A DNA stretch of 64,000 nucleotides from Quinella sp. 1Q7. GTDB lineage: Bacteria; Bacillota; Negativicutes; Selenomonadales; Selenomonadaceae. The notes under the pieces are model-generated. The model was given only the letters and a program-made list of their open reading frames with translations. It ran no database searches and was not told the DNA's origin. The translations under genes and the position numbers were made by a program. The stretch is from assembly GCA_015206805.1 (NCBI GenBank), contig JADEZP010000001.1, positions 219 to 64,218 on the forward strand, in the 5' to 3' direction. How positions within the stretch are numbered: the stretch's first letter is position 1; each line of letters opens with the position of its first letter. Shown in pieces: positions 1 to 64,000 of this stretch.

Positions 1-152
1 CCTGTTCTAAACATCAAAGTTATCGAAACGTTCGTGCGACGCCGCAACCGTCACGGACAACGCGCCGACCGTCGCGCTTGCAAACGACTTTGACGGTTGA
101 TATACTTGCCGCAATTTGAACAACGCTTAATCGGGAGTGTGACGTTATACAA

Positions 153-1769
153 GTGAACAGCAAGAAATTATTTTGGGCGCGAATGTTGGCGTGCGTGCTT
201 ATGTGTCTGCTGACGCTGTGCACGGCGACAAACGATTGCGCGGCGCGAAAAAAAGTCGTGCGCGAAAAAATTTTGTACATTCCGCACGACAGCCGACCAA
301 TCGTCACGCGACAGACAACGGAGATCCTCGAAAAAGCGGGCATACAAATTGTCACGCCGCCCGAAGAACTTTTGGGCAACCGCGAAAATTTGGGCGACCC
401 CGATTTGCTGTGGGATTGGCTCAACAAAAACGCGACTAAAGATTTGACGGCGGCGGTCATTTCGTCGGACGCCCTGCTTTACGGCAGTTTGGTCGGCTCA
501 CGCAAGCACGACTTCGACGGCGACGAAATTTTGGCGCGGACGGATTTGTTCGCCGAATTCCGCCGCAAGCATAAAAAATTGCCGCTGTACGTCTTCGGCT
601 CGGTAATGCGCACGCCGCGCACGGGCTTGGCTTCGGGCTACGAAGAGCCGGATTATTATCACTACTACGGCACGAACATTTTCCGCCTGACGGAGCTCAT
701 GGATAAGCAGGAGCTCGAAGGTCTCACGCCGCGCGAAATTAAAGAATTCAACTTCCTGCAACGGCTCATTCCGACGCGGGCGATTGAGGACTGGATGGGT
801 CGGCGCGAAAAAAATTTTTCCGCCAACAAAAAACTAATCGACTGCGCCCGCAACAAGACGTTCGATTATCTCCTGCTCGGTCGCGACGACAACGCGCCCT
901 ACTCCCAAACGCACAACGAAGGTCGCAAACTTTCGGAATACGGTCGCAAGCTCGGCACCGACAAATATCTGACGACGGCGGGCATTGACGAAATCGGGCT
1001 TGTACTTTTGACGCGGGCGGCTAACGAACACGCCAAAACTTCCCCGAAAGTTTTCGTCAAGTACAACTGGGGACGCGGCGCGCGAACAATTCCGTCGTAT
1101 TCCGACGAGGCGATTGACACTTCGATTCACGCGGCAATTACGGCGGCGGGCGCGACACTTACCGACGACGAGGCGGACGCGGACTTTATACTTGCCGTCA
1201 ACACGAATCCTTCGGGCGAAACTTACGAGGCGGACAACGACATTAACGACGGCACTTCACGCGACGGCACGCGCTTTTTCGTCGACATGGTCGAAGATTA
1301 CGTCGACGCGGGGCGCAAAGTTATCGTCGCGGATGTCGCCTTCGCAAACGGCTCGGATAACGCGCTGATGGAGCAACTTCGCCGACGCGCTCTGCTGTTC
1401 AAGTTGAACGCTTACGGCGGCTGGAACACCCCGACGAATTCTTCGGGCTTCGCGTTGAGCACGGGACTGCTTACCCCGCGCATGAAGGACGCCGCCGTTG
1501 ACGAACTGCTTTTGCGCCGTTATCTGGACGATTGGGCTTATCAGGCGAACGTTCGCAAAATTGGCGCGGCTCAACTCAACTGGATTGCCGGTGACGGTCG
1601 CTACGAGTCGCTTGACGATAAACGCGACGCCGCCGCCGACAACTGCGCAATGTTGCTGAAGGCGTTCGCGCGCAGGAATTTGCCTGCCTTCACGGGCAAC
1701 GACGATATCCGCGTGCGCTTCCCGTGGAACCGTATGTTCGAGGCTGACATTTCAATCGGCAACAGATAA
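153..1769 (+). CDS. DUF4127-like protein with hydrophobic signal-like N-terminus
   Basis: 538-aa ORF with a GTG start. N-terminal hydrophobic segment MLACVLMCLLTLCTA. Motifs LYIPHDSRP, GRDDNAPYSQTH and AYGGWNTPTNSSGFAL resemble DUF4127 family proteins from memory. No search run. Confidence 0.5.
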   Translation: MNSKKLFWARMLACVLMCLLTLCTATNDCAARKKVVREKILYIPHDSRPIVTRQTTEILEKAGIQIVTPPEELLGNRENLGDPDLLWDWLNKNATKDLTAAVISSDALLYGSLVGSRKHDFDGDEILARTDLFAEFRRKHKKLPLYVFGSVMRTPRTGLASGYEEPDYYHYYGTNIFRLTELMDKQELEGLTPREIKEFNFLQRLIPTRAIEDWMGRREKNFSANKKLIDCARNKTFDYLLLGRDDNAPYSQTHNEGRKLSEYGRKLGTDKYLTTAGIDEIGLVLLTRAANEHAKTSPKVFVKYNWGRGARTIPSYSDEAIDTSIHAAITAAGATLTDDEADADFILAVNTNPSGETYEADNDINDGTSRDGTRFFVDMVEDYVDAGRKVIVADVAFANGSDNALMEQLRRRALLFKLNAYGGWNTPTNSSGFALSTGLLTPRMKDAAVDELLLRRYLDDWAYQANVRKIGAAQLNWIAGDGRYESLDDKRDAAADNCAMLLKAFARRNLPAFTGNDDIRVRFPWNRMFEADISIGNR

Positions 1770-1802
1770 AAATTGCCCCGACGTTGTGCCATGGCTTTTT
1801 AA

Positions 1803-1831
1803 TTGAAAATTTTTGTTCCACGCTGTAAAAT
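1803..1831 (+). promoter_or_regulatory. sigma70-like promoter (TTGAAA-17 nt-TAAAAT)
   Basis: TTGAAA at 1803-1808, exactly 17-nt spacer, TAAAAT at 1826-1831. Lies about 55 nt upstream of the 33-codon ORF. Confidence 0.55.
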
Positions 1832-1885
1832 ATGCCTGTCGTTATCCGACCCCGAACCCAAAGTTCAAGAAAGGGGGGATATGCG

Positions 1886-1987
1886 ATGGGTGAGCTTTAC
1901 GACCTTATAAAGAGAATCGTCGCGAATGTCATTGCACGTTTCGTGTACGAGTTGCTCAAGTACCTCTTCGAGGATGACGACACTTGA
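1886..1987 (+). CDS. 33-aa amphipathic peptide of unknown function
   Basis: ATG at 1886, 7 nt after SD AAGGGGGG (1871-1878). Translation is MGELYDLIKRIVANVIARFVYELLKYLFEDDDT, stop 1985-1987. Flanked by a near-consensus promoter and a strong terminator. Too short for the supplied ORF track. Confidence 0.45.
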   Translation: MGELYDLIKRIVANVIARFVYELLKYLFEDDDT

Positions 1988-2017
1988 GCCCCTGAATTGC
2001 GCTTTTAGATAGCGCAA

Positions 2018-2060
2018 CCCCCGAGAGTCTGTGACCAGCAGACATGCTCGGGGGTTTTTG
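2018..2060 (+). terminator. rho-independent terminator
   Basis: CCCCCGAG (2018-2025) pairs with CTCGGGGG (2047-2054), with an inner GTCTG/CAGAC stem, followed by TTTTTG. A smaller hairpin TTGCGCT/AGCGCAA lies just upstream. Confidence 0.7.
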
Positions 2061-2131
2061 TTTGCGCTTGGATACGCGATGGGTGATTTTCGTAGTTTCC
2101 TTTGTGCATTATATCAGCCGCGAAAAATTTT

Positions 2132-2794
2132 TCAAGTGCCGAAGTCGACGCTCGGCAAATTTTCCACAATCTCCAGCGTCCGCAAGCTGACCGTGATACT
2201 GCTCAATATCAAGTTCAAAATGTAGCGCGGATTGCCGTGCTCAATGCCCCACGCGTTCGCGTCGTTGACAATGCCGCTCGCCTTGTCGGTCTTGACGCGG
2301 TAACGGTCGATTATCCATTCAAGCGGACTGCGCCCGTTGACGACATAATCAAACGCTTGCGGCGGGATGTTGCGTATCTTGATGTGGCGGTTGTAAATCA
2401 GCGTCGTGCGGTCGTCCTTGGCAAAACGCAACTTGTCGACGCGGAAGTCGCCGTGCTCCGTGCCGATAACTTCAACGTCGGCGGGCGGCTGTGATTCGTA
2501 GTGCAAATGAATATTGGCAAGCTGACGACCTGCGCGGCTCAACTGCCAAAATTTTTCCGCGTCGGCAACCAAAATGATTCGCGTCAAAGATTTCTTCAGC
2601 TCGTTGGCAAAGCGTTCGCGGTAGCTCGGCAGGTGCAAAAATCCGTACACGTAATAGAACACGTCCTCGCGCTCAACGTCGTCGTAAAGTTCGCGGGCAC
2701 GTTGCAATACAAGACCGCTCACGCCGCTCAAGTCGCCGCCAACGAGATCCGCAACTTCCGCAAAACTTACGGCGGTGCGGCTTGCCTGCCTCAT
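2132..2794 (-). pseudogene. C-terminal remnant of a type ISP / Eco57I-like restriction-modification enzyme
   Basis: The last ~215 aa of the 2132..3292 minus ORF contain EDVFYYVYGFLHLPSYRERFANELKKSLTRI, AGRQLANIHLHYE, YVVNGRSPLEWIIDRYRVKTDKASGIVNDAN and NLILSSITVSLRTLEIV. This is the typical C-terminal domain of type ISP RM enzymes. The helicase, methylase and nuclease parts are absent. Upstream of ~2794 the ORF is only antisense read-through. Confidence 0.65.
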
Positions 2795-2824
2795 AAGGAC
2801 TTCGACCCCGCTGACTTCGATACC

Positions 2825-3442
2825 ATGTTCAACGACAACGACCTTGACTTCAGCGGCGAAGGAAAAACCATCATTATTGACGAGCCGCCGACTGACCCGT
2901 TGACCGCCGCGCAAGCCGAATACGACGCCGCACGCGCCGCCTCGCAAGCCGCCACTCAAGCCGTCATTGACGCCGATAACGTCCTGCGCCACGCTAAGGA
3001 GCTCGAATATCAAGCCGCCGAACGTGAGTCCGCCGCCTTCTTCAAGCTCGGCAACCTCAAGCGGGAAATCACTGACACCGTCGACCGCCTCAATGCCGCC
3101 GCGCCCGAAGGTTGGAGCGTCGTCCCTGACCCCGACAATAAAAAATTCTTCGTCAAGACGGGCGGTAAATCCGTCGCCGAAATCGATAGCCTCGCCCTCG
3201 CTAAGGTCTTGCCGCCCGATAAATTCTTCGCACGTTTCACGCCGCTGACTGACGACGAGCCGAACCAACGCTACGCCGACCAACTTTATCAAGAATACCT
3301 TGAGCTCCTCGATATGCGCGACAATCTGTCCGACGACCCCGAACGACTCAAAGTCATTGACGGGCTTATCAGAGACCTTGAACGCGAAATGCTTGCCGCA
3401 CGTCTCGACTTGCCTACATCAACTCCGACCTCCGCCTGCTAG
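2825..3442 (+). CDS. hypothetical acidic coiled-coil protein, possibly 5'-truncated
   Basis: Protein-like translation from ATG 2825 (MFNDNDLDFSGEGKTIIIDEPPTD...LIRDLEREMLAARLDL), ending at a terminator. No convincing SD. The ORF upstream of 2825 is antisense to the RM remnant. Confidence 0.4.
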   Translation: MFNDNDLDFSGEGKTIIIDEPPTDPLTAAQAEYDAARAASQAATQAVIDADNVLRHAKELEYQAAERESAAFFKLGNLKREITDTVDRLNAAAPEGWSVVPDPDNKKFFVKTGGKSVAEIDSLALAKVLPPDKFFARFTPLTDDEPNQRYADQLYQEYLELLDMRDNLSDDPERLKVIDGLIRDLEREMLAARLDLPTSTPTSAC

Positions 3443-3460
3443 ACGTAAATCGTACCTCAC

Positions 3461-3486
3461 GCCGCTCCGAACGGGGCGGTTTTTTA
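3461..3486 (+). terminator. rho-independent terminator
   Basis: GCCGCTCC-GAAC-GGGGCGGT hairpin followed by TTTTTAT. Overlaps the stop of the minus-strand 36-aa ORF. Confidence 0.55.
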
Positions 3487-3594
3487 TGGTTTAAACAGCC
3501 AAATCATTACGCCGACATAAATCGCAAACATTAAACCAGTTCCAATGTCCTGACCCGTGATTGTCAGCGTTGGGATTGTTATCGTTATACTCAT
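3484..3594 (-). CDS. 36-aa single-pass membrane peptide (cassette-boundary peptide, copy 1)
   Basis: GGAGG SD 4 nt before the ATG (3592-3594). Translation is MSITITIPTLTITGQDIGTGLMFAIYVGVMIWLFKP. A near-identical paralogue lies at 4908-5018. Below the ORF-track length cut-off. Confidence 0.5.
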   Translation of the reverse strand: MSITITIPTLTITGQDIGTGLMFAIYVGVMIWLFKP

Positions 3595-3607
3595 GGTGCC
3601 TCCTCAC

Positions 3608-3832
3608 TCAAAGTTTCGGTTTATTCGGCAATTCGTATTTATCGAACAGTGCCAAAAGTCGCCGCTTGTATTCTTCATGAACAGGCGCATAAGCTTCACG
3701 ATTGGTATCCAAACCTTGAATTGCTCCTTCCAACGCCAATTGCCGGCTTATTTTTTCCGCTTCGTCGTTAGACCATTTTATCAATGCTCGATATTCTTCA
3801 TTTGCTTTTCGCCAACGTTCTTCCAACGTCAT
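3608..3832 (-). CDS. putative immunity protein 1 of the MuF-type toxin cassette
   Basis: 74 aa from MTLEERW. The ATG overlaps the toxin stop as ATGA. The AGGAG SD sits inside the toxin GYRRW codons. Homologous to the 79-aa ORF at 5100-5339 (shared W-S..E.E.I, GLD.N.E.YA, FDKY.LP). Confidence 0.6.
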   Translation of the reverse strand: MTLEERWRKANEEYRALIKWSNDEAEKISRQLALEGAIQGLDTNREAYAPVHEEYKRRLLALFDKYELPNKPKL

Positions 3833-4878
3833 CGCAACCATCTCCTGTAACCAAAGCCTTTCGTCAACGCAAAATCTACAACTTGCCCGTGTCTGAAGGT
3901 ATATTCGTCGGCATTTTCTAACGTTACAATGTTGTCTATATCTTCGGAATTACGATTGAGTTCATAGATAAATCGTTCGTCAATGCCGCGAAGTTGCTCC
4001 AAATTGAAACGAGTAAACAATCGGCAATCTGACTCACTGAAAGTATATTCATTATCAGAGCCGACGGGGTGGTTATGCGTGACGATTGCTCCGTATAATT
4101 CATCACCGAGCTCTTCAATGGTCGGGAGCGTGTTTAAATCACCCGAACAATGATAAATATCACCGCGTCGAGTAATTATGACGGCGTGCTCAACGGGTGC
4201 CGTGACAATTTGCGCCTCGTAATGTTCCAAAGTTTTTTGAATAGCATTCGCCGTGACATTTTCGAGTTTGCCGATTAATTTTGGCGGAGTGCCCTGCGTG
4301 ACCGTCAGATTGATATTACCCGCCGCCAAACCAACTTTACCACCCGACGCCGCAGTAGGCAAGCGACCTGCCGACAAGTCGTCAATGACTTGTCGACCGC
4401 GCTGTCGTAACGGCGATTGCTCGTCGGCTTGACGTCGCGCGTCGAATTCCGCACGCCACGTATCAAGCGACTTCGTCTTGTCGATGTAAATTGCTTTCCA
4501 GTCGCGATAGCTCATATCGGCGGGCACGCGTCGGTAATGGTCGACGACTTCGCCGTTACTTAGCGTGATTTTTACTTTGGTGCCGTTGACTTCGCCGAAC
4601 GGTGTTTTGATTTTTTTGTCGCCCGATTCGTCAGCATCGAGACTGACTGATTTGCCCTTGACGCTGTCGCCGAAATCACGGGCGGCGCGTGTACCGTATT
4701 GGAGCCCGTCATAGGCGACGATAGTACAGCGGCAACGGGCATGCATTGGCGGAGCGTTCTCGCCCTGATTCATTTCCGACAACTTGTAAACTTCGCCGTC
4801 ACGTTCGCCGCAACGAGCGCACGTCCGACGATCCAACGTCGCCATAAATTGGTAGTGCGTGAATTCGGCTGTGCGCAT
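3829..4878 (-). CDS. 5'-truncated Phage_Mu_F (SPP1 gp7-like) C-terminal remnant fused to a putative toxin CT domain with a RadC/JAB-like HNHP motif
   Basis: 349-aa ORF. ATLDRRTCARCGERDGEVY...PPMHARCRCT is the C-terminal signature of MuF head-morphogenesis proteins. It is followed by a linker and a ~150-aa CT with E..(~40 aa)..THNHPVGSDNEYTFSESD. No SD at the start, and the N-terminal bulk of the MuF domain is missing. Confidence 0.65.
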   Translation of the reverse strand: MRTAEFTHYQFMATLDRRTCARCGERDGEVYKLSEMNQGENAPPMHARCRCTIVAYDGLQYGTRAARDFGDSVKGKSVSLDADESGDKKIKTPFGEVNGTKVKITLSNGEVVDHYRRVPADMSYRDWKAIYIDKTKSLDTWRAEFDARRQADEQSPLRQRGRQVIDDLSAGRLPTAASGGKVGLAAGNINLTVTQGTPPKLIGKLENVTANAIQKTLEHYEAQIVTAPVEHAVIITRRGDIYHCSGDLNTLPTIEELGDELYGAIVTHNHPVGSDNEYTFSESDCRLFTRFNLEQLRGIDERFIYELNRNSEDIDNIVTLENADEYTFRHGQVVDFALTKGFGYRRWLR

Positions 4879-4907
4879 TGCGTCGGCACTGGCGCGATTT
4901 TTTTCGC

Positions 4908-5018
4908 TTACCGTTTAAATAACCAAACCATCAGACCAACATACAACGCGAACATTAAAGTCGCTCCAATGTCCTGACCCGTGATTGTCAACGTCGGGAT
5001 TGTTATCGTTATACTCAT
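4908..5018 (-). CDS. 36-aa single-pass membrane peptide (cassette-boundary peptide, copy 2)
   Basis: GGAGG SD. Translation is MSITITIPTLTITGQDIGATLMFALYVGLMVWLFKR. DNA at 4930-5025 is nearly identical to 3505-3600. Confidence 0.5.
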   Translation of the reverse strand: MSITITIPTLTITGQDIGATLMFALYVGLMVWLFKR

Positions 5019-5099
5019 GGTGCCTCCAATAAAAAAAACGTCCTAAGGCGTTGTGATTGTATTTTTTGAAACAACATTAAACTCGAATGCACGTCAATA

Positions 5100-5339
5100 C
5101 TACCACAGCTTTAATCTTGTGTCGGGTGGCAAACCGTACTTATCGAAAATATTTTTCATTAGTGTGTTGACTTTTTTATTGTGTGACGCATAAATTTCCG
5201 AGTTGCCATCAAGACCGGGTGTAAGCTTTCCTAAACGCTTAAGTTCCGTTGTAATTCTTTCCTCTTCTTTGATACTCCAATCCAACAAGTCACGAATTTC
5301 TTTTACCGCGTTTACTTTACGTTTTTCTAAATCATTCAT
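5100..5339 (-). CDS. putative immunity protein 2 (orphan cassette)
   Basis: 79 aa. AGGAG SD 8 nt upstream, within the toxin GYRRW codons. 8-nt overlap with the upstream CT ORF. Homologous to immunity protein 1. Confidence 0.55.
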   Translation of the reverse strand: MNDLEKRKVNAVKEIRDLLDWSIKEEERITTELKRLGKLTPGLDGNSEIYASHNKKVNTLMKNIFDKYGLPPDTRLKLW

Positions 5340-6050
5340 GTCGCCATCTCCTATAACCGAATCCCAAAAATCGTGCCAGTTGTATATTTCTCAAGTGGCT
5401 ATTGGTAAACGTTTCTTCATCTCCTGCAACAACATCGTCTTCGCTGTCCAAGAACGCAGAATTACGATTTAATTCATATATAAATTTTTCGTCAATGCCG
5501 CGAAGTCGCGCCAATTTATAATTTTCAAATAAATACCTGTCTTTCAGGCTGAAAGAGTAGTCGTTGTCCGATCCGATAGGATGATTGTGCGTGACGATTG
5601 CCCCACGCAATTTGTCACCAAGCTCAACAATCGTATCAAGGTCATTCAAAGTACCTGTGCAATGATAAATATCGCCGCTCCGAGTGATAATTATTGCGTT
5701 TTCAACGAGCTCTTTAACTATCAACGGCTCGTAATAATCAAGTACACGCTTGATTTGCGCGGCGTCTTTAAAATCAATGGAGCCCATGTAATAAGGCGAT
5801 ATGCCGCTTGCGCCTAGAGCACTTGCTTTATCTCCCGCCAACAAGCCAACTTTACCACCCGCCGTCGGCTTAGGCAACTGACCTGCGGCAAGTTTATCGA
5901 TAATCGCTCGACCGCGCTGACGTAACGGCGATATAGACCGCCTTCCAATCGCGATAGCTCATATCGGCGGGCACGCGTCTGTAACGGTCGACGACTTCGC
6001 CGTCATGTTCGCCGCAACGCGCGCACATCCGACGACTCAACGCCTTGCAT
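5332..6050 (-). pseudogene. orphan or decayed MuF-toxin copy: intact CT2 domain behind a deletion-riddled MuF remnant
   Basis: The 181-aa ORF (5332-5877) is about half identical by eye to the CT of the 349-aa protein, including THNHPIGSDNDYSFSLKD and GFGYRRW. Region 5878-6050 aligns to 4340-4878 with two internal deletions and loses the frame. Confidence 0.6.
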
Positions 6051-6070
6051 ACAAATTCCCGTAGTGCTAT

Positions 6071-6098
6071 GAAAAAAAGCCCCGACTTGTTGTCAAGG
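6071..6098 (-). terminator. rho-independent terminator of the aminotransferase gene
   Basis: On the minus strand, GCCUUGAC-AACAA-GUCGGGGC followed by U7 (plus-strand A7 at 6071-6077). Confidence 0.55.
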
Positions 6099-6118
6099 CT
6101 CGTTGTTGTTGATTGATG

Positions 6119-7249
6119 TCACGGCTTGAAACTTTTGATTATGGCGCAAATTTTTCGGACGTCGTCCGCAGTCAAACCGCCGTACATCGGCAAACTCAAG
6201 ACCTGCTGCCCGACAACATTGGCGACGGGCAAATTGGCTGGACTCGACGAATTCAACTGACGATAGCACGTGAACTCACTGCACAGCGGGTGAAAATATT
6301 TTCGGGCGTAAACGTTGTAATCGCGCAGTGCCGCACAGACATAATCCCGCGAACGTCCGAAAATTTTTTCGTCGAAGCGCACGACGTAATACTGATGATT
6401 CAGCTTGACATTCGCCGCGCACTTGGGCATGAGCGTCAAGCCGTCGACGCCCGAAAGTTCCTCGTCGTAAACCGCGTGCAGACGAATTCGCTTTTGACGT
6501 TCAGCCTCCACGTAGCCGAGCATGATTCGCCCGACAGCCGCGCGAATTTCGTCGAGCTTGCCGTTGATGCCGGGCATAACAACTTCGTCCTCGTTCTTGA
6601 TGCCGAAATTTTTCAGCAGGTCAATCCGTTGCTTGACGTGTTCGTCGTTCATGGTGAGCGCACCGCCTTCAAGCGTGTGATAAAGTTTCGTCGCGTGGAA
6701 GCTGAACATCGAAATATCGCCGAACGTGCCGATACCGCGCCCGCCAATTTCAACGCCGAACGCGTGCGCCGCGTCGTAAACAACCTTCAAGCCGTAGCGG
6801 TCGGCAACATCCCGAATCGTCGCAACGTCGCAGGGCGTGCCGAAGACGTGCACAGCCAAAATCGCGGTCGTATGCGGAGTTATCATCGACTCAATCTTTG
6901 CGGCGTCAATGTTCATTGTCTCGGCGTCAACGTCGCAAAAAATCGGAGTGATGTTGTTCCAGCTCAAGACGTGCGGCGTCGCGGCGAATGTGAACGGAGT
7001 CGTTATGACCTCGCCGCTCAAGCGCAAACTTTGGCACGCAACCATCAGCGCGATTGTCCCGTTGTTGAACAGCGATAAATTCGGCACGCGCAAAAATTCC
7101 GTGAGCTCGCGCTCAAGCATTGTGTGTTGCGGACCGTTGTTGGTGAGCCACTTCGCCGCCCAGATATCGCGCAATTTTTCCGTGACTTCCTCGATTGTCG
7201 GGAAGACGGGTCGCGTCACGTAAATTCTTTCGGTGAACGGTTCAAGCAT
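6119..7249 (-). CDS. DegT/DnrJ/EryC1/StrS family PLP-dependent sugar aminotransferase
   Basis: 376 aa. Typical family layout with NNGTIAL, DAAHAFG and the PLP-lysine context FSFHATKL. SD AGGAGG upstream of the ATG. Confidence 0.85.
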   Translation of the reverse strand: MLEPFTERIYVTRPVFPTIEEVTEKLRDIWAAKWLTNNGPQHTMLERELTEFLRVPNLSLFNNGTIALMVACQSLRLSGEVITTPFTFAATPHVLSWNNITPIFCDVDAETMNIDAAKIESMITPHTTAILAVHVFGTPCDVATIRDVADRYGLKVVYDAAHAFGVEIGGRGIGTFGDISMFSFHATKLYHTLEGGALTMNDEHVKQRIDLLKNFGIKNEDEVVMPGINGKLDEIRAAVGRIMLGYVEAERQKRIRLHAVYDEELSGVDGLTLMPKCAANVKLNHQYYVVRFDEKIFGRSRDYVCAALRDYNVYARKYFHPLCSEFTCYRQLNSSSPANLPVANVVGQQVLSLPMYGGLTADDVRKICAIIKSFKP

Positions 7250-7267
7250 GGTTGAGACCTCCTGCGT

Positions 7268-7425
7268 AAAAAATTTTAGTTGGCGGCTGACGGGACGGCG
7301 TGCGAATTCTGCAAACTTCAGGCGTCGTCAGTCGATTTGTCGGCAAAATTTTTTAGTCGGCAACTGACGGGACGGCGGACGAATTCCGCAAACTTCAGGC
7401 GTCGTCAGTCGATTTGTCCGCAGAA
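7268..7425. repeat. tandem duplication, 2 x ~77 bp
   Basis: CTGACGGGACGGCG.GCGAATTC.GCAAACTTCAGGCGTCGTCAGTCGATTTGTC.GCA.AATTTT occurs at 7287 and 7364 (period 77). The second copy contains the last ~30 nt and stop of the M48 peptidase gene. Confidence 0.85.
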
Positions 7426-9185
7426 TTTTTGGCGGCGCGTTCAGCTTCAGCCTTGTGGAGTTTGTCGGCGGCTTTAGGGTCGATTTTTTCCAGATACGTC
7501 AGCGGGACGATGTGCGGATTTTTTTTCGACAGCACGTAGCACTTGCGATAACTTTCGGTCGCGGCGTCGACGTTGCCCTGCTCGTCGAAAATGTCGCCCT
7601 GCAAACGGTAAGCAATGGGATTTTTTTCATCGACGGCAAGTGCGCGATTGATATCCTCCAGCGCAAGGTCGACTTCGCCGCGCATGTGCCGAACGTCCGC
7701 GCGATTCAGGAAGTTGTAAAGATTTTTCGGATCCTGCGCGACGGCGGTATCAACGTCGGCAAGCGCACCGTCATAGTCGCCGCAAATCGCCTTCGCCCGC
7801 CCGCGAATCGCCAAGCACTCGGCAAGGTCGTCTTGATTCGCCGCACGCATCGCCCGTTCAATTTCGACAAGCGCAAGTTCGCCCTGCCCGTGGTCGTTGT
7901 AAATGTCGGCGTTGACGCGCAGTTGAGTAGCCGCCTTAGCTTTGGCGGTGTCGGCGTCGACACGAACTTTAGCCCAACGCTCCTCACGCGCCGCGTCAGC
8001 CTCATGAATCCGTTGACGCGTGCGGGGGCTTTCGTATTTGTAGGCAAGCTCAACCAGCGTCTGAATCTTGTCGCCCAGATTGTACAGCGCGGAAAGTTCG
8101 CGCACCTCGCGGTAGGCAAAATCGTCCGTCAAAAAATCCGTCTGATTGCCGACGCGCCGAAAGTTCCAGCCGTCAATCGTGTCGTGGTCGTGAAAAGCCT
8201 TCGACAGTCCGCCCGCGAAGTAGTAGGCGTTGACGGCGGCACTCGACGGGTCGTCGCCGATGTTGACGCTGAAAAAAATTTCTCGCCCGTCAATGAACAC
8301 GCGGTAAGCGCGGTCAGCCTTGCGCACGGTCACATGTCCGCCGCCGTAGTTCGTCATCATCTCAAGCAGTTTCGCCTCGCGACGGTCAGTTTCGGGGTGG
8401 TCGCTGAAAGTTTCGTCGCCGCTCACGTCGTGAATGTCGAATTCCAAAACGTCCGTCGTCTCGTAGCGCACGTAATAATCGAGCCGATTCATAGCCGCCG
8501 CGCCGCCGCCGGGATTGAAGCCCGCGCTTGTCATAATGTAAAAGCCGCCCTCGTCCGCCGCGTATTCGGCAGGCACGCCGATATTTTTGGCGATTGAGTA
8601 ATCGACCATTGCGGGAAGTTTGCCCCAATCGATGTGCGACGTGCGGCTGTTGTCATCGATGTTGGCGGCAAGAACCATTGCGCCGAGCTGTTGAGCGACT
8701 GCCTGCGCGTAACTTTTGGCGGAATGTTGCTCAATGCCGTGCGTCATTTCATGGGCAAGGACGGCGGCAAGTTGGTTTTCGTCGCAGTGAAGTCCGCGCA
8801 CAAGTCCGCGATTGACGCTGATATAATTCATGGGGTAGCAGGCGGCGTTGAACTTTTCGCTGTCGTTGACGCTCCAAACGAACGGCAGGGAATTCACGCG
8901 CAGTTCATATTGCCCGTCGCGAACGAGCCGCGTCATAACGGAATCGACAACCTCAACGTCGCGCTTGTTGGCGTCAACGCCGTTGTGCTCCATATCTTGC
9001 TTGCGAATCGCCATTTGCGCGTTGACGTTGTTGCCGAGCTTGAGCATTTGCCGCAATGTCGACTGATACGCCGCCAAAACTCCGAGAGCCTCCGCCGCGA
9101 CAGCCCACGCGTCCGCCGCAAAAACTTGCACGGGATTGAGCAGCGTCGCAACCGTCAGCAACATCACGATAAAAAATTTTTTCAT
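7395..9185 (-). CDS. secreted M48-family zinc metallopeptidase with C-terminal TPR repeats
   Basis: Signal peptide MKKFFIVMLLTVATLLNPVQVFA. HEMTH zinc motif (LAHEMTHGIEQH). C-terminal TPR-like repeats. The ORF track begins 4 codons earlier at a TTG; the ATG at 9185 is preferred. Confidence 0.8.
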   Translation of the reverse strand: MKKFFIVMLLTVATLLNPVQVFAADAWAVAAEALGVLAAYQSTLRQMLKLGNNVNAQMAIRKQDMEHNGVDANKRDVEVVDSVMTRLVRDGQYELRVNSLPFVWSVNDSEKFNAACYPMNYISVNRGLVRGLHCDENQLAAVLAHEMTHGIEQHSAKSYAQAVAQQLGAMVLAANIDDNSRTSHIDWGKLPAMVDYSIAKNIGVPAEYAADEGGFYIMTSAGFNPGGGAAAMNRLDYYVRYETTDVLEFDIHDVSGDETFSDHPETDRREAKLLEMMTNYGGGHVTVRKADRAYRVFIDGREIFFSVNIGDDPSSAAVNAYYFAGGLSKAFHDHDTIDGWNFRRVGNQTDFLTDDFAYREVRELSALYNLGDKIQTLVELAYKYESPRTRQRIHEADAAREERWAKVRVDADTAKAKAATQLRVNADIYNDHGQGELALVEIERAMRAANQDDLAECLAIRGRAKAICGDYDGALADVDTAVAQDPKNLYNFLNRADVRHMRGEVDLALEDINRALAVDEKNPIAYRLQGDIFDEQGNVDAATESYRKCYVLSKKNPHIVPLTYLEKIDPKAADKLHKAEAERAAKNSADKSTDDA

Positions 9186-9243
9186 GTCAATCACCAAGCG
9201 AAGTATATCACGAACGCCGCGCCCGACAAAATTTTTCAGCGCA

Positions 9244-9280
9244 CAAAAAAATTCCCCGACCGTCGCAATGACAATCGGGG
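9244..9280 (-). terminator. bidirectional-type intrinsic terminator after fabK
   Basis: A-run, then CCCCGA...TCGGGG hairpin (9254-9280), then T-run. On the minus strand the hairpin is followed by U7. Confidence 0.6.
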
Positions 9281-9298
9281 ATTTTTAAGTTGCGTTTG

Positions 9299-10249
9299 TT
9301 ATGGCTGATAAACCTCCTCCGCTTCCGTGACGAGGCGGCGAATAATTTCTTTGGCGGGCAAAATTTCTTCGATACGCGGCATGAATTCGCCCGTGAAGAC
9401 CAAGCCCGTTTCCAAGTCGCCTTGTTGAGCACGCGTCAGTGCGCGGACGATGCAGAAATTGTGTTTGCACGCTTTCAGGCACGAGTCGCAGGTTTTGGGC
9501 GGGACGTTGCCTTCCATCACGCGCTTTGAAAACGGCGTGCGAACGGCTCTGCCGGGCAAACCGACGGGGCTGTTTATGACGACGACATCTTCGGGCTTCG
9601 ACTTGAGATAATAATTTTTGAGCGAGGGCGCGCCGTTTGATTCGAGACTTGCCGCGAAACGTGAGCCCATTTGCACGCCGTCGGCACCGAGTTTGAGCAC
9701 GTCGACGATGTCTTTGCCCGTGAGCACGCCGCCTGCCGCAATGACCGGAATTTTCACGGCGGCACGAATCGGCGCAATCAGTTCGCGGACGGAAATATCT
9801 GTGCCGAGGTGACCGCCCGCCTCCTTGCCTTCAACGACGACAGCCGCCGCGCCGAGTTTTTCCGAGATCTTCGCCAGCTTAACAGAGGAAACAATCGGGA
9901 CAATCGGCGTGCCGGAAGCTCTGCCCAGCCCGAAAATATCGCGTGAAAACCCCGCGCCCGCAACGATTAAATCGATGCCCGCGTCCATTGCCGTATGAAC
10001 AATCCCCGCGAAATCGCTTGCCGCGACCATGATGTTTATGCCGATTATGCCGTCGGTTAGGGAGCGCGCCAATTTAATTTCGTAGCGCAATTCGTCGTGA
10101 GCCATGCCCGACGCCGCGATAAGTCCGATGCCGCCTTCGTTGGCGACAGCCGCCGCAAGCCGCGCCGTTGACAGGCGAATCGCCATGCCGCCCTGCACGA
10201 TTGGGATTTTTGCTGTTTTCGTTCCTATTGTAAGTTTCGGAAGTTTCAC
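9299..10249 (-). CDS. fabK: enoyl-[acyl-carrier-protein] reductase II (FMN-dependent, NPD family)
   Basis: 316 aa. IVQGGMA and GADGVQMGSRF motifs of the nitronate monooxygenase/FabK fold. Located next to acpP and fabG. Confidence 0.8.
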   Translation of the reverse strand: MKLPKLTIGTKTAKIPIVQGGMAIRLSTARLAAAVANEGGIGLIAASGMAHDELRYEIKLARSLTDGIIGINIMVAASDFAGIVHTAMDAGIDLIVAGAGFSRDIFGLGRASGTPIVPIVSSVKLAKISEKLGAAAVVVEGKEAGGHLGTDISVRELIAPIRAAVKIPVIAAGGVLTGKDIVDVLKLGADGVQMGSRFAASLESNGAPSLKNYYLKSKPEDVVVINSPVGLPGRAVRTPFSKRVMEGNVPPKTCDSCLKACKHNFCIVRALTRAQQGDLETGLVFTGEFMPRIEEILPAKEIIRRLVTEAEEVYQP

Positions 10250-10261
10250 GGATAATCCTCT

Positions 10262-10339
10262 CCAAAAAGGTATTAGGTATCAGGTATCAGGCATCAGATT
10301 TTAGCCCTAATACCTAATCCCTAATACCTAATCCCTGAA
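10262..10339 (-). terminator. imperfect long hairpin plus U-run built from tandem heptamers (acpP attenuator/terminator)
   Basis: The arms are tandem heptamers: GGTATTA GGTATCA GGTATCA GGCATCA versus CCTAATA CCTAATC CCTAATA CCTAATC. On the minus strand GGUAUUAGG pairs with CCUAAUACC, followed by UUUUU. Confidence 0.45.
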
Positions 10340-10576
10340 TCAAGCGTTGGTTTCTCCGTCTATGTACTTAACGACATCTTCCACAGTCTTGATTTTTTCG
10401 GCCTTCTCGTCGGGAATTTCGATGTTGAATTCTTCCTCGAACGCCATGATAAGTTCGACTATGTCCAGAGAGTCTGCACCGAGGTCGTCGACGAAGGTTG
10501 AGCTCATTTGAATTTCGTCCTCTTCGACTCCAAGCTGCTCTTTGACGATTTTTTTAACCTGATCAAACGTTGACAC
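10340..10576 (-). CDS. acpP: acyl carrier protein
   Basis: 78 aa with the [19 protein letters not shown] phosphopantetheine-attachment motif. Confidence 0.95.
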
Positions 10577-10603
10577 TTACAGTCACCTCCTTTCAAAGCC
10601 GCG

Positions 10604-11362
10604 TCACATGACCATGCCGCCGTCAACCGACAGAACTTGACCGGTAATGTACGCCGCCTGATCCGATACCAAGAACGCCACTGCATTGGCAACGTCTTCG
10701 GGAGTGCCCATCCTGCCCGCAGGTATCTCTTGCAACATAACTTCCTTGACCTTTTCGCTTAGCGCGGCAGTCATATCGGTGTTGATAAGTCCGGGCGCGA
10801 CCGCGTTGACCGTGACGCCACGCGAAGCAAGTTCTCTTGCCGCCGTCTTCGTGAAGCCGATAATGCCCGCCTTTGCCGCCGCGTAGTTTGCTTGGCTGAT
10901 GTTGCCTTTGAGCCCGACGACGCTGGACATATTGACGATACGACCGCCGCGTTGTTTCATCATCAGCCGCGTGACGGCTTTGGTGCAGTTGAAGACGCCC
11001 TTCAAGTTTGTGGCGATAACTCTGTCGAAGTCGTCTTCACTCATCTTGAGCAGGAGATTGTCGCGGGTGATGCCGGCGTTGTTAATCAGAATGTCCAATC
11101 GACCCCACGCGTCGACGACCTGCTTGACAAGCGAGTTGACTGTCTCGAAATTCGACACGTCGCCTTGAACGAGCATTGCCGTGCCGCCCGCCGATTCGAT
11201 TTCGTTGCGGACCGATTCGGCTTTGGAACTGTTGCTTGCGAAATTCAACGCGACCTTTGCTCCGTCGAATGCAAGCCGCAGTGCAATGGCTCGACCGATA
11301 CCGCGTGAAGCACCCGTCACGAACGCAACTTTGCCCGCCAAAATTTTTTCCGTCGCACTCAT
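10604..11362 (-). CDS. fabG: 3-oxoacyl-[ACP] reductase
   Basis: SDR with TGASRGIGRAIA, NNAG and YAAAKAG motifs. Start moved to the ATG at 11362 (MSATEKIL) behind a GGGAGG SD; the ORF track extends 28 codons upstream. Confidence 0.9.
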   Translation of the reverse strand: MSATEKILAGKVAFVTGASRGIGRAIALRLAFDGAKVALNFASNSSKAESVRNEIESAGGTAMLVQGDVSNFETVNSLVKQVVDAWGRLDILINNAGITRDNLLLKMSEDDFDRVIATNLKGVFNCTKAVTRLMMKQRGGRIVNMSSVVGLKGNISQANYAAAKAGIIGFTKTAARELASRGVTVNAVAPGLINTDMTAALSEKVKEVMLQEIPAGRMGTPEDVANAVAFLVSDQAAYITGQVLSVDGGMVM

Positions 11363-11513
11363 TACAACCTTTCGCCTCCCGTTTGCAGAATATAACACAA
11401 AGATTTTCGCTTGTCTACAATTTTCGGTTGAGAGCTTGACGCGCAATTAGACTGCGCCCGCAGTATGTGCTATCATTGGCGCATTAATTTTATCTGCGCG
11501 GGAGAAAATTTTT

Positions 11514-12935
11514 ATGAGCATCGTCGACAACATCAAGCGCAAATGCAACGGCTTCGGAATTTCCACGAAAATAACGTTCGCTTACAGTGCGTGCTTCATA
11601 ATACTGTTGCTGATAATCAACGCGGCAATGTGGTTCGGCGTAATGGACGCGCTGTACAGTCCCGCCGAAAAAACTATCCGATTCAGCATGAAACGCGTTG
11701 AGCAAGCCCTTGACGCGCTGGAGACGAATTACGACGGCTACAGCCCGCTTGCCTTTCGCGGCGCACTTGTCGCGGGAGTGGTTTTGCGCGTCGTCGACGA
11801 GAGCGGCGAAATTTTAATCGACACCGACGAAACTTATCCGTCAATCGAAATGTTCAACGCGGCAATTTTGCTCGACCCGCCGATTTTTGCCGACCGCGAA
11901 TTTGAAATTGCACGACTCGGCTCCGCGCTGGTTTATTGCGCCAAAATGAATTACGTGCGCGAAGGACAAAACTTCACGCTGTATTTTTTCCGCACGATAA
12001 CTTCCGAACTGACACTGCTGGACAATTTGGCGAAACTGCTTATCGGGCTTGACGTGCTGGGAATTTTAATCGCGCTCGTCGTCGGACGTTTCGTCAGCCG
12101 AAAAGTTTTGACTCCGATAAAAACCATGAACGAACTTGCCCGTGAAATCGCCTTCGAGAAAATGGGCGGACGAATTCCCCTGCGCACGGCGGACGACGAA
12201 CTTAACGAACTTGCCAAAACGCTCAACGAGATGCTTGACCGACTGCAGGGCGGCATAAAAAAGCAACAGAAATTTGTTTCCGACGCATCGCACGAACTGC
12301 GCACGCCCGCCGCCGTCATCAAAGGCTACATCGAATTCATTGAGAGCTACGGCACGGCGGACGAGGCTTTGCTCAAGGAGAATCTTAAAGTTATCGGCTC
12401 CGAAGCCAAAAATATGCAGGACTTGCTGGAAAATCTTTTGTTCCTGTCGCGCACGGATCAGAATCGTCAGCGGCTCAACAAAAAAATTCTCGACCTTGAC
12501 GACATTGTCGGCGACGTTATGAGCAAAATGCGCACCGTCGTCAAGACGCACAATGTCGAACTCGTCAGCAACCCGCCCGCGAAAATTTTCGGCGACGAAA
12601 CGACGATTCGGCAGATGATTAGAATTTTTCTTGACAACGCCGTCAAATACACGCCCGCAGGCGGCAGTATCAGCGTCGCGTCGAAAATCGTCGGCGGGAA
12701 AATTTTGTTGAGCATTTCGGATTCGGGCATCGGTATCGCGCCGGAAAATCGCCCAAAAATTTTCGACCGCTTTTTCCGAATCGACAGCGAAGATTTGGTC
12801 AGTGAGGCGAACGGCAGCGGATTGGGCTTATCAATCGCGAAATGGATTGCCGACAGCCACGGTATCACAATCGACGTCGACAGCGCGCTCGGCAAGGGCA
12901 CGACCTTCACGCTGAATATCCCGCTGAATTCGTGA
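11514..12935 (+). CDS. sensor histidine kinase (2 TM, HAMP, HisKA, HATPase_c); no adjacent response regulator
   Basis: 473 aa. H-box SDASHELRTP. N/G boxes DNAVKYT, DSGIGI and GSGLGLSI. GGGAG SD. Confidence 0.9.
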   Translation: MSIVDNIKRKCNGFGISTKITFAYSACFIILLLIINAAMWFGVMDALYSPAEKTIRFSMKRVEQALDALETNYDGYSPLAFRGALVAGVVLRVVDESGEILIDTDETYPSIEMFNAAILLDPPIFADREFEIARLGSALVYCAKMNYVREGQNFTLYFFRTITSELTLLDNLAKLLIGLDVLGILIALVVGRFVSRKVLTPIKTMNELAREIAFEKMGGRIPLRTADDELNELAKTLNEMLDRLQGGIKKQQKFVSDASHELRTPAAVIKGYIEFIESYGTADEALLKENLKVIGSEAKNMQDLLENLLFLSRTDQNRQRLNKKILDLDDIVGDVMSKMRTVVKTHNVELVSNPPAKIFGDETTIRQMIRIFLDNAVKYTPAGGSISVASKIVGGKILLSISDSGIGIAPENRPKIFDRFFRIDSEDLVSEANGSGLGLSIAKWIADSHGITIDVDSALGKGTTFTLNIPLNS

Positions 12936-12950
12936 AAGGAGACGTTTTAT

Positions 12951-13567
12951 TTGCTTGAAATATTTTTGTCGCCGCGCTGAAAAGTTCACCATTGCTCGCG
13001 CCCGCGTGGAAAATTTTTGATAAGTCGTTGACGCGCACATCGGAGGCGGCTTACTCGACGATTGACGCCGCAGAATTTTTCTGTAAGCGATAATGTCGGG
13101 GACGCGGGCTTGACGAGCGGTTTGAGCGGCGTCGATATGACAAGCGACAATATCAAGGATTTGCAGAACAGCATTGCAAAACTTTTGTCGGGCGTGGAGT
13201 CGGCGTTTGTCACGTCGCTCGTCGGAATTTTTTTCGGGCTCGTTTACAGCGTCGCGCACCACAAATTGATTGTCGCGCTCCACGATAAAATTGCTCAACT
13301 GACTGACGCGCTCGACGAAAAATTTCCGCGCCGTTCCGCCGAAGATTGGCTGTCGAAAAATTTTTCCGAGGCTCAAACGCAATCGGCGGAATTTTTTCGG
13401 ACAGGGTTGGTGCACAAATGGATCGATTTTCAGCCGCGCTCGACAGATTTTCCGATACCATTGCTCAAAAGTTGTCGGACGCGCAAAAAATTTTCGACAC
13501 CACAATTGCGACCATGAAAGCCGCCGCTGACGCCAACGCCGCGCAAGTTACACGTATCGTCGAAAAT
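12951..13567 (+). pseudogene. MotA/ExbB-like (ZorA-like) remnant, multiply frame-disrupted and far too short
   Basis: AAGGAG SD directly after the kinase stop. Only the last MotA/ExbB-type TM helix (GVESAFVTSLVGIFFGLVYSV) and a short coiled-coil (AQMDRFSAALDRFSDTIAQKL...) remain. The reading frame changes 3>2>3>2 at T5/T6 runs (12963-67, 13076-80, 13392-97). Confidence 0.5.
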
Positions 13568-14266
13568 ATGAACGCCGCCGCCTGTAATAACGCCGTGCCC
13601 GATACGTTCACTGTCAGTATCAGCGACTTGATGTCGGGCTTATTGGCGATTTTTATTCTGGTGCTGTCGTATTTTATTTTGAACTTCACGCAGGCGACCG
13701 CGCAACTCACGCAAAACGACATCACGCGGGCGGAGCTGTTGCACTTCATGCAACGCGAACTTGAGCGCGAAGGAATCAAAGTCACCGTCGACGACCGCCA
13801 CGGCATATTGCGCATTGCGGAGGACGTACTGTTCGACGTGGGGCTTGCCGACGTGAAGCCGCAAGGTCAAATCGTCATACAAAAATTATCCGCAGTGCTT
13901 GCCGTCGCGCTGGAGGCTGAACAATTCAAAGGGCGCGTCGAAACGATTTTCATTGAAGGGCACACGGACAACGTCCCGATAAGCAACGGCGTGTTCCCGT
14001 CGAATTGGGAGCTGTCGGCGAAGCGGGCGATAAACACTTGGCTGACGATGAGCGGCGCGAATCCGCAACTTACGGCACTGCGCAACGATAAGGACGAAAT
14101 GATTTTTTCGGTGAGCGGTTACGCGGACACTCGACCAATCGCGGCGAACACGTCGGAGGCAGGACGCGGCGACAATCGGCGAATCGACATCCGATTTTCA
14201 ATGGCACCGCCGACCGAAGCGAATATGAGCATTGTTAAATTTGTTCGCAAGGAGTTGGCACAATGA
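13568..14266 (+). CDS. MotB/OmpA-family stator-like protein (ZorB-like)
   Basis: TM helix with conserved Asp (SISDLMSGLLAIFILVL). OmpA-like peptidoglycan-binding domain (FDVGLADVKPQG, IEGHTDNVPI, SNWELSAKRA, GYADTRPIA, NRRIDIRF). The ORF is open back to 13346, so the true start is uncertain. Confidence 0.7.
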   Translation: MNAAACNNAVPDTFTVSISDLMSGLLAIFILVLSYFILNFTQATAQLTQNDITRAELLHFMQRELEREGIKVTVDDRHGILRIAEDVLFDVGLADVKPQGQIVIQKLSAVLAVALEAEQFKGRVETIFIEGHTDNVPISNGVFPSNWELSAKRAINTWLTMSGANPQLTALRNDKDEMIFSVSGYADTRPIAANTSEAGRGDNRRIDIRFSMAPPTEANMSIVKFVRKELAQ

Positions 14267-15422
14267 GCCTGCGTGAATCGATTGACGACATGCGCGGCGT
14301 TGCGAAACGTTTGGAGGCGGCGACGTTTGCTCCCGACATGAACGCGCTGAAAATTTTCGTCGACAAGCTCGGCACCTTCGGCAAGCCCGTCGAAGTGAAT
14401 CCGGAGGACTTGAAAATTTTGGCGGCGAAATTTCTGCGCGGCGAACGGAATTTTTCGCGGCGTGAGCTGAAAAATTTGCCGTACATAATTTACGACGACG
14501 CGATTAATTTTGACGGCGCGAAAGAAATTCTGCGGCTTATGGATTTTACGTCGGCAAGTCATTTGCGGCGCGTGGTGAGCGTTTACCTTACGAATTACGA
14601 CGACTCGAACAAAACCGAACTTTTGCGGCGGAGTCTGAACGTTCTGCGCGGCGTCGACAATGTGCGGTTGCGGAAAATTTTTTCGGCGCGTGAAGAAATT
14701 TTTGGCGACAATCGCTTTGCGAACATGACGCGACTTTTCGCGCGGACAATGAGCGTCAACGGCGGCGCATTCGGAGAACTCGGCTTGGGCGACTACTTCA
14801 AGACCGCGAAGTTCATTCAAGCCGCGCTGACGAATTTTTTCCGCGCCGACGTGCCGCTTGAGGTGCAGTTCAAAATTCCGGACGAACTCGACGCCGAATA
14901 CGACACCTACCGAAATATTTTCGCCGCCGTTGCCGACTCGCTGATTCTGACCGTCGCCCGCGCAGGTGTCGGCAAGCGGAAATGTCTGACAATTTTTTAT
15001 AATCGGCTGGGCGATCCGCGTTTCGGCAACGGACGTTTTGCGTGGAATGAAGTTTCGGCGCGGGCTCGCGAAATTTTTCAGCGTTGGCTTGCCGAAGACG
15101 ACTTGAGGATTTTTTTTGAAATTATCCGCGGCTCGGCAGTCAGGCGCGGAAAATTGCCCGTCGCCTTGAAGACAAGCGCACTCACGGCGCGTTGCTCGGC
15201 AAATTGGACGCGGACAAAAGCGGCTTCCTTTTCCAAATCGGCGGCTTTATTTTCGCCGAATGGAGCCACGACGGCGCGTTGAGAGTTTATCCCGCGCGGC
15301 GCGTGCAAAATTGGAGCAATTTTTACAAGTCGGACATGATGGGCGTGCCCGTCGATTATCGGCAAGTTCATATCGGCGCGTGGCAAGCTAAAGTTCGCGC
15401 GTGGATTCAACGGAATTGTTGA
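14263..15422 (+). pseudogene. EH_Signature-like (ZorC-like) protein, frameshifted near 15121-15150
   Basis: ATGA overlap with the preceding gene. LGDPRFG..W..VSARAREIFQRWLAEDDLRIFFEII in frame 1 continues in frame 3 as ...FLFQIGGFIFAEWSHDGALRVY...WQAKVRAWI. Family assignment is from memory of ZorC/EH-signature proteins. Confidence 0.5.
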
Positions 15423-15585
15423 GGATGCTTTAATCGTGACGATGTGGCTTGAGCGTGCGGACGGATTTTTTTTCCGCGCAGTGAAATTTCGGCAGAAGGG
15501 ACGTTGCATCCTGCCGGTATGTCCCGCAACGTTGCGACAACCGTAATTCGTATCGTTCCCAAATGTTTTGATTGAGGCAACCGCA

Positions 15586-17928
15586 ATGAAAATTAAAGTC
15601 CCCGATTCAATGCTGAACGTCTGGCTCGCGGCAATGGCGGCGGGCGTTCTTTTTATGGAGCATTTCCAAAGGACGCCGCAATTTTTAATCGGAGCTTGTG
15701 CGGCGGCGACGGCTGTCGGATTGTTGGCGACGTGGCGGCGGAAAAATTTCACGGCGTGGATTGTCGTGCCGATAATTTTTTTCGCGCTCGGAGGCTGGAG
15801 ATTTTTCGCGGTCGACAATCTGCCGCAAGACGACGTGTCGAAATTCGCGGGACAACAAATTTTCGTTACGGGCACAATCCGCGACGAGCCGCAGTCGAAA
15901 ATTTTGCCGAACGGTATGCGGCAGATAAGATTCGTCGTCGACGCACAGGCCGCCAAACTCAACGGCGCACTGCAAAAAATTTCGGGTGGATTAATCGTCA
16001 CGTTCTACCCGAAGTCCGACGAACTGCCGACGGCGCGAATCGGAGACAAAATTTCCGTGAGCGGCAACCTGCGACTAATCAGCAATTACAAAAATCCGGG
16101 GCAGATTGATTCGGTCACGCGCATGAAGGCTGACGGCATTACGGCGCGACTTTCGGCGGGCAAACAAGGCGTCGCGATTGAGGCTGTCGACGGCGGGCTG
16201 TGGACGAAATTTTTACGGCTCGTCGCGACGATTCGTCAACACTACCGCGCGGCAATGGCGCAGGTTATGTCGACTCAAGACGCGGCGGCAATTTTCGCAA
16301 TGCTGTTCGGCGGCTATGCGGGGCTCAATCCCGAATTGGTCGAGGACTTCGCGACGACGGGCATAATCCACATCTTATCGGTCAGCGGCTCGCACATGAG
16401 CATGTTATCGTTTGTAGTCGCCGCAGTGTGCAAATTGGGACGATTTCCGCGCTGTGTGACGTTCGCGGTCGGAGTGTTCGTTATCGGCACGTATGCATTG
16501 TTGAGCGGACTTTTGCCGCAGGTCATGCGTTCGGCGTCAATGGGTGCGCTGGTATTTTTCGCAAAAACACTCGACGCGGAGGCTGAAGGCGCACGGCTCC
16601 TGACGTTGACGGCGTTGGCAATGCTGTTCAATCAACCGTTGTTGATTTTCGACGTGAGCTTCCAATTAAGCTTTACGTCGACGGCGGGGCTGATGTATTT
16701 GTCGGAGGATTTGCGGCGGACAATGGAGCGTTTGCCGAAATTTTTCGCAGAAGCGGCGACAATGACGATTGCCGCGCAGGTCGCAAGCTTGCCGATTGTC
16801 GTATGGTATTTCAACCGAATTTCGTTGAGTGCCGTCCTTGCAAATGCGTTCGTAATGCCGCTGTTGGAAATTGTGATTGTCGGCGGACTTTTGGGCGGAA
16901 TAATCGCGGTCGTGCCGATTGTCGGGAAAATTTTTTTCGCGTGCCTTGCAATGACATTCGGACTTGGCGCGGAGCTGAATCGGGTTTTCGCACGACTGCC
17001 GCTAAGTTCGGTGCAGGTGCCGACGTTGGGATTCGCGGCGGGATTTTTTTATTACGTCGCGCTGATTTTGCGTCGCCCGATAATTTTGCCGCTGATAATC
17101 CTGTTGCCGTTATTGAGCGGTTTACGTCCGAGCGGCGGGCTTGAAGTGAGTTTCGTCGACGTCGGGCAGGGCGATTGCGCAGTCGTCGTCACGCCGCACG
17201 GTAAGTGCATGATTTTCGACACGGGCGGCGTCCGCGAACGGATGTTCGACGTCGGCGGGCGAGTGGTCGTCCCGTATCTCAAGCACGAAAATATTCGCGC
17301 GGTCGACAAAATTTTTCTGACGCACGTGCACGAAGATCACGCGGGCGGCGCAGGTTCCGTGATAAAAAATTTTCCCGTCGGCGAGGTCGTCACGGGCAAC
17401 GAGGGTCGCGCGGAATATGCGGCGGTCTTCGGCATTGCGCAGGAACATTTGCCGAATATGCGGGCAGGTCACGCGGGCGAGGTCATCGACGTTGACGGCG
17501 TGCAGGTCGAAATTTTATTCGCGCCGACAGTCGGCAGCGGCAACGAAATTTCCAACGTCTACCGAATCCGATATGGCGACGTGACTTTTCTGATAACGGG
17601 CGATTTGGTCACGGACATGGAGTCGCAGATTTTGGCGGCGGGCGTCGACGTTAAAAGCACCGTGCTCAAGGTCGGTCACCACGGCAGCGCGACGAGCTCA
17701 AGCGAAAAATTTCTGCGCGCCGTCAATCCAAGTTGCGCCGTGATTTGCGTCGGCTACGGAAATACTTTCGGTCACCCCCGCGCCGAAGTTTTGGAGCGGC
17801 TTGAAAATTTGCCGACGAAAATTTTCCGCACAGATCGCGACGGCTTAATCACCTTCCGCACCGACGGCAAAACCTTGCGAGTCGAAACCTTCGTGCAGGC
17901 AGGAAAATCGGGTAACGCGACAAATTAA
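15586..17928 (+). CDS. comEC: DNA internalization competence protein ComEC/Rec2
   Basis: Polytopic competence domain followed by a metallo-beta-lactamase domain (FLTHVHEDHAGG, KVGHHGS). ATG 15586 behind a GAGG SD. Confidence 0.9.
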   Translation: MKIKVPDSMLNVWLAAMAAGVLFMEHFQRTPQFLIGACAAATAVGLLATWRRKNFTAWIVVPIIFFALGGWRFFAVDNLPQDDVSKFAGQQIFVTGTIRDEPQSKILPNGMRQIRFVVDAQAAKLNGALQKISGGLIVTFYPKSDELPTARIGDKISVSGNLRLISNYKNPGQIDSVTRMKADGITARLSAGKQGVAIEAVDGGLWTKFLRLVATIRQHYRAAMAQVMSTQDAAAIFAMLFGGYAGLNPELVEDFATTGIIHILSVSGSHMSMLSFVVAAVCKLGRFPRCVTFAVGVFVIGTYALLSGLLPQVMRSASMGALVFFAKTLDAEAEGARLLTLTALAMLFNQPLLIFDVSFQLSFTSTAGLMYLSEDLRRTMERLPKFFAEAATMTIAAQVASLPIVVWYFNRISLSAVLANAFVMPLLEIVIVGGLLGGIIAVVPIVGKIFFACLAMTFGLGAELNRVFARLPLSSVQVPTLGFAAGFFYYVALILRRPIILPLIILLPLLSGLRPSGGLEVSFVDVGQGDCAVVVTPHGKCMIFDTGGVRERMFDVGGRVVVPYLKHENIRAVDKIFLTHVHEDHAGGAGSVIKNFPVGEVVTGNEGRAEYAAVFGIAQEHLPNMRAGHAGEVIDVDGVQVEILFAPTVGSGNEISNVYRIRYGDVTFLITGDLVTDMESQILAAGVDVKSTVLKVGHHGSATSSSEKFLRAVNPSCAVICVGYGNTFGHPRAEVLERLENLPTKIFRTDRDGLITFRTDGKTLRVETFVQAGKSGNATN

Positions 17929-17992
17929 ATGCACCAACGCACACATCAATCGGACGCATTAAACTTTGTCGCTTTCCGAAGGAGGAATTATC

Positions 17993-19108
17993 GTGAGCGA
18001 ACTTACCAGACGCGGCTTCATCAAATTGGCGGGAGTCGCAGCGGCTGTTACTGCCCTGCCGAATTACGTCAGCGCGGCTAATGAACGGGAGGTAACCGAC
18101 ATGAGTAAAAAAGTTGTTCCCGGTACCGGCGGGAATCATTATGTGCCGTACAATCAGCGCAAAGGTCCGGAGGCGTTCGTTTATTTCACGCGTGACCTTT
18201 CGGCTAATGGACTGGTTAAAATATTCGACCGCGTGAAGGGCGTGCTTGCGGGTAAAGTCGCGGTTAAGCTCCACACGGGCGAACCGCACGGTCCGAATAT
18301 TATTCCGCGCCCGTGGGTAAAGGAACTCATTGCGTCCCGTCTGCCCGATGCTTCGATAATAGAGACGAACACTTACTACGACGGCGGGCGGTACAATACG
18401 GCGGATCATCGTAAAACGCTCAACGTAAACGGCTGGACTTTCTGCCCCGTCGACATTATCGACGAAGGCGGGACGACGTTGCTTCCCGTGCCGAACGGCA
18501 AATGGTTTACCGAAATGTCCATGGGCAAAGACATCGTGAATTATGATTCGTTCCTTGCCCTGACTCACTTCAAAGGTCACACAATGGGCGGCTTCGGCGG
18601 CTCGGACAAAAATATCGGTATCGGTTGCGCCGACGGACGAATCGGCAAAAAATGGATACACACCGCCGAAGGTCAAGGGCAGTGGAGCATTGCCACGGAA
18701 GAATTTATGGAACGCATGACCGAATCCACAAAGGCAATTACGACGTATTTCGCGCATAAAATCGCCTTTATCAACGTGTTGCGCAACATGAGCGTTTCGT
18801 GCGACTGCGAAGGAACGGCCGCCGCGCCCGTCGTAACTCCAAACATCGGTATCGTCGCGTCCCTCGATATTCTTGCGGCGGATCAAGCGTCGGTGGATTT
18901 AGTTTACGCTCTGCCGCCGTCAGCTCGTCACGACCTTGTTGAGCGCATTGAAAGTCGGCACGGACTCCGTCAGCTGTCGTACATGAAGGAAATCGGCATG
19001 GGCAACGACCGTTATCACTTGATAGACATTGACAACGGCGACGCGGAAATTTCAGCGTCGGACGCCGTAAAAGGTATCGGCGGCAAATGGGTTTCCGACG
19101 GTCAATAA
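17993..19108 (+). CDS. DUF362 domain protein with twin-arginine (Tat) signal
   Basis: GTG 17993 after an AAGGAGG SD. Tat motif in SELTRRGFIKLAGVAAAVTALP. The body resembles DUF362 (HTGEPHG, THFKGH, SCDCEG). Confidence 0.6.
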   Translation: MSELTRRGFIKLAGVAAAVTALPNYVSAANEREVTDMSKKVVPGTGGNHYVPYNQRKGPEAFVYFTRDLSANGLVKIFDRVKGVLAGKVAVKLHTGEPHGPNIIPRPWVKELIASRLPDASIIETNTYYDGGRYNTADHRKTLNVNGWTFCPVDIIDEGGTTLLPVPNGKWFTEMSMGKDIVNYDSFLALTHFKGHTMGGFGGSDKNIGIGCADGRIGKKWIHTAEGQGQWSIATEEFMERMTESTKAITTYFAHKIAFINVLRNMSVSCDCEGTAAAPVVTPNIGIVASLDILAADQASVDLVYALPPSARHDLVERIESRHGLRQLSYMKEIGMGNDRYHLIDIDNGDAEISASDAVKGIGGKWVSDGQ

Positions 19109-19123
19109 TCGGGAGGCTTTCAC

Positions 19124-20323
19124 ATGAGCAGATTTAAATGGTTGAAGCGTTTCGCGGCAACCGCAACCGCCTTGGCTTTATGCGTTATGCCCGTGCTTGG
19201 CGAAAGTGCAAAAGCTGAATCCGACAAGCCCATCGTGCTCAAAACTATGGGAAGTCTTCTTTTCGGCGGAACGGTCACGCAAAAGGATAACGGCGAAACT
19301 TTTCACGGCGACCACGGCTACGCTCAATTTTATATTCCGCTCCGCTCACGGACATACCCGATTATTTTGTGGCACGGAATAGGACAATCCGGTCGAAGCT
19401 TTGAATCAACGCCTGACGGCAGGGAAGGTTATCAAGCGATACTGCCGCGCCGCGATTGGTCAATCTATATCATCGACCAGCCGAGACGCGGTCGGGCAGG
19501 ACGCACCGAATCCAAAATGCCCGAAGGAAATATTCCGACGACGACACGCGAAAGCGGCGTATGGAATGCCTTTCGCATGGGACGTTGGACTCCGCCCGAT
19601 AACGCGAAACTTTTTAAGGGCGTACAGTTGCCGCACGACGGCTACACGATAGATCAATTCATGCGCCAACAGACCTGCGACACGGGCGAATTGCCGCTGA
19701 CAGATGAGTATCGGCACTTCATAGGCAATACGATGAAATCACTGCTTGAGGAAACGGGTCCCGCGATTTTGCTCACTCACTCTTACGCAGGGCAATTCGG
19801 TTGGGAAACGGGTATTCTTGCGCCGGAACTTGTCAAAGCCATTGTTGCTTACGAACCGGGACAACACGTCTTCCCCGAAGGCGATAACGCCGAGGAAGTT
19901 TTCACGACGAATCCCGACGTGGCAAAAAATTTGGCACTTCAAATTGTCACGGATGCCGAGTTTGATAATCTTACGAAAATGCCAATCCTGCTGATATACG
20001 GCGACAACATCAGAAATGAGCCGAGCGAAGTTTTTAACGAGGAAGTTTGGCGCGTTTCATTGGCAAATGCCAAGCAATTCGTTGACGCGGTAAATCGTCG
20101 CGGCGGAGACGCCACGCTGATTTGTCTGCCGGATATGGGCATATACGGCAATACCCACGCGGCTTTCGCCGACACAAACAATCTGGAAATCGCCGACATC
20201 ATGGAACGATGGCTCAAGCAAAAAGGTCTTGACGGACGCAAAAATCCGCACAAGGGACCGCAAAAGCCCGCCCTTGATGTGTCAATCCCGCTGGACGAAA
20301 TTCCGATATCCCCGAACGATTAA
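19124..20323 (+). CDS. secreted alpha/beta hydrolase
   Basis: Signal peptide MSRFKWLKRFAATATALALCVMPVLGESAKA. Nucleophile-elbow-like LLTHSYAGQFG. GGGAGG SD. Confidence 0.6.
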   Translation: MSRFKWLKRFAATATALALCVMPVLGESAKAESDKPIVLKTMGSLLFGGTVTQKDNGETFHGDHGYAQFYIPLRSRTYPIILWHGIGQSGRSFESTPDGREGYQAILPRRDWSIYIIDQPRRGRAGRTESKMPEGNIPTTTRESGVWNAFRMGRWTPPDNAKLFKGVQLPHDGYTIDQFMRQQTCDTGELPLTDEYRHFIGNTMKSLLEETGPAILLTHSYAGQFGWETGILAPELVKAIVAYEPGQHVFPEGDNAEEVFTTNPDVAKNLALQIVTDAEFDNLTKMPILLIYGDNIRNEPSEVFNEEVWRVSLANAKQFVDAVNRRGGDATLICLPDMGIYGNTHAAFADTNNLEIADIMERWLKQKGLDGRKNPHKGPQKPALDVSIPLDEIPISPND

Positions 20324-20354
20324 GTTTGAGCGTTGAGCCTGTCGCAAAAAATTC

Positions 20355-20383
20355 TTGAATTCGCCGCGACGCGGTGCTATTAT
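20355..20383 (+). promoter_or_regulatory. sigma70-like promoter of fucO-like gene (TTGAAT-17 nt-TATTAT)
   Basis: TTGAAT 20355-20360, 17-nt spacer, TATTAT 20378-20383. Lies about 40 nt upstream of the start codon. Confidence 0.5.
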
Positions 20384-20421
20384 GCCTGCAGGTTATGTGT
20401 AACGATTTGGGAGGAATTTTC

Positions 20422-21573
20422 ATGGTCAACAGAATCATCTTGAACGAAACGTCGTATTTCGGACCCGGTGCGATTAAAGAAATTCCCGCCGAAATTCGCG
20501 GTCGCACCTGCAAGAAAGTCATGCTCGTCACCGACAAAGCCCTGCTCAAGTTCAAAGTCGCGACGAAAGTCACGGAGCTTTTGGCGGCGGAAGGCATCGA
20601 CTTCGAAATTTACGACAACGTCAAAGCCAATCCGACAATCGAAAACGTTCAAAGCGGAGTCGAATTCTGCAAACGTTGCGGCGCGGACATCATCGTTGCA
20701 GTCGGAGGCGGCTCGGCAATCGACACGAGCAAGGCAATCGCAATCATTATGACAAACCCCGAATTTGCCGACGTGCGCAGTCTTGAAGGCGTCGCGCCGA
20801 CAAAAAACAAATGCTTGCCGATTATCGCCGTCTCCACGACATCGGGAACTGCCGCCGAAGTCACGATTAACTACGTCATAACCGACGTTGAGCGCAACCG
20901 CAAATTCGTCTGCGTCGACCCGAAAGATATTCCCGTTGTCGCGATTGTCGATTCGGAAATGTGCGCCTCCATGCCGCCGAAACTTTGCGCCGCCACGGGT
21001 ATGGACGCGCTCGTTCACGCGATTGAAGGTTACATCACCAAAGGCGCGTGGGAGCTTACGGATATGGTGCACCTCAAGGCGATTGAAATTATTTCCAAAA
21101 ATCTGCGCCGTTCCGTCAAAGGCGACCCCGTCGGGCGTGAGCAAATGGCACTCGGTCAATATATCGCGGGCATGGGCTTTTCAAACGTCGGGCTCGGTAT
21201 CGATCACTCAATGGCGCACCCGTTGAGCGCGGTTTACGACATTCCGCACGGCACGGCTTGCGCGATTTTGCTTGCACCCGTGCTGAAGTTCAACGCTCCC
21301 GCAACCGCTGAACGTTACCGCGAAATTGCGCGGGCAATGGGCGTCGCGGGCGTCGACGATATGACGCAGGACGAATACCGCGCCGCCGCCATTGACGCCG
21401 TCGCCAAACTTAGCGCGGACGTCGGCATTCCTACGAAACTTTCCGAACTCGGCGTCAAGGCGGAGGACATCGACTTTTTGGCGGAGTCGGCTCTTGCGGA
21501 CGCCTGCACGCCCGGCAATCCCCGCGACGTGACTAAGGAACAAATCGCCGAAATTTATCGCTCAATCTTCTAA
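20422..21573 (+). CDS. fucO: iron-containing alcohol dehydrogenase, lactaldehyde reductase-like
   Basis: 383 aa from MVNRIILNETSYFG. Colinear with E. coli FucO over its whole length, with long stretches identical (NPEFADVRSLEG, TAAEVTINYVITD, RKFVCVDP, HAIEGYIT.GAW.LTD, MALGQY.AGMGFSNVGLG). GGGAGG SD. Confidence 0.85.
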   Translation: MVNRIILNETSYFGPGAIKEIPAEIRGRTCKKVMLVTDKALLKFKVATKVTELLAAEGIDFEIYDNVKANPTIENVQSGVEFCKRCGADIIVAVGGGSAIDTSKAIAIIMTNPEFADVRSLEGVAPTKNKCLPIIAVSTTSGTAAEVTINYVITDVERNRKFVCVDPKDIPVVAIVDSEMCASMPPKLCAATGMDALVHAIEGYITKGAWELTDMVHLKAIEIISKNLRRSVKGDPVGREQMALGQYIAGMGFSNVGLGIDHSMAHPLSAVYDIPHGTACAILLAPVLKFNAPATAERYREIARAMGVAGVDDMTQDEYRAAAIDAVAKLSADVGIPTKLSELGVKAEDIDFLAESALADACTPGNPRDVTKEQIAEIYRSIF

Positions 21574-23676
21574 CCGACACATCACGCAATAAAAAATCCC
21601 GTCGCTCGATTGAACGGCGGGAATTTTTTTACTTGAAGCGGATTTGCAGGTTGAGGTCGATGAAGAATTCTGTGCCCCCCCCCAGTCAACTTCGGGGTAA
21701 ACAGTGGCGAACGTGTGTTTACGAGTGTCGGGCGTCTCCAAGCGCGTTTCGTTGAGCAGGTAAGTCTCAAAGTCGTCGTGATTCTGCAACGGGTACAGCA
21801 CGATGTCGGCATTGCGCTTGACGACGATACAACCGCCGCTCGCCTCGATTCGACCGTTCCAAACTTCGGCGGGACGCAAACCCAATGCGACGTTGCGCAG
21901 AAATTTTTTGATGTTGACGCGGTAAAAATTCTTGACGCCGACTTTGAGCGGGTCGACATCTTCAAGTCGCGTCGCAAGTTCGGAGCAACCGCTGATTCGT
22001 TCGACGTAAAACAGCTTGACCATTTCGCCGAGGATTCTGCCCATTTTCGAATCAATCAGGCGCAGATTGTTCGCGAAGGTCGAATTTTTTACCGCGACGA
22101 ACTCCAGCCGCTCAATCCGGCTCAAGCGGTCGATAATCTTCGTGCGCGTGTCGATGGCGTTGATTTTTTCGGCAAGCGCGGAATTCACGCCGACGGCTCG
22201 AAATCTGAAATTCGTCGCGCCCGAAGCGTTGAACAGCGTCGGCTTGCCGCCAACGTAAGATTTAATCGAGTAACCGACGGGCTTATCGGAATCGGTCGGC
22301 GCGTCGCGAATCGTCAGCTCAATGTCGGACTTCCTGTCGGAGGGCGATTTAATCGTCTCCAAGCCGAGCACGTCCAAAATATCCGTCGCGCCGTGAATTT
22401 CAAACGCATGACCTTTGCCGCGCCGTATGCCGTCCAAAATCGTATCCGCCATTGCCGCAAGGTCGTCGGCGGAAATTTTTTTTATGCGGTCGCCGTCCCG
22501 ATACAGCGTGACGAAATTTTTCAGCCGCCGCAGTTCCAACGCGGAATGATTTTTGTAAGCGCAACGGGCTTGCATGACGGGCAGTCGCCGAATTTTCCCG
22601 TCAATCACGTTCGTAATCGCGCCGTCGGCAATCAGCCGCAACAGCACGTAAAATTCGCTCCACTCGCCCTTGTTGTACGCCATTGGTTCAAGCACGCTCC
22701 TTATTTCGGCGGCAATAGCCTCGACGACGTTAATCGACACGGTGTTGCCGAATTGCCTGTACAAATGCGTGTCGCTCAAGCTCAAGCGGAAGTCGTCGGG
22801 GAAGCCCTGAAGTCGCGCCCACTCTCGCGGCGTCAGCTTGCGGATATTTTCGTCGTTAATCGCGCCGTGAATTTTCGTCGTCGGAATTTTTGAATGAGCT
22901 CGCGCATCGACAATCAAGTTTCGTTCGCGCCCCATGCCGCCGCAGACGAGAGCACTTGCCACGCCGTCAAGCGATTTAATTTCGTAGCCGAAGCCGTTGC
23001 CCGCCGCCTCGTGCCGTTGACGGTGTCGGCGCAGTGTCGCAAGATAAACGTCGCTCAAATAATATTTCGCGGGTATCGGCGCGGCGTCGATTATGTCGGC
23101 GATTGTGCTGACTTCGCGATTCGGCGCGGGGAACGTAAATTTTTCGGGCGCGATGTCTCGGCGGAAGCAGACGATATAAATCCGTTCGCGATTTTGCGGC
23201 AAGCCGAAGTCCCGACTGTTCAAGACCGCGTGAAAAATTTTGTAGCCGATTTGCTCAAAAGCCGCGCATATGATTTTGAACGTGCGCCCTCCGTCGTGAT
23301 TGACCAGCCCTTTGACGTTCTCGCAGAAAATTATTTTCGGCTTGTGATAATCGCAAATTCTCACGACGTCCAAAAACAATGTGCCGCGACAGGTGCCGTG
23401 ATAATCGTCGTCGAAGCCGCCGCGTTTGCCCGCGATTGAAAACGCTTGGCACGGGAAGCCCGCCAAACATATATCGAACGGCGGAATGTCCTCGGCGGCA
23501 ATTTGCGTGATGTCGCCTTCAATCGTGATGTCGGCAGGAAAATTTTCGGCGTAAGTCGCGCGGGCGTGAGCGTCAATCTCGCTGACGAAAACCGTTTGCG
23601 CGTCGTCAAAGGCACGCTCGAAGCCCAGCCGTATGCCGCCGATCCCCGCGAACAAGTCAATCATTTTGCAGGTCAA
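21562..23676 (-). CDS. single ORF encoding a DNA (cytosine-5) methyltransferase (aa 1-~331) and an HpaII-family restriction endonuclease (from Met332 at 22683); REase C-terminus is frameshifted at a G9 tract
   Basis: m5C MTase motifs DLFAGIGG, GFPCQAFS, ENVKGL, QNRERIY and FGNTVS. Then MAYNKGEWSEFYVLLRLIADG, typical of the R.HpaII N-terminus, with an internal AAGGAG 13 nt before Met332. After the G9 tract the +1 frame reads GTEFFIDLNLQIRFK-stop (stop at 21629-21631), which looks like the native end. Confidence 0.75.
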   Translation of the reverse strand: MTCKMIDLFAGIGGIRLGFERAFDDAQTVFVSEIDAHARATYAENFPADITIEGDITQIAAEDIPPFDICLAGFPCQAFSIAGKRGGFDDDYHGTCRGTLFLDVVRICDYHKPKIIFCENVKGLVNHDGGRTFKIICAAFEQIGYKIFHAVLNSRDFGLPQNRERIYIVCFRRDIAPEKFTFPAPNREVSTIADIIDAAPIPAKYYLSDVYLATLRRHRQRHEAAGNGFGYEIKSLDGVASALVCGGMGRERNLIVDARAHSKIPTTKIHGAINDENIRKLTPREWARLQGFPDDFRLSLSDTHLYRQFGNTVSINVVEAIAAEIRSVLEPMAYNKGEWSEFYVLLRLIADGAITNVIDGKIRRLPVMQARCAYKNHSALELRRLKNFVTLYRDGDRIKKISADDLAAMADTILDGIRRGKGHAFEIHGATDILDVLGLETIKSPSDRKSDIELTIRDAPTDSDKPVGYSIKSYVGGKPTLFNASGATNFRFRAVGVNSALAEKINAIDTRTKIIDRLSRIERLEFVAVKNSTFANNLRLIDSKMGRILGEMVKLFYVERISGCSELATRLEDVDPLKVGVKNFYRVNIKKFLRNVALGLRPAEVWNGRIEASGGCIVVKRNADIVLYPLQNHDDFETYLLNETRLETPDTRKHTFATVYPEVDWGGAQNSSSTSTCKSASSKKIPAVQSSDGIFYCVMCRLED
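21576..21630. terminator. conserved intergenic element copy 1: ACATCACGCAATAAAAAATCCC plus hairpin plus T-run (bidirectional terminator)
   Basis: GACACATCACGCAATAAAAAATCCC, then hairpin TCCCGTCGCTCGATTGAACGGCGGGA, then T7. Lies between convergent fucO and the REase gene. Confidence 0.6.
21675..21683 (-). repeat. homopolymeric G9 tract (C9 on plus strand) inside the REase 3' end
   Basis: Counted directly: tgtg-ccccccccc-agtc. G10 or G7 would restore the native-looking C-terminus. G9 gives a 38-aa nonsense extension running through the terminator into the fucO end. Confidence 0.9.
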
Positions 23677-24107
23677 CGCGCCGACACCTCCGATTTTTTA
23701 CGGGCGACGGTCTCCGCGACAATCCGCACGCACTCATCAAGGTTGCGCATGATTTCGCGCCCGAAAAATCGCAAAACCGTCCAGCCCTCCGCCGCAAGCC
23801 GTGCGTTGACTTCGCGGTCGCGGGCAATGTTGCGCTCAATTTTCGGTATCCAAAAATCTTGGCGGCTCTTGAAGTCGTGCTTGCGTCGTTCCCAATCGTA
23901 ACCGTGCCAAAATTCCGAATCGCAGAACACGGCAATTTTCAGCCGCAGAAAAACGACGTCTGGGCAACCGAAGATTGAGCGGACATTTTTCCTGTAGCGC
24001 AAGCCCGCGTGCCACAGTGCCCGCCGCAATCGCAATTCAATCTGCGAATCTTTGTTGCGGACGTGTTGCATATTTTTGCGCCGTTGAGCGGGTGTAAGTC
24101 TGTCCAT
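23673..24107 (-). CDS. vsr: very short patch repair (Vsr) endonuclease
   Basis: Motifs RRKNMQHVRNKDSQIELRLRRALW, DVVF, AVFCDSEFWHG and GW.VLRFF. ATG 24107 is 8 nt after a GGGAGG SD. The stop overlaps the methylase ATG (ATGA). Confidence 0.85.
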   Translation of the reverse strand: MDRLTPAQRRKNMQHVRNKDSQIELRLRRALWHAGLRYRKNVRSIFGCPDVVFLRLKIAVFCDSEFWHGYDWERRKHDFKSRQDFWIPKIERNIARDREVNARLAAEGWTVLRFFGREIMRNLDECVRIVAETVARKKSEVSAR

Positions 24108-24322
24108 CGAATACACCTCCCGACGCGAATTATACCGGCGTGCAAAAAAATTTTCCGGTCACCGGCAGTGCCGAGCACCGTTGACTTGATGTCGCGGCAA
24201 CGTGACGTTGCATCCAATGTTCGCGCCGCGACATTTCGACGCTCGTAAGTAATCGCCGCGCTTTAATGTCGCGAAAAAATTTTTGCCTGTCGTTGACTGC
24301 GGCAGATTTTTTTTTTGCGCTG

Positions 24323-24331
24323 TGTTATAAT
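24323..24331 (+). promoter_or_regulatory. extended -10 element (TGTTATAAT) upstream of waaA-lpxK
   Basis: TG-T-TATAAT at 24323-24331. No good -35. A T10 tract (24307-24316) lies just upstream. Confidence 0.3.
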
Positions 24332-24363
24332 CAATGAAATTTTTGTGCAGAGGAGCGCATTCA

Positions 24364-26859
24364 TTGCAACTGCTTTACAACCTCGCGGCGATAATCGTCG
24401 TGATTCTAATCATCCCCGTGTTTATGATTCGGTCGATACGCGAACGCGGCTTCGTGGAGCGAATCAAACAAAGTTTCGGATTCTTCCCGAAAGGCGCACT
24501 CGACCCCGTGGCGAAAAAAAATTGCATATGGGTGCACGCGGCGTCGGTCGGGGAAATTGTCGCGACGAGCCCGCTGATTAAAGAATTCCGCCGCGAATTC
24601 CCAAAGTCGCCAATCCTCGTATCGGTCGTGACAACTTCGGGCTACGAAATGGCGAATCGAATCATCAAGGACGCCGACAGCATAATCTATTTCCCGCTGG
24701 ATTTGCCGTTCGTATCGGCGCACGTCTTCCGAAAAATTTTCCCGCGCGTCTTCCTGAACGTCGAAACGGAATTGTGGCCGAACTTCCTTAAGGCGGCGCG
24801 TGAAAATCGCGTGCCCGTGATGATGGTCAACGGTCGCATATCCGAAAAAAGCGTCAAGCGGTACAAATACATGTTCTCGATTTTGAGCGACATGATCGGC
24901 ACCGTCCAACTGTTCGCAATGGCGTCGTCGGTCGACGCGGGCTACGTCAAGCAACTCGGCGCGCCGGAAGACTTGGTTATCGTCACGGGCAACACGAAGT
25001 TTGACCAGACGTATACGGACGTGACGGCGGCTCAACGCGCAAAAATTTTGTCGGACATGGGATTGACTGACGCGACGGAAATTTTTTTGGCGGGCAGTAC
25101 ACATCGCGGCGAAGAAAATTTCGTGCTCAAGGCGTTCAAGGCGATTCGCGAAAATCATCCGAAGGCGCGACTTGTCATTGCCCCGCGTGAGCTGCTCCGC
25201 ACGCGTGAAGTCGTCGCGCTGTGCAAGGCGGCGGGATTCACCGTCGGCACGCGCACCGAATTGCAGAAACGTCCGCCCGCAAATGAGGACATCATAATTC
25301 TGGACACAATCGGCGAACTCGGACAGGTTTACAGTATCGGCGACGTGATTTATGTCGGCGGAAGTCTCGTTTCTCACGGCGGACACAACATCCTTGAGCC
25401 CGCCGCTCACGGCAAGGCGATTGTCGTCGGGCACCACATGGAGAACTTTAAAGACCTGCACGCGCTGTTCAAAAATCGCAACGCCTGCGTGACCGTAAAC
25501 GACGCCGACGAACTTGCCGCGCAGGTTAAAAAACTTTTCGACGAGCCCGCCGAACGTCAACGCCTTGAGCAGGAAACGATTGCCATTGTCCACGAAAATC
25601 GCGGCGCGTCCAGAAAATCCGCCGTGCTCCTGCGACAAATGCTGACCGAATACGAGGCGCGCGAAAATGCCCGCCACTTGCACACGACCGAAAAAATCGA
25701 AAACGTTCAAACGTATTTCCTGCGGCTCGTTCACGATGAGGACGTGCACGGTCCGATAACGCATTTGGTGATTTTCGTGCTGTATATTTTTTCGCTGGTG
25801 TACAAAGGTCTCGTCAACCTGCGGCTGCTCGGCTACGATTTGGGCTTTTCGGGCAAGGAACGACTGAATTGCTTCGTGATAAGTCTCGGCAACATAACGG
25901 TCGGCGGGACGGGCAAAACTCCCACGGCGCAACGGCTTGCCAAGGAAATTCGCGACATGGGCTATCGCGTCGTGATTCTCAATCGCGGTTATCGTGCGAA
26001 ATTCTACGGCGAAGTCGGCATTGTCTCGGACGGCAAGTCGCTCAAAATGGACGCGGCGGAGGCTGGCGACGAAGCTTACATGCTTGCCAAGCACCTGCCG
26101 AACGTCCCCGTGCTTATCGGTGCGCGACGTGCCGTCAGCGGACAATACGCCATTGAAAATTTCGGCGCGGAGGTTGTAATTCTCGACGACGGCTATCAGC
26201 ATTGGCAAGTGATTCGCGATTTGGACATTCTGCTGATTGACGCGGTGTCAGTCTTCGGCAACGGGCACTTGCTCCCACGCGGCACGCTCCGTGAATCGAT
26301 GTCGCATATCAGCCGCGCAGATGTTTGCCTTATGACGAAGGTCGATCAAGCCGGCGAAGGCTCCCGCGAACTTATCCGCGAAACAATCCGCAAATACAAT
26401 TCCGCCGCGCAGATTGTCGAAAGCATTCATAAGCCGCGCTGCCTGATTCCGCTTGCCGAATGGTCGACGAATTTGTCGGGCGACGGCGTCAGTGTCGACA
26501 CAATCAGCGGTCGGCGCGTTATGGCAGTTTCGGCTATCGGCAACCCCGCGTCGTTCGAACGAACGTTGCGCGATTTGGGCGCGGAAATTATTTCCAGTCT
26601 GCGCTATCCCGACCACCACGACTACACGATTATGGAAATGGAAGACATTTTGCGGCAGGCTGATTCGTTCGCGGCGGAAATGATTATCGTCACGGAAAAA
26701 GACGCCGTCAAAATTCCCGACGAAGTTGCCCGCGAAAATTGGCGCATCCCGATTTTCGTTATCAGCGTCGAAGTCACGTTCCAAGTCGGCGCGGCGGAAT
26801 TCGAGGAACTTTTACGGCGTCGTCTTGCCGAAAAAATCGGCGGGCAAGCGGCAACTTGA
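24364..26859 (+). CDS. bifunctional Kdo transferase (WaaA/KdtA) fused to tetraacyldisaccharide 4'-kinase (LpxK)
   Basis: The N-terminal ~420 aa are WaaA-like (WVHAASVGE, glycosyltransferase fold). The C-terminal ~370 aa are LpxK-like (VISLGNITVGGTGKTP P-loop, ILDDGYQH). TTG 24364 behind an AGAGGAG SD matches WaaA N-termini (MQLLYN..). The ORF track starts 10 codons earlier. Confidence 0.85.
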   Translation: MQLLYNLAAIIVVILIIPVFMIRSIRERGFVERIKQSFGFFPKGALDPVAKKNCIWVHAASVGEIVATSPLIKEFRREFPKSPILVSVVTTSGYEMANRIIKDADSIIYFPLDLPFVSAHVFRKIFPRVFLNVETELWPNFLKAARENRVPVMMVNGRISEKSVKRYKYMFSILSDMIGTVQLFAMASSVDAGYVKQLGAPEDLVIVTGNTKFDQTYTDVTAAQRAKILSDMGLTDATEIFLAGSTHRGEENFVLKAFKAIRENHPKARLVIAPRELLRTREVVALCKAAGFTVGTRTELQKRPPANEDIIILDTIGELGQVYSIGDVIYVGGSLVSHGGHNILEPAAHGKAIVVGHHMENFKDLHALFKNRNACVTVNDADELAAQVKKLFDEPAERQRLEQETIAIVHENRGASRKSAVLLRQMLTEYEARENARHLHTTEKIENVQTYFLRLVHDEDVHGPITHLVIFVLYIFSLVYKGLVNLRLLGYDLGFSGKERLNCFVISLGNITVGGTGKTPTAQRLAKEIRDMGYRVVILNRGYRAKFYGEVGIVSDGKSLKMDAAEAGDEAYMLAKHLPNVPVLIGARRAVSGQYAIENFGAEVVILDDGYQHWQVIRDLDILLIDAVSVFGNGHLLPRGTLRESMSHISRADVCLMTKVDQAGEGSRELIRETIRKYNSAAQIVESIHKPRCLIPLAEWSTNLSGDGVSVDTISGRRVMAVSAIGNPASFERTLRDLGAEIISSLRYPDHHDYTIMEMEDILRQADSFAAEMIIVTEKDAVKIPDEVARENWRIPIFVISVEVTFQVGAAEFEELLRRRLAEKIGGQAAT

Positions 26860-26917
26860 CATCACGCAATAAAAAATCCCCCGTCACTCACGATGAGCGG
26901 CGGGGGAAATTTTTTTA
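26858..26917. terminator. conserved intergenic element copy 2 (bidirectional terminator)
   Basis: GACATCACGCAATAAAAAATCCC, then hairpin CCCCGTCACTCACGATGAGCGGCGGGG, then AAATTTTTTT. Lies between convergent waaA-lpxK and glyS. Confidence 0.6.
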
Positions 26918-26927
26918 TGTTGACGTA

Positions 26928-29177
26928 TCAGCGGACGATTTTTCCGAAGACGGCGATTTTCGTAAGCAGGTCGTCAATCGATTTGAGCAGGGCAAGTCTG
27001 TTGCGGCGGACGGTTAAATTTTCGTCCATGACCATGACCGAATCGAAGAACGAATCAATCGGCGTCGACAGCCGCTTGAGCACGTCGAGTGCGCCGAGGA
27101 AGTCCCGCTTGGCAATGAGCTCGTCTGCCGCGACTTTTATTGCCGCGAACGCCCCGTGCAAAATTTTTTCCGCGTCGAGCGTGAACAGTGCCGCGTCGAA
27201 TTCGGACGTTTCCGCCTTTTGAGCAAGGTTGCTCACGCGCACGAACGATTGAATAGTTTTCGTCGCGTCGGGCATTGCAAGGAACTGTTCGACCGCCGCC
27301 GCCCTAAGCGTCACGACAAATACGTCGTCCGCGTCGTCAAGCACCGCGTCAATCACGTCGTAGCGCACCGAATCCGACAGCACGTTCTTGACGCGCAGGC
27401 GCATGAAGTCCGCGAACTCACGCTGAATTTTGTCGCGCCCGACAGTGTCCGTGATGTTGAGCAAATCCATTGCGACTTCGACGACCGCGCTCAATGACAG
27501 CGACCAACGCGCGACCGTCAGCAAATTCACGATACCGAGTGCTTGACGGCGCAGGGCGAACGGATCTTGCGAACCCGTCGGCACGAGCCCGCGACTGAAC
27601 GTTGCGACGATGTTGTCGATTTTGTCGGCAATGCTCAAAATTTTTCCCGCGACAGTCGACGGCGACCCGTCCCCTGCAAAGCGCGGCATGTAGTGTTCGT
27701 CAATCGCCGCGCAGACTTCGGGAACTTCGCCGTCAAGTTTGGCGTATTCGCGACCCATAACGCCCTGCAGCTCCGTGAACTCCGTAACCATGCCCGTCAC
27801 AAGGTCAGCCTTCGACAACTGCGCGGCACGAACGGAATTTTTACGGGAGTCCGCGTCGACGCCGAGCATGTCGGAAATTTTTTCGACGAGCCGCATCAAA
27901 CGTTCGGTCTTTGCGTAAACGGTGCCGAGCCCTTCTTGGAAGACGACGGTCTTGAGCTTGTCGCGGTGAGCCTCAAGAGTTTTCTTGCGGTCTTCGTTGA
28001 AGAAGAACTGCGCATCCTCCAGCCGAGCTTTAAGTACGCGTTCGTTGCCGTGCTGAACGATGTCGAGATAATTTTTCCCGCCGTTGCGAATCGTCACGAA
28101 CAGCGGCATAAGCTTGCCGTCGGCGGTCTTTACGGGGAAGTAGCGTTGATGGTCGCGCATGGGCGTAATGACGGCTTCGGCGGGCAGCGCAAGATATTTC
28201 GTCTCGAATTCTCCGACAAGCGCGGTCGGATATTCGACAAGATACAGCACCTCTTCGAGCAGGTCGTCGGTAATTTCGGCGACACCGCCCTTGGACGCGG
28301 CAACGTCGTTAATCTGCGCGGCAATCATTTCGCGGCGACGTGCTTGGTCGACGATGACGAAATTTTTTTCGCACGCGGCAACATAATCGCCCGCAGTCTT
28401 GATGACGAATTCCCCGCGCCGAACTGCCGCGCAGGTCGTATCGGTCAACGGACTAAGCACCGCGTCTTGCGAATCGTGAGCGTCGTCGCGTTCAAAGTCG
28501 TTACGCAAAATGTATTGCTCGTTGGGCAAGGGTTTGGCGTCGTCAAGGTCGTTGCGAATTTCCGCCGCAGTCGCGTCACCGTCCGCCAAAGCAACATCGA
28601 CATCCGCCGCGCTCAAGAATCTGTGCCCGCGCGAAATTCTGCCGCTGTGAACGTTGGCGATTTCAAACGGAATGACCTCGTCGCCGAAAAGCGCGACAAT
28701 CCAACGTATCGGGCGAATGAACTTGAAGTCGAGACTTCCCCAGCGCATGTTGTTCGGGAAGCTCAAATCGCAAATGATTTTCGGCAGGAGCGTCGCGAAC
28801 AATTCGGCGGACGGCTTGCCCTGCTCACGAATCACGGCGTAAACATAACCGTCGCAAACGATTAAATCTTCCGGCGCAACCTTCTGCCCGCGTGCGAAGC
28901 CGATTGCCGCCTTGGACGGTTTGCCCGCCGCGTCGAAGGCGATTTTCACTGACGGACCGCGACGTTCGGATTGGGCGTCGGCTTGACGCGTCGCAACGTC
29001 CTGTACGAGCAATGCAAGTCTGCGCGGCGTGCCGAGCGTCTGAATTTTGCCGAAGGCGATTCGCGATTCGGTAAGCGATTTTTCCGCGAGCGACTTCAGC
29101 TGGTCGAGTATGGCGGGCATTGCGTGCGCGGGAATTTCCTCCGTGCCGATTTCAAGCAACAAAATTTTCGTGTCCAT
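26928..29177 (-). CDS. glyS: glycine--tRNA ligase beta subunit
   Basis: 749 aa, colinear with GlyS (LLEIGTEEIPA, GTPRRLA, SRGHRF). Contains an acidic ~50-aa insertion relative to the E. coli enzyme. Starts immediately after the glyQ stop. Confidence 0.9.
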   Translation of the reverse strand: MDTKILLLEIGTEEIPAHAMPAILDQLKSLAEKSLTESRIAFGKIQTLGTPRRLALLVQDVATRQADAQSERRGPSVKIAFDAAGKPSKAAIGFARGQKVAPEDLIVCDGYVYAVIREQGKPSAELFATLLPKIICDLSFPNNMRWGSLDFKFIRPIRWIVALFGDEVIPFEIANVHSGRISRGHRFLSAADVDVALADGDATAAEIRNDLDDAKPLPNEQYILRNDFERDDAHDSQDAVLSPLTDTTCAAVRRGEFVIKTAGDYVAACEKNFVIVDQARRREMIAAQINDVAASKGGVAEITDDLLEEVLYLVEYPTALVGEFETKYLALPAEAVITPMRDHQRYFPVKTADGKLMPLFVTIRNGGKNYLDIVQHGNERVLKARLEDAQFFFNEDRKKTLEAHRDKLKTVVFQEGLGTVYAKTERLMRLVEKISDMLGVDADSRKNSVRAAQLSKADLVTGMVTEFTELQGVMGREYAKLDGEVPEVCAAIDEHYMPRFAGDGSPSTVAGKILSIADKIDNIVATFSRGLVPTGSQDPFALRRQALGIVNLLTVARWSLSLSAVVEVAMDLLNITDTVGRDKIQREFADFMRLRVKNVLSDSVRYDVIDAVLDDADDVFVVTLRAAAVEQFLAMPDATKTIQSFVRVSNLAQKAETSEFDAALFTLDAEKILHGAFAAIKVAADELIAKRDFLGALDVLKRLSTPIDSFFDSVMVMDENLTVRRNRLALLKSIDDLLTKIAVFGKIVR

Positions 29178-30065
29178 TTACGCCGTCACCTCCGCAGATT
29201 TTTTCAGCAGCGGATAGCCGAGCTTTTCGCGCTGTTCAAGATAGACTTCAGCACACATGCGCGCCAATTTCCTCACGCGCCCGATAAACGCCGTGCGCTC
29301 ACTGACGCTGATTGCTCCGCGTGCGTCAAGCAAATTGAACGTGTGCGAACACTTCAGAACGTAGTCGTAGGCGGGGTGCACGTAGCCGAGCTTGATAATC
29401 CGAACAGCCTCCGCCTCGTATTTGTCGAACAGCTCAAACAGCAAATCCTCGTCGCTCAAGTCGAAAGCGTAACTCGTCTGCTCAAATTCGTTTTGGTGGA
29501 AAACATCGCCGTAAGTGACGCCTTCCGCCCACTCAACGTCGTAAACATTTTCGACGCCTTGAATGTACATGGCAAGCCGCTCAAGCCCGTAAGTTATTTC
29601 GACGGCGACGGGCTTAACGTCTTGACTGCCGACCTGCTGAAAATACGTGAACTGCGTTATCTCCATGCCGTCAAGCCAAACTTCCCAGCCGAGACCCCAC
29701 GCACCGAGCGTCGGAGACTCCCAGTTGTCCTCAACAAAGCGGATGTCGTGTTTAGCCGCCTCAATGCCGATTGCCGCAAGCGATTCAAGATAAAGCTCCT
29801 GAATGTTGTCGGGCGACGGCTTCATAATAAGTTGCAGTTGATGGTGCTGATACAGGCGATTGGGATTGTCGCCGTAACGACCGTCAGCCGGACGCCGCGA
29901 AGGCTCCACGTAAGCGACGTTCCACGGTTCCGGTCCGAGCACCCGCAAAAATGTAAACGGGTTCATCGTGCCCGCGCCTTTTTCAATGTCGTAGGGCTCC
30001 GCCAAAATGCAGCCCTTGTCCGCCCAAAATTTCTGCAGGGCGAAGATTAGTTCCTGATACTTCAA
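29178..30065 (-). CDS. glyQ: glycine--tRNA ligase alpha subunit
   Basis: Highly conserved GlyQ sequence ([37 protein letters not shown]). TTG 30065 is 8 nt after a perfect AAGGAGG SD. The ORF-track GTG 30092 would put the SD inside the coding region. Confidence 0.9.
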
Positions 30066-30114
30066 CCGAACGACCTCCTTAGGAAATTTCACAGCCCGTT
30101 ATAGCAAATGGCGG

Positions 30115-30144
30115 TTGCAATGTCAATTTATCTGGTTGTATAAT
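30115..30144 (+). promoter_or_regulatory. sigma70-like promoter of sstT (TTGCAA-18 nt-TATAAT)
   Basis: TTGCAA 30115-30120, 18-nt spacer, TATAAT 30139-30144. Confidence 0.5.
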
Positions 30145-30179
30145 GCAAATGCTTTGTATTTTTTGAGGAGGGGAGAAAT

Positions 30180-31433
30180 TTGTTTTCCAGGTTAGCAAAA
30201 TTTTACAGCGAAACCGCGCTGATAAAATTAATCGCCGTCGGTCTGGTAGTAGGAATTTTAATCGCGCTGTTCGTGCCGTTCTTCGTGCCGGTTATCGCGG
30301 TCTTCGGCAAGCTGTTCGTCAGCGCATTGAAGGGCGTCGCGCCGATACTGGTCTTCGTGCTGGTCATGAACGCAATGAGCCAACGCTCCGAATCCAACGC
30401 AACAATGAAGCCGATTATTCAGCTGTACGTTATCGGAACGTTCCTTGCGTCGCTCGTGGCGGTAACGGCGTCATTCCTGTTCCCGACGACGCTCAAATTG
30501 CAACTCGACGCCGACACGACCATATCGCCGCCCGGCGGCATTATCGAAGTCTTGCAGAACGTCATCATGAACGTCGTCGATAACCCGATTCACGCGCTGA
30601 CGACGGCAAATTATATCGGCATATTGGCGTGGGGCGTCATAATGGGGCTTGCGTTCCGTCACGCGGGCGACGAACTTCACAACGTGCTTGCCGACCTCGC
30701 GAAGGCGGTTACAAAAGTTGTGCAGTGGGTAATTCGTTTCGCGCCCTTCGGCATAATGGGACTTGTCGCGGACGCAATCGCAACCAGCGGCATCGACGCA
30801 TTGCTCGGTTACGCAAAGTTGCTCGCGGTACTTTTGGGCGCATTCTTCAGTGTCGCGCTAATCATGAATCCGATAATCGTATTCTACAAACTGCGCATGA
30901 ATCCGTATCCGCTCGTATTGGCGACACTGCGCGAAAGCGGCATTTACGCGTTCTTCACACGCTCAAGCGCGGCGAATATCCCCGTCAACATGAGCCTGTG
31001 CAAACGTCTCGGACTCAACGAAGATTTGTATTCGATTTCAATTCCGCTCGGCGCGACAATCAACATGGCGGGCGCGTCGATAACCATTGCGCTTTTGAGT
31101 TTGGCGGCGGCAAATACGTTGCACATTTCAATCGATATGCCGACGGCGTTGCTGCTGTGCATAATCGCGACGATTGGCGCATGCGGTTGTTCAGGCGTCG
31201 CGGGCGGCTCACTATTGCTGATACCCGTCGCATGTTCAAGTTTCGGCATCGGCAACGATATTGCAATGCAGGTCGTCGGCGTCGGCTTCATTATCGGCGT
31301 CCTGCAAGATTCGTGCGAAACCGCGCTGAATTCCTCAAGCGACGCGCTGTTCACGGCAACGGCTGAATTCGCCGAACGTAAAAAGCTCGGCAAGCTCAAA
31401 CCTTCCGATTTGGTGCCGCGTGCCGCCGAATAA
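30180..31433 (+). CDS. sstT: serine/threonine:sodium symporter (DAACS family)
   Basis: 417 aa. The N-terminus aligns with E. coli SstT ([25 protein letters not shown]). Polytopic. TTG start after a GAGGAGGGG SD. Confidence 0.8.
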
Positions 31434-31455
31434 CATTCAAACCGTCAAAAAAATT

Positions 31456-31487
31456 CTCCCGTCAAATACGGCGGGGGATTTTTTTTG
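31456..31487 (+). terminator. intrinsic terminator after sstT
   Basis: Imperfect CTCCCGTC...GGCGGGGGA hairpin followed by T8. Confidence 0.5.
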
Positions 31488-31555
31488 TCACGCGGAAAAA
31501 TTTTTATTATAATTCCGCCAACAAGAATCGTTTTTCGGGAAGTAGCGCGATTGAA

Positions 31556-34500
31556 ATGGATAAACTTTATGATTGGTCTGATTTTGCGGAGAAATATAAT
31601 CTTATACCTGCTGAAAATGAAGACGATACTTATAAATCTTTTGGTTCGTATAAGTTATACGGTAAGATTTCCGGAACCCATCCATGGTATAGTAGCGGTT
31701 GGCACTATGAGAATATTTCGAGGACATACAATCTTTATATAATCCGTCCCTATGAAGATGGTGCAAGAATTGAGGGCGGCTCTGGTAACGCTGGTTATAT
31801 CTCTGAGACCGGTGAATGTGAATGGTATGATTCAGACAATGACTATTTGTGGAAACGAATTTACGATTATTCATATGAAATGAAAATTAGTAATAGTTTT
31901 AAAAATATTTTATTTAATGGTTGCACAGGTGTGGATTGGTTTCATAATAGCGTCAGTAAATTCAGTGTGCCCGACAATGTGACAATTAACGGGAAAGACG
32001 GAGACGACTCTTTACTCAACTATGGCGGATCAAATGTAAAAATCAGCGGCGGTTCCGGTGATGATCTAATTAGCAATGAAGCTACGGTTATATGGATCAG
32101 CGAAAATGAATACATCCGGTATTATCCTACCGATACCATACTCGACGGCGGTGTGGGTGCCGACACAATCACCAACAACGGCGCGAACGTCACAATCAAC
32201 GGCGGCGCGGGTAACGATTACATTTACAACGGCGGCTACTGGGACAGCGTCACGATTGACGGCGGGCGACGGAAACAACACCATTAACAACGGTCTGCAC
32301 AAAGACGACCGTGATTATTCCGGCGGCGATAACGTCACGATAACTGCGGGTAGCGGCGGCGACGTAATTCAAAACTTCAACGCCTCGAACATCTCGATTG
32401 ACGCGGGCGACGGCAACAATCTGGTGAATATCGGCGGCGACGCTTCAAAGCTTACCGTAAAGGGCGGCACGGGCAACGATTCGGTCTTCTTGTACACGCC
32501 GAAAAATGGAAGTGCTGTTGACTCCGAGACGGGCGAAATTCCCAACGACGGCAACTTTGGCGGCACGAACGTTTCGATTAACGCCGTCGGCGGAAAAAAT
32601 CTTGTGTACGTCGCGGACTCGTGGAATTATGTTACGGTCGAGGGCGGCAACGATTCACAAGGCATCGACCTTATCTCCAACGGCGGCGACAATGCCTTTC
32701 TTCGCGGCAACGCGGGCAATGATAAAATCGTGAACACGGGCGATTATGCGATAATCTTCGGCGGCGACAACGGCGACATCATCGAAAATTACGGCGACAA
32801 CGTCTACATTGCGGGCGACGACGCCAACGGTAAGGGCAGCAGCAACTTCGGCGATTACATCTACACCGACAAAGGCTCGAATGTCACGATTGACGGCGGC
32901 GCTGGCAACGATAAAATCACGGCTTTCCACGACGTTAAAGCATCAATCGTCGGCGGCGCAGGTAACGACGAAATTAATCTTGAACGGCTGACGGTCGACG
33001 ATCTGACCAAAATTTCGTTGAAAGCTTTCGCGCTCGTTACATTTAAAATCGTTTCGGAAAAAGTCATCAGCGATATTATCAGCAACAAACTGCTTAAAGG
33101 TGTGCCGGTTGCCACCAACGCCGCAGACTGGTTGCTTGCTTTGGGTGAGATGATTCCCGGATATTACGGTGCTCCGTTCAAAATCGCAAATGCCGCCAAG
33201 GACGTTTACGGCGCAATTAAAGACTTCAACAAGTACAAATATTATTTCGCCGACAAATCGACAAGCACGGTCGCAGGCGGCGCGGGCGACGATACGATAA
33301 TCGTCGACGGTATCGCTCCGCGTGTCTTTGAATATTCCGACGGCGACGGCAACGACGTTTATTATCGCTTCAACGACAACACGTTTAACGTTGATGATTT
33401 TGAGCTGTCGACGTTGCGGATTAAAAAGGGTCGCATAAAGCACGTCGCTGTTATCGGCAATGACGTTACGTTTGTCGTCGGCAAAGGCTCAATCAAACTC
33501 GTCAACGGCGCGAACAAAAAATTCAAGCTCATTGAGGACGAAGAGGGCGGCACCGTTACGACGCGCGCTTACGGTTTGGACATAAACACGGGTAAAGTCG
33601 TTTGCTCAATCTTCGGCTCGGCGCAAAACGACAACCTTCAGGACAAAGTCGGCATTGAATTCGCCGCAACAAGCTCAACCGTCACTGCAATTTCATCGTC
33701 GACGCAAAAAACGATTGGCACAATCTTTGATCACGTAATTTACGGTTACGACGGTCGCGACACTTTGAGCGGCAATGACAAGGACGATACGATTCACGGC
33801 GGCGACGGCTCCGATAAAATCTTCGGCGAGGGCGGAAATGATGTCCTTTACGGCGAAGGCGGCAACGATGAAATTTACGGCGACGCGGGCAAGGATACCA
33901 TTTACGTCGGCGACAGCGATACGGCTTTTGGCGGCGACGGCGACGATTTCATCAAAAACAACGGCGATTACGTCAAGATTTTCGGCGACGACGGTAACGA
34001 CAAAATCTTCAACTCGGACACCTACAGCCACAACGTCACAATCAGCGGCGACGACGGTCACGACACGATAGCGGTTCACGGCATGAAAATATCGGTCAAC
34101 GGCGGCACGGGCAACGATTCAATCCAATTGGGTTATGTCTCTTCGACCGACAACGTAAGCTCAACCGTAACAGTCGACGCGGGCGCGGATAACGATACGA
34201 TTCGCAGTTACATTTCTTACGTCACGTTGACGGGCGGCGCGGGCAACGACGTCATAAGTCTTTCCGCCGACGCGAAGAAAAATTATATCAGATACGCTTC
34301 GGGCGACGGCTTCGATACGATTTCCGGGCTCAACGACGACGACACGCTTAAAATCACTTCGGGCACTGTCGACACGGTTACGGTCGCGGGCTCGGACGTT
34401 ATCTTGACGGTCGGAGACGGCTCCCTTCGTTTCAAGAACTTCAAGGGCAAAGAATTCAAAGTTACTCACGCCAAAGGCGAAGTCGTCAAATACAAACTTT

Positions 34501-35930
34501 CCCCCGACAAAAAGACCAAACACGTCACCGGTTCGATTGTCGGCGGCAAAGGTCAAAGCACCATTTACGGCACGAGCGGCAACGACACTTATTTCGGGAG
34601 CGACGGCAACGATTTGATTTACGGCAACGAAGGTCGCGATTATCTTTACGGCGAAGGCGGCAACGATACGATTTACGGCGGCGCGGGCAACGATTACATT
34701 TGGGACGACAAAGGAAAAAATACGATTTACGGCGACGCGGGTAACGATACAATTTATGCAAACGGTAAAAGCAACCTTATCGTTTACAATTTCGGCGACG
34801 GCAACGATCATATCTACGGCGCGGGCACAGTCCGAATTTTGGGCGCGAGTTATTCCACGTTGCGCAACGGAAACGATTTGATTCTTGCGGTTGGCGATTA
34901 TTCGGGCTTGAAACCGGCAACTCAAATGCTCAACGGCACCGTCAAACTTATCGGCGGCAAAAAATATTTCAAAATCGAGGGCACTTGCAACGGGCAATAC
35001 ACCCCCGAAGGTCTGTCCAAAGACGACGCGGATATTAAAGTTTCTGCGGACTTCGCGGGCAGCGAAATTAACTTGGCGGACTTCGACGGAGTGAAAAATA
35101 TTGACGCGTCGACTTCCACAAAAAAATTGTCACTCGGCGGCGACAAAGGCAACAATAACTTGACGGGCAATGCGTCGGCGAATACTCTTTCGGGCGGCAA
35201 AGGTAACGACACACTCACGGGCGGCGGCGGCAAAGATGTTTTCGTTTACACGGCGGGCAAGGACGTCATCACGGATTACGCGGTCGGCGACAAAATCAAG
35301 TTTGGCGGCGCGATAACGTCGACAAAGCTTAGCGGCAACAACGTCGTCTTTACGATCGGCAAAGGCACGCTCACCGTCACCAACGCAAAGGGCAAGAAAC
35401 TCACGCTGATTGATTCGGCGGGCAAAAGCTCCACACAAACCGTCAGCGACGTTTTGACCGTCACGAATAAGACAGCTTCGCCCGTGACCGTCGCGCCGTA
35501 TGTTAAGACCGTCGACGCCTCGAAACGCACAAAATCCGTCACGATTACGGGCAATGCGTCTGCAAATTCAATCGTCGGCGGCAAGGCGTCGGATTCGCTC
35601 GTCGGACTTGCGGGCGCGGATAAACTTTACGGCGGCAAAGGTGCGGACACGCTCATCGGCGGCAAGGGCAACGACAGCTTGTGGGGCGGTGCAGGTAAAG
35701 ACACGTTCATTTACTCAAACGGCGACGGCAAAGATGTCATTTACGGATTCCAAAGCGGCGACTTGCTTCAGATAACTGACGCGTTCACCGCAAGCTACAA
35801 CAGCTCCAAAAATTCCATTGCGTTCAAAGTCGGCAGCGGCTCCGTCACGTTGCGCGACTTCAACACGACAATTTTCCGCGTCAACGACACGACATATCAG
35901 CTTAGCGGCGGCAAGCTCAAAATAAAATAA
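31556..35930 (+). pseudogene. large RTX-like calcium-binding repeat protein (~1,458 codons) interrupted by a +1 frameshift at 32264-32267
   Basis: Dozens of GGxGNDxI/GDxGNDxI nonapeptide-type repeats and modules such as DVITDY..GDKI.F...GNNVVFTIGKGTLTV.NAKGKKL. ORF 31556..32287 (frame 2) and ORF 32076..35930 (frame 3) join at gacggcGGGcgacgga, where ggcggcgac would read TIDGGDGNNTI. No N-terminal signal peptide. AT-rich 5' end. Confidence 0.75.
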
Positions 35931-36015
35931 ATCGTCACCCGACACGTAAAAAGGAGTCGTCTCAATCGAGGCGGCTCCTACATTGCAATGTGCCGGCGCG
36001 AAATCGGCGTCAAAG

Positions 36016-36075
36016 CGACACATCACGCAATAAAAAATCCCCCGACGTTCAATCGAGCGTTGGGGGATAATTTTT
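36016..36075. terminator. conserved intergenic element copy 3 (bidirectional terminator)
   Basis: CGACACATCACGCAATAAAAAATCCC, then hairpin CCCCGACGTTCAATCGAGCGTTGGGGG, then ATAATTTTT. Lies between the convergent RTX-like gene and the brnA-like gene. Confidence 0.6.
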
Positions 36076-36089
36076 ATGTCACGAACTGT

Positions 36090-36275
36090 TCAGCTTGCCG
36101 CCTGCTTCGGGCGGGGATTCACGCGCCGAAATTTTTTTAACTGTTCATCTGTTTGCGGCGGACAATCTTCATCATAAACAATATCGTCGTCGCTCATATT
36201 TGATAATGCGTCGAGCTCTGCTTTTTGTTCAGGTGTCAATGGTGCTCCAACGTCGATCCATTTATAAACCAGCAT
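36090..36275 (-). CDS. BrnA-like (DUF4415-like) antitoxin
   Basis: 61 aa. DDDIVYDEDCPPQTDEQLKKFRRVNPRPK resembles BrnA antitoxin family proteins. 14-nt overlap with the upstream toxin-like ORF. Confidence 0.5.
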   Translation of the reverse strand: MLVYKWIDVGAPLTPEQKAELDALSNMSDDDIVYDEDCPPQTDEQLKKFRRVNPRPKQAAS

Positions 36276-36504
36276 AATAATCGCTCCTTTCTTTGGCAGT
36301 TGCAGGTCTTGCCGTGATTAATCTTGTAACGTTGGTGTTATCGGCATTGACACGTTCAGTGTAGACGACGAACAAAATTTCTCTAACGCGCCCGATAGTT
36401 ATCCAGCGGTCTTCGCCGTCGGAATGTTCGTCGTCGCGAAATACAATTAAATCGTCGTCGGCAAAAATTAAAGCCGCCCGAAGGCGACCTAATTCATAAT
36501 TCAT
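36262..36504 (-). CDS. BrnT/DUF497-family toxin-like protein, N-terminally short
   Basis: 80 aa. DDEHSDGEDRWITIG...LFVVYTER...TRLITARPATAKERSDYY matches the BrnT core. The usual N-terminal FEWD..K...N..KHG segment is missing. Confidence 0.55.
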   Translation of the reverse strand: MNYELGRLRAALIFADDDLIVFRDDEHSDGEDRWITIGRVREILFVVYTERVNADNTNVTRLITARPATAKERSDYYAGL

Positions 36505-36526
36505 AATTCCTAATTAATAATTGAAT

Positions 36527-39500
36527 TCACGCCAAGGCGTCGCCGCCGCCGACGTAATCTTGCAGGGCGAGCGAGTAAACAAGGCGTCTGTCGCGCATGA
36601 AGGTCAGCACGCGCATAACTTCCCACGCGGTATCGAGACTTGTAAGGCAGGGCACGCCGAGTTCGACTGTTGCGCGACGAATGCGGAAGCCGTCCTTTGC
36701 GATATGTTTGCCGGGAGCTTGCGTATTAACGACCATGTGAATTTTGCCGAGCTTAATCATCTGAATGATGTCCGAGCTGCGCTGATGAACTTTGCCGACG
36801 ACCTCCGCGTCAATGCCGATTGACTGCAAAGCTTTGGCGGTGCCTTCCGTCGCGACGAGCTTAAAGCCGAGTTCGTAGAAGGCTTTGGCGAGCTGTTTCA
36901 TTTCGTCCTTGTCCTTGTCGGCGACGGTGAACAGTATGCAACCGTGCTTCGGAATGTTCATGCCCGCGCCCGTTATCGCCTTGTACAGCGCGCGAGCGTA
37001 GTGATAATCGATGCCCATGACTTCGCCCGTCGACTTCATTTCGGGACCGAGCGATATGTCAACGTCCTGCATCTTCGCGAAGGAGAACACGGGGGCTTTG
37101 ACGGCGACATAAGGTTTCGGCTCAACAAGTCCCGAATAGTAGCCCATTGTCTTGAGTTTCGCGCCGAGTGCAACCCGCGTCGCGACGTTGACCATTTTAA
37201 TATCGGTGACCTTGCTCAAGAACGGAACAGTGCGGCTTGAACGCGGATTGACCTCAATGACGTAAACTTTGCCGTCCGCGACGACGTATTGAATGTTGAG
37301 CAGACCTTTGACGTGGAGCGCAAGTGCCATGCGCTTTGTGTAGTCGGTTATCGTGTAAATGACTTTCGACGGGAGAGTTTGCGGCGGATAAACGGCAATG
37401 CTGTCGCCGCTGTGGACGCCCGCGCGTTCGACGTGTTCCATTATGCCGGGAATGACGACGTCGACGCCGTCACTTATCGCGTCAACCTCGACCTCGGTGC
37501 CCTGCATGTATCTGTCGACAAGCACGGGGTGATCGGGCGTGACTTTGACGGCGCGGCTCATGTAGTCGCGGAGTTCGTCCTCGTTGTAGACGATTTCCAT
37601 TGCCCTGCCGCCGAGAACGTAACTTGGGCGCACCATGACGGGGTAGCCAATCTGCGCGGCACCCGTTATCGCGTCGTCAAGGTTTGTGACGCTGATACCT
37701 TTCGGGCGCGGAATGTTGAGTTCCGTAAGCATTTCGTCGAAGCGTTCGCGGTCTTCGGCACGGTCAATGTCGTCGACGCTCGTACCGAAAATTCTCACGC
37801 CCGCCGCCGCCAAACTTGCCGCAAGATTAATCGCCGTCTGCCCGCCGAATTGCACGATAACTCCGTCGGGCTGTTCCTTGTCGATGATGTTCAAAACGTC
37901 TTCAGTCGTCAGCGGCTCGAAATAAAGCTTGTCGGATATGTCAAAGTCCGTCGACACCGTTTCGGGATTGTTGTTGATTATAATCGCCTCAATGCCCGCC
38001 TCGCGCAGTGCCCAGACCGAATGCACGGAGCAATAATCGAACTCGACGCCCTGCCCGATACGAATCGGACCTGAACCTAAAACGATGATTTTATGTTTGT
38101 CGCTGACGGTCACCTCGTCGAATTCGCCGCGATACGTGGAGTAGTAGTAGGGCGTCGCCGCCTCGAATTCAGCCGCGCAGGTGTCGACCATCTTGTACAC
38201 GGGCAGAATCTTGAACTGCTTGCGCATGTCGCGAACGTCGTTAAGCGTCGTGCCCGTGAGCTCGGCGATTGAAACGTCCGCAAGCCCGACCATTTTGGCA
38301 TCGCGCAGATTTTTGGCGTTGAGTTCACCTTTCGACAGGCGAACTTCCATATCCGTGATATTTTTGATTTTGTCGATAAACCAGCGGTCAATCTTCGTGA
38401 TGTCGGCAATTTCGTCCGTCGTGACGATGTTCCTGCGCAGTGCCTCCGCGATAAGGAACAGCCGTTCGTCGTCAATGCGGGCAAGACGTTTGCGAATCTT
38501 GTCGTCGTCCCAATCGTCCATTTTCGACATGTGCAGACGATTAACGCCGATTTCGAGACTGCGGACGGCTTTAAGAATCGCGCCTTCAAACGTGCGGTCA
38601 AGGCTCATGACTTCGCCCGTCGCCTTCATTTGCGTGCCAAGCGTCGTGTCGGCGTAAACAAACTTGTCGAAGGGCCAGCGCGGGAACTTGACGACGATAT
38701 AATCAACGGACGGCTCAAAGCAAGCGCGCGTCTTTTTCGTGACGGCGTTGACAATTTCGTCGAGCGTGTAGCCGATTGCGATTTTGACGCTGACTTTGGC
38801 AATGGGATAGCCCGTCGCCTTACTTGCCAACGCGCTTGAGCGACTGACGCGCGGATTGACTTCAATGACGTAATAGCTGTCGCTTTTCGGGTCAAGCGCG
38901 AATTGAATGTTGCAACCGCCCTCAATCTCCAACGCACGAATGATTTTCAGACTTGCCGAGCGCAACAGTTGATATTCGTGGTCGTTGAGCGTCTGCGTCG
39001 GTGCGACGACGATACTGTCGCCCGTGTGCACGCCGACGGGGTCGAAATTTTCCATTGAGCAAATCGTTATGCAGGTGTCGTTGCCGTCGCGCATAACTTC
39101 GTACTCAATTTCCTTCCAGCCGGCGATTGACCGTTCAATCAGCACCTGCCCAATCATTGAATATTTGAGCCCGCGCAGGGTCGTTTCGATAAGTTCTTCT
39201 TCGTTGTTGACAATGCCGCCGCCCGTGCCGCCGAGTGTGTAAGCGGGTCGAACAATCAGCGGGTAGCCGATTTGGTTGGCGAAGTCAATCGCGCCGTGAA
39301 TGTCCTCAACGATTGTCGATTCGGGTATCGGCTCCCCAATGCGCTCCATCGTCTCCTTGAAAAGTTCGCGGTCTTCGGCGCGTTTAATGGCGGTGATTGA
39401 CGTGCCCAAAAGTTCGACGCCGAATTTTTTCAGCACGCCGCTTTCCGCAAGTTGCACGGCAAGATTAAGTCCCGCCTGCCCGCCGAGTGTCGCAAGCAGT

Positions 39501-39754
39501 CCGTCGGGACGTTCCTTTTCGATTATCGCGGCAAGGAAGTCGACAGTCAGCGGCTCAATGTAAACGCGGTCGGCAATGTTTGCGTCGGTCATTATCGTTG
39601 CGGGATTTGAATTGACGAGGACGACTTGCAAGCCCTCCTCCTTGAGCGAACGGCAAGCTTGCGAGCCCGCGTAATCGAACTCCGCCGCCTGCCCAATGAC
39701 AATCGGTCCGGAACCGATAACGAGAATTTTATTGAGATTTTTTTTCTTAGGCAA
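36527..39754 (-). CDS. carB: carbamoyl-phosphate synthase large subunit
   Basis: 1075 aa with two ATP-grasp halves and an MGS-like domain, colinear with CarB. TTG start 8 nt after an AAGGAGG SD inside the carA end. Confidence 0.95.
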
Positions 39755-39758
39755 AGTG

Positions 39759-40850
39759 TCAAACCTCCTTGGCGGCGCGCATTTGATTTATAAATTCGTC
39801 GAACAGTCGGACGCTGTCGTTCGGACCGGGCGCGGCTTCGGGATGATATTGCACGCTTGCTATCGGCAACGACGTGTGGCGCACGCCCTCAACCGTGCCG
39901 TCATTCAGTGAAACGTGCGTGACTTTGACGGGCAAGCCCTGCAGTGACTTCGCGTCGACGGCGTAACCGTGATTCTGCGACGTGATTGCAACTTTGCCCG
40001 TCTCAAGATTTTTCACGGGCTGATTGCAACCGCGATGCCCGAATTTCAATTTGTAGGTGTTCGCGCCCATTGCCAACGCCATAATCTGATGCCCTAAGCA
40101 AATGCCGAACATCGGTCGCTTGCCGAAAAGTTTTTTGACTTCCGCGACGACGCTCGGAACGTCTTTCGGGTCGCCGGGACCGTTCGACAGGAAAATTCCG
40201 TCGGGATTGAGCGCGAGAATTTCTTCGGCGGTAGTTTTGGCGGGCACAACCGTCACGCGGCAATTCAGGCGGCGCAGGGCGTCCAAAATGTTGCGCTTGA
40301 TACCGAAATCCATTGTCACGACGTAAAGCGAATTCTTGCCCGCGTCAATCGTGTAGCTTACGGGCGTCGTAACCATCTCAACGACGTTTTTGCGAATCGG
40401 CAACGCCATCATCTCGTCGATTGTCGTCTGCGAAGTGTATTCGCTGACAATGACGCCCTTCATTGTGCCGGCGGAGCGAATTTTTTTCGCAAGCGCGCGC
40501 GTGTCGACATCATAGAGGCAGGGAATTTTTTCCGCCGTGAGGAATTCGGACAACGTCTTTTGCATTGACGAACTCGACGGTTTTTCGCAAATCTCCCCGA
40601 CAATCAAGCCGCCGACGAAACTTTTGCGGCTCTGGTTGAATTGTTTGGCGGTGCCGTAGTTGCCGACGAGCGGGTAGGTCAGCGTGACAATCTGTCGGCA
40701 ATACGACGGATCGGTCAAAATTTCTTGATAGCCCGTCATGCCCGTGTTGAAGACGACTTCGCCTTCGGTCGTGGCGTTTGAGCCGCCGAACAGTTGCCCG
40801 CGAAAGGTCGTGCCGTCCTGCAGTATCAATTTACCTTTCAAAGTTTTCAC
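39759..40850 (-). CDS. carA: carbamoyl-phosphate synthase small (glutamine amidotransferase) subunit
   Basis: 363 aa. GICLGHQ catalytic Cys motif and [11 protein letters not shown] start. Confidence 0.95.
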
Positions 40851-41009
40851 CTACTAAATCTGAAATATTTTTGTTATACTTGCGGCGAAAGTTTATCACA
40901 CGGCGTGCGCCATTGCAAACAAAATGCCGTCCGCCCGCCGAATAATTCTGTATACACTGCGGCGTGCCGAGCCGTCCGAACGTTTCAATTTCGATTGAGT
41001 ATTATTGAA

Positions 41010-41121
41010 CTACTTTTTCTTTGCTTGTCCAAAGAAAAAGTAGCAAAAAGAAAGACAGCCGCCTACGAAAACGTCACGTTTTCTAACGGCGGCGACCACG
41101 GCCGCGCGTCCATGCGCGGCC
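41010..41121. promoter_or_regulatory. cluster of three perfect inverted repeats in the carA/comFC divergent intergenic region
   Basis: Three repeats. (1) CTACTTTTTCTTT-8 nt-AAAGAAAAAGTAG (41010-41043). (2) GAAAACGT-C-ACGTTTTC (41067-41083). (3) GGCCGCGC-6 nt-GCGCGGCC (41100-41121). None is followed by a U-run on either strand. Confidence 0.35.
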
Positions 41122-41156
41122 TCAAATGTTGCAATCAATCAAGCGGGTGATCGATT

Positions 41157-41849
41157 ATGAATTTTTTGCGCGAACTGTGGGACGCGGTGATTTATTTTCT
41201 GTTCCCGCCACGCTGTCCCGTGTGCCGCGAATTTGCCGACGAACGCTATCAGCTGTGCGCGGCGTGTCAACAAAAAATTCTGCGCCTCGACCTGTACGAC
41301 CAAAAAGTTCCGCCGATTGATAAAGTCCTGCGCGTGACGAAATATCGCGGCGGCTCCCGTGAAATGTTGCGCGCGCTGAAGTTCGACGACAATTTACGCG
41401 TCGTGCCCGCAATGAAAAAAATCCTCGACGACGTTTCCGACCGCACGGAAATTTTATCGCTGCTTGCCGCCGTCGACTGCGCGACGATTGTACCGTTGCA
41501 CGCCGATCGTCTCAAGGAACGCGGCTTCAATCAAACGGAGCTCATCTTCGGCGAATGGCTCGCGAAAAAAAATTTGCCGCCGAAAAATTTTCTGATACGT
41601 GCAATCGCGACGCCGAAACTTTACAACCTCGGTAAGGCGGAGCGTCAAAAAGTTTTGAGCGGAGTTTTCGCGCCGCTTGAGCCCGTCGACCTGCGCGGGC
41701 AAAAAATTTTGATCGTCGACGACATCTTCACGACGGGCACCACTTGCCGCGAATGTGCCACGGTCTTGAAATCACTCGGCGCGGAAAAAATTTTCGTGCT
41801 CGCCTTCGCCGCCGACTTCGGCGAAAATCTCGGCGACAATCGCCGCTGA
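41157..41849 (+). CDS. comFC: ComF family protein (ComFC-type phosphoribosyltransferase-like)
   Basis: N-terminal CPVC...CAAC zinc-finger-like motif and PRT motif ILIVDDIFTTGTT. Confidence 0.85.
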   Translation: MNFLRELWDAVIYFLFPPRCPVCREFADERYQLCAACQQKILRLDLYDQKVPPIDKVLRVTKYRGGSREMLRALKFDDNLRVVPAMKKILDDVSDRTEILSLLAAVDCATIVPLHADRLKERGFNQTELIFGEWLAKKNLPPKNFLIRAIATPKLYNLGKAERQKVLSGVFAPLEPVDLRGQKILIVDDIFTTGTTCRECATVLKSLGAEKIFVLAFAADFGENLGDNRR

Positions 41850-42127
41850 AGTCGCGCAAATTATATTCCATATAACTTTTTAACTGCCGCCCTATTGTAC
41901 CCCGCCGGTTTACGCGCTATTATTTTCAGGATTTATTGGGCGTTTGGTGGACGTTCAATCTGTTCGGCGACAAAAAATTCTGTCGGGCACAATTCAAATG
42001 TCGGGGGGCATTCAAAATCGGTACTTTGTGGCGAACTGCTTGTCGAGGGGAATTTCCGGCGCAGTTCGTTGTTTTATTTTGAGCCGAAAAATTTTTTATA
42101 CCACATACGAGAAGGGAGTTCTGTTAC

Positions 42128-45100
42128 ATGAGCGATCAGTTCAATAATTTTAGTTTCGATCTCCAACGTTTCGACGGTCCGTCGTCCGTCTACTACAGCT
42201 TAATCGGCGAATCTTCTGCCGCTACTAAAGCCGGCGACAGTTTTTATTGGGGCGCAAGCGGCGCGTTAATTCAATTCGACGGTTCGCCGAGTGCGCTTCT
42301 TCAAGTCAATTACAGCACGTCAACGGCAGGCACATCAACTTACTACTCCGTTACCGAAATTGCCGATTGGGTGTCGTTGGCGGGCGCAAGTGCCGCTGAT
42401 TACAAGTTCGCGTCGATAAGCTCAACCGAAGGCTTCAACATTATCGGGCTCGGCGACAACACCGTCGAAGGGCTGACGTTCACGGGCGGTAGCTCAGTTC
42501 CGACGCTCCAATTCAGCGGCGCGGGCGACAGCTCGAAAGATTATCTCGATATTTATAACGGCGCACTAAGTAACATCGCTCTCGGCACTACAAGCGCGGC
42601 TTTCACGACCGAAGGCAACAGCTCAGGTGTCACGTGGTCGATTAACAGCTTGAGTCTCGCGCTCGACAAGGGCTTCACCTTTACGGGCGACAAAACTCTC
42701 GAACTCCTCGGCAACGACAACGCTACCGTCAACTTCACATACGCCAACGCCGTCAACAAAATTTTCGGGCTAAGCTCCAATACAATCGACGGCTTGGAAT
42801 TCACGATTGAAGGCAGCGGGACATCTTCCGTTTCGCTCGAATTCAGCGGCGCGGGCGCAAGCGATTATCTCGAAATATCGGACGGCTTGCTCGGCAACGT
42901 CGTCTTGGGCACGAGCGGCGCGGCTCTCACCGTCAACGAAAAAACTTATGACGGACAAAATTACACAACTGATGACGACACTCTTGGCTTACGCATCAAT
43001 AAAGAACGAATTGCCATTGACCAAGGCTTTAAATACAGCATCGAAGGCGAATCGTCCGACGCCGTTAAAACCGTTGAAATTTTGGCGGGCGGCACCAGCG
43101 TCATTGTCATGGATTCGGGCGACGCCAACAAAATTACTTTCGGCTCAACAAGCTATGCGACCCTGCAATTTGCTTCGAATACTTACGAATTTGTCAATGC
43201 AAGCGGTAGCGTCTACTTCACGTTAAAAAACGACGTGGGGGAAATCAATGGTTTCAATTTTGGCGGCAAGGGCGACGCGCTCTCCTTCAATGAAGCAGCA
43301 AATAATAATTTAAGTAACGGTGAAAAACTGTTCTATAAAGGTATTTCCTTTAAAGACAAAAGCGAGATTCTTTCCAATATAGACTTGGGTAACGGCGACA
43401 ACGAAAAGCTCGTTATGTTGTCTGACGACGGCAAGTTCATGTTCAGCGACCTCGTAGCAGGAGATAATATCCAATTTAACACCGATATTTTAATTAAATT
43501 TGAGGATACGGGCAATGCGGGCGGCTCGGTTGCTTTTGATGCTTTGTCGGGAACAATCACGAGTATTACCGTCGGCGAAAGCGGCATATTGACAATCACG
43601 GACGGAGACAATAGTTCTTACGGCATAAACGGCAACGACGTTATTGTCAACGACGCGGCTGTCAACGTCAGTTTCGGCACAACATCCGGCACTGAAAAAG
43701 GTTTTACATACAACAACCTCAACAGCGATAAACCAATTCTCGAACTGAATACATTCTTTAAACTCGACGAATTTGGCGACGAAGACAAAAACGAATTCGC
43801 CGTCAGCAAATGGGGCAAAGCCGTCGAACTCGCTATCGGCTGGACATCGGGCACCAACGTCACGCTCGGCAACGGCGACGACAGCGTCACGTTTATCCTC
43901 TCCACCAGCCCCGACGATCCCAATGGTTATATCTCTGATTACGAACTCCTCGGCAAGTTCACGTTCAGCGGCGAAAGCAAAGTTTCGGGCTTTATCTTCG
44001 GCGCGGACAGCGGCACCGACAGCATCATCTTCGACAAGACGTTGCTCAACACGGCGAGCTTTTCATTCGGCTACACGACCGACGGCTTCGGCAGCGCGAC
44101 TTACACATATCTCAACGTCCCGCATGTCACGTTGGCGGGCGCGGGTTCAGGTGCAGTGGCGCAGACGAGTGTTTCTGCGGCGTTTACGTTGGTTGTCGGC
44201 GGCGGCTCGGCGACGGTTGCTGACTACGACGCTTCCACGCAGGTTAAATTCGACGGCGGCACAAGCGGATTCTTCCAAATCGCTTTCGACACGAACGGCG
44301 AACTGCAAGGTATCACGCCCGTCGCGGCATTGAGCGGCGGCGCGTCGTCCTTGGCGGAAGGAATGGCGTTCACCGTCACGGGCAACACGACGGCGAACAG
44401 CGAAAGCGGTCTTTACTTCGGCTCGGCAAGCAACGTCGTCGCCATTGCAAGCGGCAGTTACATCTACACGCACTATTCACAGAGCAGCGCAGTTAAACTC
44501 GGCAACGACACAGACACGCTTTACGCATTGGCGGACGCAAAGACGCTCAACCTCGGCGGCACAAGCGGCGCAATTACCGACGCGCTGAACGGCACATCTT
44601 CAACGGACGACGATTTTACTTACCAATATCGCAGCGGCGGCAGTGCTTATTTCACAGTCGGCGCAAGCGCGTTGAGTGCGTTTGTCTTCGGTACGGTCAG
44701 CGACGCAATCGGTATGTCGGCGGGCAACAAGTTGGGGCTTGAATATGTCAACGGCACGTCGACAGCGGGTTTGAGCGTGCTTCCGACCGTCACGGGCACC
44801 AATACTTATTGGGTCGAAATGACGGGCGCAAGCGGCTCGGAATTCGCGATTAATGAATTCGGCGGCGCGGCGTCCGTTGCATTCGGCAGTGCGTCGTTCA
44901 CGTTCGCGGGCGGCTCCGACAACAGCGCGTTCATGTTTAACGCGGGCGGCTCGGCACTCGGCTTCAGCGCGGCGGCGGGCTCCGTTGCAATGAACATTGC
45001 GGCGGCGTCTTATCTTGCGGGCGGCGACTTCTCGATTAACGGCGCAAGCGTCGACATTGACGCACGAGGGCTCAACGGCACGCTGACTTACATTGCGGGC

Positions 45101-48100
45101 GAAAGCGCGTTGCTCGGCTTGGGCGACAAGAGCACCATTACCAACGCGGGCGACATCACGAAGATTTACGCGACGTCAAGTGCGGCGACATTCACATTCG
45201 GGAGCACGTCTTTCAGGGCGGACGCGGCGGGCACCTCGACGGGCGACCTTGCGTATTACGACGTGAACGGAGCTTCGGCGACGGGCTTCCACTTCATGAA
45301 GACAGCCGACTCGCTCACGTTGCCGGGCAGTGTCAGCGGCTTCAGCCTTTATGACGGCGCGAACGGCACGGGCTTCGACGCACCGACAGTTTCAGTGACG
45401 GCGGGCGGCTCGGAAGTTTCGTCGTACACCGTCGTTAAGCAGGCGGGCGATTCGTTGTTCGCAGTCGCCGGTTTGTCAGATGACAATTACGCCGAATTCG
45501 GACAAACGCATATCACGTTCGAGACGCTCTCCGCCGCGACGGGCGAAATTCTGTTCAACGTGCTCAACGCCCCGACAATCGCGCTCACGGGTATCAGCGG
45601 CTTGGTTGCCGACAACGACGCAGTTCGCGTCACGGGCGCGACGGGCGGCATAAGCATCATGGGCAAGACCGTCGAGATTGTCGGCGAAAGTTCGGGCTTC
45701 CTGTACACGAATCACGATACCGATACCGACACGATAACCGAAGTTTACGGCGACGCGACGATTAAAGCCGTTGCGGGCGCAAAAGTTATCGGCACGGCGG
45801 CAGGTCAGAGCGGGCTCGGTCAGTTCACGTTCAACATTGCAAGCGACAGCCAAATTTTCACGGTCGCGGGCGACGGCAAGAACGGCGTCAACTTCCAACT
45901 CGGCTCGGACAGCAAAGTTGTCGGCGTCAACGGCGTGGACAACGACGAATCAGTCACGGGCGCATTCTTCACGAACGGCAGCTTCAGCCTCAACAACGCG
46001 GCAGTCAGCATTGCGAACGACAGCACCTCCAACAAGACGAATTACACATTCTACGGCGCGTCGCTTGCGGGCTTGGTCAGCGGCGACAACGTCACGAAGG
46101 CGGGCGGCGTCAGCTACTTCATAACGTCAGAGTCGGGCGCATTTACAATCCTCAACACGGCAATGACAATCGGCGGCGACAGCTCGGTTGTCTTCGGCGT
46201 CAACGGCGGGCTCTCGACAATCAGCGGTCTCGACGGCGCGGACGCTTACGCTTACGGCAGTTTCAGCAACGCAATCACCGTCAACACCAAGTCCGTCAAA
46301 GTCACGGGCGACAATCTCATTGCGGTCTACGGCAACGCGGCGGCGAACGGCGTCGCGAAAATCGGCAGCTTGAGCGGCAATGTCGACGTCCTCAGCGCGG
46401 ACGATGTTACGATGGTCGGCGCGGACGGCGACGGTCAATTTACGTTCAGCTTCATGGGCAAGGGCGAAAGCTTTGCTATCGACGGCAACAGCTCTGCGGA
46501 TACTTGGTTTACGTTCGGCACGGACAGCGTCGTTGCAGGTATCAGCGGCATTGACGCGGGCGAAACCGTCACGGGCAGTTTCTCGAACGCGGCGATTGCA
46601 ATTAACAACGCGGCGACGCTCAAGATTGACGGCGACACCGACGGCAACAGCGTAACGTATGCGGGCACAAGCTTCATTGTTTACGACCTCAACGGCGGCG
46701 CGACGGTCAGTTCGGCAAGCGGCATTTACAGCGCGTGGACGGACACAATCGGCACGTCGGGCGCAAATTTCTGGTTCGGCAGCGTAAGCTTCGGCGTGGC
46801 GGGCGACAGCTCCAACGGCGTGCAATTTGTCCTTGATGGCGATTCGATTGTCGACAGCGTAACCGACCTCGACTTTGACGCGACACTGCGCGGCGGCTTG
46901 AGCAGTCTTCAGTCCGTCAACAACGCAAGCTTCAGCGTCGGCGGCGATGATAATTTCGGCGTTGTCGGCGGCACGGGCGCAAGCGGCATTCGCGCGATAA
47001 TCGACCTGTCGAACAATGCGACGGTCTCCAATGCGGGCGGCGCGACGTTGGCTGTCACCGATACGATTGCAAGCGGCGGCTCGCTGGCGATAATGTTCAA
47101 CAACACGGCGTTCACGATTGAAGGCGCGGACTCCGACGGCGTCAACTTCATTTTGAACAGCGCGGGCAGTGTCGTTGCAGTTGAAGACCTCGACGCCAAC
47201 GCGACACTTCGCGGCGACTTGACGGGCTTGAGCTCAATCAACGGCATATCGTTTGCAGTCGGCGGCGATACGAGTTTGGCGGTTGTCGGCGCGGCAAGCG
47301 GTATCAGCGCGATTCTCGACCTGTCGAACGGCGCGACACTGACGAATTCGGGCGGCGCGACTGTTGCCGTGACCGACACGGAAGGTCAATTCACCTTCGA
47401 CGGCAAAACATTCACGGTTGCGGGCGACAGCTCGGTTACGTTTGGATTGAGCGGCGTCGCGGTCACGGGCGTAAGCTACTTCGACGCTCCCGCGACAATC
47501 ACCGGCGAAATCAGCGGCTTGACGATTAACAACGACACTACACAAATCAACATCACGGGCGACAGCGACAGCATCTTCAGCTACGCGATTGACAGTGCAA
47601 GCGGCGCGACACTCGGCGGCGTCGGCGGCAGCTCGACGGTCGTAATTAACCACGCGGCGGGCGCGAACGTCGTTCAAGTCATCGACGCGAGCAACTATCA
47701 GTTCGGAACGGCGTCGGCATTCACGCTTGCCGGCACGAGTGCGGCGGTTGACTTCATGGTCAACAGCTTGAGCGTTACGGCAGTCGGCGGGCTCAACGAT
47801 ACAGAAACGCTCACGGGCTACGGCTTCGACAAGGTCGTTTCGATTAACGGCGCGACGTTCGACATCAAGGGCGACGCGGGCGATATGATGGTCGTCGGCA
47901 ACACGGGCGCAAGCGGCTTAACGGTTATCGGCAATGTCGGCTCAAGTGACGGCGTCACGATTAACAATGTCGGCGGCGCGTCGAAAGTCTCAACCGATTT
48001 GGACGGCGTCTTCAATTTCGTAAGCAACCTCATGCCGTTCACGGTCAGCGGCGATACGAACGTCGACTTCATCACGGCGGCTGGTCAATCGGCTTCCGTT

Positions 48101-51100
48101 ATCGGCGTCGAAAGCTTCAGCGGTCCCGCGACAATCAGCGGTGCGCTCGACGGCGTTTATATCAACGACGACACGTTGGCGATTGACATCACGGGCGACA
48201 GCGACAGCCTGTTGAGTTACATGCTCAACGGCACGGCGACACTCGGTAGCGTCGGCGGCGATAACGTCACGATTAACGGCGTGGCGGGCGCAAGCGTCGT
48301 TCAAATCACGGCGTCGGGTATCTACGACTTCCAACTCGGCGCAAGCGAAATTTTCACGCTGGCGGGCGGCGATTCGTCGGTCTTCTTCGGGCTCGACGGC
48401 ACGACGGTCAAATCGATTGCCGACTTCGACAAGGGCGACAGCGTGACGGGCAACTTCGCCAACGGCATAACGGTCAGCGGCGGCAGTGCGACGTCTTATA
48501 TCAAAGTCACGGGCGACGACACGATTCAAGTTGTCCGCGACGACATCCAGATTAACAAGCTGTCGAACGGCGCGACGATTGATGCGGCGGACAGTGTCAG
48601 CATTGCGTGGACGGACGCGTTCAGCTCAAGTTCAATCGCGATTCAGGACGCGGACGGTTACCGCTTCACGGTCAACGGCTTCGATTCGACGGGCGTGGAA
48701 TATTTGCTCAACGACAGCGGTCACGTTATCGGCGTGAGCAGTCTCGATACGGGCGTCACGTTGACGGGCAGCTTGAGCGTGCTCAATTCGATTAACGGCG
48801 CGACATTCGATGTCAAGGGCGACGATACGTTGGCGGTTGTCGGCGCGTCGACGGGCGTCAGCAAAATTTTTGAGTTGAGCGACGGCGCGACGGTCACATC
48901 TGCGGCGGGCGCGAGTCAAGCTTTGACGGATTCGACGGGCAATTTCTACTTCGGCAGTCAGAGCTTCACGGTCGACGGCGACAGCGCAATAACCTTCGGA
49001 CTCAACAACAGCGCCGTCAACACAATCAGCGAACTTAGCGGCTCCGTGACGAGCTTCAACTTCGCGGACATCACGTCGACAAACGGCAAGAGCTTTGCGA
49101 TTTCGGGCGACGCCGAAGATTTGATGATCGTCGGCAACGCGGCGGCGAGCGGTCTTGCGCAAATTGACAAGGTCGGCGCGGGCGAAGGTCAAACAGTCAC
49201 GATAACCAATGCGGGCGGCGCGACGCTCATTTCGACGGACAAGGCGGGCGGCTTCAGCTTCGTGTCGAGCGAGCAGAATTTCACGTTGCAGAGCGCGGGC
49301 GACAGCGTCATAAACTTTGCGCTTGACGCGACCGAAACGGTCACGGCAATCGGCGGCGTCGGTGACACGGAAACGATTATCGGCGTGTTCGACGCGGTCG
49401 ATTCGGTCAACGGCGTGGCGTTCGATATCGTCGGCGACAGCGGCACATTGTCGATTGTCGGTCGCGACGACTTGAGCTCAATCAGCAAGATTATGGGCGT
49501 CGGCAATGCGGGCGGCGGCAACGTCACGATTAACAATGTCGGCGGCGCGGACGAATTGCTTACGAACGCGGCGGGAACGTTCGTGTTCACGGGCGCAAGT
49601 TTCCTGACGAATGACGACAGTTTGACGTTTGCACTTGGCGGTGACAGCGCGACGGCGATAACCGGGCTCGACAACGGCAAATCGATTCAAAGTTCGTTCG
49701 CGGGCGTGAGCTCCGTCAACGGCAAAAATTTCAGCATTAACGACAGCGACAGCTCAATCGTGATTTTCGGCGGCGCGGCGAGCTCAATCAGCAAGATTGC
49801 GGGCGTGACGGGTAACGCGACGATTGCCAACGCGGGCGGCGCGAGCCAAATCATCACGGACAGCGTCGGCACGTTCCAATTCCAGAATCAAACGCTGACG
49901 ACGGGCAGCGACAATGTCGTTACGTTCGGTTTGAGCGGCGACATCGTCACGACGATTGACGGTTTGAGCGGCAACGTCGCGGGTCAATTCGACAGCGTGA
50001 CGGCGGTCAACGGTCACAGCTTCGTAGTTTTGGGCGACGCGGGCGACTTGACGGTTTACGGCGCGGCGAACGAAAGTTCGGTTGTCGGACTGGACGGCGT
50101 CGGCTCAAGTGGCAACGTCACGATTCAATATGTCGGCGGCGCGAGCTACGTCGGCACGGACAACGTCGGCACGTTCCAATTCGGCGGCGGACAAAGCTTC
50201 ACGGTCGACGGCGACGCCTCAATCAAATTCATAACCGCGACGGACGACGCGCCCGCAAGCGTGCTGGGCGTGACGGACTTCAACGGCGACGCGACGATTA
50301 CCGGCAAACTCAACGACATTTCAATCAACGGCGGCTCGGTCAAGATTGACATTGACGGCGACGCGGACGACATCTTCAGCTACGCGCTCAATTCGGCGGG
50401 CTCGACGCTCGGCGCGGTCGGCGGCTCAAGTGTGACGATTCGCGGCGCGGACGGTGCTGATGTCGTTCAAGTCACGCAAGACGGCGCGTATCAATTCAGC
50501 ATAACGGGCGCGGGTCAGGCGTTCACGGTCAGCGGCGACGGCGACGGCGTCAACTTCGCGCTGGTCAACAACACCGTTCAATCCGTGAGCGACCTCGACG
50601 AAAATGCGACACTTCGCGGCAATTTGAACGACCTGTCGGCGGTCAACGGTCAATCGTTCGCTGTGACGGGCGATAATAATTTCGGCGTTGTCGGCGGCGC
50701 GAGTGCACAGACGCTCAGCAAAATTTTCGGCTTGAGCGGCACGGTTACTGTCAATCGTTCGGGCGGCGCGACACAAATCGGCGCGGACGGCGACGGTCAA
50801 TTTGCCTTCAACTTTGCGGCGGGCGAAAACTTTACGCTCGGCGGCAACGGTGCGGAGCAGACTTGGTTCACGTTCGGCGCAAGCTTCGTTGAGGCGATTG
50901 ACGGCGTCGACAACGGCGAAACCGTCACGGGCAATTTCAGCCACGGAATTGACATCAACGGCGGCAACTCGATTCAAGTCACGGGCGACGACAAAATCAG
51001 CGTGGCAAGCGTGACGGGCGCACTCGAAATCGCTAACCTCGGCGGCGGCGCGACGGTTGCAGTTGCGGGCGGCGTGAGCTTGGCGCGGACGGAAACTCTC

Positions 51101-54100
51101 GGCGGCTCGGCTGTAACGTTTACGTTCGTCGATGAGACTTTCAGCGTGAGCGGCGACACTGACGGCGTCGACTTCGTGCTTGACGGCAACACGGTCGTTA
51201 AGAAAGTCAACGACCTCGACTTTGACGCGACGTTGCGCGGCGGCTTGAGCAGTCTTCAGTCCGTCAACAACGCAAGCTTCAGCGTCGGCGGCGATGACAA
51301 TTTCGGCGTCGTCGGCGGCACGGGCGCAAGCGGCATTCGCGCGATAATCGACCTGTCGAACAATGCGACTGTTTCCAATGCGGGCGGCGCGACACTTGCC
51401 GTCACGGATGAGCAGGGCACGTTTACATTCAACGGCGACACGTTCACGGTTGCGGGCGACAGCTCGGTCAACTTCCTGCTTGACGGCGCGGGCAGTGTCG
51501 TTGCAGTTGAAGACCTCGACGCGGGCGCGACACTTCGCGGCGACTTGACGGGCTTGAGCTCAATCAACGGCATATCGTTTGCAGTCGGCGGCGATACGAG
51601 TTTGGCAGTCGTCGGCGCGGCAAGCGGTATCAGCCGAATCCTCGACTTCAGCGACGGCGCGACACTCACGAATTCGGGCGGCGCGACAGTTGCAGTCACG
51701 GACACTGTCGGCGCGTTCACATTCGACGGCAAGACCTTCACAATCGCGGGCGACAGTTCCGTTACATTCGGATTGAGCGGCGCGGCAGTCACGAGCGTGA
51801 CAAACTTCAATGCACCCGCGACAATCACCGGCGAAATCAGCGGGCTCAAGATTAACGACGACACTACGGCGATTGACATCACGGGCGACAGCGACAGCAT
51901 CTTCAGCTACGCGCTCAACTCGACGGGCTCGACACTCGGCGCGGTCGGCGGCAGCTCCGTCACGATTAACCATGCGGCAAGTGCGAACGTCGTTCAAGTC
52001 ATCAGCGCGGGCAACTATCAGTTCGGAACGGCGTCGGCATTCACGCTTGCCGGCACGAGTGCGGCGATTGACTTCATGGTCAACAGCTTGAGCGTTACGG
52101 CAGTCGGCGGGCTCAATGATACAGAAACGCTCACGGGCTACGGCTTCGACAAGGTCACCGCGATTAACGGCGCGACGTTCGACATCAAGGGCGACGCGGG
52201 CGATATGATGGTCGTCGGCAACACGGGCGCAAGCGGCTTAACGGTTATCGGCAATGTCGGCTCAAGTGACGGCGTGACGATTAACAACGTCGGCAACGCG
52301 TCGAAGGTCAGCACCGATATGGAAGGCGTCTTCGACTTCGCGAACCCTGCGGCGGCGTTCACGGTCAGCGGCGACAGCTCCGTCGACTTCGTTATGGCGG
52401 CGGGAGCTTCGGCTTCGGTTGTCGGCGTCGAAAGCTTCGACAGTCCCGCGACGATTGCAGGCGCGCTCGACGGAATTTATATCAACGGCGCGAGCTTGGC
52501 GATTGAAATTGACGGCGACAGCGACAACATCTTCAGCTACGCGGTTGACGGCTCAACGACGCTCGGCATGGTCGGCGGCGCGAACGTCACGATTAACGGC
52601 GCGGCTGATGCGGACGTCGTGCAGGTCGTCGAAGACGGTCAGTACAATTTCTTCGGCGGGCAGTCGTTCAAGTTTGCGGGAGAAAGCCTCGACTTCGGTT
52701 TGAGCGGCGACACGGTCACGGCGATTGACGGGCTCGATGTCGGCGAAACCGTGACGGGCGACTTCAACAATTCAATCACAATTAACGAAAATAACGTTCA
52801 AGTTGCGGACGACAGCGCGGTTGACGTGACGACCGACGGCTCCAAGCTTGAGCTTAACGGTTTGACCAATGGCGCGAATGTCATGCAGGCGGACGGCGTG
52901 TCGAGTGCGTTCACCGACGGCGAAGGCAACTTTACGTTCGTCAACGGCACATTCACGGTCAGCGGCGACAGCGACGGCGTCGAGTTCAAGCTTGACGGCG
53001 CGGCAAATGTTGTCGGCGTCGACGGGCTGGATTCGGGCGCGACGTTGCGCGGCGACATCAACGGGCTCACGGTCAACGGACAGCTGGTCGACATTCGCGG
53101 CGACAGTTTCGGCGTGGTCGGCGGCACGAGCGGCGTCAGCCAAATCATCGACATGAGCGAGCCGGCGACAGTCCACAATGCGGGCGGCGCGACTGAACTT
53201 TTGACGGATTCGGACGGCACGTTCTGGTTCGAGGCGGGCGGCGTGAGCTTCCTGATTGAGGGCGACAGCGCGGTTACGTTCGTTTCGAGCGACGGGGTCA
53301 GCGTGGCGAGCGGCGTTGAAAATCTGGACGGCTGGTTGACGGCGGACAGCAACGTCTTCGCGGACGGCTTCAGCGTCAACGGTCAGACGGTGCAAATCGT
53401 CGGCGACGAAGGCACTTTGCGCATCCACGGTACGGGCGACGCGATTGATACGATTGCGGGCGTGACGGGCGATGTCACGATTCAATCGACGGGCGGCGCG
53501 AATTTCATCATCACCGACGCGCAAGGAACGTTCGAGTTCGCGAATCAGACGTTCACGACGGGCGGCGACGACACGGTCACGTTTGAACTTGACGGCGATA
53601 ACGTCACGGCAATCAGCGACCTCAACGGTTACGTCGCGAGTGACAATTTCGACGGCGTCACGGTCAACGGCAAGAGCTTCGACATTGCGGGCGACGCGGG
53701 CGATATGACGATTCACGGCGACGACAGCGGCATAACGGAAATTGCGGGCGTCGGCAGTTCAAGTGGCGTCACGATTAACAACGTCGGCGGCGCGGAAAAA
53801 GTCAGCACCGATATGGAAGGCGTCTTCGAGTTCGCGGACAATGCGGCGGCGTTCACGGTCAGCGGCGACAACTCCGTCGAATTCGTTATGGCGGCTGGTC
53901 AATCGGCTTCGGTTATCGGCGTCGAAAACTTCGACGAGCCCGCGACGATTGCAGGCGCACTCGACGGCGTTTATATCAACGGCAGTTCGTTGGCGATTGA
54001 AATTGACGGCGACAGCGACAACATCTTCAGCTACGCGGTCAACGGCTCAACAACGCTGGGCGAAGTCGGCGGCGCGAACGTCACGATTAACGGCGCGGCT

Positions 54101-57100
54101 GATGCGAACGTTGTGCAGGTCGTCGAAGACGGCAACTATAATTTCTTCGGCGGGCAGAGCTTCAAGTTCGCGGGAGAAAGTCTTGACTTCGGCTTGAGCG
54201 GCGACAGTGTGACGTCGATTGACGGGCTTGATGTCGGCGAAACCGTGACGGGCGACTTCAACAATTCAATCACAATTAACGATAATAATGTTCAAGTTGC
54301 GGACGACAGCGCGGTCGACGTGACCAACGACGGCTCCAAACTTGAGTTGCGCGGACTGACGACGGGCGCGAACGTTTTGCAGGCGGACGGCGTCAGCAGT
54401 GCGTTCACGGACGGCGAAGGCAACTTCGAGTTCGTCAACGGCGAGTTCACGGTCAGCGGCGACAGCGACGGCGTCGAGTTCAAGCTTGACGGCGCGGCAA
54501 ATGTTGTCGGCGTCGACGGGCTGGATTCGGGCGCGACGCTCCGCGGCGACATCAACGGCTTGACGGTCAACGGACAACTGGTCGACATTCGCGGCGACGC
54601 GGACGGCTTCGGCGTGGTCGGCGGCACGAGCGGCGTCAGCCAAATCATTGAAATGAGCGAGCCGGCGACGGTGCACAATGCGGGCGGCGCGACTGAACTG
54701 CTCACGGATTCGGACGGGACTTTCTGGTTCGAGGCGGGCGGCGTCAGTTACCTCATCGAGGGCGACAGCTCCGTTACGTTTATTTCGGACGGCGTGAGTG
54801 TTGCGAGCGGCGTCGAAAATCTGACCGGCTGGATTGAGGCGGACGCGGCTGTTTTCGCGGACGGATTCAGCGTGAACGGTCAGACGGTGCAAATTGTCGG
54901 CGACTCGGGAACTTTGCGAATTCACGGCACGGGCGACGCGATTGACACGATTGCGGGCGTGACGGGCGATGTCACGATTCAGAGCACGGGCGGCGCGAAT
55001 TTCATCATCACCGACGCGCAAGGAACGTTCGAGTTCGCGAATCAGACGTTCACGACGGGCGGCGACGACACGGTCACGTTTGAACTTGACGGCGACACGG
55101 TCACGGCAATCAGCGACCTCAACGGTTACGTCGCGAGCAACAATTTCGACGGCGTCACGGTCAACGGCAAGAGCTTCGACATTGTCGGCGACGCGGGCGA
55201 TATGATGGTCATCGGCAACGACTACGAAAACGGCATTACAGAAATTGCGGACGTCGGCTCAAGTGGCGGCGTGACGATTAACAACGTCGGCGGCGCGGGC
55301 AAAGTTGTCAGCGACACTGAAGGCGTCTTCGACTTCGCGGACAATGCGGCGGCGTTCACGGTCAGCGGCGACAGCTCCGTCGACTTCGTTATGGCGGCGG
55401 GAGCTTCGGCTTCGGTTGTCGGCGTCGAAAGCTTCGACAGTCCCGCGACGATTGCAGGCGCGCTCGACGGAATTTATATCAACGGCGCGAGCTTGGCGAT
55501 TGAAATTGACGGCGACAGCGACAACATCTTCAGCTACGCGGTTGACGGCTCAACGACGCTCGGCATGGTCGGCGGCGCGAACGTGACGATTAACGGCGCG
55601 GCTGATGCGGACGTTGTGCAGGTCGTCGAGGACGGCAATTACAATTTCTTCGGCGCGCAAAAATATACGCTTGCCACCGATAACGATTCGGACGGCGTAA
55701 ACTTCGTGCTCGACGGCACAACCGTCACCGCGATTGAAAGCTTCGACAAGGGCGACAGCATTATCGGCGACTTCACGAACGAAATAACCGTAAGCGGCGG
55801 CGACGAATCGTCTTATATCAAAGTCACGGGCGACACGGAAATTTTGGTTGAGCACGACGACATTTTGATTAAGAAACTTTCGGACGGCGCGACGATTGAT
55901 GCGGCGGGCGGCGTCAGCATTGCGTGGACGGACGCGCTTACAGGTGCGGCACTTGCGATTCAGGACGCGGACGGGCACCGCTTCACGGTCAACGGCTTCG
56001 ATTCGACGGGCGTGGAATATTTGCTCAACGGCAGCGGTCACGTTATCGGCGTGAGCAGTCTCGATACGGACGTCACGTTGACGGGCAGCTTGAGCGTTTT
56101 AAATTCGATTAACGGCGCGACATTCGATGTCAAGGGCGACGATACGTTGGCGGTTGTCGGCGCGTCGACGGGCGTCAGCAAAATTTTTGAGCTTAGCGGC
56201 GGCGCGACGGTCACATCTGCGGCGGGCGCGAGTCAAGCTTTGACGGATTCGACGGGCAATTTCTACTTCGGCGGGCAAAGCTTCACGGTCGGCGGCGACA
56301 GCGCGATAACGTTCGGCTTGAACAACAGCACCGTCAACACAATCAGCGAACTTAGCGGCTCCGTGACGAGCTTCAAATTCGCGGACATCACGTCGACAAA
56401 CGGCAAGTCGTTCGCGATTTCGGGCGACGCTGATGATTTGATGGTCGTCGGCAATGCGGCGGCGAGCGGTCTTGCGCAAATTGACAAGGTCGGCGCGGGC
56501 GACGGTCAAACGGTCACGATAACCAATGCGGGCGGCGCGACGTTCATTACAACCGATAAGGCGGGCGGCTTCAGCTTCGTGTCGAGCGAGCAGAATTTCA
56601 CGTTGCAGAGCGCGGGCGACAGCGTCATAAACTTTGCGCTGGACGCGACCGAAACGGTCACGGCGATTGGCGGCGTCGGCGGCACGGAAACGATTATCGG
56701 CGTGTTCGACGCGGTCGATTCGGTCAACGGCGTGGCGTTCGACATCGTCGGCGACAGCGGCACATTGTCGATTGTCGGTCGCGACGGCTTGAGCTCAATC
56801 AGCAAGATTATGGACGTCGGCAACGCGGGCGGCGGCAACGTCACGATTAACAACGTCGGCGGCGCGGACGAATTGCTTACGAACGCGGCGGGAACGTTTG
56901 TGTTCAAGGGCGCAAGTTTCCTGACGGACGACAACGCTTTGACGTTTGCACTTGCCAACGACAATGCGACGGCGATAACCGGTCTCGACAACGGCAAATC
57001 GATTCAAAGTTCGTTCGCGGGCGTGAGCTCCGTCAACGGCAAAAATTTCACCGTTAACGACGGCGACAGCTCAATCGTGATTTTCGGCGGCGCGGCGAGC

Positions 57101-60100
57101 TCAATCAGTCGGATTGCGGGCGTGACGGGTAACGCGACAATTTACAACGCGGGCGGCGCGAGCCAAATTATCACGGACGCGGCGGGCGTGTTCCAATTCC
57201 CGAATCAAACGCTGACGACGGGTGGCGACGCGGTTGTTACGTTCGGTTTGAGCGGCTACATCGTCACGACGATTGACGGTTTGAGCGGCAGCGTCGCGGG
57301 ACAATTCGACAGCGTGACGGCGGTCAACGGTCACAGCTTCGTGATTCTCGGCGACGCGGGCGATATGACGGTTTACGGCGCGGCGAACGAAAGTTCGGTT
57401 GTCGGACTGGACGGCGTCGGCAGTGCGGGCAACGTCACGATTCAATATGTCGGCGGCGCAAGTTACGTCGGCACGGACAACGTCGGCACGTTCCAATTCG
57501 GCGGCGGACAAAGCTTCACGGTCGACGGCGACGCCTCAATCAAATTCATCACGGCGACGGACGACGCTCCCGCAAGCGTTTTGGGCGTGACTGACTTTGG
57601 CAACGACGCGACGATAACCGGCAAGCTCAACGACATTTCAATCAACGGCGGCTCGGTCAAAATCGACATTGACGGCGACACGGACGACATCTTCAGCTAC
57701 GCGCTCAACTCGACGGGCTCGACGCTCGGCGCGGTCGGCGGCTCAAGTGTGACGATTCGCGGCGCGGACGGTGCAAACGTCGTTCAAGTCACGCAAGACG
57801 GCGCGTATCAGTTCAGCATAACGGGCGCGGGTCAGGCGTTCACGGTCAGCAACGACACTGACGGCGTCAACTTCGCGCTGGTCAACAACACCGTTCAATC
57901 CGCAAGCGACCTCGACGACGGCGCGACACTTCGCGGCAACTTGAACGACCTCGCGGCGGTCAACGGTCAATCCTTCGCCGTGACGGGCGACGATAATTTC
58001 GGCGTGGTCGGCGGCGCAAGTGCGCAAACTTTGAGCAAAATTTTCGACTTGAGCGGCACGGTTGAAGTTGCTCAATCGGGCGGCGCGACACAAATCGGCG
58101 CGGACGGCGACGGTCAATTTGCATTCAATTTCGCGGCGGGCGAAAACTTTACGCTCGGCGGCAACAGCTCTGCGGATACTTGGTTTACGTTCGGCGCAAG
58201 CTTCGTCACGGGTATCAGCGGCGTCGACGCGGGCGAAACCGTCACGGGCAATTTCAGCCACGGAATTGACATCAACGGCGGCAACTCGATTAAAGTCACG
58301 GGCGACGACAATATCAGCGTGGCAAGCGTGACGGGCGCGCTCGAAATCGCTGACCTCGGCGGCGGCGCGACGGTTGCAGTTGCGGGCGGCGTGAGCCTTG
58401 CTCGAACGGAAACTCTCGGCGGCACAAACGCGGCGTTTACGTTCGTTGATGAGACTTTCAGCGTGAGCGGCGACGCTGACGGCGTCGACTTCGTGCTTGA
58501 CGGCAACACGGTTGTTAAGGAAATCAACGACCTCGACGCGGGCGCGACACTTCGCGGCGGCTTGAGCAGCCTCGATTCCGTCAACGGCGCGACATTCGAC
58601 GTCGGCGGCGATAATAATTTCGGCGTTATCGGCGGCACGGGCGCAAGCGGCATTCGCGCGATAATCGACCTGTCGAACAATGCGACTGTTTCCAATGCGG
58701 GCGGCGCGACGTTGGCTGTCACGGACGAGCAGGGCACGTTTACATTCAACGGCGACACGTTCACGGTTGAGGGCGACAGCTCGGTTAACTTTATTTTGAA
58801 CAGCGCGGGCAGTGTCGTTGCAGTTGAAGACCTCGACGCGGGCGCGACACTTCGCGGTGACTTGACGGGCTTGAGCTCAATCAACGGCATATCGTTTGCA
58901 GTCGGCGGCGATACGAGTTTGGCGGTTGTCGGCGCGGCAAGCGGTATCAGCCGAATCCTCGACTTCAGCGACGGCGCGACACTCACCAATTCGGGCGGCG
59001 CAAGTCAGGCGGTCACGGATACTGTCAGCGCGTTCACATTCGACGGCAAGACCTTCACAATCGCGGGCGACAGCTCCGTTACGTTCGGATTGAGCGGCGT
59101 TGCGGTCACGGGCGTTACAAACTTTAACGCACCCGCGACAATCACCGGTCAAATCAGCGGGCTCAAGATTAACAACGACACTACGAAAATTCAAATCAGC
59201 GGCGACACCGACAGCATCTTCAGCTACGCGATTGACAGTGCAAGCGGCGCGACACTCGGCGCAGTCGGCGGCAGCTCGACGGTCGTAATTAACCACGCGG
59301 CGGGCGCGAACGTCGTGCAAGTCATCAGCGGCGGCAACTATCAGTTTGGAACGGCGTCGGCATTCACGCTTGCCGGCACGAGTGCGGCGATTGACTTCAT
59401 GGTCAACAGCTTGAGCGTTACGGCAGTCGGCGGACTCAACGATACCGAAACGCTCACGGGCTACGGCTTCAACGACGTTGTTTCAATCAACGGCGCGAAG
59501 TTCGACATCAAGGGCGACGCGGGCGATATGATGGTCGTCGGCAACACGGGCGCAAACGGCTTAACGGTTATCGGCAATGTCGGCTCAAGTGACGGCGTGA
59601 CGATTAACAACGTCGGCAACGCGTCGAAGGTCAGCACCGATATGGAAGGCGTCTTCGACTTCGCGAACCCTGCGGCGGCGTTCACGGTCAGCGGCGACAC
59701 GAACGTCGACTTCATCACGGCGGCTGGTCAATCGGCTTCTGTTATCGGCGTCGAAAACTTCGGCGGCGTGGCGACGATTGCAGGCGCGCTCGACGGAATT
59801 TATATCAACGGCGCGAGCTTGGCGATTGAAATTGACGGCGACAGCGACAGCCTGTTGAGTTACGCGGTTGACGGCTCAACGACGCTCGGCATGGTCGGCG
59901 GCGCGAACGTCACGATTAACGGCGCGGCTGATGCGGACGTCGTGCAGGTCGTCGAAGACGGTCAGTACAATTTCTTCGGCGGGCAGTCGTTCAAGTTTGC
60001 GGGAGAAAGCCTCGACTTCGGTTTGAGCGGCGACACGGTCACGGCGATTGACGGGCTCGATGTCGGCGAAACCGTGACGGGCGACTTCAACAATTCAATC

Positions 60101-63100
60101 ACAATTAACGAAAATAACGTTCAAGTTGCGGACGACAGCGCGGTTGACGTGACGACCGACGGCTCCAAGCTTGAGCTTAACGGTTTGACCAATGGCGCGA
60201 ATGTCATGCAGGCGGACGGCGTGTCGAGTGCGTTCACCGACGGCGAAGGCAACTTTACGTTCGTCAACGGCACATTCACGGTCAGCGGCGACAGCGACGG
60301 CGTCGAGTTCAAGCTTGACGGCGCGGCAAATGTTGTCGGCGTCGACGGGCTGGATTCGGGCGCGACGTTGCGCGGCGACATCAACGGGCTCACGGTCAAC
60401 GGACAGCTGGTCGACATTCGCGGCGACAGTTTCGGCGTGGTCGGCGGCACGAGCGGCGTCAGCCAAATCATCGACATGAGCGAGCCGGCGACAGTCCACA
60501 ATGCGGGCGGCGCGACTGAACTTTTGACGGATTCGGACGGCACGTTCTGGTTCGAGGCGGGCGGCGTGAGCTTCCTGATTGAGGGCGACAGCGCGGTTAC
60601 GTTCGTTTCGAGCGACGGGGTCAGCGTGGCGAGCGGCGTTGAAAATCTGGACGGCTGGTTGACGGCGGACAGCAACGTCTTCGCGGACGGCTTCAGCGTC
60701 AACGGTCAGACGGTGCAAATCGTCGGCGACGAAGGCACTTTGCGCATCCACGGTACGGGCGACGCGATTGATACGATTGCGGGCGTGACGGGCGATGTCA
60801 CGATTCAATCGACGGGCGGCGCGAATTTCATCATCACCGACGCGCAAGGAACGTTCGAGTTCGCGAATCAGACGTTCACGACGGGCGGCGACGACACGGT
60901 CACGTTTGAACTTGACGGCGATAACGTCACGGCAATCAGCGACCTCAACGGTTACGTCGCGAGTGACAATTTCGACGGCGTCACGGTCAACGGCAAGAGC
61001 TTCGACATTGCGGGCGACGCGGGCGATATGACGATTCACGGCGACGACAGCGGCATAACGGAAATTGCGGGCGTCGGCAGTTCAAGTGGCGTCACGATTA
61101 ACAACGTCGGCGGCGCGGAAAAAGTCAGCACCGATATGGAAGGCGTCTTCGAGTTCGCGGACAATGCGGCGGCGTTCACGGTCAGCGGCGACAACTCCGT
61201 CGAATTCGTTATGGCGGCTGGTCAATCGGCTTCGGTTATCGGCGTCGAAAACTTCGACGAGCCCGCGACGATTGCAGGCGCACTCGACGGCGTTTATATC
61301 AACGGCAGTTCGTTGGCGATTGAAATTGACGGCGACAGCGACAACATCTTCAGCTACGCGGTCAACGGCTCAACAACGCTGGGCGAAGTCGGCGGCGCGA
61401 ACGTCACGATTAACGGCGCGGCTGATGCGAACGTTGTGCAGGTCGTCGAAGACGGCAACTATAATTTCTTCGGCGGGCAGAGCTTCAAGTTCGCGGGAGA
61501 AAGTCTTGACTTCGGCTTGAGCGGCGACAGTGTGACGTCGATTGACGGGCTTGATGTCGGCGAAACCGTGACGGGCGACTTCAACAATTCAATCACAATT
61601 AACGATAATAATGTTCAAGTTGCGGACGACAGCGCGGTCGACGTGACCAACGACGGCTCCAAACTTGAGTTGCGCGGACTGACGACGGGCGCGAACGTTT
61701 TGCAGGCGGACGGCGTCAGCAGTGCGTTCACGGACGGCGAAGGCAACTTCGAGTTCGTCAACGGCGAGTTCACGGTCAGCGGCGACAGCGACGGCGTCGA
61801 GTTCAAGCTTGACGGCGCGGCAAATGTTGTCGGCGTCGACGGGCTGGATTCGGGCGCGACGCTCCGCGGCGACATCAACGGCTTGACGGTCAACGGACAA
61901 CTGGTCGACATTCGCGGCGACGCGGACGGCTTCGGCGTGGTCGGCGGCACGAGCGGCGTCAGCCAAATCATTGAAATGAGCGAGCCGGCGACGGTGCACA
62001 ATGCGGGCGGCGCGACTGAACTGCTCACGGATTCGGACGGCACATTCTGGTTCGAGGCGGGCGGCGTGAGTTTCCTGATTGAGGGCGACAGTTCCGTTAC
62101 GTTCATTTCGAGCGACGGCGTGAGCGTGGCGAGCGGCGTTGAAAATCTGGACGGCTGGTTGACGGCGGACGCGGCGATTTTCGCGGACGGCTTCAGCGTC
62201 AACGGTCAGACGGTGCAGATCGTCGGCGACACGGGTACTTTGCGGATTCATGGCACGGGCGACGCGATTGATACGATTGCGGGCGTGACGGGCGATGTCA
62301 CGATTCAGAGCACGGGCGGCGCGAATTTCATCATCACCGACGCGCAAGGAACGTTCGAGTTCGCGAATCAGACGTTCACGACGGGCGGCGACGACACGGT
62401 CACGTTTGAACTTGACGGCGACACGGTCACGGCAATCAGCGACCTCAACGGTTACGTCGCGAGCAACAATTTCGACGGCGTCACGGTCAACGGCAAGAGC
62501 TTCGACATTGTCGGCGACGCGGGCGATATGATGGTCATCGGCAACGACTACGAAAACGGCATTACAGAAATTGCGGACGTCGGCTCAAGTGGCGGCGTGA
62601 CGATTAACAACGTCGGCGGCGCGGGCAAAGTTGTCAGCGACACTGAAGGCGTCTTCGACTTCGCGGACAATGCGGCGGCGTTCACGGTCAGCGGCGACAA
62701 CTCCGTCGAATTCGTTATGGCGGCTGGTCAATCGGCTTCGGTTGTCGGCGTCGAAAACTTCGACGAGCCCGCGATGATTGCAGGTGCACTTGACGGCGTT
62801 TACATCAACGGCGCGAGCTTGGCGATTGAAATTGACGGCGACAGCGACAGTATCTTCAGCTACGCGGTCGACGGCTCAACGACACTCGGTAGCGTCGGCG
62901 GCGATAACGTCACGATTAACAGCGCGGCTGATGCGGACGTTGTGCAGGTCGTCGAAGACGGAACGTATGAATTCTTCGGCGCGCAAAAATATACGCTTGC
63001 CACCGATAACGATTCGGACGGCGTAAACTTCGTGCTCGACGGCACAACCGTCACCGCGATTGAAAGCTTCGACAAGGGCGACAGCATTATCGGCGACTTC

Positions 63101-64000: not shown

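Follow-up and report, generated by a model that had tools for sequence, protein, structure and literature searches.

Oriented A4T4 blocks over-represented in the Quinella lineage of rumen Selenomonadaceae

Short words that are hyper-abundant in a genome and kept against drift are rare, and the known cases (USS/DUS, HIP1, Chi and KOPS) are each tied to a genome-wide DNA-reading machine, be it revealed or still concealed. The block described here, AAAATTTT, appears in its statistics to resemble closely the cyanobacterial HIP1 (GCGATCGC), an octameric palindrome present at 300-2700 copies/Mb with observed/expected ratios of 55-228: over the whole 64-kb stretch of DNA that was analysed (hereafter the window) AAAATTTT is found at ~730/Mb with a ratio of 115, and across the clade to which the window belongs at ~1000/Mb. 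Set against the 15-300-fold over-representation that characterises octameric palindromes of the HIP1 kind, the values obtained are 115-fold in the window and 167-fold in Quinella sp. 2Q5. Both words occur in coding and non-coding DNA, both are conserved between genomes above control motifs (here 51% against 16-20%, in species pairs that are not independent), and both are clade-wide, with sporadic low-frequency lineages nested among high-frequency ones. However, HIP1 is a fixed G/C-rich 8-mer, whereas the block is A/T-only, graded in length and found in a different phylum (Bacillota, Negativicutes); a cognate methylase is known for HIP1, none having been found for the block within the window; and HIP1 has a chromosome-scale periodicity of 10-90 kb, while the block was read over 64 kb and over loci of up to 22 kb.

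The uptake sequences of Pasteurellaceae (USS) and Neisseriaceae (DUS) provide a second comparison. Like the block, they occur about once per kb on both strands and inside genes, distort tripeptide usage and decay where the pressure is lost, and competence genes are present in the window. Unlike the block, they consist of 9-12 bases in an asymmetric, information-rich order, their flanks are defined and their uptake bias has been demonstrated; the block is a symmetric, low-information A/T word with no flank consensus, and no discrete set of 9-12 specified bases emerges from 448 pooled sites.

Shape readout and repair offer further parallels. Fis, a dimeric protein, chooses its sites by how wide the minor groove is over an A/T core with G/C around it, and a symmetric A/T block with G/C on either side would suit a readout of this type; Fis is, however, proteobacterial, and the block has no fixed G/C positions at ±7. 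Very-short-patch repair of the Vsr/Dcm type illustrates how sequence-specific repair can inflate one word genome-wide, and a vsr gene lies in the window, but this Vsr accompanies a CCGG-type C5 methylase, and the block is an A/T-only word without a cytosine to deaminate, whose one-off neighbours are not depleted. Finally, over-representation of A-tracts is general in prokaryotic genomes, and nucleoid proteins that recognise narrow minor grooves have been proposed to be connected with it (PMC2843746, PMC2879501). The blocks share with these tracts the A/T runs devoid of a TpA step and the asymmetry between bent A4T4 and straight T4A4; yet general A-tracts are homopurine and phased at 10-11 bp, whereas here plain A-runs are ordinary, phasing is not seen and the excess is confined to A-T fusions.

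Abundance, orientation and anatomy of the block

In the window, of 55.1% GC, AAAATTTT occurs in 47 exact copies (0.73/kb) and the reverse arrangement TTTTAAAA in a single one, at 31897, inside an AT-rich intergenic patch. The orientation bias is also evident in the shorter words, AAATTT and TTTAAA being present in a 110:12 ratio and AATT and TTAA in a 510:163 ratio. Base composition (order 0) predicts 0.41 copies, making the block 115-fold over-represented (~100 times overall), and Markov models predict 4.2±2.0 (order 1), 8.0±2.8 (order 3, with a maximum of 16 over 200 simulations) and 27±5 copies (order 5). The maximal-order expectation, 46.3, equals the observed count and is uninformative for nested words, n-by-m independence and gap tests being used instead. 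When coding and intergenic DNA are separated with 27 gene models of our own making, which are approximate, the 36 coding copies compare with 12.0±2.9 after shuffling synonymous codons within genes and with 2.0±1.3 after permuting codons, and the 11 intergenic copies with 0.15 expected (5.1 kb, 46% GC); the intergenic A4T4:T4A4 ratio is 11:1, where stop codons are irrelevant. The excess over the order-3 Markov, synonymous-shuffle and codon-permutation nulls amounts to z = 8-26 and is confirmed as real. A preliminary description of this DNA had counted at least 21 copies in the first 15 kb (exactly 21 lie at or below position 15000, and the sites it named are correct within ~20 nt), and had claimed a massive excess over random and the near absence of the reverse arrangement outside one AT-rich patch. 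As the ratio under codon-aware nulls is not close to one and the two arrangements are not equally enriched, this observation stands.

AAAATTTT is the mode of a graded A4-6T4-6 family rather than a sharp 8-mer. The nine AnTm words take up 209 of the 564 A/T-only octamer positions of the window, with counts that run from A8 to T8 as 3, 10, 25, 29, 47, 39, 26, 21 and 9, and A5T3 and A3T5 are each enriched on the sense strand relative to the synonymous shuffle. Enrichment rises with run length (AATT 3x, AAATTT 13x, A4T4 115x); AAATTT is the top over-represented 6-mer palindrome (13.5x), and TTTAAA is at expectation in the window, with no depletion. Runs of at least four A are joined to runs of at least four T 2-6 times above the independence of margins (n-by-m test), with 47 cases at gap 0 against 0-5 at each gap from 1 to 15, and the cooperativity between the two runs extends over 8-10 bp. 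Runs of A≥4 number 4.7/kb in the window, 10.9 in other species of the clade, 3.6 in sister Selenomonas/Mitsuokella and 5.3 in Paenibacillus, and unfused A-runs in the window are no commoner than in the sister group. The fraction of these runs fused directly to T≥4 is 15.7% in the window and 9.3% in the other clade species, against 0.4-2.2% elsewhere (1.3% in sister Selenomonas/Mitsuokella, 1.8% in Paenibacillus), or 0.4-2.7% when the block-poor lineages L031 and L042 are taken together with all non-clade groups. Simple A/T-run richness is therefore rejected, the A-runs of the window being ordinary and only the oriented A-T junction lineage-specific, and so is generic homopolymer extension, since G and C homopolymers are depleted and unfused A-runs are normal.

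At the edges of the block, T is immediately 5' in none of the 47 sites and A immediately 3' in two. A flank consensus was sought in the 47 window sites and in 448 sites pooled from the clade, and none is found beyond run extension: there is no extended or symmetric flank motif, the flanks reach background by -7 without fixed G/C at ±7, and no REP/MITE-like conservation is seen beyond the core. The sites had been described as G/C-flanked, which holds once the A/T run is taken to its full length. One-mismatch neighbours, transitions included, show no depletion, with counts at or above expectation. Words of the RAATTY type, the specificity to which Campylobacter CtsM and ApoI belong, are not favoured as a class. 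Numerous palindromes are avoided and rho(TA) is 0.53, yet TA avoidance and A-run density are similar in the sister group, from which the blocks are absent; restriction-site avoidance would show as an under-represented palindrome, and AAAATTTT is over-represented. Being A/T tracts of at least 4 without a TpA step, the blocks have the make-up of a curvature signal. Helical phasing and kb-scale regularity, both raised in the preliminary description, were sought and neither was found in the 64 kb: a 10-11 bp peak of the tracts, present in the sister group and in Paenibacillus, is missing from the window and from the clade alike, and site spacing is near-random (CV 1.24 against 1.08). Nothing thus speaks for classic phased curvature.

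Placement of the blocks within and between genes

The blocks, listed here without strand, start in the DUF4127 gene, with A6T4 at 265..274 (phase 0, K-I-L) and A7T5 at 808..819 (phase 1, K-N-F). An A4T5 block at 1806..1814 is intergenic, between convergent gene ends, and an A5T5 block at 2123..2132, also intergenic, abuts the stop of 2132-3292(-); the Type ISP fragment has A4T5 at 2548..2556 (phase 2, E-K-F) and the DegT aminotransferase A4T6 at 6360..6369 (phase 0, K-I-F). Intergenic blocks lie ~20 nt (A6T4, 7268..7277) and ~100 nt (A4T6, 7345..7354) upstream of the start at 7249(-) and 31 nt upstream of the start at 9197(-) (A4T5, 9228..9236), and A6T6 at 9171..9182 occupies codons 5-8 of the M48 peptidase gene (phase 2, K-K-F-F). 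The SDR reductase gene carries A4T6 at 11340..11349 (phase 0, K-I-L), and A4T5 at 11505..11513 forms the spacer between GGGAG (Shine-Dalgarno) and the ATG at 11514. Three phase 0 blocks fall in the histidine kinase (A4T4 at 12582..12589, K-I-F; A4T4 at 12699..12706, K-I-L; A5T4 at 12755..12763, K-I-F), with an intergenic A4T5 at 13010..13018, 75 nt past the kinase stop. The Zorya-like remnant has A5T5 at 13356..13365 (OmpA ORF, phase 2) and A6T4 at 13485..13494 (phase 0, K-I-F), and the EH_Signature gene three blocks in phase 0 (A4T4 at 14350..14357, K-I-F; A4T4 at 14413..14420, K-I-L; A4T6 at 14674..14683, K-I-F).

Further along, comEC holds five sites, four in phase 0 (A4T4 at 15898..15905, K-I-L; A4T7 at 16927..16937, K-I-F-F; A4T5 at 17308..17316, K-I-F; A4T4 at 17818..17825, K-I-F) and one in phase 1 (A6T4 at 17364..17373, K-N-F), and the M.HpaII/R.HpaII ORF two (A5T4 at 23233..23241, phase 0, K-I-F; A4T4 at 23539..23546, phase 1, E-N-F). 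A divergent intergenic region has A7T4 at 24144..24154, ~30 nt upstream of the vsr start, and A6T5 at 24274..24284, 50 nt upstream of the kdtA-lpxK start; kdtA-lpxK itself has A5T4 at 24732..24740 (K-I-F) and at 25041..25049 (K-I-L), both in phase 0. The three glyS blocks are also in phase 0: A4T6 at 27160..27169 (K-I-L), where most relatives have AAAAGTTTT (V for I), A4T5 at 27637..27645 (G-K-I-L-S) and A4T4 at 29161..29168 (codons 4-6, K-I-L). The SDF symporter gene has A4T4 at 30197..30204 (codons 6-8, phase 2), followed by an intergenic A5T5 at 31496..31505, 64 nt past its stop, and the comFC-like gene has A5T4 at 41583..41591 (phase 1, K-N-F) and A6T4 at 41701..41710 (phase 0, K-I-L) and 41785..41794 (phase 0, K-I-F). 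An intergenic A5T6 at 42087..42097 precedes by ~30 nt the start of the giant ORF, of 22 kb, which has six sites only, all of them in paralogous repeat units: A4T4 at 42758..42765 (phase 0, K-I-F) and, as paralogous copies, A4T5 at 48863..48871 (S-K-I-F-E), A4T4 at 50720..50727, A4T5 at 56180..56188 and A4T4 at 58037..58044 and 63506..63513.

Blocks are thus present on both coding strands and in intergenic DNA, as the preliminary description had it. Its statement that all three codon phases are used is correct in that all occur, but overstated: the 36 coding sites are distributed 28:4:4, and 28 of them (78%) read AAA ATT TTN, that is K-I-F/L. Similarly, the motif does recur through comEC and the giant gene, but not at uniform density, as no site is found at 31.5-41.5 kb (RTX gene, carAB). 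Within this interval lies carAB, whose 4.3 kb contain 0 sites and show no excess when compared with a synonymous shuffle of carAB itself. Two parts of the window that are probably foreign, a low-GC Mu F-like region and the RTX gene, are without sites; a scan of viral contigs with the Mu F-like protein gave one distant match. Frameshifts had been said to sit on the A/T runs, for which there is one plausible case, T6 at ~13390 in the degraded Zorya-like gene, while the RTX frameshift near 32270 is off any A/T run. Both comEC and a comFC-like gene are found in the window. Its only methylase is the CCGG-type C5 enzyme with Vsr, and a search of the window for an adenine methylase candidate gave none.

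Pooled over the clade, density is ~0.7/kb in gene bodies against 2-4/kb at gene boundaries, with 2-2.7/kb from -180 to +60 of start codons and a local maximum of 4.2/kb in the 30 nt after stops. The first decile of the CDS is enriched 2.6x, and ~2/3 of the sites are inside gene bodies.

Distribution among relatives and imprint on proteins

Quinella is an uncultured rumen genus linked to low-methane sheep, and its cells are giant, with ~60 times the volume of E. coli. Relatives were sampled through GlyS homologues from 80 species, each contributing one locus of 3-22 kb around glyS, from MAGs of uncertain purity and with approximate gene models. The GlyS tree places the species with ~1 site/kb, and the window with them, in a single clade, and the blocks are the mark of one monophyletic set of rumen Selenomonadaceae to which the named Quinella MAGs belong. 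The median density over 27 clade loci is 1.04/kb. An exact match to the GlyS of the window was sought in public assemblies and none turned up. The closest homologue is 99% identical, and the nearest named ones belong to Quinella sp. 2Q5, whose contig has 0.83 sites/kb (15 observed against 0.09 expected, 167-fold), and Quinella sp. 1Q5, with 0.38 sites/kb. Oral Selenomonas, Mitsuokella, Phascolarctobacterium and Paenibacillus have 0-0.2/kb, the bias being thus shared across the Quinella clade loci and absent from the sister genera sampled. The megaplasmid pSRC1 of S. ruminantium TAM6421, considered as a cultured carrier, lacks the signature (0.06/kb over 50 kb).

Across the clade, GC content ranges from 34 to 57% with little effect on density: the log-log slope of A4T4 against composition is 2.75±1.1 where 8 is expected, while that of T4A4 is ~7, as composition predicts. 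Block-poor lineages are nested among the others, these being L031 and L042 and, less so, L004, L033 and L014. L031 does not qualify as a very close relative without the signature, as its identity of 82% refers to the best segment only and is ~74% at full length, like the rest; on the GlyS tree it is nested within the clade.

The sites are conserved in position. When high-density species are aligned in pairs, 51% of A4T4 sites recur unchanged at the matching position of the partner, whereas control 8-mers, other A/T-only words among them, do so in 16-20% of cases, so that orthologous retention of the blocks is ~3 times that of controls, in species pairs which are not phylogenetically independent; toward low-density species the figures are 13% for A4T4 and 14.5% for controls. 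At the glyS site at 27637, 19 clade species have the same 8-mer in orthologous codons, G-K-I-L-S being coded with GGA AAA ATT TTR, while sister genera have G-R-I-V-S coded with GGC CGC ATC GTG, and the low-density L031 keeps K-I-L but codes it as AAG ATT CTA.

K-I-F/L and K/E-N-F, the tripeptides whose codons can form the block, are in 2-5-fold excess, and only in this lineage. The observed/expected ratio of K-I-[FL] is 5.1 in the window, 2.35 in the high-density clade, 2.0 in its low-density members and 1.0 in the sister group, and the motif accounts for a fraction of 0.69, 0.67, 0.22 and 0.06 of the K-I-[FL] occurrences, respectively; the reversed tripeptide has a ratio of ~1. The low-density lineages are thus left with a protein fossil of a DNA signal whose upkeep has ceased in them. 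Since the matching tripeptides are in excess only in this lineage, proteins follow the DNA and not the reverse, and the presence of the blocks on both strands together with their strongest enrichment in intergenic DNA places the pressure on the nucleic acid rather than on peptides. The preliminary proposal of a DNA-level rather than protein-level pressure is in this way borne out, also by the survival of the excess under codon-aware nulls.

Origin and meaning of the blocks

The blocks are specific in orientation, have dyad symmetry and show cooperativity over 8-10 bp; they occur in coding and in non-coding DNA, at a density independent of GC, keep their positions between species and are lost in nested lineages. 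Taken as a whole, these features point to an agent, specific to the lineage, that would recognise duplex DNA, and they argue against an origin in composition or codon usage, in generic extension of runs or in selection on peptides. A4T4 has a bend of ~10 degrees into the minor groove while T4A4 is straight (PMC2879501), and symmetric AnTn tracts exceed both asymmetric tracts and a G/C-rich control sequence in stiffness (PMC4066768), properties which lead us to favour, tentatively and with somewhat less than even confidence, a DNA-shape element maintained by selection and read by an abundant factor. A lineage-specific pressure on duplex DNA would hold A4-6T4-6 blocks, free of a TpA step, at ~1/kb in the Quinella group, recruiting synonymous sites and conservative replacements (R to K, V to I/L) and retaining blocks at the same positions across species; in a few nested lineages it would be relaxed, and blocks there would decay by synonymous changes. 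The putative reader, for instance a nucleoid protein, would be abundant and would bind DNA, probably as a dimer, site by site and not via helically phased curvature. The nucleoid-protein and uptake roles put forward in the preliminary description are for now guesses. A minor groove that is narrow is a further trait of symmetric AnTn tracts. The comparisons above show the excess and its orientation, the DNA level at which it acts, its spread over the tree, the conservation of its positions and its mark on proteins; that selection and not biased repair is at work, that shape is the thing read and that a protein is the reader is what we infer. Some observations go against a shape element: there is no phasing or regular spacing, and so no pointer to an architectural array; some native housekeeping genes are without blocks, such as carAB; part of the signal is at gene boundaries, where AT-rich DNA is expected anyway; and the conserved positions could equally come from biased repair that restores the motif.

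The latter would be the case in a neutral molecular drive, with context-specific mutation bias or short-patch repair making and restoring AnTn and functionless blocks persisting. Such a drive agrees with the graded family and the missing flank consensus, with a context-dependent codon choice (Lys is coded AAA in 84% of cases before AA or AT and in ~45% before codons starting with G or C) and with the loss of the signature in nested lineages, as if through gene loss, and a biased-repair origin has long been considered for HIP1 (PMC5861425, PMC4390886). We regard it nevertheless as unlikely: unfused A- and T-runs are not above the sister group, which excludes generic run extension, G and C runs are depleted and not lengthened, single-mismatch neighbours, transitions too, are not depleted as around a repair sink, cooperativity over 8-10 bp exceeds the usual neighbour effects on mutation, and density is almost independent of GC. 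That the blocks merely follow from composition, from codon usage or from the avoidance of TpA or of restriction sites is hardly credible; dinucleotide bias alone does lift the expectation eleven-fold, and TA and many palindromes are avoided, but the nulls run here contradict it, TTTAAA is not depleted, and the sister group, with similar TA avoidance and A-run density, has no blocks.

Were the blocks instead a DNA uptake or self-recognition signal, the competence machinery would prefer AnTn DNA, and uptake and recombination would spread them, as for USS and DUS. Their frequency of ~1/kb, their occurrence in coding DNA and the distortion of the proteome are as in USS and DUS, comEC and a comFC-like gene lie within the window, probable foreign DNA is without sites, and the decay in nested lineages parallels that of the H. 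ducreyi USS after competence loss (PMC1626085). A graded family with no flank consensus is, however, a poor fit to known uptake sequences, which are discrete, asymmetric 9-12-mers with position-specific information, and a degenerate A/T-only block occurs by chance in any AT-rich rumen genome and would discriminate poorly; moreover, the excess, measured as block density, is absent from the sister genera sampled, the uncultured Quinella lineage is not known to be competent and the core operon carAB carries no block. We consider this origin improbable. We give equally little credence to a HIP1-like palindrome tied to an orphan methylase that would recognise an AATT or AAATTT core, with sites kept for a methyl-directed process: abundance, over-representation, inter-species conservation and sporadic nested loss match HIP1, and AAATTT tops the 6-mer palindromes, but the window has no adenine methylase candidate, its sole methylase being of the CCGG type, enrichment grows with run length with no stop at the core (3x, 13x, 115x) and RAATTY is not favoured as a class. 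Even less probable is a signal at the RNA or translational level, in which AAAAUUUU would keep mRNA unstructured or bind S1 or an RNase, chiefly at translation starts. The density around start codons, the enriched first CDS decile and the Shine-Dalgarno spacer at 11505..11513 are what it would lead one to expect, whereas ~2/3 of the sites are in gene bodies, local density peaks directly after stop codons, run symmetry and direct fusion have no RNA rationale, the sense strand is enriched in A5T3 as well as in A3T5, and sister genera with the same translational needs lack the blocks.

In the literature searched on the motif, Quinella and Selenomonas, we found no description of the signature, and the Quinella genome paper does not mention it. 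The signature is A/T-only in spite of a 55% GC genome and strong enough to alter protein sequences. It separates native from foreign DNA in these MAGs and could aid binning, and its homopolymer-prone sites, ~10 times denser than expected, call for caution with long-read assemblies. The nested lineages that have lost it make the responsible gene findable by phylogenetic profiling. Beyond the shape element favoured above, it is conceivable, though decidedly unlikely, that the blocks are the footprint of a dedicated sequence- or shape-reading system that originated at the root of the Quinella lineage and later disappeared from a few of its descendants, being either an A-tract code that organises the chromosome or a third, independent uptake or self-recognition signal. 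If so, no diderm Firmicute would have been known to have a HIP/USS-like system before, and the reader gene could be sought with the low-density lineages as natural knockouts.

Spacing of A-runs and T-runs and genes free of the block

When the clade loci were pooled (L002-L046, sampled around glyS in the Quinella group of rumen Selenomonadaceae), runs of at least four T were enriched at gaps of 0–2 bp after a run of at least four A and depleted where they began 5–8 bp past it, with 8–16 cases compared with a baseline of about 45, as estimated from gaps of 10 or more. The depletion resembles an exclusion zone surrounding the A-run/T-run blocks.

The palindromic A4T4 block AAAATTTT is unevenly distributed among genes. 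The carB and carA genes (36527–40850, minus strand, 4.3 kb) have ordinary GC3 and contain no copy of it, and A3+T3+ is no commoner in them than after a reshuffling of synonymous codons inside each gene; in this they are unlike glyS, comEC and most of their neighbours. A probably foreign or degraded segment (2132–5877) comprises a fragment from the C-terminal part of a Type ISP restriction enzyme (2132–3292), followed by a low-GC stretch (GC3 0.42–0.53) with a phage Mu F-like ORF (3829–4878), and AAAATTTT is absent from this stretch even though nowhere else in the window is as rich in A+T.

Frameshifted and degraded genes

The degraded Zorya-like defence locus (13062–15282) consists of three ORFs, namely a MotA/ExbB-like fragment (13062–13517), an OmpA-domain ORF (13346–14266) and an EH_Signature ORF (14263–15282), the first two of which overlap in different frames. 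Most plausibly the frame slipped at position 13390, on the T6 run that AATTTTTT contains, and this is the one frameshift located on an AnTm tract, that is, an A-run fused directly to a T-run; alternatively, a sequencing error in the homopolymer could account for it. The gene for the RTX (HemolysinCabind) protein (31556–35930) breaks near 32270 into two frames that overlap, with the shift point lying off any A/T run, and across the whole 3.9-kb gene no copy of AAAATTTT was found.

Long and multidomain reading frames

The glyS gene (26928–29177, minus strand) encodes 749 residues, including an insertion of about 64 residues (approximately 190–254) which is missing in 80 of 80 genome relatives (680–695 aa) and common only to the closest metagenomic homologues (743–752 aa); in many relatives GlyS is instead part of a GlyQ-GlyS fusion of about 990 aa. 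The KdtA/WaaA (Kdo transferase) and LpxK (lipid A 4'-kinase) domains lie in one 841-aa ORF (24334–26859, plus strand). The giant ORF (42128 to beyond 64000, plus strand) is longer than 7,290 codons, continues past the window end and has a GC of 59–60%, with no Pfam matches in its first 1,200 residues. It is made up of long repeats, which dominate the top 8-mers of the window (CGGCGGCG and words like it), and carries six copies of AAAATTTT at the equivalent place in paralogous units.

Restriction-modification genes and missing palindromes

Domain matches place a C5 cytosine methylase (aa 4–325) and an HpaII restriction endonuclease (aa 335–662) in a single 704-aa ORF (21562–24116 region, minus strand), which reflects either a true fusion or a lost stop codon; the adjoining Vsr mismatch endonuclease gene (23673–24116, minus strand) comes after it. 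Over the whole window, GTCGAC is over-represented 5-fold, and several 6-mer palindromes have no copies against 9–28 expected by composition, among them CCCGGG (28 expected) and AGGCCT, AGCGCT, CGTACG and CCTAGG (18.6 expected for each), with CTATAG, AGTACT and ACTAGT being also absent. These missing palindromes suggest heavy restriction avoidance.

What the first reader, a model, noticed from the sequence alone, without database searches (positions are those of the whole stretch)
3484..6050. Tandem MuF-type polymorphic-toxin cassettes (truncated MuF + CT / immunity / 36-aa TM peptide) outside any prophage
Read on the minus strand, the order is:
- decayed MuF remnant + CT2 (6050-5332)
- imm2 (5339-5100)
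- TM peptide (5018-4908)
- MuF C-terminal remnant + CT1 (4878-3829)
- imm1 (3832-3608)
- TM peptide (3594-3484)

The 349-aa ORF starts inside the conserved C-terminal motif of Phage_Mu_F/SPP1 gp7 proteins (LDRRTCARC...PPMHARCRCT), lacks an SD and lacks the rest of that domain. The two CT domains are about half identical and both end in GFGYRRW. The codons of that motif carry the AGGAG SD of a small overlapping ORF.

The two small ORFs are homologous to each other but far more diverged than the CTs, the pattern expected for toxin/immunity diversification. Region 5878-6050 aligns to 4340-4878 with two internal deletions, so cassette 2 is an orphan. No portal, terminase or capsid genes are in the window. 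These are therefore MuF-toxin modules stranded in the chromosome, and both appear to lack a functional delivery domain.
Basis: partly seen in the sequence, partly recalled or inferred. Interest (0 to 1): 0.7.

Follow-up and report, generated by a model that had tools for sequence, protein, structure and literature searches.

The report
Stranded phage-head toxin/immunity gene cassettes
Two tandem leftovers of a phage head-protein toxin gene, each a truncated toxin plus a small putative antidote gene, sit in ordinary chromosome of a rumen Selenomonadaceae-like bacterium; they are the MuF-family counterpart of the orphan toxin/immunity cassettes known from other bacterial toxin systems.

Summary
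Window 3484-6050 (minus strand) holds two tandem cassettes. Each has a 5'-truncated MuF C-terminal motif, a C-terminal domain (CT), an overlapping small ORF and a 36-aa membrane peptide. No portal, terminase or MuF N-terminus is in the window.

New findings:
- The CT is a RadC-like JAB/MPN domain with invariant E, HNHP, S and D. It has no Pfam model.
- The CT family has about 1,100 50%-identity cluster representatives. The domain is always at the protein's C-terminus, fused to MuF1, MuF2 or VG15 head-protein domains.
- In about two thirds of phage loci the next ORF belongs to the imm1/imm2 family, including the complete Fusobacterium phage FNU_1P.
- Close relatives carry different cassette sets at the same DegT-flanked site, and similar arrays sit at other housekeeping sites.
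- One metagenome contig pair (L093/L094) shows a CT swapped between a longer upstream MuF gene and a downstream orphan, through the repeated MuF-C homology.
- The toxin ORFs lack ribosome-binding sites and cassette 2 is frameshifted. The small ORFs keep strong SDs.

Verdict: these are orphan MuF polymorphic-toxin/immunity cassettes. This is a new member of a known kind, and its location outside prophages is not mentioned in the MuF-toxin papers I read. Toxicity and immunity are untested.

The parts
6070..6101 (-). Intrinsic terminator of the upstream DegT-family aminotransferase gene (6119-7249). It marks the left boundary of the array.
   Evidence: Terminator scan. The same sequence occurs in relatives L003 and L086.
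6048..6069 (-). Tiny relic of a more N-proximal part of MuF (codons HYGNLY, about residue 135-145 of a full-length MuF). It ends at a TATG microhomology where an internal deletion joined it to the MuF C-terminal motif.
   Evidence: In relative L086 the same DegT terminator and the junction 'gaatttgtatg' run on into a 478-aa MuF-Tox-PL1 gene. The reading of the codons against L005's MuF is my own.
5894..6047 (-). Decayed MuF C-terminal motif and linker remnant of cassette 2 (48-aa ORF 5894-6040). It has a 243-nt in-frame deletion and a 68-nt frameshifting deletion.
   Evidence: Repeat families D2, D3 and D5. It is 96% identical to the linker of relative L003.
5332..5877 (-). CT2: RadC-like JAB domain ORF (181 aa). 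TTG start, no Shine-Dalgarno sequence, and out of frame with the MuF remnant.
   Evidence: 51% identical to CT1. It carries the invariant E/HNHP/S/D columns. An intact in-frame version (237 aa) exists in L089 at 96% nucleotide identity.
5100..5339 (-). imm2: 79-aa putative immunity protein. An AGGAG Shine-Dalgarno sequence lies inside the GYRRW codons of CT2, and the ORF overlaps CT2 by 8 nt.
   Evidence: 38% identical to imm1. Member of the small-ORF family found directly downstream of this CT in phage loci.
4908..5018 (-). 36-aa peptide with a C-terminal hydrophobic helix (copy 2), preceded by GGAGG.
   Evidence: 85% nucleotide identity to copy 1 over 120 nt. Against copy 1, dS is 0.57 and dN/dS is 0.18. 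Also present in L088, L089 and L090.
4720..4878 (-). 5'-truncated MuF C-terminal motif (LDRRTCARC...PPMHARCRCT) at the start of the 349-aa ORF. ATG at 4878 with no Shine-Dalgarno sequence. MuF homology continues about 8 codons upstream, to the stop codon of the peptide gene.
   Evidence: PF04233 positions 63-111 of 112 and TIGR01641. tblastn alignments reach 4902. Junction alignment A3.
4363..4719 (-). Linker ('pre-toxin') region shared by MuF toxins of this lineage that carry different CTs. It is the probable homology arm for recombination.
   Evidence: 88-89% amino-acid identity to the three L003 cassettes, which end in different CTs. Shared with P0004, P0005 and P0007.
3829..4362 (-). CT1: RadC-like JAB/MPN domain. 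Predicted catalytic residues in the 349-aa protein are E230, H268, H270, S281 and D284.
   Evidence: AlphaFold model with pLDDT 86 and pTM 0.81. Top PDB fold hit is RadC 2qlc. BFVD hits are MuF minor capsid proteins, RadC, MPN and metalloprotease entries. hhalign motif alignment. Invariant columns.
3608..3832 (-). imm1: 74-aa putative immunity protein, a two-helix hairpin. It overlaps the CT1 stop by ATGA, with AGGAG 9 nt upstream.
   Evidence: Family alignment shows the MTLEERW start. Model with pLDDT 89. Homologs lie directly downstream of the CT in L001 and in IMG/VR loci.
3484..3594 (-). 36-aa peptide with a C-terminal hydrophobic helix (copy 1), preceded by GAGGAGG.
3461..3480 (+). Hairpin followed by a T-run. 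It is the terminator of the convergent ORF at 2825-3442 and the right end of the array.
   Evidence: The same segment follows cassettes in L086, L087 and L090.
2825..3442 (+). Convergent ORF of unknown function that accompanies MuF-toxin arrays in other genomes.
   Evidence: 50% identical homolog at the right end of the L005 array. Remnants in L086, L087 and L090. Only 2 database homologs and no family hit.

Best explanation
The region is an array of two orphan (5'-truncated, displaced) MuF polymorphic-toxin/immunity cassettes. It lies in a hypervariable chromosomal locus just downstream of a DegT-family aminotransferase gene.

Origin (shown by comparison). A MuF-toxin gene once abutted the DegT terminator. 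It lost its 5' part stepwise, and cassettes behind it were added, replaced and deleted by recombination through the repeated ~0.5-kb MuF-C/linker sequence.

Module (shown by linkage, function inferred). In phages the full-length protein is a head protein encoded next to the portal gene. Its C-terminal domain is a RadC-like JAB domain, a predicted metal-dependent hydrolase whose substrate (nucleic acid or peptide) is unknown. The overlapping 65-96-aa helical-hairpin ORF is its cognate inhibitor. It is translationally coupled to the CT, so the producing cell is protected.

State in this window (inferred). The toxin ORFs have no MuF N-terminal part and no ribosome-binding site, and one is frameshifted. 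They are probably silent and cannot be loaded into capsids. The immunity genes and the 36-aa peptide genes keep strong SDs and intact frames.

Likely present roles (inferred):
- Retained immunity against MuF-JAB toxins brought in by phage particles of competitors.
- A reservoir of alternative CT/immunity pairs that can be recombined into a full-length MuF gene.
For: Truncation and absence of packaging genes.

Module conserved in real phages:
- L001 has terminase, SPP1-type portal, a 534-aa MuF-CT, then a 74-aa imm homolog.
- Fusobacterium phage FNU_1P has terminase, portal, a 'minor capsid protein' ending in this CT, an unannotated 85-aa imm-family ORF, then scaffold and capsid genes.
- In about 55 of 84 CT-bearing ORFs, the adjacent ORF belongs to the imm family.

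Polymorphic-toxin behaviour:
- The same CT is fused to PF04233, PF06152 and PF25310 N-termini.
- The same MuF-C/linker is fused to JAB, Tox-PL1 and HExxH-type CTs, each followed by a different small ORF.
- The CT family has 1,096 cluster representatives at E<=0.001. In the 150 best hits listed, the match lies at the protein's C-terminal end.

Hypervariable locus:
- Flanking genes are 95-98% identical to L003, with dS 0.05-0.09.
- The array content differs, and linker dS is 0.27-0.35.
- L086 keeps a longer MuF at the identical DegT junction.

Recombination through MuF-C repeats:
- L094 equals L093 with the upstream gene's CT replaced by the third cassette's JAB CT. The crossover lies in a ~200-nt repeat.
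- L003's three linkers are 97-100% identical to each other.

Expression signals: SDs are present for imm and the peptide and absent for the CT ORFs (sequence).

Decay concentrated in toxin ORFs: window cassette 2, L088 cassette 2, L089 cassette 2 and the L005 first gene are frameshifted, while every imm ORF seen is intact.

JAB fold.
Against: - No experiment shows toxicity of the CT or neutralisation by the small ORF.
- CT1 is an intact 349-codon ORF with an ATG, and dN/dS against relatives is about 0.2. This is also compatible with translation. It may instead only reflect selection before the cassette was stranded.
- No full-length MuF recombination partner is visible, because only this 64-kb window of the genome is available.
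- The promoter scan found no convincing minus-strand promoter for the immunity genes, so their expression is inferred from SDs and intact frames only.
- Similarity to RadC is weak at the fold level (Foldseek E 0.017, TM 0.32-0.44). It is not detectable by Pfam or by a PDB sequence profile search.
- The role of the 36-aa peptide is unexplained.
Confidence: 0.66

Rival explanations
1. The truncated ORFs are active, domesticated stand-alone toxin-antitoxin or abortive-infection pairs. The MuF-C/linker-CT protein is translated from its own start codon and held in check by the small ORF. No delivery is needed.
For: - The 349-aa ORF is intact with an ATG.
- Starts of the form MRTAEFTHYQF, MRTARF..., MRTAGF... 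and MKAAGF... recur in independent contexts, including a single cassette with its own upstream intergenic region in L087.
- dN/dS is about 0.2.
Against: - Neither CT ORF has a Shine-Dalgarno sequence, while the neighbouring small ORFs have strong ones.
- Four toxin ORFs (window cassette 2, L005 first gene, L088 cassette 2, L089 cassette 2) among the roughly dozen array cassettes read in full are frameshifted at the linker.
- 5' breakpoints differ between contexts and retain non-coding MuF relics.
- No PADLOC match.
- The recurrent 'start' is simply a conserved Met of full-length MuF (AAMKAAEF in P0007).
Confidence: 0.12
2. The C-terminal JAB domain is not an antibacterial toxin. It is a phage effector or assembly accessory carried in the head, for example to process host or phage nucleic acid or to counter defences on injection. 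The small ORF is its chaperone or timing inhibitor. On this view the window copies are functionless prophage debris.
For: - The domain is widespread at the end of head proteins in phage contigs.
- Iyer et al. 2017 (PMC5512222) argue that MuF fusions are effectors delivered to the host, and that RadC-type JAB domains process nucleic acids.
- Jamet et al. 2017 (PMC5576092) also consider low-toxicity roles in the lysis/lysogeny decision.
Against: - Debris alone does not explain why intact small ORFs with SDs persist while toxin ORFs decay.
- It does not explain arrays recurring at several housekeeping sites (L005, L087, L091, L093).
- It does not explain cassettes being exchanged faster than the flanks diverge.
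- CT swapping among unrelated enzymatic domains, each with its own small partner, is the signature of toxin/immunity systems.
Confidence: 0.18
3. The MuF-C motif plus linker is a minimal capsid-targeting signal. The truncated proteins are then still loaded into heads of a co-resident or infecting phage, so the chromosome sends toxins out in someone else's particles.
For: - All independent truncations keep the CxxC...CRC motif and linker.
- L005 and L093 carry longer MuF-toxin genes with no portal or terminase nearby.
Against: - No evidence that this segment binds portal or DNA.
- No SD on the toxin ORFs.
- Retention of the segment is equally explained by its role as a recombination arm.
Confidence: 0.04

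Closest known systems
MuF polymorphic toxins of temperate phages (Jamet et al. 2017, PMC5576092; MuF-capsid system of Zhang et al. 2012, PMC3482391)
   Same: - MuF (PF04233) motif followed by a variable C-terminal enzymatic domain and a small downstream ORF of under 150 aa.
- The same CT occurs on different MuF families.
- Full-length relatives sit immediately after the portal gene.
   Different: - Only the last ~49 of 112 MuF profile positions remain here.
- There is no portal or terminase.
- The genes sit between housekeeping genes.
- Jamet et al. report MuF toxins exclusively in phages and prophages. Their text does not contain the words 'orphan' or 'truncated'.
- The CT (RadC-like JAB) matches no Pfam model, including any toxin-domain model.
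Orphan cdiA-CT/cdiI, rhs-CT/rhsI and mafB-CT cassettes downstream of full-length polymorphic toxin genes (from my knowledge of that literature; the general principle is stated in Zhang et al. 2012)
   Same: - 5'-truncated toxin fragments keep a stretch of the conserved pre-toxin region.
- They lack translation initiation signals.
- Each has its own immunity gene, and they are arranged in tandem.
- The CT can be moved into the upstream full-length gene by homologous recombination (L093/L094).
   Different: - No full-length gene heads the array in this window.
- The delivery vehicle of the parent family is a phage capsid, not a secretion system.
RadC and the toxin JAB domains Tox-JAB-1 and Tox-JAB-2 (Zhang et al. 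2012; Iyer et al. 2017)
   Same: - Predicted JAB/deaminase-like fold.
- Conserved E, HxH, S and D in the same structural positions.
- C-terminal position in polymorphic toxins.
   Different: - No Pfam family of any kind matches the CT, even at permissive E-values.
- There are 10 rather than 7 residues between HxH and S.
- It is linked to a different immunity family, a two-helix hairpin.
Minor capsid protein of Fusobacterium phage FNU_1P (MZ503612, QYC52328)
   Same: It ends in the same CT family (ct.hmm E 3e-28) and is followed by an imm-family ORF (E 3e-25).
   Different: It is a full-length 521-aa protein in an intact packaging module. It is 30% identical to CT1. The small ORF is not annotated in the record.
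Acquired interbacterial defence (orphan immunity) islands of gut Bacteroidales (from my knowledge; not tested here)
   Same: Chromosomal arrays that keep immunity genes without a working cognate toxin delivery gene.
   Different: Those arrays protect against T6SS effectors and are moved by integrases. Here toxin fragments are retained and no recombinase is seen.

Membership tests
MuF polymorphic toxin (Jamet et al. 2017) | Complete N-terminal MuF domain (PF04233, PF06152, MuF3 or MuF4) | tested here: not met
   Only profile positions 63-111 of 112 are present. The first ~240 aa of full-length relatives have no match in the window.
MuF polymorphic toxin (Jamet et al. 2017) | Gene lies in the DNA-packaging module, next to portal or terminase genes, inside a (pro)phage | tested here: not met
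   Neighbours are a DegT aminotransferase, an M48 peptidase and fab genes. No packaging genes were found in the window.
MuF polymorphic toxin (Jamet et al. 2017) | Variable C-terminal extension carrying a toxin domain that is shared with other N-terminal contexts | tested here: met
   The CT is fused to PF04233, PF06152 and PF25310 N-termini. The same linker carries Tox-PL1 and HExxH-type CTs. Toxic activity itself was not tested.
MuF polymorphic toxin (Jamet et al. 2017) | Small ORF (<150 aa) immediately downstream as candidate immunity | tested here: met
   imm1 and imm2 overlap the CT stop codon. The family is conserved next to the CT in about 55 of 84 loci.
Orphan polymorphic-toxin CT/immunity cassette | 5'-truncated toxin gene retaining homology to the conserved region upstream of the CT | tested here: met
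   About 0.5 kb of MuF-C/linker is retained. It is 88-89% identical at the protein level to the linkers of other cassettes.
Orphan polymorphic-toxin CT/immunity cassette | Toxin fragment lacks translation initiation signals while the immunity gene keeps them | tested here: met
   By inspection: no purine-rich motif upstream of ATG 4878 or TTG 5877. AGGAG or GGAGG lies upstream of imm1, imm2 and both peptide genes. Expression was not measured.
Orphan polymorphic-toxin CT/immunity cassette | Located downstream of a full-length toxin gene of the same family | tested here: not met
   The array starts at the DegT terminator with a decayed remnant. Relatives L086, L005 and L093 have longer or complete MuF genes at the head of such arrays.
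Orphan polymorphic-toxin CT/immunity cassette | The CT can replace that of the full-length gene by recombination through the shared region | tested here: met
   Shown for related loci L093 and L094, not for this genome. The crossover lies within a ~200-nt MuF-C repeat.
JAB/MPN (RadC-like) domain | JAB fold | tested here: inconclusive
   The model is confident (pLDDT 86). The top PDB hit is RadC 2qlc, but only at E 0.017, probability 0.91 and TM 0.32/0.44. Several RadC, MPN and deubiquitinase hits in BFVD have E 1e-3 to 1e-2. There is no sequence-profile hit.
JAB/MPN (RadC-like) domain | Motif E ... HxH ... S-x2-D at the strand and helix positions of JAMM enzymes | tested here: met
   E66, H104, H106 and D120 are invariant and S117 is nearly invariant in 31 sequences. 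They lie before strand 67-71, at the end of strand 101-105 and at the start of helix 118-126. hhalign aligns THNHPVGSDNEYTFSESD with RadC VHNHPSGDVQ---PSNAD.
JAB/MPN (RadC-like) domain | Metal-dependent hydrolase activity | not testable with these tools
   Needs biochemistry.
Type II toxin-antitoxin or known anti-phage defence system | Match to a known defence or TA protein family | tested here: not met
   No PADLOC, Pfam or NCBIfam match for the CT or the imm proteins.

The most novel reading that the evidence does not exclude
These arrays are chromosomal immunity islands against toxins injected from phage capsids. Rumen Selenomonadaceae would stockpile, exchange and keep expressed the small inhibitor genes (and perhaps the 36-aa membrane peptide) of many MuF toxins. 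This would let them survive toxin-loaded particles released by competitors' prophages. The silent toxin fragments would serve as homology arms that capture new cassettes. That would be a capsid-delivered counterpart of the acquired interbacterial defence islands known for T6SS effectors. It would also give the first natural evidence that MuF toxins act between cells.
Probability: 0.25. Interest if true: 0.7.

Novelty: new member of a known kind. Interest (0 to 1): 0.45.

Why it matters
MuF toxins are a large family with little experimental work behind them. They have been described as exclusive to (pro)phages.

How they act is still a hypothesis. The open points are whether they are really packed into heads, whether they act as antibacterial toxins, and whether cells need immunity against incoming copies.

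Arrays that keep immunity genes intact while the toxin genes decay, at several chromosomal sites and with rapid cassette turnover, are indirect population-genetic evidence that these immunity genes are under selection outside the phage. The arrays also supply matched toxin/immunity pairs for direct tests, for example CT1/imm1 and CT2/imm2, which are 51% and 38% identical.

The work also defines an unannotated CT family of about 1,100 cluster representatives (RadC-like JAB) and its partner family. Current annotation misses the partner: the small ORF is unannotated in phage FNU_1P.

Tried and rejected
- Pfam, NCBIfam, PHROGs and PADLOC on CT2, imm1, imm2 and the peptides gave nothing significant. 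The USP7_ICP0_bdg, FixQ and DUF5822 hits are below cut-off and are treated as noise.
- A PDB sequence-profile search with the CT alignment gave only a chance hit to an RNA polymerase alpha subunit.
- Pfam on all 31 CT sequences at E<=10 gave no RadC or JAB family.
- A fold search with imm1 gave only generic helical hairpins, none significant.
- The genome-contig scan with the 349-aa protein found only two loci, both from one Selenomonadaceae MAG. The source genome itself was not found.
- The homolog search for the convergent ORF (2825-3442) gave only 2 short hits, so its function stays unknown.
A degenerate DNA pattern scan of metagenomes found only two contigs, both of them these same arrays.
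- I considered that the many short minus-strand ORFs at 42-64 kb might be a prophage. I rejected this: they lie inside one giant repetitive plus-strand frame and have no Pfam or PHROG hits.
- I considered a ubiquitin-like partner for the JAB domain. I rejected this because imm1 is an all-helical hairpin.
- I considered a thr/ile-type leader peptide for the I/T-rich start of the 36-aa ORF. I did not pursue it. The context, the hydrophobic C-terminal helix and dN/dS of 0.18 argue for a small membrane protein.

Full report
**Observation.** On the minus strand of window 3484-6050 the ORFs are exactly as described. The 349-aa ORF (3829-4878) matches Pfam Phage_Mu_F only over profile positions 63-111 of 112 (residues 5-53; E 3.6e-11). 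It matches TIGR01641 (SPP1 gp7) over positions 54-107 of 109, and PHROG minor-head-protein families from their position ~250 onward. Full-length relatives of 509-540 aa align to the window only from their residue ~240. Their N-terminal halves match nothing in the 64 kb. CT1 and CT2 are 51% identical, and the small ORFs are 38% identical.

The remnant upstream of CT2 is collinear with cassette 1 in three blocks. This implies a 243-nt in-frame deletion at a 10-nt microhomology and a 68-nt frameshifting deletion. CT2 (TTG start) is therefore cut off from any MuF reading frame.

Both CTs end in GFGYRRW. Its codons carry AGGAG 8-9 nt before the small ORF's ATG, and the ORFs overlap by ATGA or by 8 nt.

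**Surroundings.** The flanks are ordinary chromosome: DUF4127, a DegT aminotransferase, an M48 peptidase, fabK-acpP-fabG, a histidine kinase, comEC, kdtA-lpxK, glyS and carAB. No packaging or capsid gene was found. The stretch from 42083 to the window end is one repetitive open frame of more than 7,306 codons, so the short minus-strand ORFs there are spurious (no hits). Next to the array lie a convergent ORF of unknown function (2825-3442) and a C-terminal fragment of a Type ISP/IIG restriction enzyme (2132-2722).

**What the CT is.** An alignment of 31 CT sequences (A1) has these invariant positions, in A1 numbering: E57, E66, H79, H104-N105-H106-P107 and D120. S117 is nearly invariant.
- The AlphaFold model is confident (pLDDT 86, pTM 0.81).
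- The model places E66 just before a strand, HNH at the end of a strand, and S/D at the start of the next helix. That is the layout of JAMM/MPN enzymes.
- The best PDB fold match is RadC of Chlorobium tepidum (2qlc; probability 0.91, but E 0.017).
- In the viral structure library the best matches are MuF-type 'minor capsid proteins' (E down to 5e-13). These are followed by RadC, MPN, deubiquitinase and metalloprotease entries.
- hhalign against the RadC sequence aligns THNHPVGSDNEYTFSESD with VHNHPSGDVQ---PSNAD.
- No Pfam or PDB sequence profile detects the relationship.

I therefore call it a RadC-like JAB domain with about 0.75 confidence. [quoted passage not shown] RadC-type JABs have been proposed to act on nucleic acids rather than on ubiquitin-like tails (PMC3482391, PMC5512222).

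**The CT is a mobile C-terminal module of phage head proteins.**
- An exhaustive profile search finds 1,096 50%-identity cluster representatives at E<=0.001 and 141 at E<=1e-30. In the 150 best hits listed, the match lies at the protein's C-terminal end, and lengths cluster around 400-600 aa and 120-300 aa.
- N-terminal partners are PF04233 (MuF1), PF06152 (MuF2) and PF25310 (VG15).
- Eighty IMG/VR contigs carry the CT.
- In metagenomic phage L001 the order is terminase, SPP1-type portal, a 534-aa MuF-CT, then a 74-aa ORF homologous to imm1 and imm2.
- In the complete Fusobacterium phage FNU_1P the annotated minor capsid protein, between the portal and scaffold genes, ends in this CT. An unannotated 85-aa ORF overlapping its stop codon belongs to the imm family.
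- An iterative HMM seeded with imm1, imm2 and the L001 ORF recognises the ORF immediately after the CT in about 55 of 84 CT-bearing ORFs. Most of the remaining CT ORFs either have no ORF within that distance (some of those loci end just after the CT) or are followed by a different short ORF.
- imm1 is predicted as a two-helix hairpin (pLDDT 89) with no informative structural neighbour.

Tight, translationally coupled linkage of a small partner specific to the CT is the standard signature of a toxin/immunity pair. Toxicity itself is not shown.

**The locus in relatives.** Contig L003 is 95-98% identical to the window across HK-fabG-acpP-fabK-M48-DegT and into the first ~50 nt of the MuF remnant. 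After that it carries three cassettes. All start at ...RTCARCGERDG... and all have a near-identical ~155-aa MuF-C/linker. Their ends differ:
- A Tox-PL1/Gln_amidase CT with an 80-aa ORF.
- An unrelated CT with a 72-aa ORF.
- A JAB CT, 81% identical to the window's 349-aa ORF in the database search, although the contig ends before its 3' end.

L086 has the same DegT terminator and the same junction (gaatttgtatg). There it continues into a 478-aa MuF-Tox-PL1 gene that retains MuF from about residue 135. The window and L003 version is therefore a further internal deletion at a TATG microhomology.

L088, L089 and L090 are metagenome contigs holding window-like cassettes at 96-99% identity in other combinations. 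L089 includes an intact in-frame dMuF-CT2.

Synonymous divergence between window and L003 is 0.05-0.09 in the flanking genes but 0.27-0.35 in the linker. L003's three linkers differ from each other by only 0.02-0.08. The cassettes are therefore exchanged and homogenised faster than the chromosome diverges.

Similar arrays lie at other housekeeping sites in related metagenomic genomes:
- L005, between kdsB and purM. It has a MuF with a complete N-terminus but no portal.
- L087, between a flavodoxin gene and a radical-SAM gene.
- L091, after a dehydrogenase gene (NAD_binding_2/F420_oxidored) that lies just past the pyrH-frr-uppS-cdsA-dxr-rseP block.
- L093 and L094, after larC.

L094 equals L093 except that ~3 kb is missing. 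As a result the upstream, longer MuF gene now ends in the JAB CT and imm of L093's third cassette. The crossover lies in a ~200-nt repeat of the MuF C-terminal motif. This is a direct example of CT switching between an upstream full-length gene and an orphan.

**Functional state in the window (inference).** Neither CT ORF has a ribosome-binding site. imm1, imm2 and both 36-aa ORFs have AGGAG, GGAGG or GAGGAGG at proper spacing. Across the arrays seen, frameshifts occur in toxin ORFs (window cassette 2, L005 first gene, L088 and L089 second cassettes), and never in an imm ORF.

dN/dS of about 0.2 for linker and CT may reflect selection in functional phage copies before stranding. It does not prove translation here. 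The simple promoter scan is uninformative.

**The 36-aa peptide.** Both copies are intact and 85% identical in DNA. The first 54 nt are almost identical. dS is 0.57 and dN/dS is 0.18, though from only 18 differences. The peptide is absent from all 80 viral loci. It was found only in these arrays. In L003 and L088 a 100-aa ORF takes its place behind a shared 41-nt intergenic segment. It is probably a real small membrane protein, but I cannot assign it a role.

**Comparison with the literature.** Jamet et al. 2017 define MuF toxins and report them exclusively in temperate phages and prophages. In their data 96% of muf genes lie in prophages or remnants. Their text never mentions orphan or truncated modules, or JAB domains. 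Zhang et al. 2012 describe the MuF capsid route, MuF-Tox-PL1 fusions, JAB toxins and the general rule that polymorphic toxins vary by recombination with stand-alone cassettes. A search for MuF together with 'orphan' found nothing relevant.

The finding is therefore the MuF-family instance of a well-known organisation. It comes with a new CT/immunity family and an unusual location with no delivery gene.

**Verdict.** Novelty: new member of a known kind. Interest is moderate (0.45). The result is expected in principle. It is still useful because it gives natural evidence for selection on immunity to capsid-borne toxins, and it provides clean reagent pairs for testing the MuF-toxin hypothesis.

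Noticed in passing
window 42083-64000 (+): A single open reading frame of more than 7,306 codons runs off the window end. It is built of in-frame repeats, with spacings such as 1494, 1503, 4320 and 7317 nt. It is probably a giant repetitive surface or adhesin-like protein. The ORF lister omits it because it has no stop codon inside the window.
   Followed up: partly
window 2132-2722 (-): An isolated C-terminal fragment of a Type ISP/IIG restriction-methyltransferase. It matches PF18135 positions 171-342 of 342, and the last ~200 of ~1,640 positions of a PADLOC IIG model. It lies next to the toxin array and is probably a pseudogene.
   Followed up: partly
window 2825-3442 (+); L005 13299-14009 (-): A convergent ORF of unknown function, together with its terminator, accompanies MuF-toxin arrays at different chromosomal sites (L005, L086, L087, L090). 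This suggests the arrays derive from one type of element. The ORF has only 2 database homologs.
   Followed up: partly
window 13346-15282 (+): Adjacent genes match ZorB (MotB/OmpA-like, E 2e-71) and ZorC (EH-signature, E 1e-10) of Zorya. No obvious ZorA lies upstream, where the preceding gene is a histidine kinase. This may be a partial or variant defence system.
   Followed up: no
window 21562-23676 (-): One 704-aa ORF combines a C5 cytosine DNA methylase (PF00145) with an HpaII restriction endonuclease domain (PF09561).
   Followed up: no
window 32076-35930 (+): A 1,284-aa protein with seven RTX calcium-binding repeat stretches (HemolysinCabind).
   Followed up: no
L093 3806-8225 versus L094 892-2093: Two rumen metagenome contigs share the same larC flank. 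They differ by a ~3-kb segment, so the upstream MuF gene carries either a zincin-like CT or the JAB CT of the third cassette. The crossover lies in the MuF-C repeat.
   Followed up: yes
L095 (Fusobacterium phage FNU_1P, MZ503612) 4735-4992: An 85-aa ORF overlaps the stop codon of the minor capsid protein gene and is not annotated in the record. It belongs to the imm1/imm2 family (E 3e-25).
   Followed up: yes
window 3541-3603 and 4965-5027: The Shine-Dalgarno sequence and the first 54 nt of the two 36-aa peptide genes differ at only 2 positions, while the 3' halves differ much more. This could reflect gene conversion or a constraint at the nucleic-acid level.
   Followed up: no
L005 10926-11588; L086 2989-3207: A DNA methyltransferase gene (DPPY motif) is embedded in the MuF-toxin array of L005. 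A truncated copy of it is present in L086.
   Followed up: no

Follow-up and report, generated by a model that had tools for sequence, protein, structure and literature searches.

Between a histidine-kinase gene and comEC, the window (the whole 64,000-nucleotide stretch of DNA that was analysed) carries a group of reading frames related to the genes of Zorya anti-phage systems. The question raised by this locus is whether it is a Zorya system caught in decay or, as the original prediction alternatively proposed, a reduced stator-plus-EH-signature module with an output linked to the adjacent kinase. Judging from its sequence and from related loci, positions 12936-15507 very probably hold what is left of a type I Zorya (zorABCD) system, no longer functional and caught in the course of decay. 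When the PADLOC and Pfam profiles suggested for the purpose were run on the window, they identified a ZorA fragment, a near-complete ZorB and a ZorC/EH_Signature gene spread over two frames (Table 1); ZorA1, ZorB1, ZorC1, OmpA and EH_Signature all matched, and MotA_ExbB stayed below its cut-off. The finding at this locus is one of ordinary gene decay through a series of deletions, in an uncultured rumen bacterium.

Table 1. Remnants of the Zorya genes and their resident flanking genes in the window.
Feature	Position	Strand	Details
Histidine kinase, resident flank gene	11514..12935	+	473 aa; Pfam HAMP, HisKA, HATPase_c
zorA ribosome-binding site and start	12936..12965	+	AAGGAG at 12936-12941; start TTG 12951; codons 1-5, frame 0 (alignment with L001, translation)
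zorA relic piece	12966..13088	+	L001 ZorA residues 48-89, frame 2 (alignment)
zorA relic piece	13103..13382	+	Residues 110-209, frame 0; last TM helix VESAFVTSLVGIFFGLVYSV and start of tail
zorA coiled-coil tail remnants	13383..13591	+	About 70 of ~460 codons, frame 2 (alignment)
zorB	13592..14266	+	Codons 11-234 and stop; native start and first 10 codons lost
zorC 5' part	14263..15131	+	Codons 1-289, frame 1; Pfam EH_Signature E 7e-13, PADLOC ZorC1
zorC 3' part	15132..15422	+	Codons about 322-420, frame 0 (5' part in another frame); EH motif region FAEWSHDGALRVY; Pfam EH_Signature E 8e-9 (profile 309-423/423), PADLOC ZorC1 E 3e-14
zorD 5' remnant	15435..15507	+	15435-15493 against the first ~59 nt of L001 zorD, 96.7% identity
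comEC, resident flank gene	15568..17928	+	Pfam DUF4131, Competence, Lactamase_B; likely start ATG 15586 (compared with L008)

The evidence that carries this reading comes from relatives, which are contigs from rumen Selenomonadaceae/Quinella metagenomes (labelled L001 and so on). Two of them, L001 and L002, are 91-93% identical to the window at the DNA level, in L001 across the kinase, zorB and zorC, and show the flank acpP-fabG-kinase followed by ZorABCD. The proteins of L001 are intact (ZorA, 671 aa; ZorB, 234 aa; ZorC, 420 aa; ZorD, at least 910 aa), the ORF downstream of ZorC being identified as ZorD1 with an E value of 2e-266, so that full-length zorA and zorD are both present in a syntenic relative. 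Intact Zorya at the same kinase site, within the same flanking genes as in the window, was found in L016, L023, L028 and L057 as well, in the arrangement kinase-ZorABCD-comEC. Such intact kinase-site loci lack the deletion series of the window: their ZorA, ZorB and ZorC measure 671, 234 and 420 aa, and their ZorD is complete. In a multiple alignment, each frame change in the window proved to be a deletion junction relative to the intact L001. The window genes thus have their orthologues in intact ZorABCD loci at the corresponding chromosomal site, which establishes their descent from type I Zorya. Because a relative of 91-93% identity retains the intact system at that site, and because the deletions in the window form a nested series that sister contigs share and extend, there is strong support for the reading of a Zorya system in decay. 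These sisters, L008 and L009 (rumen/gut metagenome contigs), are 96-97% identical to the window and have in common with it deletions of 127, 68, 274, ~393 and 97 bp together with the loss of zorD, to which they have added two deletions of their own in zorC, of 111 and 82 bp.

The AAGGAG motif ahead of zorA had been recognized correctly, although it directly adjoins the kinase stop codon (12933-12935) rather than following three nucleotides after it. Beyond the 127-bp deletion junction after 12965, the start frame of zorA hits a stop at 12978, after 9 codons. The first TM helix of ZorA (about residues 9-36) is deleted, and a 68-bp net deletion at 13088-13102 takes out half of the second hydrophobic segment (TM2). 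After 13382 comes the junction of a 274-bp deletion; the tail remnant has itself lost about 393 bp to in-frame deletions, and a 546-bp in-frame deletion after 13591 joins this remnant to codon 11 of zorB. The last of these is found in the window alone and not in L008/L009; in L008, the corresponding 546-bp segment is bordered by a 7-bp direct repeat, GCCGCGC. In total, 220 of 671 zorA codons are kept, over three frames and with most of the tail gone, and the window holds no single-ORF ZorA with a membrane domain and a long coiled-coil tail. Within 13032-13514 the fragment is still matched by PADLOC ZorA1 (E 2e-13, profile positions 152-247 of 699), whereas Pfam MotA_ExbB reaches only 18 bits, under its cut-off. 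At the 3' end of the cluster, zorD, which had been taken to be wholly absent, survives in its first ~59 nt; positions 15484-15507 match a second, 24-nt piece of L001 zorD, the remaining zorD (about 3 kb) is deleted, and comEC then follows, as had been predicted, at 15568 or 15586. This zorD junction is also present in L003 (98.8% identity), with a similar junction in L052. Apart from these ~59 nt before comEC, no ZorD (SNF2 helicase with Mrr-like nuclease) was found within the 64-kb window; a zorD, or a second and intact Zorya, may lie in the genome outside these 64 kb.

The frame-2 ORF ending at 14266 matches PADLOC ZorB1 (E 2.3e-71, profile 12-237 of 243) and Pfam OmpA (E 7.6e-10), and the ZorB Asp before the TM helix is present (SISDLMSGLL); a MotB-like TM segment with the conserved Asp and an OmpA-type peptidoglycan-binding domain are therefore both there, as the original prediction held, though the gene has lost its native start along with codons 1-10. 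The open run from the zorA remnant into this gene, which had likewise been noticed, arises because the 546-bp in-frame deletion took out the end of the zorA tail together with zorB codons 1-10; the resulting 282-aa ORF, P0001, has its ATG at 13418 by arithmetic. The ATGA coupling of zorB to the EH_Signature gene is confirmed at 14263-14266, where the zorC start overlaps the zorB stop. The split expected in zorC near 15121-15150 turned out to be the junction of the 97-bp deletion, after 15131, beyond which frame 1 ends at the stop 15280-15282. The EH_Signature/ZorC1 matches fall partly in frame 1 (profile 16-280) and partly in frame 0 (309-423), and no intact ZorC is present.

Gene order and gene families are the same as in the type I Zorya of E. 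coli, EcZorI (Hu et al., Nature 2024, PMC11946911), and the window retains the TM-proximal Asp and OmpA-type peptidoglycan-binding domain in ZorB and the EH motif region in ZorC. Unlike in that system, zorA here keeps just 220 of 671 codons, scattered over three frames, the 97-bp deletion divides zorC, zorD is down to about 59 nt and zorB lacks its first 10 codons. In E. coli, deletion of any single zor gene abolishes defence, as do all truncations of the ZorA tail, and removal of the whole tail abolishes motor assembly (Hu et al., PMC11946911). By analogy with this mutagenesis, the lesion in zorA, zorC or zorD alone would in each case abolish defence, and we infer that the window locus confers no Zorya defence. 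Stator units of the MotAB, ExbBD and TolQR types are distantly homologous to the ZorA TM region and to ZorB; compared with them, the MotA_ExbB match is weak and below cut-off, the OmpA match is clear and the ZorB1 profile scores 238 bits. Because of the synteny with an EH-signature gene and the descent from ZorABCD, the locus is assigned to Zorya and not to motility or Ton/Tol systems.

Broken frames on a metagenomic contig raise the suspicion that the organism itself has undamaged genes and that homopolymer errors or a chimeric metagenome assembly created the lesions. The frame changes do adjoin T5-T8 runs, the source is a metagenome-type contig (P0001 lies on a 68-kb contig) and the relatives are rumen MAGs. 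Against this, the lesions measure 68-546 bp and are not 1-bp indels, the other long genes of the window are intact (473-1284 aa), and the junctions are common to L008 and L009, contigs from different samples and assemblers. Moreover, an independent public run, X1, yields Logan contigs that agree with the window at an assembler word depth of about 25x. The pieces listed read straight through the junctions at 12965, 13382-13591 and 15131 with no gap, and at 13088-13102, where the depth is similar, neither a joint nor an indel is reported. Because the same junctions appear in the Logan contigs of another public run, they are not an assembly or sequencing artefact of the window, and we consider this explanation extremely improbable. 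Logan contigs also contain the L008 form, in run X2 and in the RNA run X3, and the intact form, in X4. The frame changes had been located at or near the right places (12965, 13088-13102, 13382 and 15131) but ascribed to slips at T5/T6 runs, or implicitly to read errors that resequencing might mend, when they are in fact deletions of 68-546 bp. The T runs are equally long in the window, L008 and L009, and X1 has no indel at the frame changes, so that the repeat-length variation characteristic of phase variation or programmed frameshifting was not observed. As the frame changes are deletion junctions and the T runs are constant, homopolymer error, phase variation and programmed frameshifting were all rejected.

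The alternative of a reduced working module, in which a short ZorA, ZorB and the EH-signature protein would act without ZorD and signal through, or be controlled by, the adjacent kinase, draws on the ribosome-binding site of zorA abutting the kinase stop, on the absence of notable terminator-like sites from the kinase to comEC (a promoter/terminator scan gave background level only, and an Rfam scan of the window had no matches), on the recurrence of zorD-less arrangements (L003, L052 and L005-7) and on a low dN/dS in zorB. However, the start frame of zorA ends after 9 codons and its other pieces occupy three frames, deletions have removed TM1 and half of TM2, the zorC segment with the EH motif does not share the frame of the 5' part, and the zorA and zorC pieces hit stops. 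Sister lineages go on deleting different parts, and in E. coli defence is lost when the tail is truncated or a single gene deleted (PMC11946911). The kinase itself also argues against such a module. It precedes intact ZorABCD in L001, L002, L016, L023, L028 and L057, and its orthologues, of 70-80% identity in about 28 Selenomonadaceae/Quinella MAGs, mostly occur without Zorya and beside unrelated housekeeping genes. Among 29 orthologous kinase loci (L010-L038), Zorya genes lie downstream in 4 (L013, L016, L023 and L028) and comEC follows directly in 3, with one more after a 650-bp gap; at the remaining loci this place is taken by genes such as those for FBPase, MnmA, PBPs and LeuRS. Zorya related to that of the window also exists without the kinase (L005-7, L053 and L054-56), and kinase and Zorya do not consistently co-occur across genomes. 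Because most orthologues lack Zorya and the kinase abuts comEC in three genomes, it does not belong to the system, and neither the module nor its kinase-linked output survives as more than a highly improbable reading. A tblastn search of the 64-kb window with PhoB and CheY sequences, a weak test, found no receiver domain. The region 3' of the kinase was also considered as a defence hot spot and rejected, its downstream genes elsewhere being housekeeping genes.

With decay as the preferred reading, the relatives suggest its course. The kinase-comEC site is polymorphic for Zorya across species: besides the intact loci, L003 and L052 lack zorD but have zorB and zorC intact, along with as much of the zorA 3' part as lies on the contigs (359 and 264 codons), L013 shows independent decay at the kinase site, and L015, L025 and L026 have the site empty, with a kinase-comEC gap of 0-13 nt. 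A ZorB scan of metagenome contigs retrieved nothing closer than 82%, the census consisting mostly of complete ZorABCD, and a read-through ZorC query against genome contigs found no relative. In this Quinella-like clade of rumen Selenomonadaceae, the place of zorABCD is between the resident histidine-kinase gene and comEC. The first step was likely the loss of the effector gene zorD, as zorD-less relatives keep zorC and the zorA part they hold intact; zorA and zorC would then have been eroded by successive 68-546-bp deletions, several of them between short direct repeats. In the window, zorB has lost its start and first 10 codons through the in-frame fusion to the zorA tail remnant. The related loci thus form a natural deletion series at one site, from intact through zorD-less and differing relics to empty, and this series suggests that the nuclease effector was lost first and the sensor eroded afterwards. 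Since the kinase and comEC are immediate neighbours where the insert is missing, the remnant between them is probably still transcribed. The site can also be used to track recombination and the turnover of defence systems in an uncultured population that is probably naturally competent. The significance of the locus itself is mostly that of a negative result, and we advise annotating it as a cluster of type I Zorya pseudogenes rather than as a new Zorya variant of minimal or kinase-coupled type.

Substitution patterns differ among the remnants. Between the window and L008, zorB has 16 synonymous and 10 non-synonymous differences, giving a dN/dS of 0.18 (P = 4e-5 against NG86 neutrality on these 26 differences); the controls gave 0.17 for comEC and 0.18 for the kinase (the latter against L001). 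The zorA remnants are near neutral (dN/dS 0.71, P = 0.4 against neutral) and the zorC remnants are intermediate (0.35). The zorB value is at housekeeping level, unexpected of a long-dead gene, and is a loose end of the decay account. It raises the alternative that zorB was retained by purifying selection as an orphan after the death of the Zorya system, for another role, perhaps as a peptidoglycan-anchored membrane protein or as the partner of a ZorA/MotA paralogue encoded elsewhere. Consistent with this, dN/dS between two relic lineages equals that of housekeeping controls when the zorA remnants stand at 0.71, the 546-bp deletion is in frame and leaves the ORF open, zorB is intact in four more decayed or zorD-less locus types (L008/L009, L003, L052 and L005-7), and RNA-run contigs cover the L008-type relic. 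However, the differences number only 26, with Fisher's test giving P = 0.036 for zorB against the zorA remnants and P = 0.09 against the zorA and zorC remnants together. As the shortest gene, zorB is also the smallest target for deletion; its start is lost in the window, and L013 has lost it after codon 89. Moreover, the differences are bunched in the last 65 codons, many sites are at odds with the tree and L003 is a mosaic, so that recombination with intact alleles could have brought in the signature of selection. Polarisation of the zorB substitutions by branch failed, most sites conflicting with the expected tree, which itself suggests recombination at zorB, possibly the source of the low dN/dS. 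An exact pattern for the 274-bp deletion junction had no match in metagenome contigs and therefore supplied no more relic alleles for the selection test. Given the small counts and the signs of recombination, the zorB signal weakens the decay account only a little, and retention as an orphan is very unlikely; we know of no function of the ZorB dimer without the ZorA pentamer. If such retention were true, it would point to a Zorya-independent role of a ZorB-type peptidoglycan-binding protein, or to its pairing with a ZorA/MotA paralogue elsewhere, and the window product would be a chimera of a ZorA-tail coiled-coil remnant and ZorB residues 11-234.

The locus between the histidine kinase and comEC is by descent a type I Zorya, and it is an ordinary pseudogenised one. 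Its pieces were identified by three-frame translation of 12900-15600 and by the profile searches proposed with the original prediction (PADLOC and Pfam). The ZorA fragment matches PADLOC ZorA1 (E 2e-13) over profile positions 152-247 of 699 only, with Pfam MotA_ExbB at 18 bits, under its cut-off; OmpA and EH_Signature were both matched further downstream, and the zorC frame overlaps the zorB stop as ATGA, the coupling that had been predicted. With these profile matches and comEC downstream, the observation of a Zorya-like locus therefore stands. Tested as a functional type I Zorya, three of the four defining components failed.

Pieces of the Zorya locus, losses relative to the intact contig L001, and the kinase/comEC boundary in relatives without Zorya
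Feature	Position	Remarks
Histidine kinase	stop at 12935	HAMP, HisKA, HATPase_c domains
Short frame-2 piece	12959-13090	three-frame translation
Frame-0 piece (ZorA fragment)	13032-13514	one hydrophobic helix; translation and profiles
Long frame-2 ORF (zorB)	end at 14266	ZorB1 (E 2.3e-71) and Pfam OmpA
Frame-1 ORF (zorC 5' part)	14263-15282	ZorC1 and EH_Signature, profile positions 16-280
Frame-0 piece (zorC 3' part)	15120-15422	ZorC1 and EH_Signature, profile positions 309-423
comEC	starts 15568/15586	downstream of zorC pieces
Deletion, 127 bp	after 12965	
Deletion, net 68 bp	13088-13102	
Deletion, 274 bp	after 13382	
Deletion, ~393 bp of zorA tail		aligned as 120 + 117 + 156 bp
Deletion, 546 bp	after 13591	
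Deletion, 97 bp	after 15131	
zorD lost beyond first ~59 nt	remnant 15435-15493	96.7% identical to L001
Kinase/comEC boundary, L015	~9416-9424	
Kinase/comEC boundary, L025	~9419-9432	
Kinase/comEC boundary, L026	~9413-9419	overlap ATGA

Rumen and gut metagenomes contain ZorB homologues in great number, nearly all of them 234 aa long; in the searched collection the window's own ZorB is a 282-aa ORF, on a contig of 68 kb. The contigs coding for the closest ZorB proteins were retrieved for comparison. Two of them, L001 and L002, carry acpP, fabG, the same 473-aa kinase, a 671-aa ZorA, a 234-aa ZorB (94% identical to that of the window) and a ZorC of 420 aa (426 aa in L002), and in L001 a downstream ORF of at least 910 aa matches the ZorD1 profile (E 2e-266). 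The suggested comparison with syntenic loci thus recovered a full-length zorA and, in L001, a zorD. Two zorD-less relatives, L003 and L052, have the 3' part of zorA, zorB and an intact zorC before comEC, and in the sister relics L008 and L009 (ZorB 96% identical) comEC is preceded by a tail ORF of 228 aa, ZorB and zorC fragments.

The damage was resolved by aligning the window to L001, L002, L003, L008 and L009 (blastn and MAFFT). The 127-, 68-, 274- and 97-bp losses, none divisible by three, lie at or near the four frame-change sites that had been noted, which are therefore deletion junctions and not, as had been implied, slips at T runs. The window zorA keeps 220 of 671 codons (L001 ZorA residues 1-5, 48-89, 110-209 and ~70 tail residues), having lost its first hydrophobic helix (residues ~9-36) and half of its second. 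Because the 546-bp loss (182 codons) takes out the last part of the zorA tail together with zorB codons 1-10, the tail remnant continues into zorB without a stop, which accounts for the stop-free run into a MotB/OmpA-like gene described earlier. In L008 this segment is bordered by a 7-bp direct repeat, GCCGCGC, as would be expected of deletion by slippage or microhomology; GAAATTT/GAATTTT-like motifs lie at some other junctions. The predicted absence of zorD holds for the bulk of the gene but not for its very start.

Both sister relics have all the window's deletions except that of 546 bp, together with 111- and 82-bp zorC deletions absent from the window, and the zorD junction is the same or very similar in the window, L008, L009, L003 and L052. 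The simplest sequence is that zorD went first, zorA and zorC were then eroded and lineage-specific deletions came last; judged from these alignments, decay is common to the sister lineages and still continuing. The intact relatives and the shared deletion series bear out the original reading of a Zorya in decay. Independent decay of the same family is seen in another context in L005-7 (L005 5164-8544), with zorA frameshifted and short-tailed, zorB and zorC intact and zorD absent.

A sequencing or assembly artefact was rejected. When Logan contigs of public runs were mapped to 12700-15800, a gut metagenome (X1) contained 85% of the window's words, and its listed contigs crossed the junctions at 12965, 13382-13591 and 15131 gap-free at ~25x word depth; depth at 13088-13102 was similar, with no joint or indel reported. 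The T runs beside the junctions are equal in length across all relic sequences, and no other long gene in the window is disrupted. X2 and X3 (a metatranscriptome of the same sample as X2) match L008 in form, having its 111- and 82-bp skips as well as the 546 bp that the window lacks, and a sheep gut metagenome (X4) represents the intact form, with zorD and the segments missing from the window.

In the E. coli type I Zorya, defence is lost on deleting any zor gene or with every ZorA tail truncation, removal of the entire tail keeps the motor from assembling, and ZorB D26N is inactive (PMC11946911). Given these mutants, and as the window has lost zorD and the first ZorA TM helix, keeps ~15% of the tail and has a split zorC, we infer that it would give no Zorya defence. 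A site scan found no notable promoter-like or terminator-like sites between kinase and comEC, and the L008-type relic is represented at low depth among contigs of the RNA run; both observations would fit passive transcription through the relic, from the kinase into comEC.

Nei-Gojobori counts between the window and L008 gave 16 synonymous and 10 non-synonymous differences in zorB (dN/dS 0.18; P = 4e-5 against neutrality), a ratio matching that of comEC (0.17), with 0.71 for the zorA and 0.35 for the zorC remnants. The zorB value would fit retention of zorB as an orphan gene, which we nevertheless consider very improbable: the differences are few (Fisher's test comparing zorB with the zorA remnants, P = 0.036) and concentrated in the last 65 codons, most sites are at odds with the expected tree, and L003 joins an L001-like zorABC to a window-like zorD junction. 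The clustering, tree conflicts and mosaic make recombination between relic and intact alleles the likely explanation of the low ratio.

Kinase orthologues (70-80% identity) were found in ~28 ruminant MAGs of Selenomonadaceae, Selenomonadales and Quinella in a scan of species-representative genomes, and their loci were searched by tblastn with the Zorya proteins and ComEC. The order kinase-ZorABCD-comEC occurs in L016, L023 and L028, and also in L057. In L015, L025 and L026 comEC follows the kinase directly, and the stop-to-start gap of 0-13 nt in these genomes without Zorya points to a kinase-comEC operon that has received the cassette in other strains. At this same site L013 (9479-11731) has decayed independently, zorB codon 89 being joined to zorD codon ~730. 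The remaining loci extending past the kinase hold unrelated housekeeping genes (for example, FBPase, MnmA, penicillin-binding proteins and LeuRS). A tblastn search with PhoB and CheY as queries turned up no receiver domain in the 64-kb window; by its position the kinase is thus an orphan, as predicted. Its dN/dS against L001 is 0.18; it is a conserved resident gene outside the Zorya system. The alternative of a reduced, kinase-linked module was rejected, since the kinase-bearing MAGs mostly lack Zorya and same-family Zorya also occurs without the kinase, beside an ABC transporter gene (L005-7) or on a ~16-kb MobA/DnaB/Fic element (L054-56); the locus shows no link to the kinase.

The L054 (7375-14588), L055 and L056 contigs, of ~16 kb, encode intact ZorABCD of 755, 234, 439 and 974 aa beside a MobA/MobL relaxase, a DnaB-like helicase, a PDDEXK protein and a Fic protein. 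They resemble circular permutations of one another, an arrangement that points to a small mobilisable element as a carrier of the window-type Zorya family in rumen bacteria.

Elsewhere in the window, an Rfam search of 1-64000 returned no family at gathering score. There are 47 copies of the octamer AAAATTTT, where dinucleotide-preserving shuffles give 4.4 +/- 2.1, and one copy of TTTTAAAA; 42 of the 47 sites lie in 1-44 kb (for example, 13010, 13357, 13487, 14350, 14413 and 14674), and similar A/T-tract motifs occur at several Zorya deletion junctions. Candidate explanations of the excess are DNA bending, an uptake signal and codon-pair bias. A 704-aa ORF (21562-23676, minus strand) with C-5 cytosine DNA methylase (E 3e-90) and HpaII restriction endonuclease (E 8e-82) matches seems to encode an HpaII-type restriction-modification fusion. 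Kdo transferase (Glycos_transf_N) and LpxK domains are joined in an 841-aa ORF (24334-26859, plus strand), in keeping with a diderm host among the Negativicutes. From 42083 to 64000 (plus strand, GC about 0.60) a frame stays open for at least 7306 codons and runs past the window end, with nested direct repeats of periods about 1.5 kb and 7.3 kb, every spacing divisible by three; its product resembles a giant repetitive protein, perhaps an adhesin or surface protein.

Follow-up and report, generated by a model that had tools for sequence, protein, structure and literature searches.

Giant RTX adhesins, such as MpIBP of Marinomonas primoryensis, LapA of Pseudomonas fluorescens, SiiE of Salmonella and the Lap proteins of Aeromonas and Marinobacter, consist of an N-terminal region, dozens of tandem units of ~100 aa that form the bulk of the chain, and a distinct C-terminal region that ends in an RTX (GGxGxDxUx) beta-roll and a secretion signal. 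RTX adhesin genes usually adjoin their own T1SS. A different group of proteins, the substrates of Prp, includes ribosomal protein L27 of Firmicutes, the capsid and scaffolding proteins of phage 80alpha and, as proposed, FlhB. Prp is a C108 protease of the cytoplasm, responsible in Firmicutes for the maturation of L27 and phage capsid proteins. Its substrates carry a short leader at the N-terminus whose core, (D/N)-L-Q-x-F, is located 8-15 residues from Met1. The motif published for Prp is MLxx(D/N)LQ(F/L)F'A, and the same motif heads FlhB in Firmicutes, where Prp occurs generally (PMC9405229). Prp has been associated with large self-assembling complexes (PMC5744158).

Here we analyze a gene that would join the plan of the giant RTX adhesins to a leader of the second kind. 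It was found in a 64-kb stretch of DNA (the window) of Quinella sp. 1Q7 (Selenomonadaceae), a MAG from sheep rumen. Quinella is an abundant rumen bacterium that has never been cultured and is linked to low-methane sheep.

The giant open frame and its module array

From 42128 to 64000 (+), a single frame remains open for 7,291 codons, up to the window end. It contains 0 stops in 21.9 kb, whereas the two remaining forward frames have 211 and 267 over the same stretch, in line with the single uninterrupted ORF of more than 7,290 codons described in the initial annotation. Upstream, the frame is first closed by a stop at 42080; between this stop and 42371, ATG 42128 is the sole start codon. A Shine-Dalgarno-like GAAGGGAG, read directly at 42111-42118 (+), precedes the ATG by 9 nt; the previously noted combination of this start with a well-placed SD thus holds. 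Between two large internal repeat copies (2,881 codons) dN/dS was 0.41 and all gaps were in-frame, indicating that the frame is under purifying selection. The ORF is confirmed as a real gene of Quinella sp. 1Q7, which encodes a giant protein of at least 7,291 residues.

The visible part of this protein has a mass of 728 kDa and a pI of 4.05. Its composition (Cys 0, K 1.8%, R 0.64%, M 0.78%, W 0.30%, G 15%, and A, S, T, V and D at ~10% each) agrees with the earlier description as acidic, Cys-free and poor in K, R, M and W, with 906 D+E residues vs 179 K+R. The low pI, absence of Cys and excess of D+E are typical of T1SS substrates. The N-terminus begins MSDQFNNFSFDLQRFDGPSS and, judged by eye, has no hydrophobic h-region and is non-Sec, as expected from the annotated absence of a signal peptide.

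Residues 16-1214 (42173-45769, +) form an N-terminal region with no regular modules; weak module-like stretches are located at aa 100-217 and 901-1000. No Pfam or NCBIfam match was obtained for the first 1,580 aa, and a word-indexed homologue search with the N-terminal 1,100 aa returned no match. Residues 617-1330 (43976-46117) are homologous to the N-regions of relatives, with BLASTP identities of 39% over 649 aa to P0008, 33% to P0006 and 30% to P0004. Thus, the N-terminal region, initially annotated as unique and ~1,580 aa long, is shorter (~1,210 aa, with the array starting at about aa 1215) and partly homologous to relatives.

The array itself, delineated by iterated HMM and clustering, spans aa 1215-7291 (45770-64000, +) and comprises 60 tandem modules as assembled, the last one cut by the window end. 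The modules are arranged head-to-tail and are 96-110 aa long with a median of 103 aa, close to the dozens of ~105-aa modules first proposed. At 60% identity they fall into 22 types, in the order ABCDEFGHIJKLMNOPQDEFGHRSTUHRSTUHVJKLMNOPQDEFGHRSTUHRSTUHVSKK. A nested super-repeat of 24 modules makes up part of the array. Self-megablast located copy 1 (~8.7 kb) at 47846-56495 (+) and copy 2 at 55163-63821 (+), with 90.7% identity over 8,713 nt; the copies overlap in coordinates because of the period of ~7.32 kb. Inside the 8.7-kb block there are 1.9-kb sub-repeats, and smaller nested duplications (DEFGH, and RSTUH twice) show 85-89% identity. An exact-repeat scan further identified a 1,491-nt stretch at 52538-54028 (+) that is an exact copy of 59861-61351, reflecting either gene conversion or an assembly-resolution problem. 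The MAG was assembled with SPAdes from MiSeq 2x300 reads, with 77.8% strain heterogeneity and 8.6% contamination (PMC9585023). Due to this exact repeat in a MiSeq assembly, the module copy number and the length of the protein are uncertain.

To model the module we used a three-module alignment built from non-overlapping triples. The AlphaFold2 model of modules 5-7 was confident (pLDDT 91.9, pTM 0.87) and all-beta with ~10 short strands per module, consistent with the beta-rich character suggested at the outset. On this model, the three-module unit is predicted to be a rigid, rod-like extender. A half-module duplication gave a weak signal (hhalign E=0.0024, probability 12%).

Foldseek searches of the three-module model against the PDB and BFVD produced no match at E<=1e-3; the top PDB match was a beta-propeller with E=7e-3 and a TM of 0.15. 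In the PDB search the model matched neither the SiiE, MpIBP and Lap structures nor a beta-helix passenger. Pfam and NCBIfam searches with all four quarters of the protein (E<=1) returned only sub-threshold noise, with no Big, cadherin or VCBS, and a PDB sequence profile search with the protein gave nothing meaningful. The reported absence of a match to RTX, FHA, cadherin/Big or autotransporter repeats was thereby reproduced. The module is a beta unit unrecognised by curated families or solved folds. Two-partner secretion (FHA/TpsA) and autotransporter adhesins were considered as candidates and rejected, given the absence of a Pfam match, a signal peptide and a beta-helix match, and the fact that the relatives end in RTX and not in a barrel.

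Relatives and the C-terminal region

An exhaustive HMMER search with the module profile identified 85 representatives among 1.84 billion proteins, some of them 2,300-6,550 aa long, the named ones all being from Selenomonadales. A GTDB scan found six loci, all in rumen Selenomonadales/Selenomonadaceae MAGs except for one 1.6-kb contig binned as Muribaculaceae, and a metagenome scan recovered two known lineages only. On the basis of these searches the family appears to be rare and restricted to Selenomonadales. Complete relatives of 2,200-6,500 aa share the leader, N-region and modules with the giant protein. The two closest are L005 (59% module identity) and L006 (45%). The giant protein itself was absent from a 15-billion-protein collection, and a word-indexed search with the modules, swamped by their biased composition, returned 2 fragments. 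The assignment to an unrecognised family therefore stands for the module, which has no curated family or solved fold, but the protein is not an orphan, as rare relatives exist.

The module array is cut off by the window end; the RTX C-terminus is known from the relatives, not from the Quinella protein. In the family, the C-terminal region measures about 900-1,300 aa (...SLWGG.GGxDxL...). In L005 and L006 the modules continue into the RTX domain within one ORF. PF00353 scored 24.2 bits in relative P0006 (cutoff 23), and a precomputed PF00353 match was present in 9 of the 17 C-terminal matches. An AlphaFold model of the C-terminal region of P0159 (pLDDT 87.4) was compared to known structures with Foldseek. 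The best match was the CyaA RTX domain (E=1.4e-6), followed by the T1SS lipases 2z8z and 2qua, serralysins and the Aeromonas RTX-adhesin domain 9cse; the probability was 1.00 for CyaA, the lipases and the serralysins. Note that the C-terminal alignment of the relatives was too divergent for pattern extraction and that contigs L079-L083, which carry C-terminal fragments, are not closely related to Quinella. Since full-length relatives that share leader, N-region and modules end in an RTX beta-roll, an adhesin-like, T1SS-dependent reading of the giant protein is supported by homology.

We searched the surroundings of the gene for export functions. No ABC, MFP or OMF genes were found at window positions 1-42127, and neither these genes nor a conserved partner were found within ~10 kb on either side of L002, L003, L005, L006, L007 and L079. 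Given the usual arrangement of RTX adhesin genes beside a T1SS, this counts against a T1SS-exported fibre; possibly, the T1SS genes are unlinked to the giant gene. LapG and LapD genes were likewise absent from the window near the gene. Thus, the T1SS-type C-terminal export signal postulated as one option in the initial annotation is backed by the RTX beta-roll in the relatives' C-termini, but not by linked ABC, MFP or OMF genes.

The immediate neighbours of the giant gene are the housekeeping genes carAB, comF, glyQS and lpxK. A gene 6 kb upstream, at 31556-35930 (+), encodes a conventional RTX calcium-binding protein in two overlapping ORFs (31556-32287 and 32076-35930; PF00353 161.8 bits, 7 stretches). 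It was rejected as a paralogue, having only generic RTX repeats in common with the family and neither leader nor modules. Elsewhere in the window there are a 'minor capsid protein' gene and restriction-modification fragments. The relatives occupy varied chromosomal contexts with no phage genes adjacent.

A leader of the L27/phage-virion type

The first 15 residues of the giant protein (MSDQFNNFSFDLQRF; 42128-42172, +) constitute a leader that the initial annotation had missed. Its motif F-x-F-D-L-Q-R-F, at aa 8-15 (42149-42172, +), is conserved in relatives: the top-10 relatives carry it, and among representatives of >=2,000 aa it occurs in 14 of 29. By this comparison the leader is the most conserved short feature of the family. 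When the viral proteins of IMG/VR were searched, the motif was N-terminal in 63 of 64 matches, namely phage head, scaffold, tail and head-closure proteins, which share its extended form F-x-F-D-L-Q-R-F-A. These phages could be placed only loosely, as gut phages and phages of Firmicutes, and the longest phage ORF with the leader has at most 614 aa. What was unexpected, then, is that by its motif the N-terminus of the giant protein matches the leaders of L27 and phage virion proteins.

In relation to the Prp motif, the position of the leader (ending at residue 15) and the core D-L-Q-x-F fit. The predicted Prp-type scissile bond follows F15. P2 is R, in contrast to F/L in the consensus. Note that R and L variants share one site on orthologous phage tail proteins, suggesting that the two residues are interchangeable at P2. 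P1' is D16 in place of the expected A, and D at this position is rare among phage leaders (2 vs 64). Across the giant-protein family P1' varies (A9, D2, V, F, Q, S), a pattern that speaks against strict cleavage by Prp. No rpmA (L27), prp or flhB gene was found in the 64-kb window or in the relatives' loci examined.

A bolder proposal is that the leader is a working Prp recognition or cleavage signal, Prp having been co-opted by diderm Firmicutes to process the N-termini of megadalton T1SS fibres, and that the extender module is a rigid all-beta fold that is new and has no counterpart among solved structures. We put this forward tentatively and consider it rather doubtful. If true, Prp processing would be a cytoplasmic checkpoint on retention or release of the fibre, a LapG analogue on the other side of the membrane. 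Such a checkpoint at the leader is possible because the N-terminus would be the last part out in C-terminus-first secretion. More generally, a leader of the L27/phage-capsid type on a giant, putatively secreted protein suggests that Prp may have substrates beyond ribosomes and virions, and that cells may exert control over large secreted fibres internally, through the N-terminus of the fibre protein.

Interpretation and comparison with known systems

The explanation we favour, with a probability of roughly 0.6, is that the giant gene encodes a huge calcium-binding surface fibre with a beta array of ~60 modules and an L27/phage-type leader, exported by a T1SS. The protein would be made in the cytoplasm without a Sec signal, consistent with its non-signal-like N-terminus, and would leave C-terminus first through a T1SS recognising a C-terminal RTX beta-roll like that of the full-length relatives. 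Outside, Ca2+ would drive the modules, which are rich in Asp and Gly, to fold into an extended and rigid all-beta rod, as composition and the three-module model suggest; Ca2+ binding by the modules is assumed. As an adhesin-like fibre or surface tuft, the rod would project from the outer membrane or coat it. The Prp-like leader, the last part out, would probably act as a cytoplasmic processing or chaperoning signal and, hypothetically, may decide between retention and release of the fibre. Electron microscopy of Quinella has revealed tufts and a granular coat, both unexplained, together with 'surface associated proteins', as well as granular and smooth cell types (PMC9585023). These tufts and the coat provide a biological fit for a surface fibre, and the gene is a concrete candidate for structures that have so far been without a molecular explanation.

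The same observations could be read differently. The protein may be a Prp-dependent, self-assembling structural protein and not an adhesin, polymerising into a coat, sheath or cell-associated scaffold such as the granular layer. The leader would then direct it to the cytoplasmic protease or chaperone route that ribosomes, procapsids and tails also use. The existence of granular and smooth cells would suit this possibility, as would the link of Prp to large self-assembling complexes (PMC5744158) and the fact that the most conserved short feature of the family is identical to the leader of phage head, scaffold, tail and head-closure proteins. However, the D at P1', so infrequent in phage leaders, and the variability of this position across the family speak against it. 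The model of the relatives' C-terminal region also matched the T1SS-secreted S-layer protein RsaA (6z7p, E=0.017; 5n8p, E=0.055), but weakly, with probabilities of 0.15-0.23, and a 60-module monomer resembles a fibre more than a lattice subunit. We consider self-assembly of this kind unlikely.

A somewhat lower probability attaches to export by a route other than a T1SS, either the flagellar type III apparatus or a diderm-Firmicute system that reads the N-terminal leader. Besides the absence of linked T1SS genes from the family loci examined, a 2016 survey of Negativicutes reported T4SS and T5SS but not T1SS (PMC4793230), and the leader motif is also found at the N-terminus of FlhB in Firmicutes (PMC9405229). 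Moreover, two distant relatives (P0056 and P0065) have a double-glycine-like pre-leader, and the L006 gene is near flgK, flgL and flagellin genes. This flagellar neighbourhood was, however, seen at only 1 of 6 loci, and a rod that folds with Ca2+ would, by analogy, be poorly suited to the narrow flagellar channel. The RTX beta-roll C-terminus conserved in the family is a hallmark of T1SS substrates, and the conventional RTX protein in the window implies that the genome has a T1SS.

Could the giant frame have been generated by assembly? SPAdes may have chained strain alleles or looped exact repeats, the true gene being shorter or broken. The 1,491-nt exact repeat exceeds the 2x300 reads, the bin has the strain heterogeneity and contamination noted above, the 9% difference between the 8.7-kb copies could equally suit strain alleles, and the protein is missing from the 15-billion-protein collection. 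Yet every path through the repeat graph is in frame, with 0 stops in 21.9 kb, the nested DEFGH and twofold RSTUH duplications (85-89%) establish tandem amplification as a property of the gene itself, intact relatives of 2,200-6,550 aa occur in independent MAGs, and the dN/dS is 0.41. An artefact can therefore affect the copy number only and not the existence of the giant gene, which makes an artefact or pseudogene very improbable.

Least probable of all is a phage-derived or prophage structural gene, for a giant tail fibre or decoration protein, as might be thought from the leader shared with virion proteins, the 'minor capsid protein' gene and restriction-modification fragments in the window and the GC content of 58.9% vs 53.2% in the flank: the neighbours are housekeeping genes, the relatives' varied loci have no adjacent phage genes, phage ORFs with the leader reach 614 aa at most, a BFVD search with the module model gave no match, the GC excess is due to Gly, Ala and Asp codons with only a modest rise in GC3 (0.75 vs 0.65-0.69), and the relatives' RTX beta-roll C-terminus is foreign to phage fibres.

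Returning to the T1SS-exported fibre, we compared the giant protein with the systems it resembles. The modelled C-terminal region of its relatives matches the beta-roll of CyaA, serralysins and T1SS lipases and, at low probability, that of RsaA. CyaA, the serralysins and the lipases have an enzymatic or toxin domain, whereas the giant-protein family has none. Compared to classical RTX proteins, the nonapeptides of the family are few, with scores near the Pfam threshold, and the bulk of the giant protein is a different, unrecognised repeat.

With the Prp substrates the protein shares the host phylum, Firmicutes, in addition to the leader. These substrates are small and assemble in the cytoplasm, in contrast to an RTX-type protein of more than 7,000 aa that is probably secreted. 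They also have A at P1', where the giant protein has D, the family is variable and cleavage is a prediction.

The closest resemblance is to the giant RTX adhesins. These are likewise very acidic, nearly Cys-free and without a Sec signal, and their extenders consist of many tandem repeats of 10-15 kDa, here 60 with a median of 103 aa, forming a rigid rod that is predicted from the model in the present case. RTX adhesins carry 20-120 repeats, a range that includes the 60 modules (PMC7493085). In contrast, the extenders of the known adhesins are BIg or beta-sandwich domains, and the Quinella module matched no Pfam family and, in Foldseek, none of the SiiE, MpIBP or Lap structures. That the modules are not of this type counts against an RTX adhesin assignment. 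Known adhesins also usually have a linked T1SS operon, and neither such an operon nor LapG/LapD-type genes are found near the Quinella gene. They further have a recognisable N-terminal retention module with a site for a periplasmic protease of the LapG type, in place of which the Quinella protein has the Prp-type leader. No ligand-binding domain was recognised in the giant protein by family searches. The extender module, being new to family and fold libraries, is a target for structural biology. Finally, the host is a diderm Firmicute, and with the giant protein the RTX-adhesin design would be extended to this group.

Reading frame and module array of the giant gene

The giant ORF at 42128-64000 (+) comprises 7,291 codons without a stop, while the other two forward frames over the same stretch contain 211 and 267 stops. 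The closest in-frame stop 5' of the ORF lies at 42080. ATG 42128, the sole start codon before 42371, is preceded at 9 nt by the Shine-Dalgarno (SD)-like GAAGGGAG (42111-42118). The visible portion of the protein (728 kDa, pI 4.05) is free of Cys and poor in K (1.8%), R (0.64%), M (0.78%) and W (0.30%), with high contents of G (15%) and of A, S, T, V and D (~10% each). An HMM iterated on the protein's own sequence identified 60 contiguous modules of 96-110 aa (median 103) from aa 1215 to the window edge, with weaker matches outside the array at aa 100-217 and aa 901-1000. Thus, the initial annotation was correct in describing an uninterrupted frame of more than 7,290 codons with SD and ATG, an acidic, Cys-free product poor in K/R/M/W, and dozens of ~105-aa modules. 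Its non-modular N-terminal region of ~1,580 aa is shortened to ~1,210 aa by the earlier onset of the array.

At 60% identity the modules fall into 22 types, in the order ABCDEFGHIJKLMNOPQDEFGHRSTUHRSTUHVJKLMNOPQDEFGHRSTUHRSTUHVSKK. The array holds a 24-module super-repeat twice, with DEFGH and RSTUH blocks nested in it. The super-repeat copies (47846-56495 and 55163-63821, both +) share 90.7% DNA identity, and the 1.9-kb sub-repeats 88-90%. Comparison of the two large copies over 2,881 codons gave a dN/dS of 0.41 and in-frame gaps only, indicating that the frame is under purifying selection. Inflation of the module copy number during assembly has to be weighed against this array. A 1,491-nt repeat (52538-54028 = 59861-61351, +) is exact within surrounding copies of ~91% identity, explained either by recent gene conversion or by an assembly that ran through a collapsed repeat. 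The source bin, SR1Q7, is a SPAdes assembly of MiSeq 2x300 reads with a strain heterogeneity of 77.8% (PMC9585023). That there is a giant open gene stands firm; the precise number of modules does not.

Module fold, relatives and C-terminal region

No Pfam or NCBIfam model matched any part of the giant protein at even E=0.001, and a 24-module profile found no sequence relative in the PDB, in line with the earlier view that the module belongs to no recognised family. AlphaFold2 was run on three consecutive modules (aa 1636-1947) with an alignment of paralogous triples and two metagenomic fragments. The model was very confident (pLDDT 91.9, pTM 0.87) and all-beta, with ~ten strands of 4-7 residues each per module, as the proposed beta-rich character had anticipated. 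This pTM over three modules points to a fixed inter-module geometry, so that the array would be a rod rather than beads on a string. Foldseek searches with the model against PDB and BFVD returned nothing at E<=1e-3; the best PDB match had E=7e-3 (TM 0.15), the top matches being beta-propellers, and the best BFVD match E=2e-2. The extender domains of SiiE, MpIBP and Lap adhesins and beta-helix passengers, all present in the PDB, were not matched. Within the limits of these two libraries, the module as modelled is an unrecognised fold.

In a word-indexed homologue search, the modules yielded only two fragments and the N-terminal 1,100 aa nothing; a candidate filter saturated by the biased composition is the probable cause. 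Exhaustive HMMER searching with the module profile identified 85 representatives among 1.84 billion proteins, 17 of them scoring <1e-30. The relatives (including P0003-P0013 with 2,335-4,220 aa, and more distant proteins of 5,198-6,554 aa) match the whole architecture of N-terminal motif, homologous N-region, module array and conserved C-terminal region (~900-1,300 aa). Their N-regions are homologous to aa 617-1330 of the window protein, with 39% identity over 649 aa in relative P0008. A scan of GTDB with the C-terminal alignment (one genome per species) yielded six loci, five of which are in MAGs from ruminant or gut samples annotated as Selenomonadales or Selenomonadaceae; the remaining 1.6-kb contig, in a Muribaculaceae bin, is probably mis-binned. 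These counts indicate a rare and lineage-restricted family.

PF00353 matches in the relatives' C-terminal region are near the Pfam threshold (24.2 bits for P0006, cutoff 23; 20.8 for P0081), and 9 of 17 C-terminal fragments have a precomputed match. The AlphaFold model of one such fragment, P0159 (724 aa, pLDDT 87.4), matched the CyaA RTX domain best in Foldseek (7rah_E, E=1.4e-6, probability 1.00), followed by Pseudomonas MIS38 and Serratia lipases, serralysins, alkaline proteases and an Aeromonas RTX-adhesin domain. Its predicted structure thus resembles the RTX beta-rolls of classical T1SS substrates. The modules closest to those of the window are encoded at the relatives' loci L005 (59% identity over 506 aa) and L006 (45% over 1,473 aa), and at both a single ORF runs from modules through the RTX-like domain to a stop codon. 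By this homology, the Quinella protein likely ends in the same RTX-like region. The window seems to start close to one end of a 68,294-bp contig, the largest in bin SR1Q7. About 4.3 kb (<=1,431 codons) would then remain 3' of the window, which is just sufficient for such a C-terminus.

The N-terminal leader

The window protein begins with MSDQFNNFSFDLQRF, followed directly by DGPSS. The motif [F/L]-x-F-[D/S/E]-[L/I]-Q-[R/L]-F is found at residues 4-19 in all 10 best relatives and in 14 of the 29 representatives that reach 2,000 aa, many of those lacking it being fragments. The cleavage motif of the cytoplasmic protease Prp in Firmicute L27 is MLxx(D/N)LQ(F/L)F'A(S/H)KK (PMC9405229); it is common to the capsid and scaffolding proteins of phage 80alpha and has been proposed for FlhB (PMC9405229; PMC5744158). 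Among 2.9 million viral contigs (IMG/VR), 66 matched back-translated F-x-F-D-L-Q-R-F-A. The motif lay a few residues from the ORF start in 63 of 64 recovered occurrences, the ORFs measuring ~100-410 aa when those cut by a contig end are left out. PHROGs assigned these ORFs to major head, head scaffolding, major tail and head-closure proteins. The canonical L variant was N-terminal in 97 of 105 viral cases. Since orthologous phage tail proteins have R or L at the same position (viral locus L096 versus L040 and L060), the R form represents natural variation in one and the same signal. F-x-F-D-L-Q-(R/L)-F-A recurs widely at the N-termini of non-homologous virion proteins (head, scaffold, tail tube, head closure), a range (viral loci L010-L075 and L084 onward) wider than the 80alpha examples. 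The literature searched held no mention of the motif on giant or RTX proteins.

With this leader, the protein could instead form a Prp-linked self-assembling coat. The residue following the leader (P1') is D in the window protein, as in 2 scaffold-like phage proteins versus A in 64, and differs between family members (A9, D2, V, F, Q, S), which weakens the case for Prp cleavage and makes this alternative doubtful. The window contained no Prp gene, tRNA or Rfam match. The 80alpha scaffold leader is needed for assembly, its cleavage is not (PMC5744158). By analogy, and given the rare D and variable P1', the leader may act as a signal for binding or chaperoning and need not be a cleavage site.

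At locus L079 of a relative, a second ORF (6340-8913) directly 3' of the family member's stop starts with ...EEFKFDLQRFVDG..., followed by a long, highly acidic (DDTxDDA)n tract; thus, leader genes occur in tandem in some relatives. In the distant relatives P0056 and P0065 (6,041-6,501 aa), MEKFKINSQ(E/D)LI..AGG precedes ...F-S-(I/L)-Q-R-F-A. The stretch is reminiscent of the double-glycine leaders of bacteriocins, a hint that this branch may use a peptidase-containing ABC transporter for export.

Genomic context, export and comparison with RTX adhesins

Quinella, a large oval and as yet uncultured bacterium from sheep rumen, belongs to the Selenomonadaceae, which are diderm Firmicutes. Housekeeping genes lie 5' of the giant ORF (a kdtA-lpxK fusion, glyQS, a dicarboxylate symporter, carAB, comEC, comF), as does a conventional RTX protein (31556-35930, +; PF00353 162 bits) without the FDLQRF leader. 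The RTX gene is divided between two ORFs, 31556-32287 and 32076-35930, that overlap in different frames, owing either to a frameshift or pseudogene state or to a sequencing error. The fusion of KdtA (Kdo transferase) and LpxK (tetraacyldisaccharide 4'-kinase) is an 841-aa ORF (24334-26859, +) with no identical sequence in the protein collection; its real start may differ from the one called. In a 704-aa ORF at 21562-23676 (-), aa 4-325 form a C-5 cytosine DNA methylase domain and aa 335-662 an HpaII restriction endonuclease domain; the ORF looks like a fused type II restriction-modification protein or a gene pair merged through stop loss. A fragment of a Type ISP restriction enzyme that retains the C-terminal specificity domain alone (2132-3292, -) adjoins a 'minor capsid protein' gene (3829-4878, -); both are probably remnants of mobile or defence elements.

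The T1SS-type export suggested initially agrees with the match of the relatives' C-termini to RTX beta-rolls, but no ABC/MFP/OMF secretion genes were found in the window and no T1SS genes in the flanks of the giant gene or of six relatives. The relatives' contexts vary (glycosyltransferases, sulfatase, IMPDH, pyruvate kinase, mreB, P-type ATPase, flgK/flgL). Flagellar genes are near the giant gene at one of six loci, L006 of a red-deer Selenomonadaceae MAG, where flgK and a flagellin N-terminal-domain gene (13892-17195) lie ~6 kb away. A 2016 census listed T4SS and T5SS for Negativicutes, not T1SS (PMC4793230). Export by a non-T1SS route, which the missing genes favour and the RTX-like C-termini oppose, appears possible though less probable. 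Phage origin of the giant gene is unlikely: the leader is shared with phages, but no leader-bearing phage ORF exceeds 614 aa.

We favour, with a probability of about 0.6, a genuine megadalton Ca2+-dependent surface fibre whose beta extender is novel and rigid and whose N-terminal leader is conserved and of cytoplasmic type. The fibre would leave the cell C-terminus first through a T1SS encoded elsewhere. Electron microscopy of Quinella showed short tufts without explanation, a granular electron-dense coat, and material described as 'possibly... denatured surface associated proteins', in a paper that makes no mention of the giant gene (PMC9585023).

Given the absence of flanking T1SS genes, the census and the extender fold, we describe the protein as RTX-adhesin-like in its working and do not file it in that family. 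Reviewers of the field regard a beta-sandwich extender as a defining feature of RTX adhesins (PMC7493085); the extender modelled here differs in not being a beta-sandwich. Thus, the giant protein is like RTX adhesins in architecture and unlike them in extender fold and N-terminal device, and would place an RTX-adhesin-like architecture in a host clade from which no such systems have been described.
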